From NCBI GenBank assembly GCA_043228905.1, contig JBHGNT010000020.1, positions 8,308,001 through 8,372,000 of the forward strand: a DNA stretch of 64,000 bases, given 5' to 3'. Below, piece after piece: positions 1 to 64,000 of the stretch. Below the pieces are notes generated by a model that did not search any database, was not told the DNA's origin, and saw only the letters and a list, made by a program, of their open reading frames with translations. The position numbers were made by a program, and so were the translations under genes. Origin of the DNA: Azolla caroliniana (Eukaryota; Plantae; Polypodiophyta). How positions within the stretch are numbered: position 1 is the stretch's first letter; each line of letters begins with the position of its first letter.

Positions 1-438
1 AACCGGAAATCGTGGAGATAGCCAACATGGAAGGCTAAGTTTGTAAATAGTCGAAAGGTTACATTATTATATAAGTACTTAGGGAAATCATGTTATGTGT
101 GCGTTATTTGTAAAAAGTTACTGTTGACGAGGTTGTTGCCTCTACAACTGTGAGAGTGAACGAGTATGAATGGAAGCGTGTGAGCTCCATAGCTGCCTGT
201 TGGCAAAGCAGGATCTCGAGGTCGTTGCCACTGAGATCTCTAATTGTATTCCTTTCTCTCATATAGTGTTCTATTCCGGAGTTTTGTGGACTCCACGTGG
301 TTTTTCCCTAGTTCGGGTTTCCACGCTAAAATCTGTGTTATTCTCAGTTTCAGTATTCTGTTTTCCCTTTCCATTAGATTGACAATTATTCCACACAAGT
401 ACAACCGATTGTGGCAGGCAACGATTTTAACTTTGAAC

Positions 439-450
439 TGGTATCAGAGC
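439..450 (+). promoter_or_regulatory. Primer-binding site, tRNA-iMet (TGGTATCAGAGC), element C1
   Basis: Exact canonical iMet PBS just upstream of the gag ATG at 465. Confidence 0.9.
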
Positions 451-464
451 AAGAAACACAGAAA

Positions 465-3400
465 ATGGAAGGAGGCGCGAGCGGCTTCCTAGGTATGATG
501 GTTCTAAATTCACAGAACTATGCAGACTGGAAGATTAAGATGGAAGACCTTCTCATTGTAAAAGACCTGTACGAGCCAATCAACAGATCGGAAATACCAA
601 AGGGGGTATTGGAGTCGGATTGGAAGCTTCTAAATAGGAAAGCCATGGCCACTATCCGACAATGTGTCGACGTAAGTGTCCTTCAACATGTGGCGAACGA
701 CACGAATGCCCACGAGATGTGGCAGAAGCTGTCGGGTGTTTATGAGAGGAAGAATGCGCTCAACAAAACCTCATTGATGAGGAAAATAGTAAACCTGAAA
801 TACAGAGACAGCAAGAGCATGGTTGAACATGTAAGCACATTCATGGGGTATGTGAATCAAGTTGCGGCGATCAAGTTCCCGCTGGATGATGCAATGCAGG
901 CAATCATGTTGATGTGTATGTTGCCGGAAAGCTGGGAGAACTTGGTGGTTACTCTCATCACCTCCTGCCAAGAAGAGAACTTGTCTTTGCAGATGGTGAA
1001 GACAAGCATCCTGAACGAGGAGGCGCGTCAGAAGGACAAGGAACCGATCCCCGACTCAAAAGCGCTCCTTTCCGAATCCGAACATGGAAGTCAAAGGAAC
1101 CGGAGTCCCCAGAACCGGGAAAAATCGGGGACACAGTCAAAGTCAAGAGGGAGGCCTACTTGTTTCTACTGCGGGAAGCCGGGGCATTTCCAAAAGAACT
1201 ATCGACATTTCCAGAAAGACAAGGAAATCAATAGTACCGATTCGAAGAAGTCATCGGACCGAAACGATTCAGATCGGTGAGGGCAGGACCGGAAAGGAAC
1301 GACGGCAATCGCGGCAAACGAAGAGGAGCTAATGCTTATCACCAAGGAGAGTGAGTTGAACCTTGCCGACGACGAGATGACCTAGGTAGTCGATTCCGGA
1401 GCGTCGTTCCACCTAACCCTAGATAGAAAATGCTTCTCATCCTACTCGGCCAGTGACAACGGCCGTGTTCGGATGGGGAATGAAGGTACATGCCGAATTG
1501 TCGGCATAGGAGATGTGTGGTTGACGACATCAACCGCATGCAAGATGTTGCTGAAGGATGTTCGACATGTTCCAGAAGGTTCGATTGAACCTAATATCAG
1601 CCGATCGGCTAGATGATGAAGGCTACACGGGTAGCATCCGGAACAGTGTTATGAAGTTCAGCAAAGGGAGCCTGATTGTGGCTCGGGCCCGGAAAGTCAA
1701 CACTCTGTACCTGATGAATGCCCGGTTATGTCCGAACGAAGTGAACGTGGCATCCGACACTGTCGGTGAGCTGTGGCACAAGAGGCTGTGTCACATGAGT
1801 GAGAAGGGGATGAAGAGGCTTGCAGACGACAACCTCATTCCAATGAAGAATGTGCACTTGGAGAAGTGCACTAATTGTCTGGCTGGTAAACAAAACCGGA
1901 CCTCCTTCTGATCGAGGCCAGCAATGAGACGTAATGCACCACTGGAGTTGGTGCATACTGATGTGTGTCAAGTGGACACGAAGTCACACGCCGGATCGCA
2001 TTACTTCGTGTCGTTCATAGATGAACACAACCGGAAGTTGTGGGCCACATTGTTGCAAACGAAGGATGAAGTGTTATCCATTTTCAAAGAGCTCCACGCA
2101 AGAGTGGAAAGAGAAACCGGCTGGAAACTAAAGGCGGTTCGAACAGATAACGGAGGAGAATACCGGGGGCAGTTCGAGGAGTACTGTCGCTCGAAGGGAA
2201 TCCGGCTCGAATTTACCATGCCGAAGACGCCGGAACTAAACGGGTTGGCCGAGAGGATAAATTGGCCCATAATGAAGAGGGTCCGGAGTATGTTGGCGCA
2301 TGCAAAATTACGCAAGACGTTTTGGACTGAGGCACTGTCAACGATGACATATGTGATAAACAGATCACCCTTAGTACCCTTGGACAGAGACACGCCGCAG
2401 AGAGTTTGGAGCGGTAAGGAAGTGTCCTACCGGCATTTGAAGGTATTCAGGTGTCTTGTGTACGTGCATGTAACTAAGGACCGGAGAGGAAAGTTAGATC
2501 CGAAGACCCGGCCATGCATATTCCTCGGTTACGGCGACAATGAGTTCGGCTACCGAGTGTGGGACCCGGTAGACCAGAAAGTATTCCAGAGTCGAGATAT
2601 TATCTTCATGGAGGACAAGACGCTCGCCGACTGGGAGTCGGAGAAGAAGATAATGAACTCCGAGTCGACCGGTAAGGAAAAATTTCGATTCGATGAAATG
2701 CAGTTCCAACCGGCAAGAAGCTGGTTAGCACTCGATGAACCAGCCGGTGACGGTGAGGAGACAAAACCGACTGAAGAAGAAGGAATAGGTGAAACAGAAA
2801 CCGGACAAGACCCCGAATCGGATTTGGATGAAGAGCAAATGAAGGAGCTGGTTACCGAAGCCCAAGGACGTAGATATCCTCTCAGAGAGAGAAGGGCCCC
2901 CCGGAGATTTCCGGATCTAGAGCACGTGCAACCGATGAGGGGGAGCCAGAAAGCTTCGAGGAAGCTAAAAGTGACGCCCATAGCCGCAAATGGTTAAGTA
3001 CCATGCAAGATGAGAGGGATTCCCTGCATGAGAACCATACGTACAAATTGGTGGAGTTGCCGAAAGGAAAGTGGGCACTTCGAAACAAGTGGGTGTACAA
3101 GTTAAAACTGGGAGATGCCGGCAACCCCCCGAGATACAAAGCCAGGATTGTGGTGAAGGGGTTCCAGCAGAAGAAGGGCGTGGACTTTGACGAGATATTT
3201 TCCCCGGTAGTAAAGATGACTTCCATCCGGACGGTGCTGAGTATAGTAGCAAGCATGGACCTCGAGGTAGACCAGATGGACGTGAAGACAACATTCCTTC
3301 ACGGTGACCTGGAAGAGGAGATCTACATGCAACAACCGGAAGGATTCGTGGAGAAAGGGAAGGAGCACCTGGTTTGCTAGTTGAAGAAGAGCCTGTATGG

Positions 3401-4264
3401 ACTAAAGCAGGCTCCCCGACAATGGTACCGGAAGTTCGACTCCTTCATGACTGACCAAGGGTATCACAAAACGCAAACTAATCACTGCGTGTTTGTGAAG
3501 AAGTTCGAAGGAGGCGACTTCCTGATACTCCTTCTGTACGTGGACGACATGTTGATCGTCGGACGAGACCAAGCCAAAATACGGATGCTGAAGAAGGCTC
3601 TCAACCAAACTTTCTCAATGAAAGACTTAGGCCCGACAAGACAGATACTGGGATGCACATCATCCGGGACCGGTCAAAGAAGCAATTGTGGTTGTCATAG
3701 GAGAAATCAGTGACAAAGGTGATTCAACGGTTTAACATGTTAGAAGCGAAACCGGTCGGATCGACACTACCGGCAAACTGCAAATTATTCGGTAAGCAAA
3801 GCCCGAAGACGAAAGTAGAGAAGACGGATATGATGAAGGTTCCATATGCCTCTGCCGTCGGGAGCTTAATGTACGCAATGGTGTGTACTCGACCGGATAT
3901 TGGATATGCAGTCAGAGTGGTGAGCCGGTTTATGAGCAATCCGGGCAAGGAGCACTTGAACGCGGTCAAAGGGATACTCCAGTACTTGAAGGGCACTTCG
4001 AATATGTGTCTCCGATTCGGCTCCGGTATCAACTTGACAGTTTTACCGATTCGGATATGTCGGCTGATGTGGATACCAGCCGGTCTACATCCGGATATGT
4101 AATGACATATGCAGGGGAAGTTGTTTCGTGGCAGTCGAGGCTGCAGAAGACGGTTGCGTTGTCAACCACGGAGGCGGAGTACATGGTAGTTACTGAAACC
4201 GGCAAGGAAATATTATGGATGAAGGACTTCATCGGAGAGCTCGGTATCCGGCAAGATGAATATC
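465..4264 (+). pseudogene. Copia gag-pol polyprotein, disrupted
   Basis: ORF pieces 411-1280, 1558-1911, 1924-2997, 3003-3713, 3710-4102, 3883-4368 separated by stops and frameshifts. Confidence 0.9.
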
Positions 4265-4688
4265 GAAGGACTTCATGGGAATGCGAAAATACTCTTAGAA
4301 CTAACTTCCCTAACTTTCCATTGCAAGAGTGCAATGTTTTAAAGAGGGGGAGTATGTTACGGGCATGACCATATAATATCCCCTGGTGAGAATTTACCAT
4401 AGTAATCTATACACATGGATAAGTGTGACGGTTAAACGAGAGTGTAAAGAAGGGGAGGATTACTTTTAATCCTCGGGATTGAGACAACCCATTAGGCCAA
4501 CTGTGAACTTGTTTGGGGGCCTTGGGTCTTGCTATAAATATGAGGCCTAGCTACCCTCATTTTATCATCTCTTGACTACGTCAACACTCTGTTCTTGTGG
4601 TGGATCGACACCCTTCTTTCTCTCTCCTTTCTTATTTCATATATGTTTTATCCTTATCATATGCTTACATTAGATAATAACTCTAACA
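4265..4688 (+). mobile_element. 3' remnant of a chromovirus-type Ty3/gypsy element: chromodomain tail, PPT and 334-bp LTR (4355-4688)
   Basis: SWECENTLRTNFPNFPLQECNVLKRGS resembles the TWE..L...FP.F.LEDK.....GG chromodomain end; PPT AAAGAGGGGGAG at 4341-4352; TGTTA...TAACA termini. Confidence 0.7.
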
Positions 4689-4837
4689 TGTAGCATCCCT
4701 AAATCTATGTGGAAAGAGTTTGAAAATGTCCAAAAACATTTTCTTACGAAATTTCTACAAGTTAAGAAACAAACATCCTACACCCTCCTCCTTCAGACGT
4801 GTTAAGAATTGAGTCTATGGTGATTGCAAAGCAGCGG

Positions 4838-6235
4838 TGTCGTGAAGATTTTCAGCAATGGTGTGAAAATTGCATAAAACATACGAAATCGAGTATGAAT
4901 AATATAAAACAATAATAGTGAAGATACTATTTTAGATTTTTTTTAAATCTTGGTACGGGAAGATGGAGGTCTTCAAGAGCTTTCGAATGCTTTTTACTAC
5001 ATAAGAAACAAACATCTAAGTGTCAAGTTATGTGGGTATAAAGTTTTGCAAAAGAAAAAGAGAAAAATAAAACTGTGAAATATCCCACATAGATAGGAAA
5101 AATAGGCTCCAGCTATATAAGAAGATTGAGGTCCATCATATTTTGTGTTAAGAGCACATAAGAAATAGTTGGACTTGGCCACTTTTGTTTAGATGGACAT
5201 GTGTGGCTAAGTCGCCGGATGTGGCTAAGTGCCTGAACCAACTGGTGAAGAAACTCAAACCGGCCGATGACAGGACCGGAAACCGGATGGAGCCGACAAT
5301 CGGTGACCGGACGGAACCGGCAACAGTGACGGCATCCGGCGACCAGAGAACGGCATCTAGCGACGGAACTGTCGACCGGTGAACGACATCCGGCGGCATC
5401 CGGCAATAGAGTCGGTGAGCCGGTTTGGAACCGGCGATGGAGCCAATGAGCCTGTTTGGAACCGGCGACGAAGCCGGTGAGCCGGCAACATTCGGCATCA
5501 AAGTCGGCGACGACAAGCAGCGACCGACCGGTGATCGGCAAGCGACTCGGGATGCGGACCGAACCAGATCGGGATGCAGACTAGACGGGACCAAACGGAT
5601 GCAAATCGGACGGATCGGTTGATCACGGTGCATGGTGTCTTTAAGATATTTGTTCTAAAACCCTAATAGTATTTTGTGGACAAAAGAAAATGATGTAAGC
5701 AAGACTCAAACTTAACACCTCCAAGATAGGAAGCAATAGGCTTACCATTAAGCCAAACCATTTCTTTACGAATTATATTTTTATAATTGTAACTTAACAT
5801 GTAAATTCTCATACATGAGAGCTAGAATGAGTGACATGGTTATCATGCACCATATGTAATACATGAGCGCCAAATGGCAAACATGCACTTTATGCATGTC
5901 TTGTACCCCCAAATGCATGAGGGCATCTATAAAAGAGGAGAGGAAAAAGATGAGAAAAAAATGTAAAATTCTTATCAAAGAAGCTGTGTACTTTATATCA
6001 AAATTAATATTAAGAAGAAAATTCGTTATCCAATTGAGGTATTAATCTTGTTCTTCAAATCTAAAGTCAAGAATTCAATCTAAAATCAAGCGTTCTATCT
6101 TATCTCAATCTCTCGCTCTTTCAATCTATCTTAATTCCTTTCTTGCTAAAGCTTGTGCAAACTTTGAGTCCTTCTGGTCCAGAACCCCGGTGGTTCCGCC
6201 TCACGATCCGCACATAGTGACGGATCATCACGGCA
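4838..6235 (+). mobile_element. Solo LTR S1 of the tRNA-Trp/4-bp-TSD Ty3 lineage (same LTR family as G4)
   Basis: TGTCGTGAAG...TCACGGCA; GCGG duplicated at 4834-4837 and 6236-6239; homologous to reverse complement of 53735-54887. Confidence 0.9.
5696..5756 (-). ncRNA. tRNA-like element (degenerate A/B boxes) inside solo LTR S1
   Basis: rc reads TGGCTTAATGGTAAGCC...TTCCTAT...AAGTTTGAGTCTT; same position as 54181-54248 in the G4 LTR. Confidence 0.5.
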
Positions 6236-6639
6236 GCGGAAGATGAGAGACTATGTGTGTGTGTGTGTAACAGCAGAGAGAGAGAGAGACAGAAAGACAG
6301 AGAGAGAGAGAGAGAGACAGAAAGACAGAGAGAGACAGAGAGAGACAGAGACAGACAGAGAGATAGAGATAGACAGAATTGTATATTATATTAAGAAGAC
6401 GAAATACATCCAACATTTACTGAGTTACAATGAGTTGGTTTATATACCAACTAAGCTAGGGCAAGCACCTTTTCTGCTATTTACAAAACTAGCCTGGTAT
6501 GTCCATGGGCTAGTGTGAACCTATTCCTATGGGAAGTTGAGTTCGACTCTCAACACGCCCCTTCGAACACAACTTCCATGAAATCGGTTTGAAGTTCGGT
6601 GTACATATCTGCGTATCAATGCGTACTCTGCGTACTCCC

Positions 6640-7869
6640 CCTCAAGCTCAGTAATGTGGGCGATATGAGACCAAGATCATATGTGAATTGCCCAAGCTTG
6701 TCTACTCCTAAGCCCTTCATAAATATATCAACAACCTAAAGGTGCATGCTGATATGTTGGAGATCGATTTCTTCGGCATGTACGCGCTCGCGGATGAAGT
6801 GGTAGTGTACTCCGATGTGTTTAGTCCGCACGTGAAATACTGGGTTGCACGCCAAGTAGATACTACTCATGTTGTCACAATACAGGCATATTGGATCTTT
6901 GATGGGAATGCCTAGATCCTTCAGTTTGCGCTTCAGCCATACGACTTCACATGCGGCGACTGTCGCGCCCCTGTATTCGGCTTCCGTGCTTGACAGTGCG
7001 ATTGTCGACTGTTTCTTGCTGCTCCAGGAGATCGCTCTGCTGCCAAGGGAGAAGACGAATTTGAATGTGGATCGTCTATCCGCTTTGTATCCTACCCAGT
7101 CCGCATCTGTGTACCCTTCAAGTCGAATGGTCGTATTCGACTTATACAAGATGCCATAATCCACTGTTGTGCTGACATATCGTAGTATCCTCTTAGCGCA
7201 ATCGAGGTGAAGGTTTCTTAGATTCTACATCAATTGGCTAAGTAGGCTGACCGAATAACTAAGGTCGGGTCGCGTAATGGTTAGGTAGATTAGACTGCCG
7301 ATCAGTTGATGATACTGAGTCGACTCACTCACGGCCGTGCCGGAACTGGCATCGATCTCGAGATTACGTTCAAGAGGGGTATTCATAGGTTTGCACTCTG
7401 TCATTCCAAACTTGTAGAGTAAGTTGAGAATGTAGTGCTGTTGTGAGATCATTATCCCGACTCGTGTCCGAATTACTTCAATACCTAGAAAGTAATAAAG
7501 TTCGTGCAGGTCTTTCATTTCGAATCTGCCGGAAAGAAGTAATTTAACTTTGTTAATCTCAGGGAGATCCTTTCCTTCGATAACTAAGTCATCCACGTAT
7601 AGAATGATGACTATCGGGCTATCCGACTCATTTCGAATGTACAGAGATGTATTGGATTTTGACATCCGAAATCCGACTTGGTTAAGATATTGCGTGATCT
7701 TTGAGTGCCAAGCAGGCGGTGCTTGTTTGAGGCCGTAGAGTGGCTTCTTGAGTCGGCATACAATGTGTGGATGATTACGCGATTCGAATCTGGGTGGTTG
7801 TGTCATATACACCTCTTCTTCTAGCTCACTTTGGAGGAAAGCGTTTTTCACGTCCATCTGATGGAGGTG
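6640..7869 (-). pseudogene. C2 reverse transcriptase C-half and RNase H
   Basis: HQMDVKNAFL, YVDDL, GYTDADW, TKHI..HYHF motifs in ORFs 7225-7893 and 6736-7164. Confidence 0.9.
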
Positions 7870-7874
7870 GGGCG

Positions 7875-8254
7875 TGTTGAGAATCAAGCTCAACTTGGTC
7901 TAGTGTGTGAACTCACCTTGAGAGTGAAGAGACACCTCAACGGTCAAGAGTCACCATTATGTCACCACTTTGTATTCTAGCATTTAGTATGAGTCATAGA
8001 ATCATATTCTATGACACATAACTTATGAGCTTTCACATTCCCCATGCTCCATGAGCCTTGTAGTTAATGAAGAGAGAGGGTGACTACATAAAGCACCCTC
8101 CTCCCATCTTGTATAATGTTGAGTCTTTCTCCTTTGCTAATATACTTAAGCTTGCGTATACTCTGTGTCTCTCTCTCTCTCAATCTCATACACACATACA
8201 CACACAGTTCACACCTATTCCGCTTCACAAGAACCCATCTCTTGATTCTTTACA
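7875..8254 (+). repeat. C3 5' LTR
   Basis: TGTTG...TTTACA direct repeat of 46525-46896, followed by TGGTATCAGAGC. Confidence 0.95.
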
Positions 8255-8312
8255 TGGTATCAGAGCGATTTGGTAGTACGGGAACAACTCTGACTACGAA
8301 GATCGTGGCGGA

Positions 8313-9876
8313 ATGTATGCATGGAACTCCGACCGTGGCGGAATGTTCATGATGAAATATAGAGCAAACTCTATGTCGGCCTCTACCTCAACTAGTGCCC
8401 TCAATCCGGAGGACGTATGGTTTGTAGAATCCGGAGCCTCAAACCATATAACATCCCATAAAGAATGGTTTCTCGAACTTCGAGAGCCGGAGCGACCCGG
8501 TTATGTCGAAACCGGAGATGACACTACGCACCCGATTTGGCACATCGGCAATGTTCCGTTCGGCGAAAGAGGTAAGCAAACATACATTAAAAATGTCTTG
8601 CATGTTCCCACCATCACAAAGAATTTGGTCTCGGTCGGCCAAATGGTTGAGCAAGGGATGCAAGTACGATTCGACCAAGAAGGGTGCTTCATCGAAAAAG
8701 AAGGCCGAATCATCGCACGTGGAAGAAGAGAGGGCCGGATGTTCATTCTCGATTCGCACGAGATGAAATCCGCCATGTTCGCGAAAAGCACGAAAGCCGA
8801 CTCCGACATAGAGCTATGGCATAAGCGAATCGGCCACATCAATCTCAACAAATTCAAAGCAATGAGATCGGAAGGAGTCGTTATCGGAATCCCAACATTC
8901 AAAGAGAAGGAGATTGAAGGTGTATGCGAAGCGTGCCAATTCGGCAAGCAACACCGACACCCATTCCCGAAGGAGCGGAATGTGAGCAAAGGCGTACTCG
9001 AAGTAATTCATTCCAATGTATGGGGTCCGGCCCAAACGGCGACATTCAACGGATGCCGATATTACGTGCTCTTCATCGACGAATTTTCTAGGCACACTTG
9101 AATCTATCCAATGCGGCAAAAGAGCGAAGTGTTCGGACACTTCCAAAAGTTCAAGAATGAAGTCGAGAAAGCCACGGGCCGACATGTACGATGCCTTCGA
9201 TCGGATGGCGGCAAGGAGTACTTATCGGATGATTTCACGGCGTATCTCGGAAAGGAAGGTATTCGGCGAGAATTCACTTGCCGACACACTCCGCAACAAA
9301 ACGGAGTAGCCGAGCGCAAAAATCGGCACATCCTCGAAGTAGCACGGGCCATGATGAACGAGAAGCATATGCCCAAGTCATATTGGGCCGAAGCGGAAAA
9401 TACGGCCGTCTACCTAATGAACCGGTGCACAACATCCGGCGTGCACGAGGTCACTCCGCACGAAAGATTCTTCGGAAAGAAGCCGAACCTATCACATGTT
9501 CGGATATTCGGCTCCATTGCGTACGTGCACATCCCCGACGAGAAGCATCAAAAGCTCGACCCGAAGTCGGAGAAATGTATCCTCGTAGGATACTCACTAG
9601 AGAAAAAGGGGTACAAGTGCTACAACCCCTCAACTCGAAAATCTCGGGTAAGTCGAGACGTCGTCTTTGACGAGTCCGCATCCTGGTACGCACCAGAGAC
9701 AACTTCGCCTCCGACTCCGTTCGACCCGGAATCCACCGAACAAGAGATAGAGGATGAAGATCATCTTACGCGCATGTTCGAAGAAAGTCCGATCACGACC
9801 CGACTAAGCGGACCACAAGAGCCTTTGAGCGATCAAAGCACATCACGGCCTAGCCCGAAGATGGACAAAGGCAAGG
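8313..9876 (+). pseudogene. C3 protease, GAG-pre-integrase and integrase (one in-frame stop)
   Basis: WFVESGASNH, LWHKRIGH, CEACQFGKQ, LRSDGGKEY, QNGVAERKNR. Confidence 0.9.
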
Positions 9877-10319
9877 TGTTGTCCGCCGGAATAGTAACCA
9901 ACGGCCAAAAGCGTAGGAATAAGAAACTATATAAAGCGTAACGTATGTAACGGTTCACGTAGGGGAAGCGTGAACGGCTAATTAGACCCTGCATATATAA
10001 AGGGCAGAAAACCTCTTAAGGAGGTGTGTGTAAATTTTGGGAATTGTAAAAGAACGCCTGATAATAGAATACTATCTTCTCTGAGTTTCTGTGTATAGCT
10101 ACGGCTAATTCAGTGTCTGTGTCTCGGATACGTAATCGTAGTAGTACGTAAGCGCAACCTGTGATAAGGAATCGGTTGTAGCCGTCTCCCCTTACACACG
10201 GAGGAATCACAGAGGTTCTCTTCTTACGTAGTACGATTAAGCTCTATTTGTTGTTCCACACCCACCTTGGGGTCTAGGTTGAAGGACCGACCACGGACCG
10301 TGTTTCCTAGGAGGCAACA
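9877..10319 (+). repeat. G1 5' LTR
   Basis: TGTTG...CAACA; about 15 substitutions versus the 3' LTR by eye. Confidence 0.95.
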
Positions 10320-10607
10320 CTTTTGGCACGCTTGGTGATCTGTGTTTCCTCACAGACGAGCAACAAGAAATGGATGTTTAGCCGCAGACGACTCAGAGAA
10401 CCAACAAGACAAGACCGGCCAATAGCAAGTTCCGTCACACGCCAGGCAGAAGAACGCGCTCGGCAGAAGCCGCGCATCGGCAACCCCAGTAATACCTGCC
10501 AGGAGCGCAAAGAGGATTCCTTGCTCCCCAAATACCTCGACGAGGCGAGGGGACCACGCTTACCGCAACCTCCCGGTGACCTTCTCCGATCCGTCGTAGC
10601 TCCCACG

Positions 10608-13600
10608 ATGGCCTTTGCCTACCCCCGCTTTAACGGCGAAACCGACGCCGCAACTCATGTTCGCATGTTCTTTAACGTTTGGAATGCGAACCACATGGCA
10701 CAGAACCTTTCCGAGACGGTGGCACACCAGTCGAAAATGACGGAGTTCGGATTAACATTAGATGGGCGTGCGGCGTTCTGGCATTCACAGATGGATTTAC
10801 CGGCCATAACAACCTTCGATCAGCTCCAGTCCGCCTTCTTGCGTTTTTTCCACCGAAGGGTTCCACAACGCGAGATTCTCGGGCAGTTTTATACAATTAA
10901 GCAACTACCGACCGAGACAATAACAGACTTCAGCTTACGGTTCCAAAATTTACGATGGAAACTGGATCGAAGCCCTGCGGAGGAGGAGGCACGGGAGACA
11001 TTTCTGGCAGTGTTACGCCGGCCCATCAGGGCAACTCTCAACAGCAATAGCGTGAAAGGGGAAACAGCGGATATGGTGATTGAACGAGCGTTACAGCTCG
11101 AGTTGGATGACGAGGAGGAGAGGTTTTCGATGTCATCCTTACGACAAGCGTTATCTCAGGATGAGGAACGCCAATTTTGTCAGGCAATCCAGTGCACGAT
11201 TTCCTTGAACTCGGGGCATTCCGCGGTGGAGTGCAATATGCGAATCCACTGCCCAATCTGCCACTCGAAGGTTCACACAGTCGACCAATGCGAGTACAAT
11301 ATGTTAAATAGAGCCACGCCCGCGGTCCGCAGCATGGACACACAGCGGCAACCACATCGGGTGGAACAAAGGAGGCAAGAAGACCGACCCCGGTATAAGG
11401 ATCGCAACCCGCGGGAGGACATGTACAACCGGAATCGCCGGAATCACAACGAGTCCGAGGAGGAGGACCCGGAGGACGAGGATTATCGTGGACATCCGAG
11501 TTACGCCAAAGGAGGTCGGCGATACGAACATCAACGCCCGATGAACAAACGGCTATCGAGGTAAGCCTCGACAATATAGGGATCACCGGCGTTATGACGA
11601 AAGCTCGGGGGTGAGCGGCACCAGGAACAACGACGAGATCAACAGCAACCACCGCGTACGTCCCGACAAACGAGGCCGGACCGCGAAGAGCAAGTAGCGC
11701 CCGAAGAACAACACACTCCACCTGGGGCTGAGAAGGGAGAATCAAGCATCCACTGTTTTATTTGTCAGCAACCCGGACATTATGCCACACAATGCCCAGC
11801 ACACAAGGGAAAGGGCCCCGCCGTCAACACGATTACGACGGAGGTGCAACAAGTCACGACACGCCAGCAAACGAAAATGGCGGATTGGGCTACGCAGGAC
11901 GAGGTACGACGACAAGCCCAAGCCTGGGTGGAAAAAGCAAACGCGGCCAATACGGAACGTATGAGGCAGGAGTCCGTGAATGCAATGAAGCAAACAGAGA
12001 ACGAAAAACCATTTGGCAGGTGTTAACAGGCTGTGAAATCACGCTAACTATGGAAAAACTGCTACAGCTAGTTCCACGTTTCCGCCAGACCATGGAAGCA
12101 CAGGTGGCGAGCATGACCGGGGCAAGCGTTACCACAAACCTGACTGACGTCAGCGAGGGACCACCAGTGGTAGATCAGCACAACCTGGCCATTACAATAA
12201 TATTGCACGGACAGGAAGTCCCTGGATGTGTAATCAACGGCGGCTCAGGCGTCAATGTGATTAGCGCGAAAACTTGCGAACAGTTGGGCATTTCCGAATG
12301 GGAGGCGTGTCCATTCTGGCTTCGCATGGCAGATACCCGATCAGTGCGGCCGTTGGGGCTAATTCGCAAAATAGGCATCATCGTGGGCGGACACCGCTTC
12401 GACATATCGACGGTCGTCCTCGCTTTGGACGCGCCAGGGGCATACCCAGTGCTTCTGGGCAGACCATGGCTTCGGATAGCAAATATCAAGCAGAGCTGGC
12501 AACACGAGTGTATCAATTTCCGGCAGGGACGCATCAAGGTTCGTGTTCCTACGGAAGGCAACAGGCCCCAACCTAAGGGGATAACACCGTTATATGCGGA
12601 AGACATCAATATGCTGGCTGGGGTGGAGGATGCCGAATTGGAAGCGTACCTTGACGAACATCCTCGGATTATTCCGTTGTTCGAGATAGATGTCATCGCA
12701 ACTGCGGCAGAATATACTACGGCCAGTGTTCCAAGCGAAGAGTCGTACGAACCAAACCCAGAGTCCATATTGGAACTCAGCAGAGCACGGGCGGCCTTCG
12801 AAAGGGAAATGGAGATTTGACGACGGGTCACCGCTTCCGCTCTCGACGAAGTGAATGTGGGTACGGGACCGGAACCCCGGTTCCTCTCCATAGCAAAGGA
12901 ATTGAGGCCGGACCAGAGAACCACAATGATCGCACTACTCACAGAATATAAAGATGTGTTCGCGTGGGCTCATGAGGACATGAAGGGGTTAGATCCCAAG
13001 TTCTATCAGCATAAGATCAATTTAGCAACGGACGCGAAAACTGTCCAGCAGCGTCGCTACCGCATGAACCCCAATTACGCGACCCGCGTGAAAGAAGAAA
13101 TTGACAAGCTGCTGAGGGCTGGGTTCATATGGCTAGTAAAACAAGCGACATGGCTTAGCCCGATAGTGGTTGTCCCAAAGAAAAACGACAAAATACGGGT
13201 ATGCGTGGATTACCTAAAATTAAACGTTGTAACCATTACAGACGCATTTCCCTTACCCTTCACTGATAGTGTGCTGGACGCCGTCGCAGGCCATGAGATG
13301 TACAGTTTCTTAGATGGCTTTAGTGGCTATAACCAAGTACGCATGCACCCCGACGACCAGGAGAAGATGACATTTGTCATGGACTGGGGAGTATATGTGG
13401 CGGTCGTCATGATGTTCGGCCTAAAGACAGCACCGGCAACTTTCCAACGAACGATTATTAAGATCTTTGGGGAATACATTCTGGCGTTCATGCAAGTCTT
13501 TTTAGACAATTATGCGGTATATGGGCGAACAAAAGACCATTTCTCGCACTTACGTCTCTGCCTGGAACGTTGCCGCACCGCACGCTTAAGCTTGAATCCC

Positions 13601-15700
13601 GCGAAATGTGCATTCGGCGTGACCAGCGGGGCTCTCCTAGGCCACATAGTCAGCAAGGAAGGAATAGCGGTCGACCCAAACAAGATCTCCACTATTACGC
13701 AAGCTAAAACTCCGACAAATGCCAAAGCACTTAGTCGGTTTTTGGGCCAAATACGGTGGCATAGTCGGATGATACGGTATTTGGCGGACTTCGCCACGCC
13801 ACTACACGCTGCCGTACATCGGACTCCTTTCCAATGGACTGCAACAGAGGATAAAGCATATGAGGCACTTAAGATAATGCTCACACAGGCCCCCGTAGTA
13901 CAACCTCCAGTTTGGGCGAAACCATTTCACGTGTTCGTCGACGCCTCGGACACAGCAATAGGAAGCGCGCTAATGAAACTCACCGAACCAAACTGGTATA
14001 GGCCAGTATACTACGCAAGTCGTAAATTATCAGCAGCAGAGCGTAACTATTCCACAACAGAGCGGGAGGCGCTAGGGATAATCTATAGCATCAATAAATT
14101 CCGACATTATTTACTAGGACGGAAATTCACGTTCCACGTGGATCATTCGACATTATTGTATTTGGTAGAGAAACAAGCCCTGACAGGGAAATTGGCGCGG
14201 TGGATGCTGCTGCTCCAGGAATTCGAGTTCGTAATTCAGCACCGGCCAGGGATGCAACACGCAGTGGCGGATTTTTTGAGCAGACTTGAGAGTGGAGAAA
14301 CAATACAGAAAGACGACGACGATTTTCTGGATGCCGACATCTGGCGAGTAGCGACATTTGCAAAAAAAATGGAATCCACCTTTCCGGATCGATGGCTTAT
14401 GGAAATGACGTACTTTTTGACTATAGGACTACCTCCACCACAATTACGCACAAACGAGAAGAAACGACTAGCCGTCCGAAGCCGTCACTTCTCCCTGGTT
14501 GAAGGGTATTTATATCACAAAGGAAGTGACGGCATTTGGCGACGTGGAGTCCGTCAGGATGAAAAAGGAGTGTTACGGGAGGCACACTACGGCACGGCCG
14601 ACGACCATTACGCAGGCAACGTGACATCCCGCAAAGTATGGCAGGCGGGCTTATGATGGCCAACAACACAGAAGGACGCATTCGAGTATTGTAGAAAGTG
14701 TGATTTGTGCCAGCGGATGGGTCAGCCCACGGAGGACGCAAGGATGCCACACTAGCCCGTATTACCACTGGACCCCTTCCAAAAGTGGGGATTGGATTTT
14801 GTGGGGCCCTTCACACCAGCAGCAGCCCGTACGGGTAACAAATACATATTGGTAGCCACGGATTACTGTACCAAATGGGTAGAAGCAAAGGCACTACGGG
14901 AAAATACGGCGGTCGTCATAGCCAAATTTCTGTACAAGCACATCTGGTGCCGGTTCGGCTACCCGATTGAGCTCATCAGTGACCAGGGGAGCCACTTCCT
15001 CAATACGGTGGTTCGGAAACTAACACAGCATTACGCAGTCATCCACAAGAAAAGCACGCCATACTACCCGCAGGCGAATGGATTAGCGGAATCCACGAAC
15101 AAAACTTTACAGACCATTTTAAAGAAAACTATCAATGAAAACAGAACGGACTGGGATACCAAACTCCAGAGTGCGTTATGGGCGTATAGAACTAGTTACA
15201 AAACAAGCATACGGTCAACACCGTTCCGGCTAGCGTTTGGACTAGAAGCGGTAATGCCGGTCGAATTTCGGGTACCTAGTTTGTGCATTCAGGTACAGAA
15301 CCGATTATTAGAAGCCAAGTCAGAGGAGGAACGGCTCTACCAACTCCTCGAACTAGGGGAGAAACGTGTCCACAACATGGCTATGTTGGAAGAAGAACAC
15401 CGACGGTGTAAAGCATTTGTCGATCGACATCGGAGCGCAAGGGAAAAGGAGTTCGCCATGGGCCTAGCGGTGCTAGTTTTTCAAACACGCATGGGCCAGA
15501 TGCCGGGTAAGCTGCGTTTCCGCTGGACCGGCCCATACTGGATAATTGGAGCGGAACAGGGCACGTTCCAACTAGGAACACTGGCTGGAGAAATAGTACG
15601 GCAAAAAGTGAATGGGTTTCGGCTCAAACCTTACCTGGGTCCTACACCACCTAACCCATTCACCGCCGAACAGGACAAAGCCGGAGAACTCGCAGCGTAA
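10608..15700 (+). pseudogene. G1 gag-pol (gag with zinc knuckles, protease, RT, RNase H, integrase)
   Basis: CPICHSKVH, INGGSGVN, FLDGFSGYNQ, VDAS, NYSTTERE, DFVGPF, QANGLAE, WTGPY; broken by stops/frameshifts. Confidence 0.9.
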
Positions 15701-15729
15701 AAGGGACAGGCCCAATTGTACTATAATGT

Positions 15730-15814
15730 AAAATAAATAAATAAATAAAATAAAATAAAAATAAATAAAATAAAATAAAAATAAATAAAATAAATAAAAT
15801 AAAAATAAATAAAA
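15730..15814 (+). repeat. (TAAA/TAAAA)n A-rich simple repeat in G1 3' region; Sola2 target site
   Basis: Directly visible; A-run continues at 41760. Confidence 0.9.
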
Positions 15815-15840
15815 GGGTCGAAGCATGCTACGGTGTACCA
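15815..15840 (+). repeat. Left TIR of Sola2-type element
   Basis: 25/26 match to reverse complement of 41734-41759. Confidence 0.92.
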
Positions 15841-16150
15841 ACTTTTGGCCAAAAATTTAGTGCTAAATCGAAGAAGAAAATAAACATTAAAAATTGTAAA
15901 TAAATTTCAAAAAACAGAAAACAAATTCATTATGTCACACTCGAATGCACAAAGATATTATACGTCACACTCGAAATGTCCCTAGGCCATATTTAATACA
16001 TTAATTGTTGCCCTGGTCTCCTAGGTAGAGTTGTACGAAAGCACACCTGGAGAAGGTATCCATTGTGACAGTTGGTCAGTCTCAGTATCTCTCTCTCTCT
16101 CTCTCTCTGGTATGGGTAGTCGAACGTGTCAGTTGGTATGTCTCTCTCTC

Positions 16151-16190
<40 letters not shown>

Positions 16191-16511
16191 GTCTCGAAGT
16201 TGTCAGACAGACAGTGGCAGAAAGTTAAAGAAAGACGACATATCTATTACAGGTCTATCTCTCTCTTTCTCTCTCTCACTCCACCTTCGAAGCTCTGTTT
16301 CTTTCTTTCTTTCTGTTTCTCTCTCTCACTCCACCTTCGATTCTCTGTTTCCCCACGTAGCTGTTCTTGTGTTCCCCTCTGTGCCAGGTTCGATCTCGAA
16401 CTCTGTATACGCAGAGATTTTTGTTTCCCCTGCTCGTTGTATGTGTTGTTGACTTTCCTTCCTTGTGTATGCTCGTTTGTCTCCTCTGCAGCAGCCTCAT
16501 CAACAACCTCT

Positions 16512-16726
16512 TGCATATAGGTGATTTTGAAGGCTTGGTGTGCTTCCAAGGTGTCGAAATCAACACGGTGTGGTACCTCTGCAAGTTGTACGACCTCCAG
16601 GTATTCTCTGTGTTGCATGCATATAGGTGATTTTGAAGGCTTGGTGTGCTTCCAAGGTGTCGAAATCAACACGGTGTGGTACCTCTGCAAGTTGTACGAC
16701 CTCCAGGTATTCTCTGTGTTGCATGC
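16512..16726 (+). repeat. Perfect 106-bp tandem duplication containing an AG...GT-bounded putative 5' UTR exon
   Basis: TAG|GTGATTTTG...CTCCAG|GTATTC occurs twice at 106-bp spacing. Confidence 0.8.
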
Positions 16727-18749
16727 CCAACTAGTATGTTTTCTTTTTCTGAATGTTTCCTGTCTGTCTATTTTTTATTTGCATGTGTATGGCCATTTTT
16801 AGGTTTTGATTATTCATAGTCTATGTGTTGCATGCCCAACTGGTATGTTTTTGTTTTCTCTGTGTTTCTTTTAAAAATGTATGACAATATTTTGATCGAG
16901 GTGGTTGTGTGTTAGACATGTTTGTACATGCAACATAAATGGAGTTGGCAATGATGAGTTGCTATGTTTTCGTTTTGTTCTTGTTTCCTGTCCATCTGTT
17001 TTATTTTGTGTGAGTTTGACATGGATGAGTGTTTTTCTTACTATTTTGGGTTTTTGTGTGTTTGACATGGCTTGTACATGCGATGTGATGGAGTTGGCTA
17101 TGATGATTTACAATGTTTTCATTTTCTTTGACTTTCCTATCCGTCTGTTTTTATTGTCTGTGTGTTTGACATGGATGAGTTTTTTTCCGACTATTTCGGG
17201 TTATTGTGTGTTTGACATGGTTTGTACATGCAATGTGATGATTTGCTATGTGTTGATGGTAATTGCTTGAGTTTTCTTCTAGTACATGCATATTCATTCC
17301 CTGAGAATTGTGTTGACTAGGACAATGACGAGAAGGACACCCATAAAGAAGACATTGATGAAAGAGAAAGTGAAGACACCAGTGAAGGAAGGAAGAAGGA
17401 CACCCATGAAAGAAAGCAAGAAGACACCCACAAGAGAAAGGGTGATGAATTCATCAACACAGAGAAAGAAGATGTACCACTCCATCAATCGAGACACACC
17501 TCTTGGATGGAATTATTTCCTTCGAGCACGACCTAACGTTTATCCAGAGCTAAGAGAATAGTTGTTAAAAACCTGGGGGTCAGCACATCCCGACACAAGG
17601 CGAGGATTCCACATAAGTGGTTTGAAGAGGGAATACATGAATTTATTGAACACGAGATACGAACATGAATCAAATCACTAACAATGAGGTGGGTACTGTT
17701 TTTGCACGTGCTTTTGCATGTGAAGTTCAAGGTGGCATTGACGTAAATTGGGAAGATTTTAATCGGCACCGGTCAGAACATTACAAAGGGTCCTCCAGTA
17801 CCAACACTGGCTTGAAGTCATCTGGAACCTCTCATGTGGATATTCCAGCTACAACACCTGTCCACCAAGTTCTAGAGGCAAAGGTACGGGCCACAATGAC
17901 TGAAAAGCATGAACAGATGATGGCCGGTTGCATAGCTTCTATGAGCTCAAGAATACAAGCATTACTTGCTGATTTGGAAGCAGTTAAATCAGCTGAGATA
18001 CAGGCAGAAAAGAAATTTTCTTCAATAAAAACTACATATGAATGGATTGCATCGACAATCCAAAATTCAGAAAGTGAGGTGTTGAAAGAGGAGTTGAAGA
18101 AAGAGCTGAACAATATGGGCACTCAATTAGGTTCACAGATGAGAGACCTTGATACTTGCAGGAATGCACATGAAGAAATAGATAATAAGTTGTCAGCCTT
18201 AAAGTTGCATTCTGAGAACCTTGCATGCTTGATGCAGGATTTAAAACAAAATGGTTTTGATACTTTGTGTCCATCTGTAATTGAGCACCCAAGTGGTATA
18301 GAAAGTACCATTATTAGTATAGCTATATCACGGTATTGGCTTTAAAAGTTATTTATTTCTACTTCTTTGGTATAAATAAGTGAGCAACTAATATATTATA
18401 ACTTGTGTTTGCAATCTTCCAGGTGTATATTTTGTGGCCTCGGATTCAAGCTAGAGGCTATGGATGTTGTGATTACACCATGCTTGCACACATATCATGT
18501 GCTATGTGCTAAGTATCATTTTGAAAAAGAGAATACATGTATGGACTGTAAAACTACAATTGCGGCTGAGTGGTACTATGCTTGGGGTTTAAAAGTACAC
18601 CCGTACGGTATGTGGCTCTACTATTCTATTGTTTGTATTATATGATGTCAATTAACATTTGGACTAGAACTAGTGTATGCCACAATTCATACTTCAAATT
18701 TAGTGTAATCTCTAACAACTATTATGTGGAACCCTAATTATGTGGGTTA

Positions 18750-20575
18750 GTATTGGCAGTACTCTTAATATATAATTGGTATGTGTAGTTGAAGGGATAT
18801 TTTCCAAAATTAGTAGTACTAAAAGGGAACCATGTACAACATCGTCCAATCTATATTGCAACTTGCCTAGTATTAGTTTAGTAAACACTATACTTATAGT
18901 ACACTGTTGACTGTTAGTATTGTTTGTGTAACTTGGGAATTAGTACTAATAATGTAATTTGGGAACAAGGTGTATAGTAAATTGTTGAATAATAGTACAA
19001 TTATTGTAATTTGGAAATGAGGTGTGTCAAACACATATCACGTTTAGTACTAATACTGTTGGTGTAATTAGTACAAGTTATGTAACTAGGTGTGTAGAAC
19101 ACATATCATGTTTACTATTACTTGTGTGCAAAATACCAATCTACATTTGTTGGATTAGTACTTAGTAAGTACTACATGGTTCATGATTAGTACTAGTTCT
19201 GTACTTTGTGAACTAAGTTACTAGTACATTGCTCATGATTAATACTAGTTTTGTAATTTGGGAACTGAGTAGTACTTTGTTCCTTATTAGTACTAGTTTT
19301 GTACCTTATTAGTACTAGATCAGTAATCTAGAAAATAAGTGAGTAGTACATTTTGTAGGATTAGTACTAATTGTGTAATTTGACTACGTTAGTGGTACAT
19401 TGTTGAGTAGTACATTGTTCAGGATTAGTACTAATTGTGTAATTTGACTAAGTCAGTGGTACATTGTTCGGGATTAGTACTCCTTGTGTAATTTGGTAAC
19501 TAAGTGAGTAGTATATTGTGCATGATTAGTACTACTTGTGTAAATTGGGAACTAAGTGAGCATTGCATTGTTCAGGATTAGTACTCCTTGTGTAATTTGG
19601 TAACTAAGTGAGTAGTATATTGTGCATGATTAGTACTACTTGTGTAAATTGGGAACTAAGTGAGCAGTACATTGTTCGGGATTAGTACTAGTTCAGTGAT
19701 TTAGGAAATAAGTGAGTAGTACATTGTTCAAGATTAGTACTACTTATTAATTTGACTAAGTCAGTGGTACATTTTTCGGGATTAGTACTTGTGTAATTTG
19801 GTAACTAAGTGAGTAGTATATTGTGCATGATTAGTACTACTTGTGTAAATTGGGAACTAAGTGAGCAGTACATTGTTCGGGATTAGTACTAGTTCAGTGA
19901 TTTAGGAAATAAGTGAGTAGTACATTGTTCAAGATTAGTACTACTTATTAATTTTTCGGGATTAGTACTCCTTGTGTAATTTGGTAACTAAGTGAGTAGT
20001 ATATTGTGCATGATTAGTACTACTTGTGTAAATTGGGAACTAAGTGAGCATTACATTGTTCAGGATTAGTACTCCTTGTGTAATTTGGTAACTAAGTGAG
20101 TAGTATATTGTGTATGCTTAGTACTACTTGTGTAAATTGGGAACTAAGTGAGCAGTACATTGTTCGGGATTAGTACTCCTTGTGTAATTTGGTAACTAAG
20201 TGAGTAGTATATTGTGCATGATTAGTACTAATCGTGTATATTGGGAACTAAGTGAGCAGTACATTTTTCCTTATTAGTACTAGTTCAGTAATTTAGGAAA
20301 CAAGTGAGTAGTACATTGTTCAAGATTAGTACTACTTATTAATTTGACTAAGTCAGTGGTACATTGTTCGGGATTAGTACTCCTTGTGTAATTTGGTAAC
20401 TAAGTGAGTAGTATATTGTGCATGATTAGTACTACTTGTGTATATTGTGCATGATTAGTACTACTTGTGTAAATTGGGAACTAAGTGAGCAGTACAGTGC
20501 TCCTTATTAGTACTAGTTCAGTAATTTAGGAACTATGTGGGTAGTACATTGTTCATGATTGGTACATTGTGTAAT
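18750..20575. repeat. Intronic 52-bp tandem array with higher-order variants, core GATTAGTACT
   Basis: Alternating monomers GATTAGTACTCCTTGTGTAATTTGGTAACTAAGTGAG.../GATTAGTACTACTTGTGTAAATTGGGAACTAAGTGAG...; regular from ~19400, degenerate leftwards; inside intron 18608-20666. Confidence 0.9.
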
Positions 20576-22227
20576 ATGGGAAGCAGCTCTTGTGACCTAC
20601 ATTATATATTTTAGATGATGGTACTAACATTCAAGGTTTTTTTGTTTCTTGCAATGAATGTTGTAGTGTCAAGCAACTCCACGCTAGGGAAGGTAATGGA
20701 ACAACTAGCCCCTGTGCCTAAACCCTCAATATCTGCTGCACATTCCAAGGTTCAGGGACCATCATTACCAATAACCTATGCTTTTTATGATGAGGATGAA
20801 AGTATGAGAAGGGCCATTGGAGCAGTGGAACATATGCTTCTACAAACAAATTCCCCAAGCTCCGGTCAACATCAAGAAATAGAGCCCACTAAGAAGAGAA
20901 ATACAGTTTCTTTACAAATAGAGCCCAGTAAGAAGAGAAATGTTGCAAGAATGTTGTATGGAAACGGTAAGAAAGGCAAAGTTGAATGCAATGGTGAGTC
21001 ATATAAGTTCTCACCTGTCCGGAGCACTGTCAACCTAATCCATTGTCTAATACCATGTACTTGTGTTACTAGCTGATGACGAAATGATATTTGGTGACGG
21101 AGATACAAGTCCAAAACCTGATCGTGAAGACGAATTTATCACACTCCCAAGTACACGTCAAAAGCTAGACTTTGAAAACAATGATTTAGCTCATAACAAC
21201 CCTATTTTTGTTGCTATTATATGTAGAAAGTAACGTGCGGAAGCAAGTATGAAGACCGAATAGAAGGAAGGAAACTCAGGTTCAATGGAGAGCTTGAGCT
21301 TACACGGTATACGCGGGAGAGACACAGAGAGAGAGTGAGAGAGAAGACAAAAAATATAACAGAAGTACACAATCTCTATTCACCACTCTCTATACATATG
21401 TGTGTTCAATGAACACTTTTATACAAGTCCTAGAAGGACTGACAGAAGTACTGGCAGTACTTCAATGCTCATTTAGAGCTCCTACACTAACTCCCAAATA
21501 TATTCCTCACGGAATATCTTTCTTAACGACCTCCCGGTTTACGCACTCGGCCTAACCGATCGGTCCCAACCGATCCGGTCCTCGTCTTCTTCAGCCGATC
21601 CGGCCGATGTTGAGCTTGTCTCTCAACACTCCCCCTCAAGCTCAACTCGAGGCTCTTTGGGATCCTCAAGCTCACAACTCTGGTTCCTCTTGGCTTCACA
21701 CCTCGCTCGCGCTCCTCGACCTGTTCGACTCCGCGCGCTTCGACCCTTCTGGACGGCCTGTCTGCTCATGCGGCCCTTATCAGCTCTTCTGTTGTTGCGG
21801 TGTTGACGCGTCTCCTGCTGCCTTTTCTTCCGCTTGGGCCTCGGTTGATTCAGCGTATCTGAATCAAACATCCGAACCGACTCGGCTACCTCTGATCGGT
21901 TTTCGCTCTCGTCCGAGTTGGCTGTCTCCAACTCATCTTCGGTCTTCTCACCCTCGATGGCGTCATCTCCCCCATGCGTGGTTGGCTTCGGCTCTCTCCT
22001 TCTGTCTGCTTCCGAACTTTTCCGCGGGTCCGCCCTCGGCTTCTTCAGCCGATCCGAAGTCGAACTCGACAACCGAGTCAACAAACTCGGTGTCGCGGTC
22101 TCCGCTCCTTTCCTGCTGCCTTGCTTGGTCATTTGGGACTGTTCTCCCCCTCAAGTTTGGCACGTTGTCGTGAAGAATGTGCTTCACGATATAAAAATGA
22201 GCTTAAATGTTGTATTTAATAATATTT

Positions 22228-22422
22228 GAGAGACTTGAACCCACATCCTTATATACGATGTACAATGTACATACCACTAGGCTAGGCTATTTATTTGTAA
22301 AAGTGTGTAATAAATGTGCTTCATGATATAAGAATGAAGCTATATATTGTATTAAGTAAAATTGAGGGACTTGAACCCTCAACCTTGTATATCAAGCACA
22401 AACCATACACCACTAAGCTAGG
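22228..22422 (-). ncRNA. Two tandem tRNA-like A-box/B-box modules in G2 U3 (repeated in the 3' LTR)
   Basis: rc TAGCCTAGTGGT...GGGTTCAAGTCTC (22228-22287) and TAGCTTAGTGGT...GGGTTCAAGTCCC (22364-22422). Confidence 0.6.
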
Positions 22423-22670
22423 TTATTTGTTTTAGGGTTATATCATTATACTTATCCCAATACATGGGAGCTCAAATGAGCATGATGGCTATCATGCATC
22501 ACATGCAATGCATGTGCGCCAAATGGCGATCATGCATCAGATGTAACTCATGCATTACATGCATGACATTACCATATGCATGGAAATACTTATAAAAAGA
22601 GAGGAAAGGAAAACAAAAGGGAATCAAGGAATCAAGAGAGAGTGAAAAAATAATACAATCAATTGAAGAA

Positions 22671-22735
22671 GACTAGCTCATTGGGTGGAGAACCTCTCGT
22701 TTCGAAGTTGAGGTCGAGGGTTCAAATCAAGGGTC
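22671..22735 (+). ncRNA. tRNA-like module downstream of the G2 TATA box
   Basis: TAGCTCATTGG (A box) ... GAGGGTTCAAATC (B box) at tRNA spacing. Confidence 0.5.
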
Positions 22736-22900
22736 GGTATTGAAAAGATTCATCTTGCGATCAAGGATTGTAAAGTTGGTAAAATATTATATTTTTAATA
22801 TACATCATGTTTATATCATATACTCTTGTTTCTAGAATCATATTTTGTCTAAATCTTCTTTCTTGAATCATACATTGTCTCTATCTTTTATCTATGCTCA

Positions 22901-22944
<44 letters not shown>

Positions 22945-23088
22945 ACATTACTTGTAACTCTTCGCCGTACTACCCTTAACCATTCTATCATCACCATACA
23001 AGCCTTATTAAAAGTTAAGTTTCTTCAACTCCCCTTAACCTTAGTCCCCGCGACTTCACCGCACGAACCACAACTACCCCGACACATT

Positions 23089-23106
23089 TGGTGAACCCGA
23101 CGTGAA
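23089..23106 (+). promoter_or_regulatory. PBS complementary to tRNA-Trp 3' end (TGGTGAACCCGACGTGAA)
   Basis: Matches plant tRNA-Trp 3' end TTCACGTCGGGTTCACCA as recalled; identical at 50092-50109. Confidence 0.85.
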
Positions 23107-23123
23107 GGCGGCGACGAGGAGAA

Positions 23124-26100
23124 ATGGAGGAGCAAATGAGGCTTATGTGTACGATGATGGAACGAGTGATGCGGGAACAAGGGATGATGGCAAGCATCGA
23201 CAAAGCCGTCGACAATATTCTCGCACGAGTAGGAATCTTCGAAGGTATAAATTTAACAAGATTTCTGAAGATTTATAATGAAGAAATGCTTAAACGCGGT
23301 GTCGACGAAGCTACAAAAATTAATAGCTTTAGTCGAGTCGCTGCGATTGGGCTACAAGAGAGGATCCAAGAGCTCCAAAGGGAGAATCAGACATGGACAA
23401 CATTCGAAAGGGCATTACTCAATGAATACAACCTCAACGATATGTCAAGGATGACAAGGCAAGCTTTCATGGATTGGGTAGAGTCTAATAAACATTTAAG
23501 TGTTTTGGAAGTATTAAAAGAGTTTTCTGAAAGATTTGAGCAACTAAATGTTAGAGATAGAAATATAATAGTGCCAGATAAAGTCATATTGTTTCTACAA
23601 GCTACTAATATTAAAGACAGGAAGGACTTGGGAATGCTTTTAGAAGATCAGAATAGTCCAAGTGGACTTACCGAAGACTGGGAGGAGGTGAAAAGGACGT
23701 GAGCCCATTTCTGCAAAAGAAAGTTATGGTTTATGGAGTTGCCCGACAGAAATGATGAAGAAACGGGGAACGAGTCGGGAGAAAAGAAAGTAGAAGAATC
23801 ACTCTTACACGAATTAGTGAAAGGCATGAAAGACTTGTCGATCAAAGTGACGAAGCTAGAATCGGGACAAAGCTCGACTTCATCAAGGCAGGGAGGTGGA
23901 ATGGTCCGAAGGTGTATGTGGTGTGATAGTATCAACCACCAGAAGAAAGATTGTCAAGAGCATAGGGATGCTCTTAATCATAATAAAATCTACTATCAAG
24001 ATGGCAAGATTCACTCAACTGAGACTCGACAACCACTTCAACTCAACTTCGGGCGAGGAGGAATGAAAAGGCTAATGGAAGATGCCGAGAGAGAAACGAC
24101 TCAAGCGATACAATCCGTGGCAACCTTAGGATTGCGCGTAGAAGACTCATATGGTGGATCTGGCTTTTGGCAAGATGTGATGGATTATGCAAGAAAAGGG
24201 AAGGTTCGAGTGGATGAATTAAAAAGAGCGGGAGATGAAATACGAAACTTCACTGGATGGAATGATCCAGTAGACGCGCTATCAGCATTCGCCCAAGTGA
24301 ATGCACAAGATGTGCTAGTGGAAGAGAAGCGGAAGAGAGCTGAGGAAGCTGATCCGACAAAGAGACATGAGACACGAGAACAAAAGAGAAGGGAGATGGA
24401 AAAGGGTGCTATTGAGCCGAAGGAAGCTGATAAAGTAAAAGGAAAGACAGGCCCATCTTTCAAGCTTGCCTCAGACATAGAAACAACGATGGATATAAAA
24501 AAGGTACTAGAAACAAGAATATTAAATAGTAAGGTAGAATTTACTTTAAGAGAAGTGTTGGGTATAGCAAAGAAAGAATTTCATGAGGTTATCATAGATA
24601 TTATTAGAAGGAAGAGACAGGTGACGGAGGAAATTACGGGAGGGTGTGCAGCAACACTCCAAGATTTGTATGGTGGCACCATCAATGCTGCAAGTGTAAA
24701 AAACCAGAATGATGTTGGCGTCCATGAAGGGGATAGGAGTCACTATACAAGGGACCATTGGGCTCGAGCAACAACGGAGGCACCTGCAAAAATTGGGGAG
24801 CAGCAAATTCCATGTATTGCTTTGATCGATCATGGATCAGAGATTAACATGATGTCATCGGAATTTTACGCTCGAGGACGATGGCCGATCGACAAGAATC
24901 ATGGGTGGAAAATAAGAGCTGCCACAGAAACTATGGAGGATCTATTCGGAGCATGTCCTAGTGTGAAGGTAACAATTGGTGATGTCTCGGTGAATCAAAA
25001 TTTCTTTGTGCAGGATCGATCAACCTACCCCGTCATCCTTGGCCAGCCCTACATCACCGCAGTGAGGATGGAAACAAAGGTTATTGATGATGGTTCGGCT
25101 TTCGCGAGAATCAAGAGTCAAGATGGAAGAAAGACTGTCCAATTCTTAACCGTGAGGCCCAACCATGAAAGAAACAAAGAATGCTTGAGGGAACATCCAA
25201 TTCAAGAGATGGATGAAATGTGATAGCCCGAGCATAAAAGAAAACCCCATAAATAATAATGTAAATAAAGATATTCCTTGTACAATCTCATCTAATGGTG
25301 CTACTTTTATACTAAAAGTAAATAATAATAAAATACAAAATGCTTTCGAGTATTTTAAGTGTTCTGGATTAATAGATGATGATGAAGAAATTCAGGATAT
25401 GTTTGAAGAATTAAGTTTTGAAGATACAATAACTCATTTGGAAGCAATGGAAGAAGACAACGAAATCCAAGTTCCTGTCCATTCAATCAAGATGTATGAG
25501 GTCATTGAAGAAGTTGCTCGAAAGGATCATGAAGCACATGTACTAACAAAATACAAGACAGTGGAGAAGAAGGTTCGTCCTATTGCTGCTCCACTTCCAG
25601 GGGATAGTGAAAAGGCAATCAAAGAAGCAGCCACAGAGCCAATGATCAGAGACCCACGAAAGGTAGGACATGTGTTTACTCCGGAAACAATACAAGGGAT
25701 GAAAATAGGAGGGGGTGACTTCCTATTACCCGCTGAAGAAAAGCAGTTCAGGGAGATGTTAAAAAGGCATGGAAAGGCGTTCGCATTCCAACCGGAAGAA
25801 ATAGGGTGTGTGGATCTAGAAATTGTGGAGCCCATGGTTATATTCACTATCCCTCATATTCCATGGAACTTTAAGCCAATACCCATGCCTAGGGCTAGAA
25901 TCCCTCAACTATTAGAACTTTTGAAAGAAAAGATAAGGATGGGTATCTTGGAACCATCGAACGCTCCTTACTCGAGTCGATGGTTCACTGTGTTAAAGAA
26001 AGATGGGCGACTCCGATTTATCCAAGATATGCAACCCGTGAATAAAGTAACAATCCGAAACTCGGGAGTAGGGCCAATTGTGGATGAGTTTGTTGAGATG

Positions 26101-28650
26101 TTTGCAGGAAGAGCTATATATTCAATGGGAGACCTTTATTCCGGGTATGATCAATTTCAACTTGCTATCAAAAGTCGAGATATAACTTCTATCAAGACAC
26201 CTATAGGGTTAGTACGGATGTGCACCTTGCCGCAAGGAGCGACCAACTCAGTGGCACATATGATGAATGGAATGAACAAGGTACTTCGTGATTTTATTCC
26301 TCATATTACAATGCCTTTTCTAGATGATGTTCCAATTAAGGGATGCAAGGAGGAAGAGAAGAACGAGGAATTGGACGAAAGTGGTTGCCGTCAATTCGTT
26401 GCTGATCATATCAAGGATTGTGAGAAGGTGCTATCAAGGATGGAAGAAGTGCATTTGACCTTATCAGGGGCGAAGTCAATATTTGGGGCAAAAGAGATAT
26501 TAATAGTTGGTCATATGTGTGGCCCGTATGGGAGAAAGCCATCCCCAACCAAGGTCAATGCAATTCAAAATATGCAAGAGGAATGTACATCCATCTCAGA
26601 AGTACGAAGGTTTCTGGGGGTATGTGTTTTTTACTGTAAATGGATTCCGCATTATGCCCATTTATCTGAACCTTTATATAGACTCCTAAGAAAAGGAGAG
26701 ACATTTGAATGGAGTGAAGAGCATTCAGAGGCAATGAAGAAATTGAAGTACTACTTGGCACAAGCTCCACCATTAAAGCAACCAGACTACACCCGGCCCA
26801 TATATCTCACAGTAGACTCTAGTCCCATTGGAATTGGATGGGTGATAAGCCAACAAGATAGGGAAGAAAGGTATCCAGTCCGATTCGGGGCAAAGGTTCT
26901 TAGTGGTCGACAAAGAAAATATGCATAGGTGAAAAGAGAGCTATGGGGGATAGTAACAGCTGTAAAGACAGACAGAGATTACTTAATTGGTGCTGAAGTA
27001 ATAATAGAAATAGATTGTTTGCCTATTTTGGGTATCATAGCTAATTGTGATATTCCAGATCAAGCCATGTTAAGATGGTGTATCTATATTAGATCAATCA
27101 ACCCTGAAGTTCGACATATCTCTGGGAATAGAAATGCAGTAGCAGATATGTTATCAAGAGCAAGGTATGAGGAAGAGGAGATTCCAGACTCGGACAATGA
27201 GGACAAAGAACAAACAGTCCTTACCACAAGCATTACTCGGGAAGGAGGAATGCAGTTTCTAGAAGAGGAGTATGAAGATGAATTCAAGGAAATAGGGAAA
27301 TACCTACAAACCCCTGACAAGTACAAAGGTCGATCTGGAAAAGAGTTCGCATAGTTTCGCAAGAAAGCCCATAAGTTCTTCCTGTATGAAGGATATCTAT
27401 GGCGACATCCGAAAACCAAGACTGGAAACCCAGAAAGAGTAATAGGTTCTGAAGGGCAGAGAAAGGAGATAATCAAAGAGCTGCATGACAAAGAATGGGC
27501 TGGTCATCGAGGAGTGTGGGCCACTTTCAGTAAGATTAAAGAACGATTTTGGTGGCCTCGATACTATGAGCAAATAAAAAAGTATGTGGAAACTTGTCCC
27601 ACTTGTCAATATTATTCAAATGTAAAATTTTGTGATGAATTACACCCAACATACTCACCGGGGGTGCATTACAAGTTGATGATAGATTTGGTAACAATGC
27701 CACTTGGAGTAGGACAAAAGAGATACTTGGTTCTTGCTAGAGAAGATCTAACAAATCAAGTGGAAGGTCGTTCATTGAGAACAAAAGGGACATTAGGAGT
27801 ATGTCAATTCATCTTGGAGGACATTGTTTGTAGATATGGATGTATCGGGAAGATAGTGGCAGATAGGGGAGAACTCAATTCTGCGGAAGCTCAAGATTTT
27901 TTCGACAAAATAGGAATTCGGCTTTCTTTGACAACGGCGTACAATCCAGAAGCTAATGGAAAGGTAGAAAGGGGACATGGGCCAATAGTCAAAGCTTTGG
28001 CAAAGGCATGTAGAGGACGGGTTAGTGATTGGCCAAAAACCTTACCCTATGCACTATGGGCTGATAGGACAACTCACAGCACTGTTACTGGATATATGCC
28101 TGCAGAATTAATCACAGGACAGAAGCCAATAATGCCAATTGAAGAAAAGATAACTACATGGGTTGTGTTGCCTTGGGAATCAGAAATGAGTAGGGAAGAT
28201 TTACTTGCGGTTCGAATACGACAACTTCAATCAAGGATAGAAGACATAGAAAAAGCAGCTACTAGATTGAAAGAGGCAAGAATCAAGAATAAGGACAGAT
28301 TTGACAAGATGAAAAGAATACGACCAAGAAAGGTGCAAGAGGGAGATTGGGTATTAGTATATGATAATAGCCTAGATAATCAATACAGTACTATTCGGAA
28401 GTTTGCAAAAAGATGGTTTGGACCTTACGAAGTTAGGAAAATAACAGATAAAGCCACATATTTCCTCAATGAATTAGATGGGACAGAAATTCGTATCCCA
28501 ATTGCAGGAAAAAGGATTAAAATATTTAAAAGGAGGGAGTCATTAGAGCCTGAATTTTATGAAGAAGTAGAAGAACTAAAAGAATCGGAAGAAGTGTTGG
28601 ATGAACTCTGCACAACCAATGTGCAAGTTCAGAGGGGGTGGGTGTCGTGA
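23124..28650 (+). pseudogene. G2 gag-PR and RT-RH-INT with in-frame stops
   Basis: CMWCDSINH knuckle, IDHGSEIN, DLYSGYDQ, LPQGATNS, FLDD, NPEANGKVERGH, WFGPY. Confidence 0.9.
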
Positions 28651-29374
28651 AGAATGTGCTTCACGATATAAAAATGAGCTTAAATGTTGTATTTAATAAT
28701 ATTCGAGAGACTTGAACCCACATCCTTATATACGATGTACAATGTACATACCACTAGGCTAGGCTATTTATTTGTAAAAGTGTGTAATAAATGTGCTTCA
28801 TGATATAAAGCTATATATTGTATTAAGTAAAATTGAGGGACTTGAACCCTCAACCTTGTATATCAAGCACAAACCATACACCACTAAGCTAGGTTATTTG
28901 TTTTAGGGTTATATCCATCATTATACTTATCCCAATACATGGGAGCTCAAATGAGCATGATGGCTATCATGCATCACATGCAATGCATGTGCGCCAAATG
29001 GCGATCATGCATCAGATGTAACTCATGCATTACATGCATGACATTACCATATGCATGGAAATACTTATAAAAAGAGAGGAAAGGAAAACAAAAGGGAATC
29101 AAGGAATCAAGAGAGAGTGAAAAAATAATACAATCAATTGAAGAAGACTAGCTCATTGGGTGGAGAACCTCTCGTTTCGAAGTTGAGGTCGAGGGTTCAA
29201 ATCAAGGGTCGGTATTGAAAAGATTCATCTTGCGATCAAGGATTGTAAAGTTGGTAAAATATTATATTTTTAATATACATCATGTTATATCATATACTCT
29301 TGTTTCTAGAATCATATTTTGTCTAAATCTTCTTTCTTGAATCATACATTGTCTCTATCTTTTATCTATGCTCA

Positions 29375-29422
<48 letters not shown>

Positions 29423-29562
29423 TACTTGTAACTCTTCGCCGTACTACCCTTAACCATTCTATCATCACCATACAAGCCTTATTAAAAGTTAAGTTTCTTC
29501 AACTCCCCTTAACCTTAGTCCCCGCGACTTCGCCGCACGAACCACAACTACCCCGACAACGT

Positions 29563-32500
29563 CAAGGTGACGCAACCCGAGCGCACCGGAGAATTGCCGC
29601 AACTTGTCTAGACCAAGAGGCTTAGTGAAGATGTCAGCAGTCTGCCGATCCGTCGGCACGTACTGAAGTTTGACTTCACCGGAAAGGACACGCTCACGGA
29701 CGAAATGGTAATGCACCTCAATGTGCTTGGTCCGTGCGTGGAAAATGGGGTTTTTCGCGAGCTGGATGCTGCTGAGGTTGTCGCAGTAGATCATCGTCGG
29801 ATCTGACACCTCCTCTTGCAGGTCCGTAAGTAGCCGCTTCAACCATATGGCTTCGCATGTCGCGACAGCCGCTCCTCGGTACTCAGCTTCGGTGCTCGAC
29901 AGTGCAACTGTCGGCTGCTTCTTACTGCTCCACGCGATCACGGCACTCCCGAGGGAGAACGCGTATCTAGACGTGGATCGGCGATCGGCGGCGTTGCCAG
30001 CCCAATCAACATCGGTGCAGCCGACTAACTGCGCGGCTGCACCGGTCCGATATAGCAGTCTGCGGTCCTTAGTGCCGCTTACGTACCGAAGTACGCGTTG
30101 CGCACACTGAAGGTGCTCCTCGGTTATGTCGCTCCATGAACTAACTAATCACCCCGACTGGATAATTGAGGTCAGGTCGGGTGCTGGTCAAGTATATGAT
30201 GCTTCCGACAATTTGTCAGAACCTCGTCGGTTCGAATAGCTTTCCCGTATCGGGACGATGCTTGACGATGCTTGACGGACTTACAGTCGGCCATCCCGAG
30301 TTTGAAGAGCATACCCAACACGTAATGACGTTGGCTGATCAATATGCCTTCGGGGGTACGGATCACTTCGATCCCGAGGAAGTAATGAAGGTCCCCCAGA
30401 TCCTTCATGTCAAACGATGCCGCAAGCTGGAGCTTCACGCGGTCGATTTCACCTAGGTCGACGCCGGTGATGACCAAGTCATCAACATATAGTAAAATAC
30501 TAACCGATCCGAGTCGACCTTTTCGGATGAACAGGGAAGAGTCCAATTTTGTCGTGACGAAGCCCATCCGACGCAGTTGTTGCGTGATCTTCGCGTTCCA
30601 GGCACGCGGGGCTTGCTTCAGTCCGTAAAGGGACTTCTTCAGTCGGCATACTGCCGAGGAGTTCGTTCCAGAGTGAAATCCGGGGGGTTGTACCATGTAC
30701 ACCTGTTCCTCAATGTCACCTTGCAGGAACGCATTCTTTACATCCATCTGATGTAAGTGCCACCCCTTCACCGCAGCTATTGCGAGCAAATCACGAACGG
30801 TCGTCATTTTCACGACCGGCGCAAACGCCTCATCGTAGTCAATGCCGTGTTTCTGCGCATAGCCCTTTGCCACTAACCGAGCCTTGTACCGGTTAACGGA
30901 GCCATCGGTGTTGTACTTGACCTTGTACACCCACCTACACCCGATCGGTTTTACCCCTGTTGGTGCGTCAACCAGGTCCCAGGTCTCGTTCTCCGCCAAT
31001 GCGTGCATCTCTTCCTCTATCGCGGCATGCCAATTCGCGTCTTTAGCCGCTTCTGCGTAGCTCTCCGGCTCACGCACTTCCGCTACACGGGTCATGTACG
31101 CATAATGATGCGCCATGTACTCGTTGTATCCGAATCGCAAAACAGGATTCTTCTGGCGGGTAGATCGGCGTAATCTCACACTAGCCGATGTCGAGTCCTT
31201 CTCGGTCGACGCGGTCTTCACCTTTAAAGACCCGTCACCGGTTCCCTTGGAGTGGGACTCGCGTCGGTCTAACTCGTTCCTATCCGTGCCGGAATCCGAC
31301 ACCTTCTTCTTCCCTTTCTCTTTGCACGTAAGCCGTCTCCGCGGCTTCCTGCGCGGGGAATGCACGGCCGAGTCTCCACTATCGCCGGCTCTTCATCGGA
31401 CTGGTCGTACCGACTCAGTCATCCAATCGGTCCACTTAAACGGAGCGAAATCGGACTCTCTTCGCGGGTCTCGATTTCGGGCTCATCCGGAGGCAGCTCG
31501 GCCTCGCTGACCTCATCGTCAGAACTCGGATTGGAGTCGGGGTTCAGAGTCGGGGGCTGGTACCAGGACACGGACTCGTCAAACACAACGTCGCGGCCAA
31601 CACGCGCTTGTTTGGTGCGAGGGTTATAGCACTTATAACCCTTCTGCTCGTCCGAGTAACCGACCAAGATGCATTTCTCGGCCTTTGCGTCCAGCTTTCT
31701 CCTTTTCTCCTTCGGTACATGCACATACGCAACGCTACTGAACACCCTTAAGTGTCGCAAGTTCGGCTTCGTTTCGAAATATAGCTCGTGCGCCAACACT
31801 TTGTCTCCGATCCGGTTCTAGATGTATACCGTGGTCCTTACCGCCTTGGCCCAGTAGAACTTGGGCAAGCTCTTCTCCTCCAGCATTGCCCGTGCCGCTT
31901 CCACAACTGACCGATTCTTCCTCTCGGCCACGCTGTTCTGCTCCCGCGTGTATCTACAACTGAATTCGCGCTGAATTCCCATTTATTGTAGATAACCGTT
32001 GAATTAACCGGAAAAGTACTCTTTCTCGCCATCCGACCGCAGACACTTGATCTTTCGTCCCGTTTCCGTTTCCACGAAACCTTTGAGGTCCTGGAAACAG
32101 TCGAAGACTTCGCTCTTCCTCTCAATGAGGTAGATCCACATGTGCCACGTGTGGTCGTCGATGAAGGAGACGAAATATCGGCTCCCGCCAAGACTAACGT
32201 TTTGTGCCGGTCCCCACACATCGGAGTGTATAAGGTCAAGCTTGTTCCGGCTCTGGTTTCGCTCGTTGGGGAAAGGAAGTCGGTGTTGCTTTCTGAGCTG
32301 GCAGGCTTCACAAATTTGTGCCTTTCGGCCACTAAACTTGGGCAATCTAAACACTACCTGTTTCGATTGCAGATCTTGAAGCCGCTGGTAGTTGACGTGG
32401 CCTATCCGCTTGTGCCACAAGTCGATGTCCGACTCGGCTTTTTGTCCCTTTGCGAACATTGCAGTGCCGCTGTCAGTGGAGTCGAGGATGAACATCCTCC

Positions 32501-33830
32501 CGTCTTTGCGCCCTTGCGTAATCACACGGCCTTCTTCCTCAATGAAGCACCCGAGGTGTGTAAACCCAACCTCCATCCCTTGGTCGACGATCTGTCCGAC
32601 CGAGACCAAGTTCTTCGTGATTGTCGGAACGTGCAGACGTTCATGAGTTTCCCTTTCTACCCGACATGGCTAAGGGGACCTTCTCTGACACTCGCGATCG
32701 GATGCGGAGTGTCGTCTCCAGTTGCGACTACTCCAGGTTGTATCGGTTTTTCAAGGTACGAGAACCACTCCTTATGGCTCGTCATGTGGTTTGAAGTGCC
32801 GGAGTCTACGTACCACACCTCGTCCGATCTCGGGGTGGTTCGTTTCATTGAGTTTGCTTCGTGTCTCGTCACGAAGGCAGACCCTTCTCCAGCTCTCCTG
32901 GAGTCTTCGGCGTAGTGCGATTGCTGCCGATTTCCCTTGTCGGTATGTCCGGAGCCGTTTCCGGAACCGGTTCTCTCCGACTCGGCGCGCTTCTTCCAGC
33001 ACTCACTTTCCCTGTGGCCTTTCTTGCCACAGTACCAACACTCCGCGATGGCCTTCCCTTGCCGGTTCTCATCGCTTCGACTACCCCTGTTTCCGGAGGG
33101 TCCGGAATTGCTGTAGGCATCACTTCCGTGCCTTCTTCCTTGATCTCGTCGGCCGCCTCCATTGCGCGCCGACTTGCCTCGTCCTCCACGTCCACGGGGC
33201 CTATCTCCCTCCATGTACAACATTCTGTTGTCGGTGTGCGTGCTTGTAGACGCACCCGTGTGGTTCTCCTCTACCAGGAGCATTGACTGTAAGTCGAAAA
33301 AGGACGGCGTATTCTCCCGGGTACACACAACCGTTCGGAACGCTCCGAACTTCGACGCCAAACCTCCGAGACAGATCTGGACCATCTCGCTCTCCTCGAT
33401 GTTCACCTCTATGGAGGTGAGGGAGTCGCAGATATCCTTGATCTTCGAGGTATGGTCCGCCGCTCGACAAGTCGCGTTATCGTAGGTTGCTCAACTCCTG
33501 TCGGAGCTGAAGCTTCCTGGCTGTGGTGCTCGTGGAGAAAATCTTCTTCAGATTTTCCCACGCACCCTTCGGTGTCTTTGCATCCCGAACATAGCTCAAT
33601 AGTTGTTCACCCACACACGACGCGAAGCAGTATAATACCCTGCTCGCCGATTGCTCCCACGACGGGAAGTCTCTGTGTGTTGATTCGGGTGCCGCGTCAT
33701 TAGCTCCTTCGACATAACTCCAGTAGCCATGCCCGAGCAGGTACTGGTGCATCTTGTAGGACCAAGACGCATAGTTGGTTCTGTCGAGCTTCTCTGTTGG
33801 AAGCGAGCTCGCCATGCCTCTATCCATCAT
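29563..33830 (-). pseudogene. C4 gag-pol
   Basis: CWYCGKKGH, WYVDSGTSNH, IHSDVWGP, YVDDL, TADIFTK; frameshifted; last codons continue at 22165 (HLDV|PNLRG). Confidence 0.92.
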
Positions 33831-35720
33831 TCTTCTTGTTCTTCTTCGTCAAGCTGTGTCGGCTGCAGAGAGGTTCTCAACCCTCACGCTCTGATACCAT
33901 GTAGAAAGTAACGTGCGGAAGCAAGTATGAAGACCGAATAGAAGGAAGGAAACTCAGGTTCAATGGAGAGCTTGAGCTTACACGGTATACGCGGGAGAGA
34001 CACAGAGAGAGAGTGAGAGAGAAGACAAAAAATATAACAAAAGTACACAATCTCTATTCACCACTCTCTATACATATGTGTGTTCAATGAACACTTTTAT
34101 ACAAGTCCTAGAAGGACTGACAGAAGTACTGGCAATACTTCAATGCTCATTTAGAGCTCCTACACTAACTCCCAAATATATTCCTGACGGAATATCTTTC
34201 TTAACGACCTCCCGGTTTACGCACTCGGCCTAACCGATCGGTCCCAACCGATCCGGTCTTCGGCTTCTTCAGCCGATCCGGCCGATGTTGAGCTTGTCTC
34301 TCAACATTATAGATCATAACAACACTGTTGAGCACCTAGATGTTGTGGAGAAGATGACGGAGCCCACCACTTGCAATGGGGTATCTACGGCTGTACAGTA
34401 TGACGATGTAACATTAGGTAAAAATGTGGCCCTAAACCCTATGTTCATTGTTTGCAAACTTTTGAGTATGTGAGTTGATACCAATATTCTTTGGAATCCC
34501 ATTAATTATGTTTACAAGAGCAGTCTGATTCCCATTTGCAATCAAATGAATCGGGAACTTCATGGAGCACAAGTGCAGAGTCAGATTCTGGTCAGAGTCA
34601 GAATCAAATTAACCTTTGCACGGAGGCAGACTCTGGAAGCACATCTTCCACACATGAGGATTGTGAGAAAAACGAAGCATTCATATGTGAAGAGCAGCTG
34701 GCATGTACAAACAACACTATGTCTAAAGAAGCCTATGAGGAGTGTGGAAAGAATATGGCAAGTACTGAAGAGAAGATTGAAGCCCATGAAGAGTGTGGAA
34801 AGAATATGGCAAGTACTGAAGAGAAGACTGATTGTACTGATAATGTGGCAAGTGTTGAAGAGAAGACTGATTGTACTGATAATGTGCTAGTACTGTCTAA
34901 AGATTCCCATGAGGATCATGGAAAGAACATTGCTAGTAATGAAGAGGAGCTTGATTGTACTGAGAATGTGCTAGTAGTGTCTTGTGAAGCCCATGAGGAT
35001 CGTGGAAAGAACATCGCTTTCCCTGAAGATAAGCCTGATTGTACAGAATCCCATGAGGAGTGTAGAGCGAACAACGTTACTAATAAAGGGGGGCTTGATT
35101 GTACTCAGAGCGAGCATACTAGCATCACCCAAGAGGACCAGGCAATAACGACCACCCAAGCAGGTACACGTTGTCTTAAGAATGAGGTGACATCCACCGT
35201 ACAAGAGGAGTTGACCATGACTACTGCCACGGTCCACATACAAGAGTCTAATAAGAACGAGTGTATAGGCATCAGTGATGATGATAGGGCAATAAAGATC
35301 GCTAGGAGTACAAGCATTCAGGAGATGAGTGATAATTTGTCTATCGACAACACCTTTGTGGATTTGTGTACAAGCATTGCAGTTGTAGAAAACACAGTTG
35401 CTCTCTCAAGCTTGCCACCAGTACAAGGTGCCCGCGCATCCACACCTGTCTCTGATGCCTCTGATGATGAAGTGCCACTTAGTCAGCTCATACCTAAAGG
35501 CTTTAAGATAAAGAAGAATGTAAAATCAGAAAAATCTGGCACCAACAACAAGCGCATTACAAGATCGGCCAAGTTTCCCTCTAGTGCCTGATTGTCTTTC
35601 GATTGTACTTGAACTTTAGTTGTTAGTGATGTCTGAAATTGAACTATTTGGATACCAAAATACTGTTTCAATTGCCAATGTCAAAAATCCAGTTCATGAA
35701 TTTGAAATAGTTATACCAGT

Positions 35721-36613
35721 GTGAAATCAAGTTCATGTTTAAGGATTGCTTCTGTATTTTGCTCGTCAACATATATCAAAAACAATGGGAATATACTTTT
35801 TGATCTAAGTATTCTTATTTTACAACGTTTTGTTTCTTTTTTGAGATCATCTCCTAATCCTCGCAAAGTCTTTCAGTCTGTTGTAGATAAAATGCTTGAA
35901 AGTCTTCTTAGCTTGCTAGGAAAATTTAGGTTTTCAGGTGTTGATGATGAGAAACAGAAAATATCGGGTGTTATTGAAGATATACTGAAGTATAGACTGC
36001 TTCATCAATCCCATTTGGAGAGTAACCAGAATGTGTGCAAATTGTTGAAGCAATGTGGGCCATATTTTGATGATATCATCCCAAAGGATGAACCATCCAC
36101 TAACAGTAGTAAGGAAACACTTACCTTTTTGAGCTATCACAAATTAATGTTTCAAGAGTTGGATTATTTTGTTAAGGAAAGGAAGGTCTGTACTTTAAAA
36201 TCCATAGCCTGGATATTCAGGACTTATATACAAGAAGTTAAAACTCAGATGGCTTCACAGGACATATCATGAAACAAAAAAGGATTCTGAGAGAATAATT
36301 TTCTTTGTTGTCTTCACAGAATTCATCGCCCCCTTTGAAGAATGAACTTACAGTAGAAAATCTTACAAAATTAAAGTCTTTAATGAATTCAACTAACAAT
36401 CTTCTCTTGGTAGCAAAAGAAGAGCAGATTTATGTGCCAAAAGAGGACACACCAACTCTTATGAATCTAGACTTTATCAAGAAGATATACAATATTTTTA
36501 CTCATTTTAACATGGCTCTGCAAAACTTCTATGCTCAAATAACATCAGGAAACATGAGCAATATCGGCAATGAAGTAATCCAAGTCCTGTTGACAACAAC
36601 TAATATATTATGA
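35721..36613 (+). pseudogene. Unassigned AT-rich ORF remnants between cargo gene and transposase 3' end
   Basis: 183-aa and 102-aa ORFs with helical, protein-like composition; no recognised motif. Confidence 0.3.
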
Positions 36614-36758
36614 AAGATAAGTACAAGTGGTTGAGAGGCATAAACACTTTAGAAGAAAGACAAAATATATCAATTCATTTGTCAATCATCAAAATTAATA
36701 GAGAACTCCAAGTGGATGTTTTTCAATTTTTTGGTACAATGTATTGATAGGGTGACTT

Positions 36759-39700
36759 TCAAGCATTAAATAGAGAGACTTCCCCTAATATTTGCTCATG
36801 AACCTCTTGGGGGACCTTGTAGACAGTGTTGTATCCCTTAACCTTGTGCTTTGCTTGAGTCATATTGAATTTGATCGCAAGAATGGCATCAACGTAGATT
36901 ATTGCGATAGGTGCTTCTTTTAGTAATGCATATGTGTTCTTGCACTGCGGCAACTTTGCATAATAGTTTCCATACACGACAGACTCACCAACGTTGAAAT
37001 TGTTGCCCCAACCATCCCTCACCACTTCTTTCAATAATGTCTTTCCTTGCTTGCACACCACAATGTAGTAGTCTTCTAAATCTTCATTCTGAGGAGATTT
37101 GAGCAGTGCAAAATGATCTCCAACTTCCAATAAAACTGCCAAGTCTTGATTTTGGTTGTAGTATACAATATCGTTTGAATGCACATCCCCTTCAATATCA
37201 TCTTGTCGTTCAAGCTCAAGCTTCTGTAGCTTCCAGGGCTCCACGATTGATAGGTTGATGCATTTATCCCAAGCTTCATCTAGACACATGGAACAAACGC
37301 ATGATAAACTACGGAGTAACAATTGTGTTGTGTCCTTGCGGCTAAACCCTAACACACAATGGGTGCTGCATGTGCCTTTCACGGTTTTACAACCATATGA
37401 TTTAGTTCTATCGACCTCATCAGCGCGAACTTCAACAAACAATCTGTTCTTACCATCATTTGACATCTTCGATGTTAGCCACTGCACAACATCATGTGCA
37501 TTTTGTAACTTAGCACCATTATTATCCAACTGCTCACTTGTAAGGGCACGTTTGATCACAGCCCCCGCGCCATCATGCTCTCCTTTTCCATGTCTAGACC
37601 CGAAGTAATTCCATTGCATACGAATATTGAATAAGGAGAAATACCTGCTTTGGTATCTCTGGTTTCCAACAAAATTAGTACTATGTTGTCAATTGAGAGT
37701 ACTACACTTCCATTAATACTGATTTAGTACAAATACAAAACAAAGCATAGCACAACGTATCCATTGAGAACACTCTACACTTATTAAAAGATAAATAGTA
37801 CTATGTTGTCAACCAACAGTGCCTGGCCTCCATTTAATACTAACTTAGTATGGATATAGCACAAAGTATAGTACAATGAGTTCATGGAAAGCACTCTACA
37901 TGTATTAACAGATAAATAGTACAAAATGTTCAATATCGGATAGTACAGTACAATGTGTCCACAGAGAACACAACCCTCCTTAGAAGATCATTAGTACTAC
38001 AAGACATGTACTTTACATCCCCCAATAAACACTGATTTAGTATAGATACAACACATAGTACAATACAGTGTGTTCATGGAGAACGTTGAACATTGATTAA
38101 TAGATAATCAGTACCACATAGTGTGTTTACAAGATGAGTACAAGATGAGTACAATACTATGAGTACAACATGAGTAAATACTGATTTAGTACAATTCTCT
38201 GAAGGACGGACAATACTATGAGTACAAGATGAGTACTTTACATCCTCTTGTAAACACAACATAGTACAGATACAACACACAACATAGTACAATGTGTCTA
38301 TGGAGAACCCTTCACATGGATTAAAACATAATTAGTACAATTCTCTTAAGGACGGACAATACTATAAGTACAAGATGAGTACTTTACATCCTTTTGTAAA
38401 CACAACATAGTACAGAACCAACACACAACATAGTACAATGTGTCTATGGAGAACCCTTCACATGGATTAATCGATACTTAGTACAATTCTCTTAAGGACG
38501 GACAATACTATAAGTACAAGATGAGTACTTTACATCCTTTTGTAAACACAACATAGTACAGAACCAACACACAACATAGTACAATGTGTCTATGGAGAAC
38601 CCTTCACATGGATTAAAACATAATTAGTACAATTCTCTTAAGGACGGACAATACTATAAGTACAAGATGAGTACTTTACATCCTTTTGTAAACACAACAT
38701 AGTACAGAACCAACACACAACATAGTACAATGTGTCTATGAAGAACCCTTCACATGGATTAATCGATACTTAGTACAATTCTCTTAAGGACGGACAATAC
38801 TATGAGTACAAGATGAGTACTTTACATCCTTTTCTAAACACAACATAGTACAGATACAACACACAACATAGTACAAGGTGTCTATGGAGAACCCTTCACA
38901 TGGTTTAAAACATAATTAGTACAATTCTCTTAAGGACGGACAATACTCTAAGTACAAGATGAGTACTTTACATCCTTTTGTAAACACAACATAGTACAAT
39001 GTGTCTATGGAGAACCCTTCACATGGATTAATCGATACTTAGTACAATTCTCTTAAGCACGGACAATACTCTGAGTACAATATGAGTACTTTACATCCTT
39101 CTATACACACAACATAGTATAGATACAACACACAACATAGTACAATGTGTCTATGGAGAACACTTCACATGGATAAAAAGATAATTAGTACAATTCTCTT
39201 AAGGATGGACAATACTATGAGTACAAGATGAGTACTTTACATTCTTTTGTAAACACAACATAGTACAATGTGTCTATGGAGAACACTTCACATGGATTAA
39301 AAGTTACTTAGTACAATTCTCTTAAGGACAGACAATACTATAGAGTACAATACGAGTACTTTACATCCTTCAGTAAATACTGATTTAGTACAGATACAAC
39401 ACACAACATAGTACAAACAAAATTAGTATGCATGCATCCATTCACAAGTGCAAGATTCGAATAGTTACAAACATAATTAGTATGCATCCATGTGAATAGT
39501 ACTGTTTGTTAATAGTTACAAACATAATTAGTATGCATCCACTAACACAAGATTTACTTCCTTACACATTGCATGATAAGTACTAAAAATATGGATTAAA
39601 AATTACCTGGCGATAAAGTAGAACGATCGTGCCGCCTTAAACTGCGAGGCAGCACCATCAGACCAAACCCAATGACGGTTAAAGGTTAACCCTAGAGAAA

Positions 39701-40733
39701 ATAAATCTGCATGGTGAAGCTTAAAACAATGTTGAACAAATAGTGTATCATGCTTTTTATCATCTGAAATGTAAAATATTGATTTCTTATGTAACTCACC
39801 GTCTTGCCTCCAATAGCAAATATGTACAAGTATTGTACATTGATCATTGTACCAATGCATTGATTGAACCTCATTTTGAACTTTAAATGTATAGTTTTCT
39901 GCAAAATCAATAACGGATACGATGACACCCGTTGGTAAGTTATTAATACATTCCTTGAACTGTGAATTTTGCCAATAACTCCGGAAGTTATGTGGAATGA
40001 ACTCCCCAAGTTGTACAATTCATGTACAATTCAACCTACATCAACCAATATATATAGCAAACATTAATATAAACTTGGTCAAAACACAAAGTTATGGAAT
40101 GTGAATTGATATAAAAAAATGGAATACCTCTGTCATCTCCAAGAAGTGTCTAGGGTGAATCTGGTACTTACCCTGACTTATTCGTTGTCTACACACGTCC
40201 TTCTTATTTGGTGAGACACGCGTATTTTTGGCCCAAAATGAATCCACTTTCTCAATAATCTCTTGAGATAAGGCATCACATCGTCGTCTACGTCCCAACC
40301 CCAACCACTTGAATTTGCTTGAGTGTATATTTCGGCGATGTTTCCTCAAGTTCCTTCTTTGAATACCCAGGGCTAAGGCAACTTTAGTTTCACTATATTT
40401 TTTTTCTCTCACACCGTTCACAACCATGTGTAGGGCTGTCCTCTTTGCAGCAAGTTTGTCTAAGCTCTCTACACCTTTCACTAAGTCTAGGGATGACTTC
40501 ATAGACTCCACAATCTCTTCTGAAACACATTGGTCCCTCTATTTTATTCTCTCCATGTCTTCATTCAAACTTTGATGGTGTAACACTCTACTGATAATAT
40601 CCCTACGATCCTCTTCACTAAATCTCTTCGTTATTTCTACCAAATAACGGACTATGTGAAGAACCACTCGTCTCTTAGTCCTTTCAGATATGCATGAGTT
40701 ACTTGACAACTCACTCTCGTTAGGAACCCCCAT
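36759..40733 (-). pseudogene. Sola2-type DDD transposase, three exons (40733-40128, 40035-39607, 37644-36759)
   Basis: Exon 2 reads VSVIDFAENYTFKVQNEVQSMHW...WSDGAASQFK...FIAR, spliced in frame (phase 2) to YFSLFNIRMQWNYFGSRHGKGEHDGAG; stop at 40539-40541 and apparent deletion/frameshift near 40010-40035. Confidence 0.85.
38180..39420. repeat. 146-bp tandem array (about 8 units) in transposase intron 37645-39606, AGTAC-rich
   Basis: TTCTCTTAAGGACGGAC recurs at 38341, 38487, 38633 (146-bp period); each unit has several AGTAC. Confidence 0.92.
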
Positions 40734-40966
40734 TCGGTCACTAGATTTATCTACAAAAATTAAGTGTCTTGCGAAAGTAGTTAATGTTATATAGACTCAA
40801 CCAAGAAAACACAATCAAATGTTTTTAAATGTGGCCTGCAAAGTGAGAAATATTTTGTTTCAAACATTAGAATTACATATCAAATATGACAAATGTCAAT
40901 TCTAAAAATTTAGTACTGAAATATGAAGAAATGAAACATTTTAGTACTGAAAATAAAAAAATGGAT

Positions 40967-41212
40967 GGAAGGAACCTCCAATGGTGGAGGGAGCGTTGGA
41001 TATGCCGCCTCGATTTGGTGGAAGGAACCTCCAATGGTGGAGGGAGCGTGGATATGCAGCCTCGATTTGGTAGAAGGAACCTCCAATGGTGGAGGGAGCG
41101 TTGGATATGCCGCCTCGATTTGGTGGAAGGAACCTCCAATGGTGGAGGGAGCATTGGATATGCCGCCTCGATTTGGTGGAAGGAACCTCCAATGCCACCT
41201 CGATTTGGTGGA
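40967..41212. repeat. 53-bp tandem repeat (about 4.5 units) upstream of the Sola2 transposase
   Basis: GGAAGGAACCTCCAATGGTGGAGGGAGCGTTGGATATGCCGCCTCGATTTGGT units. Confidence 0.9.
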
Positions 41213-41733
41213 AAAAGCCCCAAATCACCACGACATCAACTGCAATCGGTGGAAGTAAGAAAGTCGTTGTCGAAGAAGTCACTATTGGCTGCTGCCTAAA
41301 CCCTCAAAACAGTCTCTGTACCTCAACCTAAACCCTAACAAAAACAGAAACCCTAAAAAAATCAGAAATCCTCAACTCAAACTCTCCAACCAGATATGGA
41401 TGTCTGAGATTTAGATTGAAGGAAAATCAGAAACGTGACATGGATGTCTGTGATGAAAAGCTCAGAGGGATAGAGGAAGAGGAGTATGAGGGGAAGCGCC
41501 AAAACGACGTGAGGGGAAGCGCCAAAATCAACGTGAGGGGAAAATAGCCCCCAAAATGGAAGAACATCTCCTCACGTGTTCCCCCCACTCCTTCTATAGT
41601 AAATGACACTTGTACTACAGTCACCCCACTGTCCAAAATCGATTTTCTTTTTCTCTAATTTTTTTTCTGAATTATTCAGTACTAACAGTATTGAAAGTAC
41701 TGACAATTTTTGTGGCCAAAAACAGTACTTTTC

Positions 41734-41759
41734 TGGTACACCGTAGCGTGCTTCGACCC
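41734..41759 (-). repeat. Right TIR of Sola2-type element
   Basis: TGGTACACCGTAGCGTGCTTCGACCC followed by AAAA. Confidence 0.92.
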
Positions 41760-41841
41760 AAAAAAAGAAGAAGAAGATAGCGACTATTAAAACGACTAAA
41801 AGCATGCACAAACTCCTAGTTCAAGAACACGCGGCACCACG

Positions 41842-44791
41842 ATGGCTCACCGCCCAAGGAACCCTAAGCCACAAAAAGAAGGAAATAGAAGGTTTTCTGC
41901 ACAAAGCAGAAACACAGCGTCTAGCTATCAGCATTCCCATCGCTCCTCCTCACCTTCTTCCCCATCACATCTCAGAGCTCCAACTCATCACTGCTACCCG
42001 TCGCCTCTCCACGAACCTACCCTGGCGATGCCGATCTTCATCTCTACTGCCCTACGCCGATGGCTCGTGGAGAAGCGCCTGGATGGTTATATTCGGGTCG
42101 CAGAAGCACCTCCGCACCCGGACGCCATGGACATTGCCAGGCGTCTTAACATCGACACGATCACAAAATCTTCCATTCAGAAGAAGTCAGACCTATCCTC
42201 ACTAGGCGAAAGACATTTCGAAATACCTCCTACAGAGGCGTTGCAGCAGTATTTTGGCCCATACTCATCCTCCGCCAAAGCCTATAGAACAAAACAGATT
42301 CTGGATCCCTTCTTCCGTGAAGTTGCCAAGTTCCTACTGGAAGTAGGCTGCGTCCATGTCAACGCTTACAGGATGCCTGAACAGAAGGCGGGCATCATTA
42401 TCGACACCTTTGAGGGGCGTACAGTCGACTGGGGGTCATCACAGGGCCGGCGTTAAGGGAAGGCTTGCATGCGTACCAAGCAGGCAAAAAACTCAGGCCA
42501 ATCATCCAACAATACCTTACGGTACTGTTTCCACCCCGAGGCCTACCGGCACCACAGCCCAGCAGCCAACCACGGCCCAGCCCCGCTCCGCGAAACGCAG
42601 GTTAGCGGAGTTAGCGGCCCTAGAGTGGGAGGAGGAACCCCAACCGGCCCAACCAGACCCAAGGACAACACCTCCTACCGACCAACTGGATACACGAGCG
42701 ACGCAGGAGGAACAACCGAGACACCCCATGGAGGCAGCCCCAGAACCAGACACCGAAGCACAGGGGGAAAGCCCTAGACCCAAACAACGCAAATTGGACA
42801 GAAAGGATGGGCGGGGGTTGGTAAAAAACGCCCCCACAGATCCGGAGGCACCAACCGCAGGCGAAGGCCCCGTCACAGCAGAGCCGAATACCACCTTCGA
42901 AATCATCCGGGAGGCGCGGCCGATTATTATGACTCAGTCCCAGCGAGGGAAAGTCGTATTGATGGCGGAAAGCGAGGTTTTGGCATATCCAGATATTCCG
43001 GATACGGCCCAGGAATTCAACGCCCTCTTGCAGTTCGGTACCTCTTTCGAGCTCATGGAGTTCCTGGCAACACAACAGGTCAAAGCCGCCCAACGCATGG
43101 CCGAGGAGCATGGAGAACGACAGATGATAGAGCGCGCCCTAACACAAACAACGGAGAGCGACGATGAGGACTGGCTGGCTAGGGTCAGCAGACAGAGGAA
43201 CGCTGGGGTACGACGAGTAGGGATGGAGATACCACCCTTAAACACGGCCCTAGTCGAAGTGCATCGGGAACTGGCAAAGGTCAGCACGGGCGCCAAGGAG
43301 ATGGCCATAAAAAATAAGAATGTTTGGAAGAAGGTTAAAATGACCGAAGCTGAACTACAAAAGGCCAACGCACGCATCGCGGAGTTATAAGCTCATACGA
43401 CTATGGCGCAACACGAAACCCCGCCACCGAACCACGTTATCGACGCTCTCAAAGAAGAAATCGAGGCTCAGACTGCCATCGCCTCAAAAGCAAAAAGGGT
43501 CGTGCAACTAGCGGAATCCGAAATTGACCACTTTCGAGCAGAGCTACGCCAATCCTCCGACAGAGAAAAGGAGATACGGGCTAGTTACGGACGAAAGGCC
43601 GTAAAAACGCTTGAAGAGAAACTAGCTACGAAGGTGGCTCAGCACATCCGGACAAAAGACGACAACGCCCAATTACGAGAGGACGCGAAGAAATCAGAGG
43701 CAGCAATAACGGGACTTCGGGCCTTATTAGAGAAAAAGAAGGTATGGTTCGATGAACAGTTGGTAGTCGAACAAGACAGACGACATCAACTCGAAATCCG
43801 CCTAGACAATGAAATGGGGAAATTAGAAAAACAGCATGAAAAGGAATCCCAGCTGTGGGCGGGCCTAAAGGCCACGTATGAGGAAGCGGCAGCCGTTAAA
43901 TAGCAGGAAATCGCGAATCTCCAGAAGTTGATGGAAGACGCACGCAACCGTTGCCAGGCCATCACGGATAACGTGCGCATCCTTCTCCACACCAACCGGG
44001 AAAGGTTCACAACGCAATTGAAAACGGCGCTGGACAAAGGATGGATGGCGTGGGCAACCCAAGCAGCGGAATTGCACGCATATCGTGCGGACTGGGAGAT
44101 CCGGTGGAAAGACGACCGAGGGTTTTATATGCTAAACGAGGAGAGCATTGCGACTGTACAGGAGGACCTAGCGCAAGACTATCGCGCGTTAGCAGACCAA
44201 CAGTCCGAAGAACTCGCACAACTCCTAGATGATTTTGGTGAAAGTCAGGAGGAGCTATTTCACTAGATCACACAAACCGGCAACACGCATACAAACGAGG
44301 AACCCAGCGAGACACCAATTCTGGGCACAACCGAAGGAGAGGAACCTCAGGACCGATCACCAGCGAGGACAACGGGGGAGAATAGCGGGGACGATGGAGC
44401 GGAGTTCCCCACAAGACCAGACAGCGAAACGATTAACCAACAAAAGGTCCAGCCCACACCATCTTCAGAAAACGCGGAAAATAGTGCGTACCAGCCGGAA
44501 TCCCCGCCCCACGCCCAGGGACACACAAAAATGGCCAACACCGCGGAGGACGTAACAATAGAGGTGGAGCAGCAGCCGTCTGCAAGCACGCTACCGGCGG
44601 AGCCCAGCCCACGAACTCAAGAAGAGCCCACCGTACCCGGACCACCCGCACACGGCGAAGGCGACTCCGGGAGAAACCAGGCCGACCAAGCAGAGGAGCC
44701 GCACCACGATGCACCTACGGGCCCTACATCAACTCCGGTCGAGGACACCACAACAGAGACGAACATCCAGGGTATTTTGGAAGAAGATTAA
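41842..44791 (+). pseudogene. G1 extra sense ORF between integrase and 3' LTR (globular N-terminus, P/E-rich linker, long coiled coil)
   Basis: Consecutive pieces 41842-42456, 42356-43390, 43403-43903, 43928-44266, 44531-44791 joined across stops and a frameshift. Confidence 0.7.
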
Positions 44792-44838
44792 CGGGATGGG
44801 TCCGACGTGCAAAGGCACTGTCCCACAGGCGTGCCAGG

Positions 44839-45281
44839 TGTTGTCCACTGGAATAGTAACCGACGGCCAAAAGCGTAAGAATAAGAAACTATATAAAGCG
44901 TAACGTATGTAACGGTTCACGCGGGGGAAGCGTGAACGGCTAATTAGACCCTGCATATATAAAGGGCAGAAAACCTCGTAAGGAGGTGTGTGTAAATTTT
45001 GGGAATTGTAAAAGAACGCCTGATAATAGAATACTATCTTCTCTGAGTTTCTGTGTATAGCTACGGCTAATTCAGTGTCTGTGTCTCGGATACGTAATCG
45101 TGGTAGTACGTAAGCGCTACCTGTGATAAGGAGTCGGTTGTAGCCGTCTCCCCTTACACACGGAGGAATCACAGAGGTTCTCTTCTTACGTAGTATGATT
45201 AAGCTCTGTTCGTTGTTCCACACCCACCTTGGGGTCTAGGTCGAAGGACAGACCACGGACCGTGTTTCCTAGGAGGCAACA
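44839..45281 (+). repeat. G1 3' LTR
   Basis: Direct repeat of 9877-10319 followed by TSD CAAGG. Confidence 0.95.
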
Positions 45282-46524
45282 CAAGGCGAAACTGGCGGAA
45301 TATGAAGACGATTGCTTCGACGACGATGAATCGACTCACTCACTCGACAGTGAGTTCGGTGGTTTCGAGGTACCAATCGGAGCCAAGAAACCCCTCATCT
45401 CTGCAAATGAAAAGCTTTGCCGATCCACTCGTGAAAAGAACCCCTTAAGCCGATTGTTATACAAGTTCGGGATGGCGGAGTGCAAATCCGTGGCAACCCC
45501 GCTCGATCGTAATCTCAAACTAGATGCAAACTCCAGCACCAAAGCGTGTGAGCCGACTCAATATCGGCAACTCATCGGGAGTCTCATCTACCTCACGATC
45601 ACACAACCCGATCTCAGTTATTCGGTCGGTCTCATTAGCCAATTCATGCAAACACCACGTGATACTCACTTGGATTGCACTAAGCGAGTTCTACGATACG
45701 TGAGCGGCACAATGGATTGCGGCATCCTCTACAAGACCGCGATGCCAATACAACTCAAGGGGAACATAGACGCCAATTGGGCCGGCTACAAATCTGATAG
45801 AAGATCAACCTCTAGATTTGTTTTCTCCCTCGGCAGCGGAGCAATATCCTGGAGTAGCAAGAAGCAGCCTACCGTCGCTCTTTCGAGTACGGAGGTGGAA
45901 TACAGGGGTACAGCCGTAGCTGCGTGTGAAGCCGTATGGCTCAAGAGGATTTTGAAAGATCTGGGCATACCCATCAAGGATCTGACTTCCCTTTACTGCG
46001 ACAACATGAGCAATATCTATCTAGCTAGGAACCCGGTGTTCCATGCACGGACAAAGCACATCAAAGTGCACTATCACTTCATCTGAGAGCGCGTTCTGGC
46101 TGGCGATGTTGACCTACAACACATAAGCACCAATCTTCAAACGGCCGACATCTTCACTAAAGCCTTAGGAGCCGACAAGGTGTGGCAACTCATGACTGAT
46201 CTCAGATTGATGATCCCTGATCTGCCAAGCTTGAGGGGGAGTACTGAAGACACTACGCAATAACGTGTAGATTCCGCAACCACACACCGTTGCAGCAAAG
46301 AGCCGATCTACCGTGCAAAGCCGCGAAGAAAAACATAAGCCAAAGCACAAACTTCGCAACTATGCACGCAAGCTTAAGCACAGACTTCGTAACTACGCAC
46401 AACGCAAACTGGAGCACGGATTCCGCAACTCCGCATAAAGCGAGTCGACGCGGACTCCCGAACGTGAATTGAAGCGGATTTCGGATACCGTCTGAAACCG
46501 ACCCGACTTGAGCGTGAGGGGGCG

Positions 46525-46896
46525 TGTTGAGAATCAAGCTCAACTTGGTCTAGTGTGTGAACTCACCTTGAGAGTGAAGAGACACCTCAACGGTCAAGAG
46601 TCACCATTATGTCACCACTTTGTATTCTAGCATTTAGTATGAGTCATAGAATCATATTCTATGACACATAACTTATGAGCTTTCACATTCCCCATGCTCC
46701 ATGAGCCTTGTAGTTAATGAAGAGAGAGGGTGACTACATAAAGCACCCTCCTCCCATCTTGTATAATGTTGAGTGTTTCTCCTTTGCTAATATACTTAAG
46801 CTTGCGTATACTCTGTGTGTCTCTCTATCTCTATCTCATACACACATAGTTCACACCTATTCCGCTTCACAAGAATCCATCTCTTGATTCTTTACA
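46525..46896 (+). repeat. C3 3' LTR
   Basis: Direct repeat of 7875-8254 preceded by PPT. Confidence 0.95.
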
Positions 46897-49170
46897 CTAC
46901 CCTTTTGCTACTACTAGCGCAATTACGGTCCATACTGTCGTCATCTTTGCCATTGGGGCAAAGGTTTCTTCGTAGTCTACATCGTGTGTCTGTGCGTAGC
47001 CTTTTGCAATGAGCCGTGCTTTGAAGCGATTTACGGAACCATCGTCATTGTGCTTCACCTTGTAAATCCACCTGCAACCAATTGGTTTCTTGTTCGGGGG
47101 CTGAGGAACGAGATCCCATGTGTCGTTTTTGCATAATGCTTACATCTCCTCATTCATGGCGTTGACCCATCGCGGATCCTTTGCGGCTTCGGAAAGCGTT
47201 TCCGGTTCCCATACTGATGCTACCTTCATCATGGATGCGTAATGATACACCATGTACTCGTCGTAGCCATAGCGGTTTATAGGGTTCTTCTTGCGCGTGG
47301 ATCAGCGTGGCTTGTCATTTGTGGATTCTAGGGGTTTCTTCACGCCATCCGTGTGGATGTCAAGGCCTTTGACGTCACTGTCGAGATGGAAATGATCTTC
47401 ATACTCCTGCATTTTCACCTTGCCTTTGTCTAGTAGTGGACTTGGCCGAGATGTGCTTTTATCACTTGGGGGCTCTTGCGGTCCACTCAGCCGTGTTGTA
47501 CTTGGGTTGTCCTGGAACATCTGCGTGAGCCGATCCTCGGCTTCTATCCTAATTTCAGTGTCATCTGCGTCGAGCGGAGTCGAAGTATTCTCTGGTGCGT
47601 ACCAAGATGCGAACTCGTCGAAGACTACATCTCGACTGATACGAACTTTTCGAGTAGATGGGTTGTAGCATTTGTACCCCTTTTGTTTGAGCGAGTATCC
47701 CACGAGGATACATTTCTCCGACTTTGGATAGAGCTTTTGCCGCATATCGTCGGGAATATGTACTTAGGCGATTGAGCCAAAAATGCGGACATGCGATAAG
47801 TTCAGCTTCTTCCCAAAAAACTTCTCATGTGGAGTTATGTCATGTACTCCTGAGGTTGTGCACTTGTTCATGAGGTATACGGCCGTGTTCGCCGCTTCTG
47901 CCCAGTACGATTTCGGCAGGTTCTTCTCATTCATCATGGCTCGTGCGACTTCGACTATGTGGCAGTTTTTATGCTCAGCTACGCCATTTTGCTGAGGTGT
48001 ATGTCGACACGAGAACTCTCGTCGGATTCATTCCTTGCGGAGATACGCCGAGAACTCATCCGAAAAATATTCTTTGCCTCCATCTGATCGAAGGCAATGT
48101 ACATGCCGGCCCGTGGCTTTTTCCACTTCGGCTTTGAACTTCTGGAAGTGGCCGAACACTTGACTCTTTTGCTTCATCGGATAAATCCAGGTATTTCGGG
48201 AGAAGTCGTCAATGAATGTGACACAGTAACGACATCCGCTGAAAGTAGTTGTTTGGGCTGGTCCTCACACATCTGAATGTATGACATCCAGAATCCCTTT
48301 GCTTACATTCCGCTCTTTTGGGAGTGGATGATGGTGTTGCTTTCCGAATTGGCATGCTTCACACACGCCCATGTTCACCTTTGCCGTAAAGTTTAGGAGT
48401 CTGATTACGACTCCTTTTATCTACATGTTCTGAAGCTTCTGGAGATTGATGTGGCTGATTCTCTTGTGCCACAATTTTAAGTCAGTTTCGACTTTTTGGC
48501 CCTTTGCATACATAGCCGAGTTTACTTCGCTCGACTCAAGGATGAACATACAGCCTTCTCGTCTGCCGTGAGCTACGATTTGATCGCCTTTTCCAATGAA
48601 GCACCCATCGTTGTTGAAGCGTACCTGCATTCCTTGTTCTACAATCTGGCCAACCGAGACTAGATTTTTCGTGATGGTGGGAACATGCAGTACATTCTTG
48701 AGGTAGGTCTGTTCGCCATCATTTCCCGATATGCTATATTGGATGAGTCGTATCATCGCCTGTTTCGACATATCCGGGACGTTCGGGCTTCTGTAATTCC
48801 CGAAACCAATCTTCATGGGAAGTCATGTGATTGGAAGCTCCTGAATCGACAAACCATACACTATAAGGAGTGGAGGCGCTGGCTGTCGCAAATGCATACA
48901 TCGAGTGTGCTTCGTGCTTCATTATGAACATTCCGACACGGTCGCCGTAGTCAGAGTTCGTGGCATAATTTGTCAGTTGTCAACCTGCCTCACGTTTCTT
49001 CTTCTGGCACTCCTCTTCATAGTGTCCGGGTTTTCGGCAATACCCACACTCGACTAGGTTTCGACGATTGCTCGGTTCGGTGTTATGACTCCCCTTTTTG
49101 CCGAACTCTCTAGAACCATTTCTATCTGTTTACCATTGGTGAGAGTTATGCTCTTGATTTTGCTGATCAT
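46897..49170 (-). pseudogene. C2 gag end, protease, integrase and RT N-half
   Basis: WFVDSGASNH, LWHKRISH, SEKCILVGY, SRDVVFDE, FKARLIAKG. Confidence 0.88.
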
Positions 49171-52100
49171 TGTTAATCCTAGGGTCGGACAACAACCTAA
49201 CACAGGGTGTCCACTTAAGACACTTCACCAAAGGGTGTTACGGCAAGATGACTTACGACACAACGCTTAATTAGACCTTAATTGGTTAGTTAGCAACACA
49301 TCATTAACACGCGTAAGATATAACAATGAGTACAGAACGGTAATCAATACTGAAAGATTAAGGCAATAAGTTCTATTAATTATCCGCTGTCGATTACATT
49401 GTAACCGGGCCTTTATATAGGTCTCCGGTGCGAAGTACAAAACGGTGCCAACTGGCACCTTTTTGGGATCAGTCCGGATCTGGATCGCCATACCGATTCC
49501 GGTGTCGTGAAGAAAACCGTCCCGTAGCGCAATCGGTGCATAGCGTGCGTGAACCGGCTCTTCACACGTGCGCGCCCTTTAATGTATATAGTAGAGAATT
49601 AGGTACAAAGGTATATCCTAGGTAGTTAGATTCGGTAGGTAGGAAGTTAATGAGGGAAACGGCTCCCCTCTTGAAGCTATAAAAGAGAGGGAGACGCGGG
49701 GAGACGGGATCGCATGTTGAGGAGGACGAAGTGTTGTCAGACCGTAACCGAACGCTTCTCCTTTGTTCATTCTCCATCGCTCTTCTCTGCAGGATTTCGG
49801 GAGGCTCGTGCTGCTTCGAGGAACGCCCGTGTGCTTCCGGCAGCACCTCCATCCTATCCCCTTTCGTGCGCAGACGAGCAGGCATCGACATCTGTTCGCC
49901 GGCCTGTTCGGTTGTAACCGCTCGCGTGCTCTGTTGTTTTGTGTCATTTGTTAATATACAAACATTCGTGTCTCTCTGTCTCTGTGTCCGTTCATGTTTT
50001 CTGCGTTGACGGGCCGTGTCCCTGTGTTTCTTTGCTCATATGTTTCTCCCGCCTCGTTTCTCCACGCACGCGCGTAGTAACGCGACATATTTGGTGAACC
50101 CGACGTGAAACAGGCGGCAGAGGAGCAGAAGATGAGGGGGTCGGATCTTGCAGAGGCCATGGCTTCGGCCGTGGACCGGATAGTGAGCGCGCGCGAGGGC
50201 ACCGGCGCCCTTGACAGGGCTATTGAGGCGATCGTCGGTATGATCGGCCGGTTCAGTGGAAAGGATGCCACGAGTTATTTGGCGTCCTACCGGGCGGAGA
50301 TGTTGATGAGGGATATTCCGGAAGAGAGGCGTCTTGCCGGATTCCCTCGAGTGGCGATGCCGGGCATCCATGCGGAGGTGCTCGAGGTCCGGCCGGAGAG
50401 CCGGACCTGGGAGGAGTTCGAAGGACGGCTCCTGGAGAAATACGGGCTGGATGACGCGCTTCGACTTTCGAAGCGGGGCTTCATGGAGTGGGTGGAGTCC
50501 CCCGACAAAGGAAGAAATGCGTCGGCACTCCTCCGGGAGTTTGAGGATCGCTTTGCGCGCCTTTCGGCGCTCGATCGGACCGTTCTGGACACAAGTCGTG
50601 TCCTATTGTTTGTCAAATCGGTTGATGTACGGGATCGGGAGCAAGTGGGCTCCTTACTGGAAACTGAAGACGGGCTGACGGCCGACTGGGCCGCGGTAAA
50701 AAGAGTTTGCGGCTGTTTTGACAAACGGTGGGAGTGGGCTGATACAGGGGCGACCGGGGCGGGTCCTGTCGCAGCAAGGAAGCTTGAACCGATACCGCAG
50801 GCGTGACGGGAAGAGACCCGGGAGTGGCTCGAAACCGGTTCGGCTTCGACCGGCGTGGTCAGAGGCTCGTCTCGGGGAACAGCTTTGGAGGAGTTGACAC
50901 GGGTGGTAAAGGATCTCCAGATCGCCCAGGCTCGGAGGGAAGGTGGCGAACAGGCTCGTGACCGACGGCCTCCGGCAGGAAATAGGTGCATGTGGTACGA
51001 CGAGGTCGGCCACATCCAGAAAGACTGCGGGGACTTTGCGGAGGCTTTGAGAAGCCGGGTAGTGTACCTGTGGGAAGGTCGGGTGCACGCCAGCGATACC
51101 CGGAGGGCCCTGAACCGAAATGACGGGCGAGGGGGAATGAAAAGGCTGATGGAAGAGGCGGCGGCCCGGCACGTGGAGACCGTCCACTACTCGGCGTCGG
51201 CCGGTATTCGGGTCGGTGGCAACGAGGCCCGGAAGGAGAGCAAAGCCGGGTTCTGGCCGACGGTGCTGGAAGGCCTCGCCGGTGCCCGGCTAAAGAAAGA
51301 CGAGGCGGACCGCGCGGAGAAGCGGGTCCAGGAGGTAACCGGGTGCAGTGACCCGGTTGAAGAAAAGACGGGTTTCGTCGAAGCAGCTTGCCAGAACTAC
51401 GAGGCTCTGGTTGAAGACAAACGGGTAGGTAAAACTGGAGGGGCCGGATCCTCACAGAGATATGAAACCCGATTCAGGCCGAAATAGAACAAGGCCGATG
51501 AGACTAGTGCCCGGGATAACCACAAGAAGGGCGGATACTGGTTGGGCACGGAGATCGAAAGGACCACGGACCTACGAAAGGTCCTGGAAGAATGAATCCT
51601 TGACAACAAGGTGGAACTGTCGTTGCGGGAGGTGCTCGGAATTGCCAAGAAGGAGTTCCACAACTCCATTGTAGACTTGGTGAAGAGGAAGAGGCTGTCG
51701 ATGGAGACAGAACATGAAAGGCCGGTGGAGGTGGGGACGACGCACATGGAGGATATGGCGCTGGAAGACGAGTGGGCGGAGAGCCACTACTCGAGGCCAC
51801 ACTAGGCCCGAGCGACCACGGAAACCCCGGTGAAGATCGGAGATGTTCAGGAACCGGTGGTGGCGCTGGTGGACCACAGTTCGGAAATAAACCTGATGTC
51901 CATGGACTTCTACAAGAAGGGGAAATGGCCGATCAACACCAAGCACGGGTGGAAGATACGGGCGGCGACGCGCGCCACCAAGGAACTACACGGGGCCTGC
52001 CCAAACGTGAGAGTCAAGATCGGCGACGTCGAGATAGACCAACACTTCTTTGTGCAGGAGACGTCCTCGCACCCGGTCATACTAGGAGAACCGTACATTA

Positions 52101-52248
52101 CGACAGCGCGGATGGAGACCAAGGTGCTGGACAACGGGTCGGCTTACGCGAGGGTCAAGAGTCAGGACGGGCATCATTCGGTCCAGTTCTTGATGGTGCG
52201 ACCGAACCACGAGCGAAACCGCGAGTCCCTCGGTGGCGAGAACCGAGA

Positions 52249-52315
52249 GGATTTTTAGAGAGGGTTGTCAAGGCGTGGGGCCGCGATAGTCCAAACACTC
52301 CGGGAAAACCCCACA
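52249..52315 (+). promoter_or_regulatory. Putative -1 ribosomal frameshift signal (GGATTTT plus H-type pseudoknot)
   Basis: Heptamer at end of PR frame; RT continues in -1 frame; 6-nt spacer; stems GGGTTGTC/GATAGTCC and GTGGGG/CCCCAC. Confidence 0.65.
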
Positions 52316-53734
52316 AATGTACGATAGAGGCGAAACCGAAGAAACCTTGTACCATAAGTAGGAAGTTTTGTTTCTCCGACAATGGAGGGTGTACGATAGT
52401 TGGCGTCGTTGGCCGAGAAAAGACAAGGACATAAGAGCGACTTCGGGTGTGTGGAGTTCTCGGTCCCAGCGAGGAAATCAACAGAGCCGTGGAGGCGGTC
52501 TCCTTCAACGATACCTTGGGAATACTGCGGGAGGTGGTCGGAGAAGGCCTTAAAGAGGACCGGACGATACCGGTTTGTTCAGAAGAGATGTACGAAGTCA
52601 TCACGGACTTCAGTCGGGGGCTCGAGTCGGATCGGATGGCCCGGGTTAACACGAAGTACAAGACTGTGGACCGGAAGGTAAGGCCAGTCGCGGCACCCTT
52701 ACCGGAGGGCAGCGAGTTGCGAATCAAGGGGGTCGCGTCGGACCCCAGTTTACGAGATCCGGCCTACATAGGACACACGTTCACCGACAGAACGCTACGG
52801 GAGCTCAAAATCGGTGGGGGCGGTTTCCTATTGCCGGCGGAAGAAGACCGGTTTCGGAGAATGCTCGGAAGGCACGAGAAAGTCTTCGCATTCTCACCGG
52901 AAGAGATCGGGTGCATGGACCCGACAGTCGTGAAGTCGATGGTGATATTCACAGTACCGCATGTGCCGTGGAATCTCAAACCAATTCCGGTACCGAGAGC
53001 TCACATCCCGGAGCTGATGGAGCTATTGAGACAGAAAGTCGATATGGGCATCCTCGACCCATCGAGTGCCCCGTACTCGAACTGGTGGTTTATAGTACCG
53101 AAGAAGAACGAGACGTTGCGCTTCATTCAAGACCTGCAACCGGTCAACAGAGTGACCATTCGGAACGCAGGAATCGGACCAACGATAGAGGAGTTCGCGG
53201 AGGCCTTCGCCGGAAGGTCGATCTACTCGGTCGGGGATCTGTACTCGGGGTACGATCAGTTCCAACTAGCCGTAGAGAGCAGAGACATTACGACAATGCG
53301 GACTCCTCTCGGCCTAGTGCGGATGTGTACCCTGCCACAAGGAGGGACGAACTCGGTGGCCCACATGGTGAATGCGATGAACAAGGTGCTGAGGGATTGT
53401 ATCCCAGACATGACCATGCCATTCTTGGACGACATCCCGATCAAGGGATGTCCGGTGGAGAAAAGGGATGAAACGATCGAACCGGACAGATGCCAGAAAT
53501 TCGTGGCGACACACATTGACGACTGCAAGAGGGTGCTGCAGAGGCTAGAGGACGCGAGGCTCACCTTCTCCGGGGAGAAATCGGCCTTCGGGCAATCTGA
53601 GATCATGGTCGTCGGACATCTATGTGGACCGTATGGCTGGAAACCGTCTCTGGCTAAGGTAGAAGCCATCTCCGCAATGAAGCCCGACTGTAACTCGGTC
53701 ACGGAGGTATGGAGGTTCTTGGGAGCGTGCGCGT

Positions 53735-56407
53735 TGTCATGAAGATCCGTCACTACGCGCGGATCGTGAGGCGGAACCGCCGGGGTTCTGGACCGGAAGG
53801 ATTCAAAGTTGATACAAGCTTTGGCGAGAAAGTACTTAAGATAGATTGGGAAAGAGAGAAGTTGAGATTAAACGATTGAGAAAGATTGATTAAAGTTTTA
53901 TCTTTAGATTTAAGAAACAAGTTACACGATCAATTTGATAACAAATTTCTTCCTCTTCATTTTCATAAAAAAAAACCGTGTTTTTTCTCCTCCCCCTTCT
54001 TTTATAGATGCTCTCATGCATATGATGCATGTGAGGGTACAAGACATGCATAAATTGCATGTTTGCCATTTGGCGCTTATGTGTTACATGTGGTGCATGA
54101 TAACCATGTCACTCATTTTAGCTCTCATGTATAAGATTTACATGTAAAAGTAGAATGATAGAAATATAATTTCAACTAAATAGCATGGCTTAATGGTAAG
54201 CCAATTGACTCCTAACTTGGAGGTGCAAGGTTCGAATCCTTACTTGCCCTCCTTGTATATGTAAGTATATATATTTATATATTTATTTATCTAGTCGTCG
54301 CACACCGGTTCGCCGGATGTCGTCGGTTACCGGTGCCTCGCCGGATGCCGTCGTCGGTTGCCGTTGGATACCCGTGCCGTCGCCGGATGCCGTCGGTTAC
54401 CAGTGCCTCGCTGGTTGCCGCCGGATACCCGTGCCATCGTCTCACCGGCGCCGGATACCGCCGGTGCTGCCGCCGGATGTCGTCGTCTCACCGGCAAATA
54501 CCGGTGCCGGCGCCGGATACCGGTTTGCCGTCGGATGCCGCCGGATAACCGGCTCTTAGCCCACCTCCACTCTTAGTTCAAGTTATCTTGACTCTCTATG
54601 CTCCACACATAGACACAAAGATAATATGATGAGATTCGTATTTGTCGTGCCTATGTGGGATATCTCACAATTTTCTCTTTTCCTTTCACAAACTTTATAC
54701 CCTCATATCTTGATATTTTGTTGTCCGTTTCTTGTGTAATAAAGTGCATTCGAAACCTCCATCATTTTGTACTTAGATATTAAATTTATTTAAAATGTTA
54801 TCTTCACAATTATTGTACTATGTGATTCATACTCGATTTCGTACGTTTTATGAGATTTTCACACTATTGCCGAAAATCTTCACGACATCCACCCCCACCA
54901 AACCGCACGTCCTCCGGTACGTGCCAAGAAGAGAAGAAGGGAGATTTCAGCTACAATGATCAATTAGATTCCTCCATGTCTTCATTTTCGTCCGGCCTAT
55001 TATGTTCATCGTCGAGGTAATCGAGGTCAGAATCCTTGTCTTGTCTTTTCTTGAAAATCTTTACTCTTTTTCCCGCAATGGGTACGGCCAACCTTGATCC
55101 GTCTAGTTCCGCAAGGTGGTATGTGGCATTATCGTTGGCACTTGTCACCACATACGGCCCGAACCATCTTCTTGCGAACTTCCTTGTTGTACTGTGTTGA
55201 TTGTCAAGGGTGCTGTCGTAAACCAAAACCCAATCCCCTTCTTCAATCTTCTTGGGACGAAGCCGATGCGTGTTGTCGAACCGAACTTTGTTCTTTACTC
55301 GGGCTGCCTTCATCATCTTTCGCGCTTTTTCTAAATCTTCAGGTCTTCTTTCAAGTTGCCTTATCCGCGCCGCTAATAACTCTTCTTGGCTCATCTCGTT
55401 CTCCCACGGTATCGCTACCCATGAGGCGATCGTCCTTTCGATGGGCATAATCGGCTTTTGTCCATACATAAGCTCCGTCGGTATATACCCTACCACCGAG
55501 CTATGTGTCGTTCTATTGGCCCACAAGGCATAGGGTAATAGTCGTGGCCAATTCCCAACTCGACCGTTGCATGCCCGTACGATGGCTTTAACGATAGGTT
55601 CATGCCCTTGCTCGATCTTCCCATTTGCTTCCGGATTGTAGGCAATCGTGAGGGAGAGCTTCACTCCTAGTCTTTCGAAGAGCTCTGTCGCTTCGTGCGC
55701 GTCCAAATCCCCTCGGTCGGCCACTATCTTCCCTACACATCCATATCGGCAAACAACATCTTCAAGTAGAAATTTGCAAACAGCTAAAGTCGTCTTATTT
55801 GTCAAGGCTCGTCCTTCCACTTGATTTGTCAAGTCTTCCCTTGGCAGCGCTAAGTACTTCATTTGTCCCACTCCCATTGGCATCGAGACCAGATCCACCA
55901 TCCATTACCGGTGCCTCGCCGGATACCGATGCCGCCGCCGTCGCCGTCGCCGGATTGCTGTCGGATGCCGGTGTCTCACTGGCGCCAGATGTCGTCAGAT
56001 CACCAGCTCCATCGCCGGTCCGGTTTTGGTTGGCCAAAACCCTTTACGAGTAGCTAGCCCACCTCCACTCTTAGTTCAAGTTATCTTGAACTCTCTATGC
56101 TCCACACATAGACACAAAGATAATATCTTTTGCTCCACCTTATATATGATGAGAGCCGTATTTGTCGTGCCTATGTGGGATATCTCACAAATTTCTCTTT
56201 TCCTTTCACAAACTTTATACCCTCATATCTTGACATTTAGTTGTCCGTTTCTCGTGTAATAAAGTGCATTCGAAACCTCCATCATTTTGTACTTAGATAT
56301 TAAATTTATTTAAAATGTTATCTTCACAATTATTGTACTATGTGATTCATACTCGATTTCGTATGTTTTATGGGATTTTCACACTATTGCCGAAAATCTT
56401 CACGACA
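53735..56407 (-). mobile_element. Ty3/gypsy G4, internally deleted, 4-bp TSD GCGT
   Basis: Full 3' LTR 53735-54887, PPT 54888-54900, integrase fragment 54960-55901 fused to first ~500 bp of the 5' LTR (~55905-56407); GCGT at 53731-53734 and 56408-56411. Confidence 0.92.
54181..54248 (+). ncRNA. tRNA-like element (Arg-CCT-like) in G4 LTR, antisense to the LTR
   Basis: D-arm GGCT-TAATGGTA-AGCC, loop CTCCTAA, T-arm AAGG-TTCGAAT-CCTT; acceptor stem not convincing. Confidence 0.65.
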
Positions 56408-59400
56408 GCGTTCTACCACATATGGATCCTGCATTACGCCCACGTTGCCAAGCCGCTATACGGGTTGCTGAAAAAGGGGCGAAAATTTGAGTGGCGAGAC
56501 GAGCATACGAAGTCGGTGCGAAAGATGGAGGCTCTTGCTGCAGCTCCGGCACTCCGGAAGGCTGTCTACGAGAAAGGCACTCCCATCTACATAACGGTAG
56601 ATACAAGTCCGACCGGGATCGGATGGGTCGTCAACCAAGAAGATGAGGACGGCATTCGATTCCCAATCCGGTTCGGCGCAAAGGTCCTCAGCGAGCGACA
56701 GCGAGGATACGTGCAGGTTAAACGCGAACTCTGGGGTATCGTTTCAGCGGTGAAGGCCGATAAAGACTATCTAATCGGGACAGAAGTGATTATCGAGACG
56801 GACTGCCTACCGATTCTCGGCATGGTTTCCGGATGCGCAACCCCGGACCTGGCAATGCTCAGGTGGATAGCGTACATCAAGTCCCTGTGCCCGGAAATAC
56901 GACACATTTCCGGGAAAGACAATGCCATGGCCGACATGCTTTCGAGGGCGCGATTCGACAACGAGGGCGGCATGGTTTCGGAGGACGAGGAAGTCGACGT
57001 GGACTTCTTCGAGGCGGCTTACGTAACAACCGAGGGGGGGGAGCACTCCGGCGCTTAACGATTTCAACAAGAGCAAGGAGGATAGGGAGTGGCTGCAGAT
57101 TGGGGGATTCTTAAGGACCATGACGCCAGACGCGTCATGGACAAAGAACGAGGCCAACCGGATCCGGAAGAAAGCGTACCGATTCTTTCTCCGGGACGGA
57201 TACTTGTGCAAGCACCCGAAGAAGAGAAATGACATCCCGCTCCGAGTAGTGGCGATAAAGGAGGAACAGGAGGAGTTGTTGGAGGCCTACCACGACAGCC
57301 CCTGGGCTAGACACCGTGGGACGTGGGCCACGTTCGAGAAACTAAAGGGGAAGTACTGGTGGCCGGGATTGTACCGGGACGTGCATCGGTTCATGACAAC
57401 TTGTGAGAGCTGTCAGATACACTCCATAGTCCGACATCGGGACAAGCTTCACCGTACATACCCTCCGGCCATCCACTTCAAATGGATGGTAGATTTGGTG
57501 ACGATGCCGATGGGCGTAGGGCAGATGCGATATCTGGTGCTGGCCCGGGAGGACCTGACGAACCAGATGGAAGGCCGAGCCCTGTAGAACCAAACGACCG
57601 CGGCCGTGTGTCGGTTCCTGATCGAGGACGTGATATGCCGGTACGGGTGCGTCGGGAAGATCGTGGCTGACCGCGGGGAGTTGGACGCCGAAGAGACCAA
57701 GGAGCTGTTCGACCGGTTAGGCGTCAAGCTCTCGCTCACCACAGCGTACAATCCGGAGGCGAACGGGAAGGTGGAGCGCGGACACGGATCGATCGTCAAA
57801 GCGCTAGTCCGGGCATGCGGAGGCCAGGTCGGGAACTAGCCACGACTGTTACCTTATGCCTTGTGGGCGGACTGGATAACGCACAGTTCGGTAACCGGGT
57901 TCATGCCGTCAGAGCTCATGTTCGGACAAAAGCCGATCATGCCGATGGAACGGACGATCTCCTCTTGGGCGACAGTGGACTGGAGAGACGAGATGAGCCG
58001 GGAAGAACTGCTAGCGGCGCGTATACGGCAGCTCGAGCAGAGGCCAGAGGATGTGGAACGAGCGGCGGAGAGACTTCGGACGGCGAGGATGAGGAACAAA
58101 GCCCGGTTCGACCGAACGCACCGGCTCCGACCAAAGAAAATCAAGGAAGGCGACTAGGTGCTAGTCTACGACAGCAACCTCGATAACCAGCACCGGGCAA
58201 CACGGAAGTTTGAAAAGCGGTGGTTCGGGCCTTACGTGGTAACGAGCGCCAACGACAACGGGACGTATCACCTGGCGGAACTCGACGGTACAAGGATGGC
58301 GATACCGGTAGCAGGGAAGCGGATCAAAGCGTTCAAGAAGCGCCACGACGGTGAACCGGATCTGAGAGGCCTGGACAGTGACGACGAACAGTCTGAAACA
58401 GAGGACGAACCGGTGGACGACGAACCGGAACCCGGACCGGTTTTCTCCAACCAGAACCCAATTTTGGCGCACACCGGTGGATGCGTGGTTAGGTGGGGGC
58501 GGATGTCGTGAAGAAAACCGTCCCTTAGCGCAATCAGTGCATAGCACGCGTGAACCGGCTCTTCACACGTGCGCGCCCTTTAATGTATATAGTAGAGAAT
58601 TAGGTACAAAGGTATATCCTAGGTAGTTAGATTCAGTAGGTAGGAAGTTAATGAGGGAAACGGCTCCCCTCTTGAAGCTATAAAAGAGAGGGAGACGCGG
58701 GGAGACAGGATCGCGCGTTGAGGAGGACGAAGTGCTATCAGACCGTAACCGAACGTTTCTCCTCTGTTCATTCTCCATCGCTCTTCTCTGCAGGATTTCG
58801 AGAGGCTCGCGCTGCTTCGAGGAACGCCCGTGTGCTTCCGGCAACACCTCCATCCTATCCCCTTTCGTGCGCAGACGAGCAGGCATCGGCATCTGTTCGC
58901 CGGCCTGTTCGGTTGTAACCGCTCGCGTGCTCTGTTGTTTTGTGTCATTTGTTAATATACAAACATTCGTGTCTCTCTGTCTCTGTGTCCATTCGTGTTT
59001 TCTGCGTTGACGGGCCGTGTCCCTGTGTTTCTTTGCTCATACGTTACCGGTCGTCTCTCTCTTTCTCTTTCCCCTCCTATCACCTGCTCTTCGGTTCAAG
59101 ACCTCGGTGGTCCCGCCTCGTTTCTCCACGCACGCACGTAGTAACGCGACACCGGTCTGTCCGTCCACATCTTCTCATATATTAATATATATTAAGACTA
59201 CTAATTACAACAGTTCCCGAATAAACTATTCCTTTCACACTCTGGTTTGGACCTCCTTAAAACACCGAGACATTTGAAATAGGTAATATGTCGCATTTTA
59301 AGAACTATCCGTCAAAAAAAGACACAAAATAGGTCGATTGACAAAAAGGGGTGCCGCATGCATAAAGGATTTTCAAAAATGACCCAAAAATATATTGATT

Positions 59401-59540
59401 TTAAGCATGTCCAAAATTGTAGGTCTTTCAAAACAGGCCTAAATAATAGACATGCCAAACTTACAAAAGAATGTACAAAATGACTACCACCTATATTTAT
59501 ACATATTCGTTAACTGACATTTTGATGTACAATTCAATAT

Positions 59541-62294
59541 CTACAGAGCATGTGTCAAACTATCGCTTTCCAAGTCTATGCCATCATTTTCAGACCCATC
59601 CAATGAACTAGAAGAGCTTTGTGAGGTATCATCCTCATCATCACTGGCAACCAATGCATTGTCTTCATCCAATTGCAATCCAACATCACCATGGTTATGA
59701 GACATGCTTCTTGTTTGTCTTTGTGTAGTGGTTGGAGCCGCATTTGGGATCTTCTCTTTTAATATCTTGATTGTGGTCTGTCTTAGATGGCCTGTTTTGG
59801 TCAAGGAGAAGTCATACACTAGTATGTCAACATTATCCAATGTAAGAACAGACGTGCTTGGTAGATTCTTTCTTCTTCGCTTTCTAGTTGTGCCTTCAAC
59901 ATCCTTAACCATCTCTAAAGAGTACTTTCCAGTGAATGGATTTGGTGAAGAGGTGTGATACCAATGAACCACAATGGGCTTAACTTGATTGCCTGATTCA
60001 TCCTTCATTATATCCAAAATTTTAGCAATCCAAAATGGATGGCCCAACTCATCATCCCCAGCTAATGTTGCAACTAACATCCCAACTTGTAGTTCATGCA
60101 AACTGCCTTGCCATCTTGCCTCTGCAGTACGCGATATTCTTGGTCCCACATAAATATCTCTCTGTCGTGGGCGAACTAGATTATTGAGTTCAACATTACC
60201 AATTAATTGATGGTTAGCAGGTGAAACTATTGACGGTATACCAATGTTCCATGTGAAAGCATTTTGGATTGGCCATACTCCGGCAATGTAGTTGTTTAAA
60301 ATTGTATGTTGATGGTTAAAGAAGGTATCCCACCATTGAACATCTTGATCACCAGCATACTTCTTGGTGCGCTCAATATTTCTTTGTTTCTCTTCAAGGC
60401 ATCGCATCCAATATATCTTTTTCTCATCAATTGAGTTGCTATGAACCATTTTTTTATGGTCATCATACGGCATTTGTTCTGCACCATGGATTTCTGTATT
60501 TGGAAAATGAAGTAAGAACCTACAACCCTCTTGTGGCTCCCATTGTGAACTAGATGAGTAATGTTTTGCATACAACATCGTCGTGTTGTGGATCATATCA
60601 CTTCGTTTTATGAGGAAGACATGGTTAAAACTTATATTATTCAGAGGTGCAAGAACCCTACCTTGAGCCCCATCACCATCCATGCAGAAGCGTTTAAAAT
60701 CATACACTTCATTCAACAGATGTACTTCGGGCTTCGGGGTATAAGCTTCACTGATCAACGTTGTTAGCGTAGGAAGCGTGAAAGCATCACATCGTGCTAA
60801 TTTCTTTGAGAACCTACTAAACATTTGATCTATATGATCATGGGTATGACCAACTAGTAAGAAGTTAACCTTAATCTTCTTAAATAAACCCTTCTCTACT
60901 AGCATGCTTAAGTAACCGAAAACAGTCGAGTTTTTGTTTTCTCTGGCTGTATTGTCAAGTTGCACATATAGAACAGGCGGGAGTATACCTGGCCAAGACT
61001 GCAACACTCTTTGCATGACTGTAACTGTAAGATTAGGGTTGTTGTGGATATTAGGATAAGTTAAGAATACTTGAGGCCTTATTGTCTGACAATATGACAA
61101 GCAACCTACTAAATGCATTTGTACAAGGCATTCATCTCCAATATCCTTTGGCAACCTTTGAAAGTGTGGCAAACAAGTCTTCTTCTGATCCATGCCATCA
61201 ATAATCATACACATATACCTTTCAGGTGATTGGAGAGCTTTTCCTCGGTGGTGCATAGCTTTAGAACGTTCCAATGCTTGACTCTCATGGTGTTCTTTCA
61301 ATAGATTCTTGTAATTCTTTATTTCATCATTTGATTTCCCACCCTTTGCCATACTCTTTAAACTTGCACATATTGAACAAACACCCATTCGAACATTATT
61401 CGGTATAACCACATTGTTAAATTGTAACCTCCATAATCGATTGAAATGTCGATACTGTATGTAAGGTACACCTTGTGACAACATGTCGTCTTTATATTCT
61501 TGATACACCTCACGACGAGTGAAATTATCAGACAACTGCAATCTCCCAGTAGTAGGCATAATATCACATTGCTTTGAGAAATATATCTCCATCCAATTAA
61601 TAGAATGACGCCCTATAAGACCCTTACTACCAGAGGAATTCATATCAAAAGGTATAAACGATCCTTTACCAATCTTAGTTGTATTCTCTGAAGCCTCATG
61701 TTCCCAATGCTATGAGCAATTTTTGAAAGCAACTCTACAACACTTAGTCCTCAATGCAAGGTAATATTCAACGTGCATTGAACTAGCTCCAGTAGCATGA
61801 TCTCTTACAAGCTGCATATGTGAAATAAGAAAAGTATCTTGTTCCTCACCATTAAGTGATAGATACTTCTCCCGCATTATTCGTAAGTTTGACTTTCCAA
61901 ATTTATTAAGACATAGATTCCCACAACATGTCTTGCTCGAATCACAAACAATTTGACGATCAGAACATAAAAAGTTATATCTCTTTACACTAACTTGTTG
62001 AGGAACTCTTTGGAATGTGAGAGGCTTTGTTACGCAAGCTTCGCCAGATGTGGTTTCATCCTTGTCAATGCTTGCACAACTTTTGCTATCTTGTATACCA
62101 CTTTGTCCTGGCCTCTTGAAAGGGTCAATTGAGAAAAGTGAGTTTGAGTTATTACCAACATCACAACTAACATTTTCACTTGGACCCTTTGAAACACTTG
62201 GGACCTTGTACTCATCGACTGAGAAATATGAGTTACTCGATAAAGCATAAGGGTCCATTGAAAACAAGGATGATCTACTTGAAGCACAAGACAT
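59541..62294 (-). pseudogene. Sola1-like DDD transposase (~900 aa) with one interruption near 61710
   Basis: CSIC...H, IIDGMDQKKT.LP, QLDNTARENKN, VGHTHDHIDQMFS; the 194-aa and 700-aa ORFs share a frame; termini not identified. Confidence 0.7.
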
Positions 62295-62819
62295 CTTGAA
62301 GCCTAACTTAAATTAACACCTTTCTCTTGTTTAAGTAGAAGTTTAAGAATTTAAGATCTAGTCTACGAACATAAACCATATGAAGACATCTTGGGATAAA
62401 AGATAAGGTATATTGACATCATATTATTATTTAATATTGTAAATTTTTTATAATAAATTATTGTGTAATATTGTATTTTTTTAAGAGAAAATCTTTTTTT
62501 TAAAATAATTATTTTATTTTCCAAAAAAACAATTTAAGTTAACTATATAAATAGAGATCTACCGCTCATTATCTCTTACACGTTTCAAGAGCTCAGAGCA
62601 CTCTTTAGAAAAAGTCATCTTTTTCTGTGTTCATCAACACATTGTCAACAACTAGTCTAACATGAAATCGAGCAAGACAGTTGGTAAGTAAGTCTTCTAT
62701 TACCCAAATTTAAAGATTCCTAAAGATACCATAAAGATTCTTTTTTATTATCTATAAAATTGAGTGACTTTAATTATAATTAGTTTGGTGTATGTATAAT
62801 TTCTTCAGTTTCTTGAGAG

Positions 62820-63866
62820 GATGTCCTGTCTAATTCGATGCAGTGCATCAGATTAGAAAGTACTTCCTCGCTAACTCGATGAACTGCATCGGGGTAGATA
62901 GGAAATTAAGACAACACATACATAAGAGTAAGAGGTTATCGTCCCTAATCCGATGCACTACATTGGATTAGGGAGGATATGATACGACATCCTCTAAAAT
63001 CCGATGGTTATCCTCCCCAATCCGATGCAATGCATCGGATTTCAGACGATGTCGTATCATATCCTCCCTAATCCAATGTACTGCATCAGATTAGGGAGCA
63101 TTGCATTAGATTTAGGAGAAGATGATCAGGAAACCTCTGAAATCCGATGCACTGCATCGGATTAGGGAGAAAATCCTCCCTAATCCGATGAAATGCATCG
63201 GATTTCAGAGGATGTCGTATCATATCCTCCCAAATCCAATGTAATGCATCGGAGTAGGGAGGAGATGATGAGAAAACCTCTGATTTCAGAGGATTTCCTC
63301 CCTAATCCGATGCTACAGTGCATCGGATTAGGGAGGAGATGATCAGAAAACCTCTGAAATCCAACGCAGTGCAACGGATTTCAGAGGATGTCCTCTCTAA
63401 TCCGATGCGGTGCATTGGATTAGGGAGGAGATGATCAGAAAACCTCTGAAATCCAACGCAGTGCAACGGATTTCAGAGGATGTCCTCTCTAATCCGATGC
63501 ACTGCATCGGATTAGGGAGGAGATGATCAGAAAACCTCTGAAATCCGACGCAGTGCAATGGATTTCAGAGGATGTCCTCTCTAATCCGATGCACTGCATC
63601 GGATTAGGGAGGAGATGATCAGAAAACCTCTGAAATCCGATGCAATGCATCGGATTTCAGAGGATGTCCTCTCTAATCCAATGCAGTGCATCGGATTAGG
63701 GAGGAGATGATCAGAAAACCTCTGAAATCCCATGCAGTGCAACGGATTTCAGAGGATGTCCTCTCTAATCCAATGCGGTGCATTGGATTAGGGAGGAGAT
63801 GATCAGAAAACCTCCCAAATCCGATAAATCCTCTGAAATCCGATGCACTGCATCGGATTTCAGAGG
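62820..63866. repeat. 92-bp tandem array made of two alternating palindromes (core ATCCGATGCANTGCATCGGAT)
   Basis: TCAGAGGATGTCC recurs at 63381, 63473, 63565; degenerate toward 62820. Confidence 0.92.
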
Positions 63867-64000
63867 ACGTGCTAGCTTTATTTTAGGTATATTAAGATGT
63901 ATTTTATGTATATTTAGGTGTATTTCGTCGTATTTACGTTTCTGTTACATGTACTTAGGTGTATTTATATGTATTTAGTAGTGTTTAGGTGTGTTTAGGT

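What the first reader, a model, noticed from the sequence alone, without database searches (positions are those of the whole stretch)
4834..59155. A Ty3 lineage that inserts at CpG: four of four 4-bp TSDs are N-CG-N
Seen: S1 (GCGG), G2 (ACGT), G3 (CCGG) and G4 (GCGT) are independent insertions from three LTR families sharing TGTCGTGAAG starts; each duplicates 4 bp with CG in the centre (consensus VCGK), whereas G1 and C4 make ordinary 5-bp TSDs (CAAGG, TTATA). Known: plant LTR elements typically make 5-bp TSDs with little sequence preference; sequence-specific 4-bp targets are familiar from insect errantiviruses. Inference: an integrase with no visible chromodomain that reads CG (perhaps methyl-CG), steering insertions into other TEs; all four landed in older elements. 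The lineage may correspond to a described bryophyte/lycophyte non-chromovirus clade; I cannot check that here.
Basis: partly seen in the sequence, partly recalled or inferred. Interest (0 to 1): 0.85.

Follow-up and report, generated by a model that had tools for sequence, protein, structure and literature searches.

The report
Phygy retrotransposons insert at CG sites
Four jumping-gene copies in this plant DNA each duplicated a four-base site with CG in its middle, but this preference is already published for the moss Phygy group, to which they very likely belong, and whether their integrase needs the CG to be methylated is untested.

Summary
S1, G2, G3 and G4 each have an exact 4-bp target duplication with central CG. 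Other copies agree: 22 of 27 LTR ends in public metagenome contigs are flanked by NCGN (22 of 23 once four artefacts are dropped; background CG 0.052), and so are majority flank letters in runs of four organisms. It is not new. Neumann et al. 2019 (PMC6317226) report Phygy: 186 moss elements, 4-bp TSD, NCGN, tRNA-Trp primer site, no chromodomain. The window's elements match these traits and group in trees with Physcomitrium, Riccia and Adiantum proteins. I could not read REXdb's own sequences, and the primer identity is recalled. The CG is most likely read by the integrase at the kinked centre of the target. Nothing here tests methyl-CG. Four of four landing in older elements is uninformative, since most of the window is LTR-element DNA. 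Additions I did not find in print: the preference holds in many families of a host other than Physcomitrium, and the integrase has a conserved one-residue-shorter target-binding segment. No earlier scan note on this was found.

The parts
4838..6235 (+). S1, solo LTR (1398 bp), TGTCG...CGGCA, same family as G4; sits in a minus-strand copia LTR (about 4799-6555)
4834..4837 (+). S1 TSD GCGG (second copy 6236-6239)
22166..29558 (+). G2, full-length Phygy-type element (7393 bp); LTRs 22166-23084 and 28643-29558, 6 mismatches in 912 aligned bases; inside copia C4
22162..22165 (+). G2 TSD ACGT (second copy 29559-29562)
23089..23106 (+). G2 primer-binding site, 4 nt after the LTR; tRNA-Trp complement (identity recalled, not tool-confirmed)
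   Evidence: searches found no tRNA gene to confirm
23106..25223 (+). G2 gag-protease frame (DUF4100), one in-frame stop at 23700-23702
25189..28650 (+). G2 RT-RNase H-integrase frame, stops at 26926-26928 and 27352-27354; no chromodomain; one RNase H region only in the Pfam scan
27862..27876 (+). integrase D-R-G-E-L segment after the second catalytic Asp; one residue shorter than PFV and Ty3 at the helix alpha2 position
28363..28413 (+). integrase C-terminal-domain loop before the GPY motif, with conserved Q343, R348, K349, R353 (numbering of the ORF starting at 27355); candidate CG reader (inferred)
49503..59151 (+). G3, full-length Phygy-type element (6972 bp without G4); LTRs 49503-50087 and 58504-59151; PBS at 50092; sits in LTR-like sequence
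49499..49502 (+). G3 TSD CCGG (second copy 59152-59155)
53735..56407 (-). G4, internally deleted element (about 350 bp of 5' LTR, integrase C-half, 1153-bp 3' LTR), inserted in the RT of G3
53731..53734 (+). G4 TSD GCGT (second copy 56408-56411); single copy at the empty site in L010 and L051
9877..45281 (+). G1, Tat/Athila-like Ty3 element, control: 5-bp TSD CAAGG, ordinary D-Q-G-S-H-F integrase spacing
21222..34306 (-). C4, Ty1/copia element, control: 5-bp TSD TTATA

Best explanation
These four insertions share a 4-bp CG-centred target duplication and very likely belong to the Phygy clade of Ty3/gypsy retrotransposons, whose integrase likely picks the CG itself, probably without needing methylation. 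Shown: exact 4-bp NCGN duplications, a CG that pre-exists at the empty site, the same flank motif in other copies, no chromodomain. Inferred from the PFV paradigm: a 4-bp stagger puts one dinucleotide step at the centre of the sharply kinked target, where flexible pyrimidine-purine steps are favoured. Because CG alone is used, and not TA, CA or TG, a base-specific contact is also likely, most plausibly from the conserved Q/R/K loop of the C-terminal domain, made symmetrically by two subunits on the self-complementary CG. The shortened alpha2 segment may alter target bending. Any bias toward other elements would follow from CG density: 0.05-0.09 in most LTR-element internal regions here against 0.013-0.016 in AT-rich stretches.
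For: TSDs. Empty site. 22 of 27 raw, 22 of 23 cleaned half-sites NCGN against a background of 0.052; p 3.6e-24 on the raw count; the flanks are all different. Loose ends before the LTR start in runs X6, X9, X12, X14: majority letters end in CG plus one base in 4 of 4 runs (9, 15, 9, 8 contigs). The group whose last two bases match the reference GG (10, 9, 9, 4 contigs) has C before them in 3 of 4 runs. Phygy traits in REXdb. Trees. Model matches PFV and Ty3 integrases. PFV prefers a central flexible YR step and uses Arg329 of the CTD loop (PMC4005685). Bacterially expressed ZAM integrase binds its CGCGCg target on oligonucleotides (PMC2527525). Control L044: same PBS, other integrase type, 5-bp TSD without CG.
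Against: No Phygy RT/RH/INT from REXdb could be compared (files too large); the Physcomitrium link rests on gag-protease proteins named only 'predicted protein'. G2 (7393 bp) and G3 (6972 bp) are shorter than the REXdb range of 7656-9968. PFV Ala188 contacts bases outside the duplication (positions -3 and 6), so the alpha2 gap cannot by itself explain the central CG; the matching position here shows only a weak skew (A14 C2 G6 T9 of 31). The short motif also occurs in four distant unnamed rows outside the plant clade whose targets are unknown. The CTD loop was only partly confident in the model (pLDDT 56 for residues 341-350), and no DNA complex was modelled. In the ZAM paper, mutating the CGCGCG site did not abolish nicking. 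Methylation dependence is not excluded by any search.
Confidence: 0.68

Rival explanations
1. The integrase reads methylated CG (5mCpG) directly through its core or C-terminal domain, and so targets silenced DNA without a chromodomain.
For: The host methylates CG in these elements. The one exception among 23 half-sites is ATGG (L040), as expected from decay of a methyl-CG. A liverwort genome paper lists Phygy among families enriched at centromeres (PMC12885004), and Phygy nested in Tcn1 is reported for the moss (PMC6911290).
Against: No methyl-CpG-binding, SRA, CXXC or chromo Pfam hit in 12 window frames of G2, G3 and G4 or in 14 homologs. Decay after insertion explains ATGG equally well. ZAM integrase binds a CG-repeat target on oligonucleotides, and Drosophila has next to no CpG methylation (recalled). 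Flank CG frequency (0.052) is close to the window mean (0.049).
Confidence: 0.14
2. Shape alone: the integrase needs only a kinkable central step, and a host tether or nucleosome context makes CG the usual one.
For: PFV selects a flexible central YR step by distortion. No clear base preference outside the four bases.
Against: TA, CA and TG are also YR steps and together far commoner than CG in the window (0.0585, 0.068, 0.0645 against 0.0486), yet 22 of 23 half-sites have CG.
Confidence: 0.13
3. The NCGN pattern is chance, selection by the first reader, or part of the element's own ends.
For: Only four insertions lie in the window, in CG-rich surroundings (0.04-0.09). The LTR ends themselves contain CG.
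Against: Independent flanks; single GCGT at the empty site; 186 of 186 moss Phygy elements have a 4-bp TSD annotated NCGN.
Confidence: 0.01

Closest known systems
Phygy (REXdb non-chromovirus Ty3/gypsy clade of Physcomitrella patens; Neumann et al. 2019, PMC6317226)
   Same: 4-bp TSD, NCGN target, tRNA-Trp PBS (mine recalled), no chromodomain, no extra domain, coding region filling the interior; gag-protease groups with 8 P. patens proteins.
   Different: The host is not P. patens by inference: the moss proteins are only 58-63% identical in protease. Elements are somewhat shorter (7.0-7.4 kb against 7.7-10.0 kb). The paper called the clade species-specific; relatives here come from Riccia, Adiantum and Ceratopteris, and a liverwort paper also uses the label.
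Drosophila ZAM-subgroup errantiviruses (PMC2527525, PMC5408687)
   Same: Sequence-specific palindromic target rich in CG (CGCG / CGCGCg), attributed to the integrase.
   Different: Animal elements related to retroviruses; a longer CG-repeat target rather than a single central CG; no close kinship was tested here.
Prototype foamy virus integrase (PMC4005685)
   Same: Best structural match; 4-bp stagger; central flexible YR step.
   Different: PFV takes any YR weakly; this lineage takes CG almost always and lacks one residue at the Ala188/Ala189 position.
TatI and Selgy (REXdb)
   Same: 4-bp TSDs; TatI also has a tRNA-Trp PBS.
   Different: TatI carries an extra aRH domain and no NCGN note; Selgy uses tRNA-Ala and averages 5 kb. 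Neither was compared by sequence.

Membership tests
Phygy | 4-bp TSD | tested here: met
   4 of 4 window elements; the 23 outside half-sites test the motif, not the length
Phygy | NCGN target motif | tested here: met
   4 of 4 in the window; 22 of 27 raw, 22 of 23 cleaned
Phygy | PBS complementary to tRNA-Trp (81% in REXdb) | tested here: inconclusive
   G2 and G3 share one PBS; that it matches plant tRNA-Trp is recalled; searches gave no tRNA sequence to confirm it
Phygy | No chromodomain, no extra domain or extra ORF; polyprotein fills the interior | tested here: met
   Pfam scans; fold; C-terminal tails of 50 aa or less in 50 of 55 integrases; G2 coding 23106-28650 between LTRs
Phygy | Clade membership by RT, RH and INT phylogeny with REXdb references | not testable with these tools
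   REXdb FASTA and element table too large to read. Proxy: protease tree joins G2, G3 and 8 P. patens proteins in a 54-row clade, 98/98; RT tree joins G2, G3, Riccia and Adiantum in a 36-row clade, 100/99, without moss rows
Phygy | Length 7656-9968 bp (range in moss; called of little classification weight by the authors) | tested here: not met
   G2 7393 bp, G3 6972 bp without G4; slightly below the range; authors' remark
Tat (TatI) | Additional aRH domain | tested here: not met
   Only the RT-linked RNase H region hits in G2 and in full-length homologs; G2 RT is 23% identical to the window's Tat-like G1
Chromovirus | Chromodomain at the integrase C-terminus | tested here: not met

The most novel reading that the evidence does not exclude
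Phygy integrases read methylated CG directly, through a remodelled alpha2 segment and a conserved C-terminal-domain loop. That would make them retroelement integrases that target silenced DNA by sensing 5mC in the cut site itself, a chromodomain-free route kept across mosses, liverworts and ferns.
Probability: 0.12. Interest if true: 0.8.

Novelty: new member of a known kind. Interest (0 to 1): 0.22.

Why it matters
The target rule is published, so the finding is mainly a confirmation in another host and in many more families. What remains useful is that Phygy is the one plant LTR lineage REXdb found to be sequence-specific, and I found no paper on how it chooses CG. The conserved short alpha2 segment and the C-terminal loop give named residues for a direct assay, and moss accessions allow a methylation test at empty sites. 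If methyl-CG were required, it would be a new way for a retrotransposon to aim at silent chromatin.

Tried and rejected
No whole genome is held for this window, so no genome-wide TSD logo was made. Viral contigs: the PBS pattern gave 0 matches and the integrase alignment 0 relatives among 48 candidates. Genome contigs gave 2 loci of 82 candidates, one a 3.3-kb contig (L119, 55%) in a bacterial bin, likely carried-over plant DNA; not analysed further. The first read-laying on the whole G2 LTR showed no junction rows among those printed (776 hidden). My first PPT pattern matched nothing and was rewritten. Dropped before counts: L008 (same contig as L009); 17 PPT-preceded starts and 96 PBS-followed ends (internal junctions); for the cleaned count also L055, L117, L118 (reverse-strand PBS ends) and L007 (cut PBS). 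The ESM Atlas gave only generic gypsy integrase clusters. Cluster look-up of 10 unnamed homologs gave no organism names, so the host stays unidentified; a non-seed land plant is inferred. The protease tree put G2/G3 outside the named land-plant rows (39 rows, 99/99), but the RT tree did not; I treat this as a rooting effect of long outgroup branches. No tRNA gene confirming the primer was found. Earlier scan notes: none on this lineage; five unrelated notes from this genome. Literature: 'NCGN' with 'retrotransposon' gave 3 papers, only PMC6317226 relevant; 'Phygy' gave 18 listings; a five-term search on methylated CpG targets gave 6 listings, none on this by title and abstract start. PMC7466625 passages say nothing on target motif or methylation. 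The library lacks most subscription papers.

Full report
Observation. A self-comparison of the window shows nested LTR elements. Four insertions start with TGTCGTGAAG: solo LTR S1 (4838-6235), G2 (22166-29558), G3 (49503-59151) and, on the minus strand, the internally deleted G4 (53735-56407). Each is flanked by an exact 4-bp duplication that does not extend to 5 bp: GCGG, ACGT, CCGG and GCGT. G1 and C4 have 5-bp TSDs, CAAGG and TTATA. At the window's CG frequency of 0.0486, four central CGs have a post hoc chance of 5.6e-6, or 6.6e-5 at the highest local frequency. G4 interrupts the RT of G3. Two uninterrupted relatives, L010 (90% alike) and L051, carry GCGT once at that place, so the duplication is real and the CG belongs to the target.

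Other copies. No whole genome is held. I scanned metagenome contigs for the PBS shared by G2 and G3: 119 stretches of an estimated 230, 34 of 64 parts scanned, 118 loci. In 117 loci (L008 repeats L009) I found LTR termini by likeness to PPT- or PBS-anchored termini, without using the flank. Of 39 starts, 17 followed a PPT; of 101 ends, 96 preceded a PBS. Of the other 27 termini, 22 have NCGN against a flank CG frequency of 0.052 (p 3.6e-24). Four of the five misses are artefacts (three reverse-strand PBS ends, one cut PBS), which leaves 22 of 23; the last is ATGG, compatible with CG-to-TG decay. The 23 flanks are all different, and positions outside the four bases show no clear preference. These are half-sites, so they test the motif and not the TSD length. 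Twenty-one come from one series of assemblies, probably this host or close kin; the origin of L090 and L114 was not looked up.

Laying public contigs on the PPT-LTR junction gave a second test (181, 225, 165 and 140 contigs laid for runs X6, X9, X12, X14 of organisms A-D). Contigs leaving the reference at the LTR start (9, 15, 9, 8) have unrelated flanks (agreement 0.42-0.48) whose majority letters end in CG plus one base in 4 of 4 runs. Contigs that match two more reference Gs (10, 9, 9, 4) have majority C before them in 3 of 4 runs and T in X14. No group matching one G only was among the rows shown; 74 rows were hidden. As a control, L044 has the same PBS, an integrase closer to G1 (42%) than to G2 (32%), and a 5-bp TSD without CG.

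What it is. G2 encodes a DUF4100 gag-protease frame and an RT-RNase H-integrase frame, both with stops; no chromodomain hit in G2, G3, G4 or 14 homologs. Named homologs come from Riccia, Adiantum, Ceratopteris and Physcomitrium patens, and more distantly from the fungus Smittium. In a protease tree of 59 rows, G2 and G3 share a 54-row clade (98/98) with 8 moss, 9 Adiantum and 11 Riccia proteins, apart from G1 and the far rows. In an RT tree of 50 rows they share a 36-row clade (100/99) with Riccia and Adiantum; no moss RT was available. Both trees use picked subsets of the hits and long outgroup branches, so the inner root is unsure. The host is unidentified; a non-seed land plant is inferred.

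What is known. In PMC6317226 (passages, sections 9 and 13, Additional file 5, and a term search of 5 supplements) Phygy is a non-chromovirus clade from P. patens: 186 elements, TSD 4 bp (100%) (NCGN), 7656-9968 bp, PBS tRNA-Trp 81%, no extra domain. The text says Phygy is the exception among plant LTR elements in having an insertion preference for NCGN. The element table and protein FASTA were too large to read, so membership rests on matching traits and the moss gag-protease proteins. G2 and G3 are a little shorter than the moss range. The tRNA-Trp identity of the PBS is recalled; searches did not confirm it. PMC6911290 (passages and section 8) reports 4-bp TSDs for Phygy and nesting of Phygy in Tcn1. 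PMC12885004 (two passages) uses the label for a liverwort, with centromeric enrichment. PMC7466625 (passages) added nothing on targets.

How it likely works. The predicted integrase (mean pLDDT 80.4) matches PFV and Ty3 integrases best. PMC4005685 (passages) states that PFV kinks its target at a central flexible YR step, with Arg329 of the C-terminal-domain loop and Ala188 of helix alpha2 contacting bases. With a 4-bp stagger the central step here is CG. TA, CA and TG are each commoner than CG in the window, so flexibility alone does not explain the choice, and a base-specific contact is inferred. The loop before the GPY motif holds Q343 (60 of 61 rows), R348 (46 of 60), K349 (58 of 59) and R353 (51 of 58); these are candidates only, and the model is weak there. 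Pairwise and profile alignments put a one-residue gap after D-R-G against PFV and Ty3. Of 250 homologs aligned across this site, 243 have the short form and 7 distant ones the usual spacing, as does G1; the rows were chosen by likeness to G2 and are not independent. Against a simple link: Ala188 reads bases outside the duplication, and four distant rows outside the plant clade also have the short form. ZAM integrase made in bacteria binds its CGCGCg target on oligonucleotides, though nicking survived mutation of that site (PMC2527525, abstract and passages); PMC5408687 (passages) lists CGCG among errantivirus targets.

Methylation and steering. In six LTR pairs, transitions per cytosine are 0.097 at CG, 0.061 at CHG and 0.011 at CHH (24, 8 and 10 changes), the mark of a host that methylates these elements. 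This makes methyl-CG available but does not show it is needed. S1 sits in a copia LTR, G2 in C4, G4 in G3 and G3 in LTR-like sequence, but about 59 of the 64 kb lie in or between nested LTR elements, so nesting carries no information. CG density differs several-fold between regions (0.013 to 0.092), enough for a plain CG rule to favour CG-rich elements.

Novelty and verdict. The feature is real and already described for Phygy; this is a new member of a known kind. My searches showed no paper on the mechanism, on methylation dependence or on the short alpha2 segment; most were seen as listings only, and the library lacks most subscription journals. No earlier scan note covers this lineage. Interest 0.22. 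The methyl-CG reading stays open at about 0.12 and would deserve 0.8.

Noticed in passing
window 7875-46896: Copia element C (LTRs 5 mismatches in 372) has no matching TSD; its left LTR is preceded by the same 6 bases that end its PPT at the right LTR. Possibly imprecise PPT removal or a recombinant of two copies.
   Followed up: partly
window 23106-28650; L009, L010, L049, L051, L065: Gag-protease and RT-RH-INT lie in different frames. By tblastn start positions, pol is in the -1 frame in 5 of 5 relatives but +1 in G2. REXdb gives the organisation of Phygy as not determined.
   Followed up: partly
window 22166-22191 and 28643-28668: The G2 LTR begins with a short inverted repeat (10-base arms with one mismatch, 6-base loop), and its first 120 bases recur at 78% further on.
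   Followed up: no
window 59541-62312 (minus strand): Two frames separated by one stop; the 722-aa one has DUF7869 (E 3e-50), next to a 41/51/92-bp repeat array at about 62940-63920.
   Followed up: no
window 18925-20580 and 38020-39320: Tandem arrays of 52-bp and 146-bp units inside G1's long non-coding part.
   Followed up: no
L004, L011, L034, L044, L099: A second, unrelated LTR group ending ...TGTAAACA directly on the same PBS; L044 has a 5-bp TSD and a Tat/Athila-like integrase remnant.
   Followed up: partly
L119 (contig CADCWO010000123.1): A 3.3-kb contig in a cyanobacterial genome bin encodes a 55% identical integrase of this lineage; likely carried-over plant DNA.
   Followed up: no
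window 36762-37688 (minus strand): Weak Pfam hit to a cysteine-stabilised alpha/beta domain, E 0.0077 and below the family cut-off; treated as chance.
   Followed up: no

Follow-up and report, generated by a model that had tools for sequence, protein, structure and literature searches.

A family-specific AGTAC motif concentrated in both large introns of a broken Sola2 transposon of Azolla caroliniana, and candidate proteins that may dock there

A transposon of Azolla caroliniana carries the same short motif, AGTAC, in tandem arrays of two different introns, which raises the question of whether a protein reads these sites and, if so, which one. The window, that is the whole stretch of DNA analysed, comprises 64,000 nt of the forward strand (assembly GCA_043228905.1, contig JBHGNT010000020.1, positions 8,308,001-8,372,000), and the element spans positions 15815-41759 of it. 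About 12.9 kb of this is the element's own DNA, the remainder being a Copia element with a Gypsy inside. Its boundaries and insertions, in window positions, are:

15811-15814, no strand: left target site duplication AAAA
15815-15840, + strand: left TIR, 26 bp, first letters GGG
21222-34306, - strand: nested Copia, LTRs identical at 402 of 407 positions, target duplication TTATA
22166-29559, + strand: Gypsy nested within the Copia
41734-41759, - strand: right TIR
41760-41763, no strand: right target site duplication AAAA

The earlier note on this DNA had called it a Sola2 element, and the TIRs, the duplication and the transposase motifs all agree. Sola2 TIRs start with GRG, and the 26-nt TIRs found here (96% identity) start with GGG. 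A by-eye comparison of the published Sola2 alignment and the window exons showed the transposase to carry DF(A/S)ENY, SDG..Q(F/Y)K and HGK..DG.G..VKR. The AT-rich 4-bp target duplication given as the rule for Sola2 in the available text of PMC3627910 is matched by AAAA at both ends, a call weakened by the A-rich flanks on both sides. The plant Sola2 transposon at 15815-41759 is a broken copy, in which both genes have lesions that are absent from other copies. The parts of its cargo gene and of its transposase gene are:

17325-18332, + strand: cargo coding exon with basic tail, folded domain of ~100 aa and coiled coil
18423-18607, + strand: cargo RING-H2 exon (zf-RING_2, E 3.7e-5, below the curated cut-off)
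20666-21221, + strand: further cargo exons, inferred, boundaries approximate, the last split by the Copia insertion
34307-35591, + strand: 3′ part of the cargo gene with acidic tail, tandem peptide repeats (34728-35114) and basic end
35706-36613, + strand: two open frames of unknown kind with few + strand RNA reads, possibly a second cargo
36759-37644, - strand: last transposase exon, HGKG..DG motif
39607-40040, - strand: transposase exon with DFAENY and WSDG motifs
40110-40737, - strand: first coding exon of the transposase, with a helix-turn-helix-like (HTH) segment

We infer that the 3′ part of the cargo gene belongs with the 5′ part, the layout being basic tail, folded domain without known match, coiled coil, RING-H2 and acidic tail. 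In the window copy the cargo frame is interrupted by a stop (17559-17561) and has lost 11 nt behind 17667, while the transposase has a stop near 40540 and lacks, near 40010-40026 in an exon, ~630 nt that are present in family copy L012. The accessory gene proposed earlier is borne out by other family copies, where the cargo frame is intact, and by diverged cargo relatives that are transcribed and spliced. The splice into the RING-H2 exon from the preceding exon is seen in a diverged relative, 16 RNA reads of which show it as a loose end; the read comparisons covered regions outside the arrays.

The motif is distributed over the element as follows:

18608-19160, + strand: degenerate motif-rich stretch of the cargo intron, 7 sites
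19161-20575, + strand: 52-bp tandem array of the cargo intron, each unit with two AGTAC sites, 42 in all
37645-38185, no strand: degenerate older unit copies in the transposase intron, 15 sites
38186-39416, no strand: 146-bp tandem array of the transposase intron, each unit with up to five AGTAC sites, 42 in all
40912-40948, no strand: two AGTACT sites (at 40912 and 40943) upstream of the transposase start
40966-41194, no strand: 53-bp array without the motif
41678-41729, no strand: three subterminal AGTACT sites

Both arrays had been described as saturated with AGTAC and the nested retroelements as sparse in it, and the counts uphold this: AGTAC/GTACT sites occur at 29.7 per kb in the 52-bp array and 34.1 per kb in the 146-bp array, against 1.8 per kb in the retroelements and 1.4-1.6 per kb in the window outside the element. 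The non-array parts of the introns are enriched too (7 sites vs 0.87 expected, 15 vs 0.84 expected), and AGTAC is the top 5-mer in both introns when near-identical contexts are collapsed. Of the clusters claimed outside the arrays, those beside the right TIR (AGTACT at 41678, 41696 and 41724; three sites within 74 nt, Poisson p 5e-6) and at 40912/40943 stand, but the left end has no counterpart, AGTACT being absent from the element's left 1.5 kb. The full palindrome AGTACT is dominant only in the 52-bp array (29 of 42 sites); in the 146-bp array it accounts for 9 of 42 and AGTACA dominates. In both arrays the sites that are not palindromic are + strand sites, though the cargo and transposase genes face each other. 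The motif of this family is (T)AGTAC(A/T), with its sites concentrated in the two large introns and next to one end.

It may be noted that the motif is better conserved than its neighbours in two of four comparisons. Against the sister copy L061, in which the motif is retained as expected of another family copy, 49 of 52 motif columns are conserved vs 307 of 366 neighbouring ones (p 0.03), and among the 146-bp units 1 of 26 columns varies in the motif vs 23 of 120 outside (p 0.04). Conservation above the neighbours was not found in the 52-bp array (p 0.39), nor is the motif better conserved in the 5′ intron flank (7/10 vs 122/164). The introns are CpG-poor throughout (observed/expected 0.15-0.32), a depletion, strong in the arrays, that fits a long methylation history and, as an indirect sign, does not favour an anti-silencing reading.

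The sharing of a motif by two arrays could arise with no binding protein at all, if a short AT-rich seed was copied among non-coding parts and multiplied through slippage and unequal crossing-over, in which case what is shared reflects short-range descent plus composition. Such a history would suit the variable array size (the intron is ~1.07 kb in L061 vs 1.96 kb here), the shared words of relatives that extend to 14-18 nt (16 nt in L005; also in L001), the L004 alignment score of 64 against a null maximum of 39, and the many distant loci that have arrays and no shared word. The degenerate flanks in the window are a borderline case, with p 0.05 and 0.09 in motif-kept shuffles. The window monomers, on the other hand, are unrelated outside the motif, as the earlier note had claimed: homology of the units beyond it was undetected by motif-kept shuffles (p 0.17 and 0.29), and a motif-anchored test of monomer likeness gave p 0.26-0.90. 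The motif moreover occurs in 14 and 16 distinct contexts, is the better conserved part in the two comparisons above, and is found again, scattered, at termini and in the intron of L010, which is non-tandem. On balance we find descent without a binder rather unlikely. A likeness of the two monomers downstream of the motif, seen by eye, proved no better than chance when tested.

Related Sola2 families have their own motifs (TACCATT, AGTACC, TAGCTA, AGGTGA and TAGCAT), and these family-specific motifs, as read from sequence, are new here. The terminus best matches the words of its own intron, as against those of other families, in 4 of 5 (p=0.008) and 5 of 7 elements (p=0.0002). With the intron compared to a downstream region fixed beforehand, a shared motif turned up in 3 of the 22 pairs from one element and in 10 of the 462 pairs across elements (p 0.014); 19 of the 22 elements, all distant ones included, had no motif sharing, and the window scored 2.5 at a threshold of 3. 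The end of L044 holds TAGCTA three times, and this element groups with the TAGCTA-array family L006 with 100% support. The arrays might also recruit a host transcription factor, here SBP/SPL, each family having captured another one. SBP domains recognise a GTAC core, and GTACT is bound by moss PpSBP2 (PMC3617394, in its available text); three separate clades have AGTAC (window, L010, L002/L005). The use of TAGCTA, TACCATT, AGGTGA or TAGCAT by other families speaks against a host factor; several of these motifs are one or two steps away from TAGTAC, which looks more like the specificity of a single protein drifting than like jumps between host factors. We hold host recruitment to be improbable.

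As the motif is packed into two unrelated introns and one end, and relatives have words of their own, the sites are likely docking sites. A protein encoded by the element, either the cargo or the transposase, probably binds them. More tentatively, the motif may form a docking cluster for such a protein, most likely the cargo, that would keep the genes active against host silencing. Tandem duplication would raise the number of binding sites, the cargo may contact DNA through its basic tail and folded domain, its coiled coil could oligomerise across the clustered sites, and its RING might serve as a ubiquitin ligase acting on chromatin or silencing factors, the predicted outcome being that element genes stay active despite host silencing. 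The cargo is preferred as binder because conservation peaks in its folded domain (56-62 of 105 residues identical in the most distant relatives; 5-7 of ~35 in the linker), because the sites are mostly intronic and at one end only, because L004 and L044 share inner TIR sequence yet differ in motif, and because its coiled coil, tandem peptide repeats and motif-array intron are as in VANC.

The earlier note had taken the RING/coiled-coil cargo as effector, and this claim lost ground, as the protein has no recognisable DNA-binding fold and no match to VANC domains at the sequence level. The folded domain is charge-neutral (14 K/R, 14 D/E) and has no Pfam match. DUF1985 and DUF287 were absent from the Pfam matches of P0007 (E up to 1) and from the best 25 of 74 families listed for 17 relatives, and no sequence link between cargo and VANC was found. 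For the domain model (pTM 0.55) the best Z was 3.9, with VANC21 (9LNK) not among the matches listed, and Foldseek against PDB and BFVD gave no match at E<=0.001. Only generic coiled coils were returned by the fold search with the whole cargo model and only coiled-coil matches by the PDB sequence search, while ESM Atlas had no usable match for P0008 45-170 or P0010. The coil piece as query found no longer homologues, and viral and prokaryote contigs held no cargo relatives. Two proposed relatives of the domain, the L013 gene and the extra ORF of the host Gypsy, found no support (hhalign probability under 1% for each). One check proposed in the earlier note was whether relatives keep the cargo and switch the motif; the motif does switch, but L001 and L009, which have arrays, show a NIF phosphatase in the cargo's place in the examined part of their contigs, which are partial. 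Both cases count against the cargo as binder, as does L013, which has a coil+RING gene and no arrays. The cargo likeness of L044 is weak (hhalign probability 4%), and a clear cargo homologue linked to an array was not found at any locus retrieved.

The transposase is a close rival. Its N-terminal HTH would bind the motif, the subterminal sites aiding end recognition and the intronic arrays serving self-activation or, as a sink, restraining transposition. This accords with the motif being no more than ~90 nt from the terminus in the window, L004, L009, L010 and L044, and inside the TIR region of L009 and L010 (the window TIR is one mismatch off), with motifs that track transposase clades, and with weak HTH matches in the L004 transposase (E 0.0025). 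AtMu1 offers a precedent, its transposase alone binding, hypomethylating and activating cognate ends (10.64898/2026.08.24.746577, available portion). Such a role sits less well with the left end of the window element, which has no AGTACT, with the different motifs that accompany the same inner TIR letters in L004 and L044, or with L004, L006 and L007, whose HTH segments are alike and whose motifs differ; published transposase binding is, besides, terminal and not intronic. Binding by the transposase is in our view somewhat unlikely.

Going further, plant Sola2 elements may have independently evolved a VANC-like system of self-recognition and anti-silencing, with a DNA-binding/coiled-coil/RING cargo and family motifs, amplified in introns and at termini, co-diversified over at least six families; we regard this as doubtful. 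If true, the Sola2 pattern would parallel the self-reactivation of some Arabidopsis transposons. The Sola2 families with their own motifs provide a ready panel for asking whether anti-silencing evolved repeatedly and which protein sets the specificity. Were the cargo the binder, it would join a new DNA-binding domain to a ubiquitin ligase and might serve as a tool for targeted gene activation; were it the transposase, the idea of a transposase as regulator would extend to intronic arrays.

Among known systems, the element resembles described Sola2 transposons in its DDD transposase motifs, short TIRs, AT-rich 4-bp duplication and passenger-gene capacity (available text of PMC3627910 and PMC10741241); our literature searches on Sola2 found no description of motif arrays or of a RING/coiled-coil cargo. 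Within the literature surveyed, as far as its available text goes, sequence-specific anti-silencing has been demonstrated only for Arabidopsis Mutator and Arabidopsis/maize Spm elements. In Spm/CACTA (TnpA) and AtMu1, too, an element protein binds family-specific clustered motifs near the termini, and for AtMu1 the transposase alone suffices as regulator; their sites and hypomethylation are terminal, whereas most sites of the window element lie in large intronic arrays and its terminal sites at one end only (10.64898/2026.08.24.746577, same portion). The VANDAL/VANC system of Arabidopsis MULEs differs in superfamily, the window element being Sola2 with a 4-bp duplication and not VANDAL (Mutator), and in cargo, which here has a RING-H2 and, at the sequence level, no DUF1985/DUF287/PMD match. 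The Sola2 motif is 5-7 nt long vs 8-9 for VANDAL, going by the available VANDAL texts, and binding and demethylation are putative in the Sola2 case. The likeness lies in a dense, short, same-orientation motif in introns and terminal non-coding DNA, multiplied by tandem repeats and differing between related families, and in an accessory gene that encodes a coiled coil and tandem peptide repeats and has a motif-array intron (PMC5735166 and PMC13547354, in part); the window shows the dense same-orientation motif in non-coding tandem repeats, and its relatives the change of motif from family to family.

The AGTAC motif lies in a broken Sola2 copy whose own DNA amounts to about 12.9 kb once the nested Copia and Gypsy elements are set aside.

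15815-41759: Sola2 element; ends are 26-bp inverted repeats with AAAA at either side
19161-20575: array of 52-bp units, intron of the cargo (accessory) gene, plus strand
21222-34306: Copia inside the cargo gene; LTRs identical at 402/407, duplication TTATA
22166-29559: Gypsy nested in the Copia
38186-39416: array of 146-bp units, intron of the transposase gene, minus strand

The upstream neighbour is a Gypsy integrase frame with its last position at 15700. The transposase motifs DFAENY, WSDGAASQFK and HGKG..DGAG agree, compared by eye, with the published Sola2 alignment; here the gene carries a stop near 40540, and about 630 nt found in L012, another family copy, are missing. Family copies were found in DNA runs from four organisms and in leaf and plant metagenomes, which points to a land plant as host. 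One contig of run X19 departs from the window at 34393 into letters matching 39610 onward, with CTG common at the junction, and is likely an internal deletion derivative without the 146-bp array.

The earlier note had described two arrays of unrelated monomers, both saturated with AGTAC, and this is borne out. Each array holds 42 AGTAC/GTACT sites (29.7 per kb for the 52-bp and 34.1 per kb for the 146-bp units), no likeness beyond the motif was found between the monomers (p 0.17-0.90; flanks 0.05 and 0.09), and descent from one monomer was not detected by these comparisons. The motif is indeed sparse in the nested retroelements, at 1.4-1.8 per kb, a range that includes the window outside the element. 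The degenerate intron parts contain 7 sites (expected 0.87) in the cargo gene and 15 (expected 0.84) in the transposase gene, and AGTAC is the top 5-mer of both introns even after similar contexts are collapsed. Clustering near the element ends holds for the right (6 in the non-coding kilobase) but not for the left (1 in 1.5 kb). Three tandem repeats in non-coding DNA of the element, at 16512-16726 (106 bp), 16905-17313 (150 bp) and 40966-41194 (53 bp), are free of AGTAC, so motif amplification is not a property of every repeat here. The peptide repeats of the cargo coding region (34728-35114) also contain the motif, with 9 in the 1.3-kb tail where about 2 are expected. A separate DNA transposon-like element at 59200-64000 encodes, on its minus strand, a protein matching DUF7869 (E 3e-50); its array of 92/163-bp units (62934-63822), built around the palindrome ATCCGATGCAnTGCATCGGAT, is not enriched in AGTAC.

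The motif also recurs in L061, a sister copy with about 90% identity at the amino-acid level, whose shorter array in the same intron has 21 sites in 1070 nt. Between the two copies, motif columns were kept in 49/52 cases vs 307/366 others in the 3′ flank (p 0.03) and were not better kept in the 5′ flank; the motif was less variable than the rest among the 146-bp units (p 0.04), which was not seen among the 52-bp units (p 0.39). These are single-test values and the signals are weak.

Related loci numbered 80, in 45 clusters, all metagenome contigs that are partial for the most part and in which arrays are possibly collapsed. Those families that have arrays show the following motifs.

L001/L003: TAGCAT
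L002/L005: AGTACC
L004: TACCATT
L006/L073: TAGCTA
L007: TAGTAG/GTGGTA
L009: AGGTGA
L010: AGTAC

The motifs are common to sister lineages on a transposase tree of 27 sequences. The proposal that related families switch motif while keeping the cargo stands as to the switch, but none of these mostly partial loci links an array with a gene clearly homologous to the cargo. At a distance of about 30-47 nt from the terminus, three families whose motifs differ, L004 (~84-102), L007 (~1818-1836) and L009 (~67-85), have in common a conserved subterminal palindrome of the form ATGTC-n-GACAT, a candidate conserved transposase site. In L044 an array rich in the telo-box-like AACCCTAA occupies ~1970-2320, with the terminus on one side and a frame of weak likeness to the cargo on the other.

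Sharing of an element's own motif was tested in three ways. With regions fixed from protein hits (21/45 clusters and the window, the others mostly lacking one of the regions; upstream region placed without an exon match in L025 and L033), it occurred in 3/22 own pairs vs 10/462 cross pairs (p 0.014); every distant locus was negative, and the window scored 2.5, under the threshold of 3. For the window and six elements, with the terminus inferred by likeness to the window TIR and the partner TIR not seen, the own terminus best matched the intron 5-mers in 4/5 (p 0.008) and 5/7 (p 2e-4), and 6-mers gave p 0.017 and 4e-4; the intron words of L010 were closest to the terminus of the element in the window, with which it has AGTAC in common. 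A third comparison, descriptive only as zones were partly picked once motifs were known, found the top word common in 5/6 independent within-element pairs vs 35/268 between-element pairs.

The motif is probably the recognition site of a protein encoded by the element, cargo or transposase, because the word is family-specific, occurs in many contexts, at the terminus and in the introns of both genes, and changes between families. A neutral spread with no binder appears unlikely; in its favour, the shared words of L004 and L005 suggest, by their length, copying of a short piece. Recruitment of a host SBP factor by the arrays is improbable, though GTAC/GTACT is given as the SBP binding site in PMC3617394. 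As to which protein would bind, the cargo is a tentative choice, slightly favoured over the transposase, a close rival, since the sites are mostly in introns and lacking at one end, and L004 and L044 keep the inner TIR letters despite the motif change. Against the cargo, the gene that faces the transposase in the array families L001 and L009 is a NIF/FCP1-like phosphatase (L001 2770-3972, minus strand, Pfam NIF E 8e-15; L009 5325-6104, minus strand, E 4e-6), and L013 has a coil and RING gene and no arrays. L001 and L007 do, however, end in acidic tails resembling that of the cargo.

The stop of the window cargo is absent, and its lost 11 nt are present, in DNA contigs of two organisms and in one run guessed to be RNA. 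With the cargo exon as query (lesions read through as X) 8 relatives of 95-35% identity were found, and 41 by profile search; in two of the cargo relatives, P0043 and P0023, coil and RING lie in one continuous frame. The predicted structure combines a folded domain at 61-165 (pLDDT about 80-90) with a disordered basic tail and a long coiled coil. A Pfam search gave no match for the domain, and fold searches with its model reached at best Z 3.9, with no Foldseek match at E<=0.001 in PDB or BFVD. Among polyA reads of organism C, 53 run in the sense of the cargo gene, and in 16 of these a loose end fits a splice into the RING exon. A second run yielded 30 reads; over the last exon of the transposase they lie in its sense, and over 35.7-36.6 kb on the plus strand. 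Since the cargo-sense reads are all <95% alike to the window copy, this is low-level transcription of diverged relatives. Two open frames at 35706-36613, between cargo and transposase, coincide with the plus-strand reads; they have no Pfam family match and are partly deleted in organism C copies, and in one contig a loose end resembling poly(A) lies at 35841.

CpG observed/expected is 0.15-0.32 in the introns of all compared families, which suggests that they were long methylated in the past. Such depletion does not fit permanent demethylation but allows a transient or tissue-limited action.

Clustered terminal motifs and transposase-borne activation are described for TnpA and the AtMu1 transposase in the preprint 10.64898/2026.08.24.746577. 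Literature searches, mostly at title level and with thin coverage of subscription journals, turned up no paper describing arrays of motifs in Sola elements or accessory regulators carried by them. We consider the pattern of motif-array self-recognition in Sola2 to be real, as backed by the family comparison at sequence level, with a putative binder and putative anti-silencing. The earlier suggestion of a VANC-like system holds for the arrangement, which is like that of VANDAL/VANC as outlined in PMC5735166. The element is not a member of that system: Sola2 is another superfamily, and no VANC sequence domains were found in the cargo.
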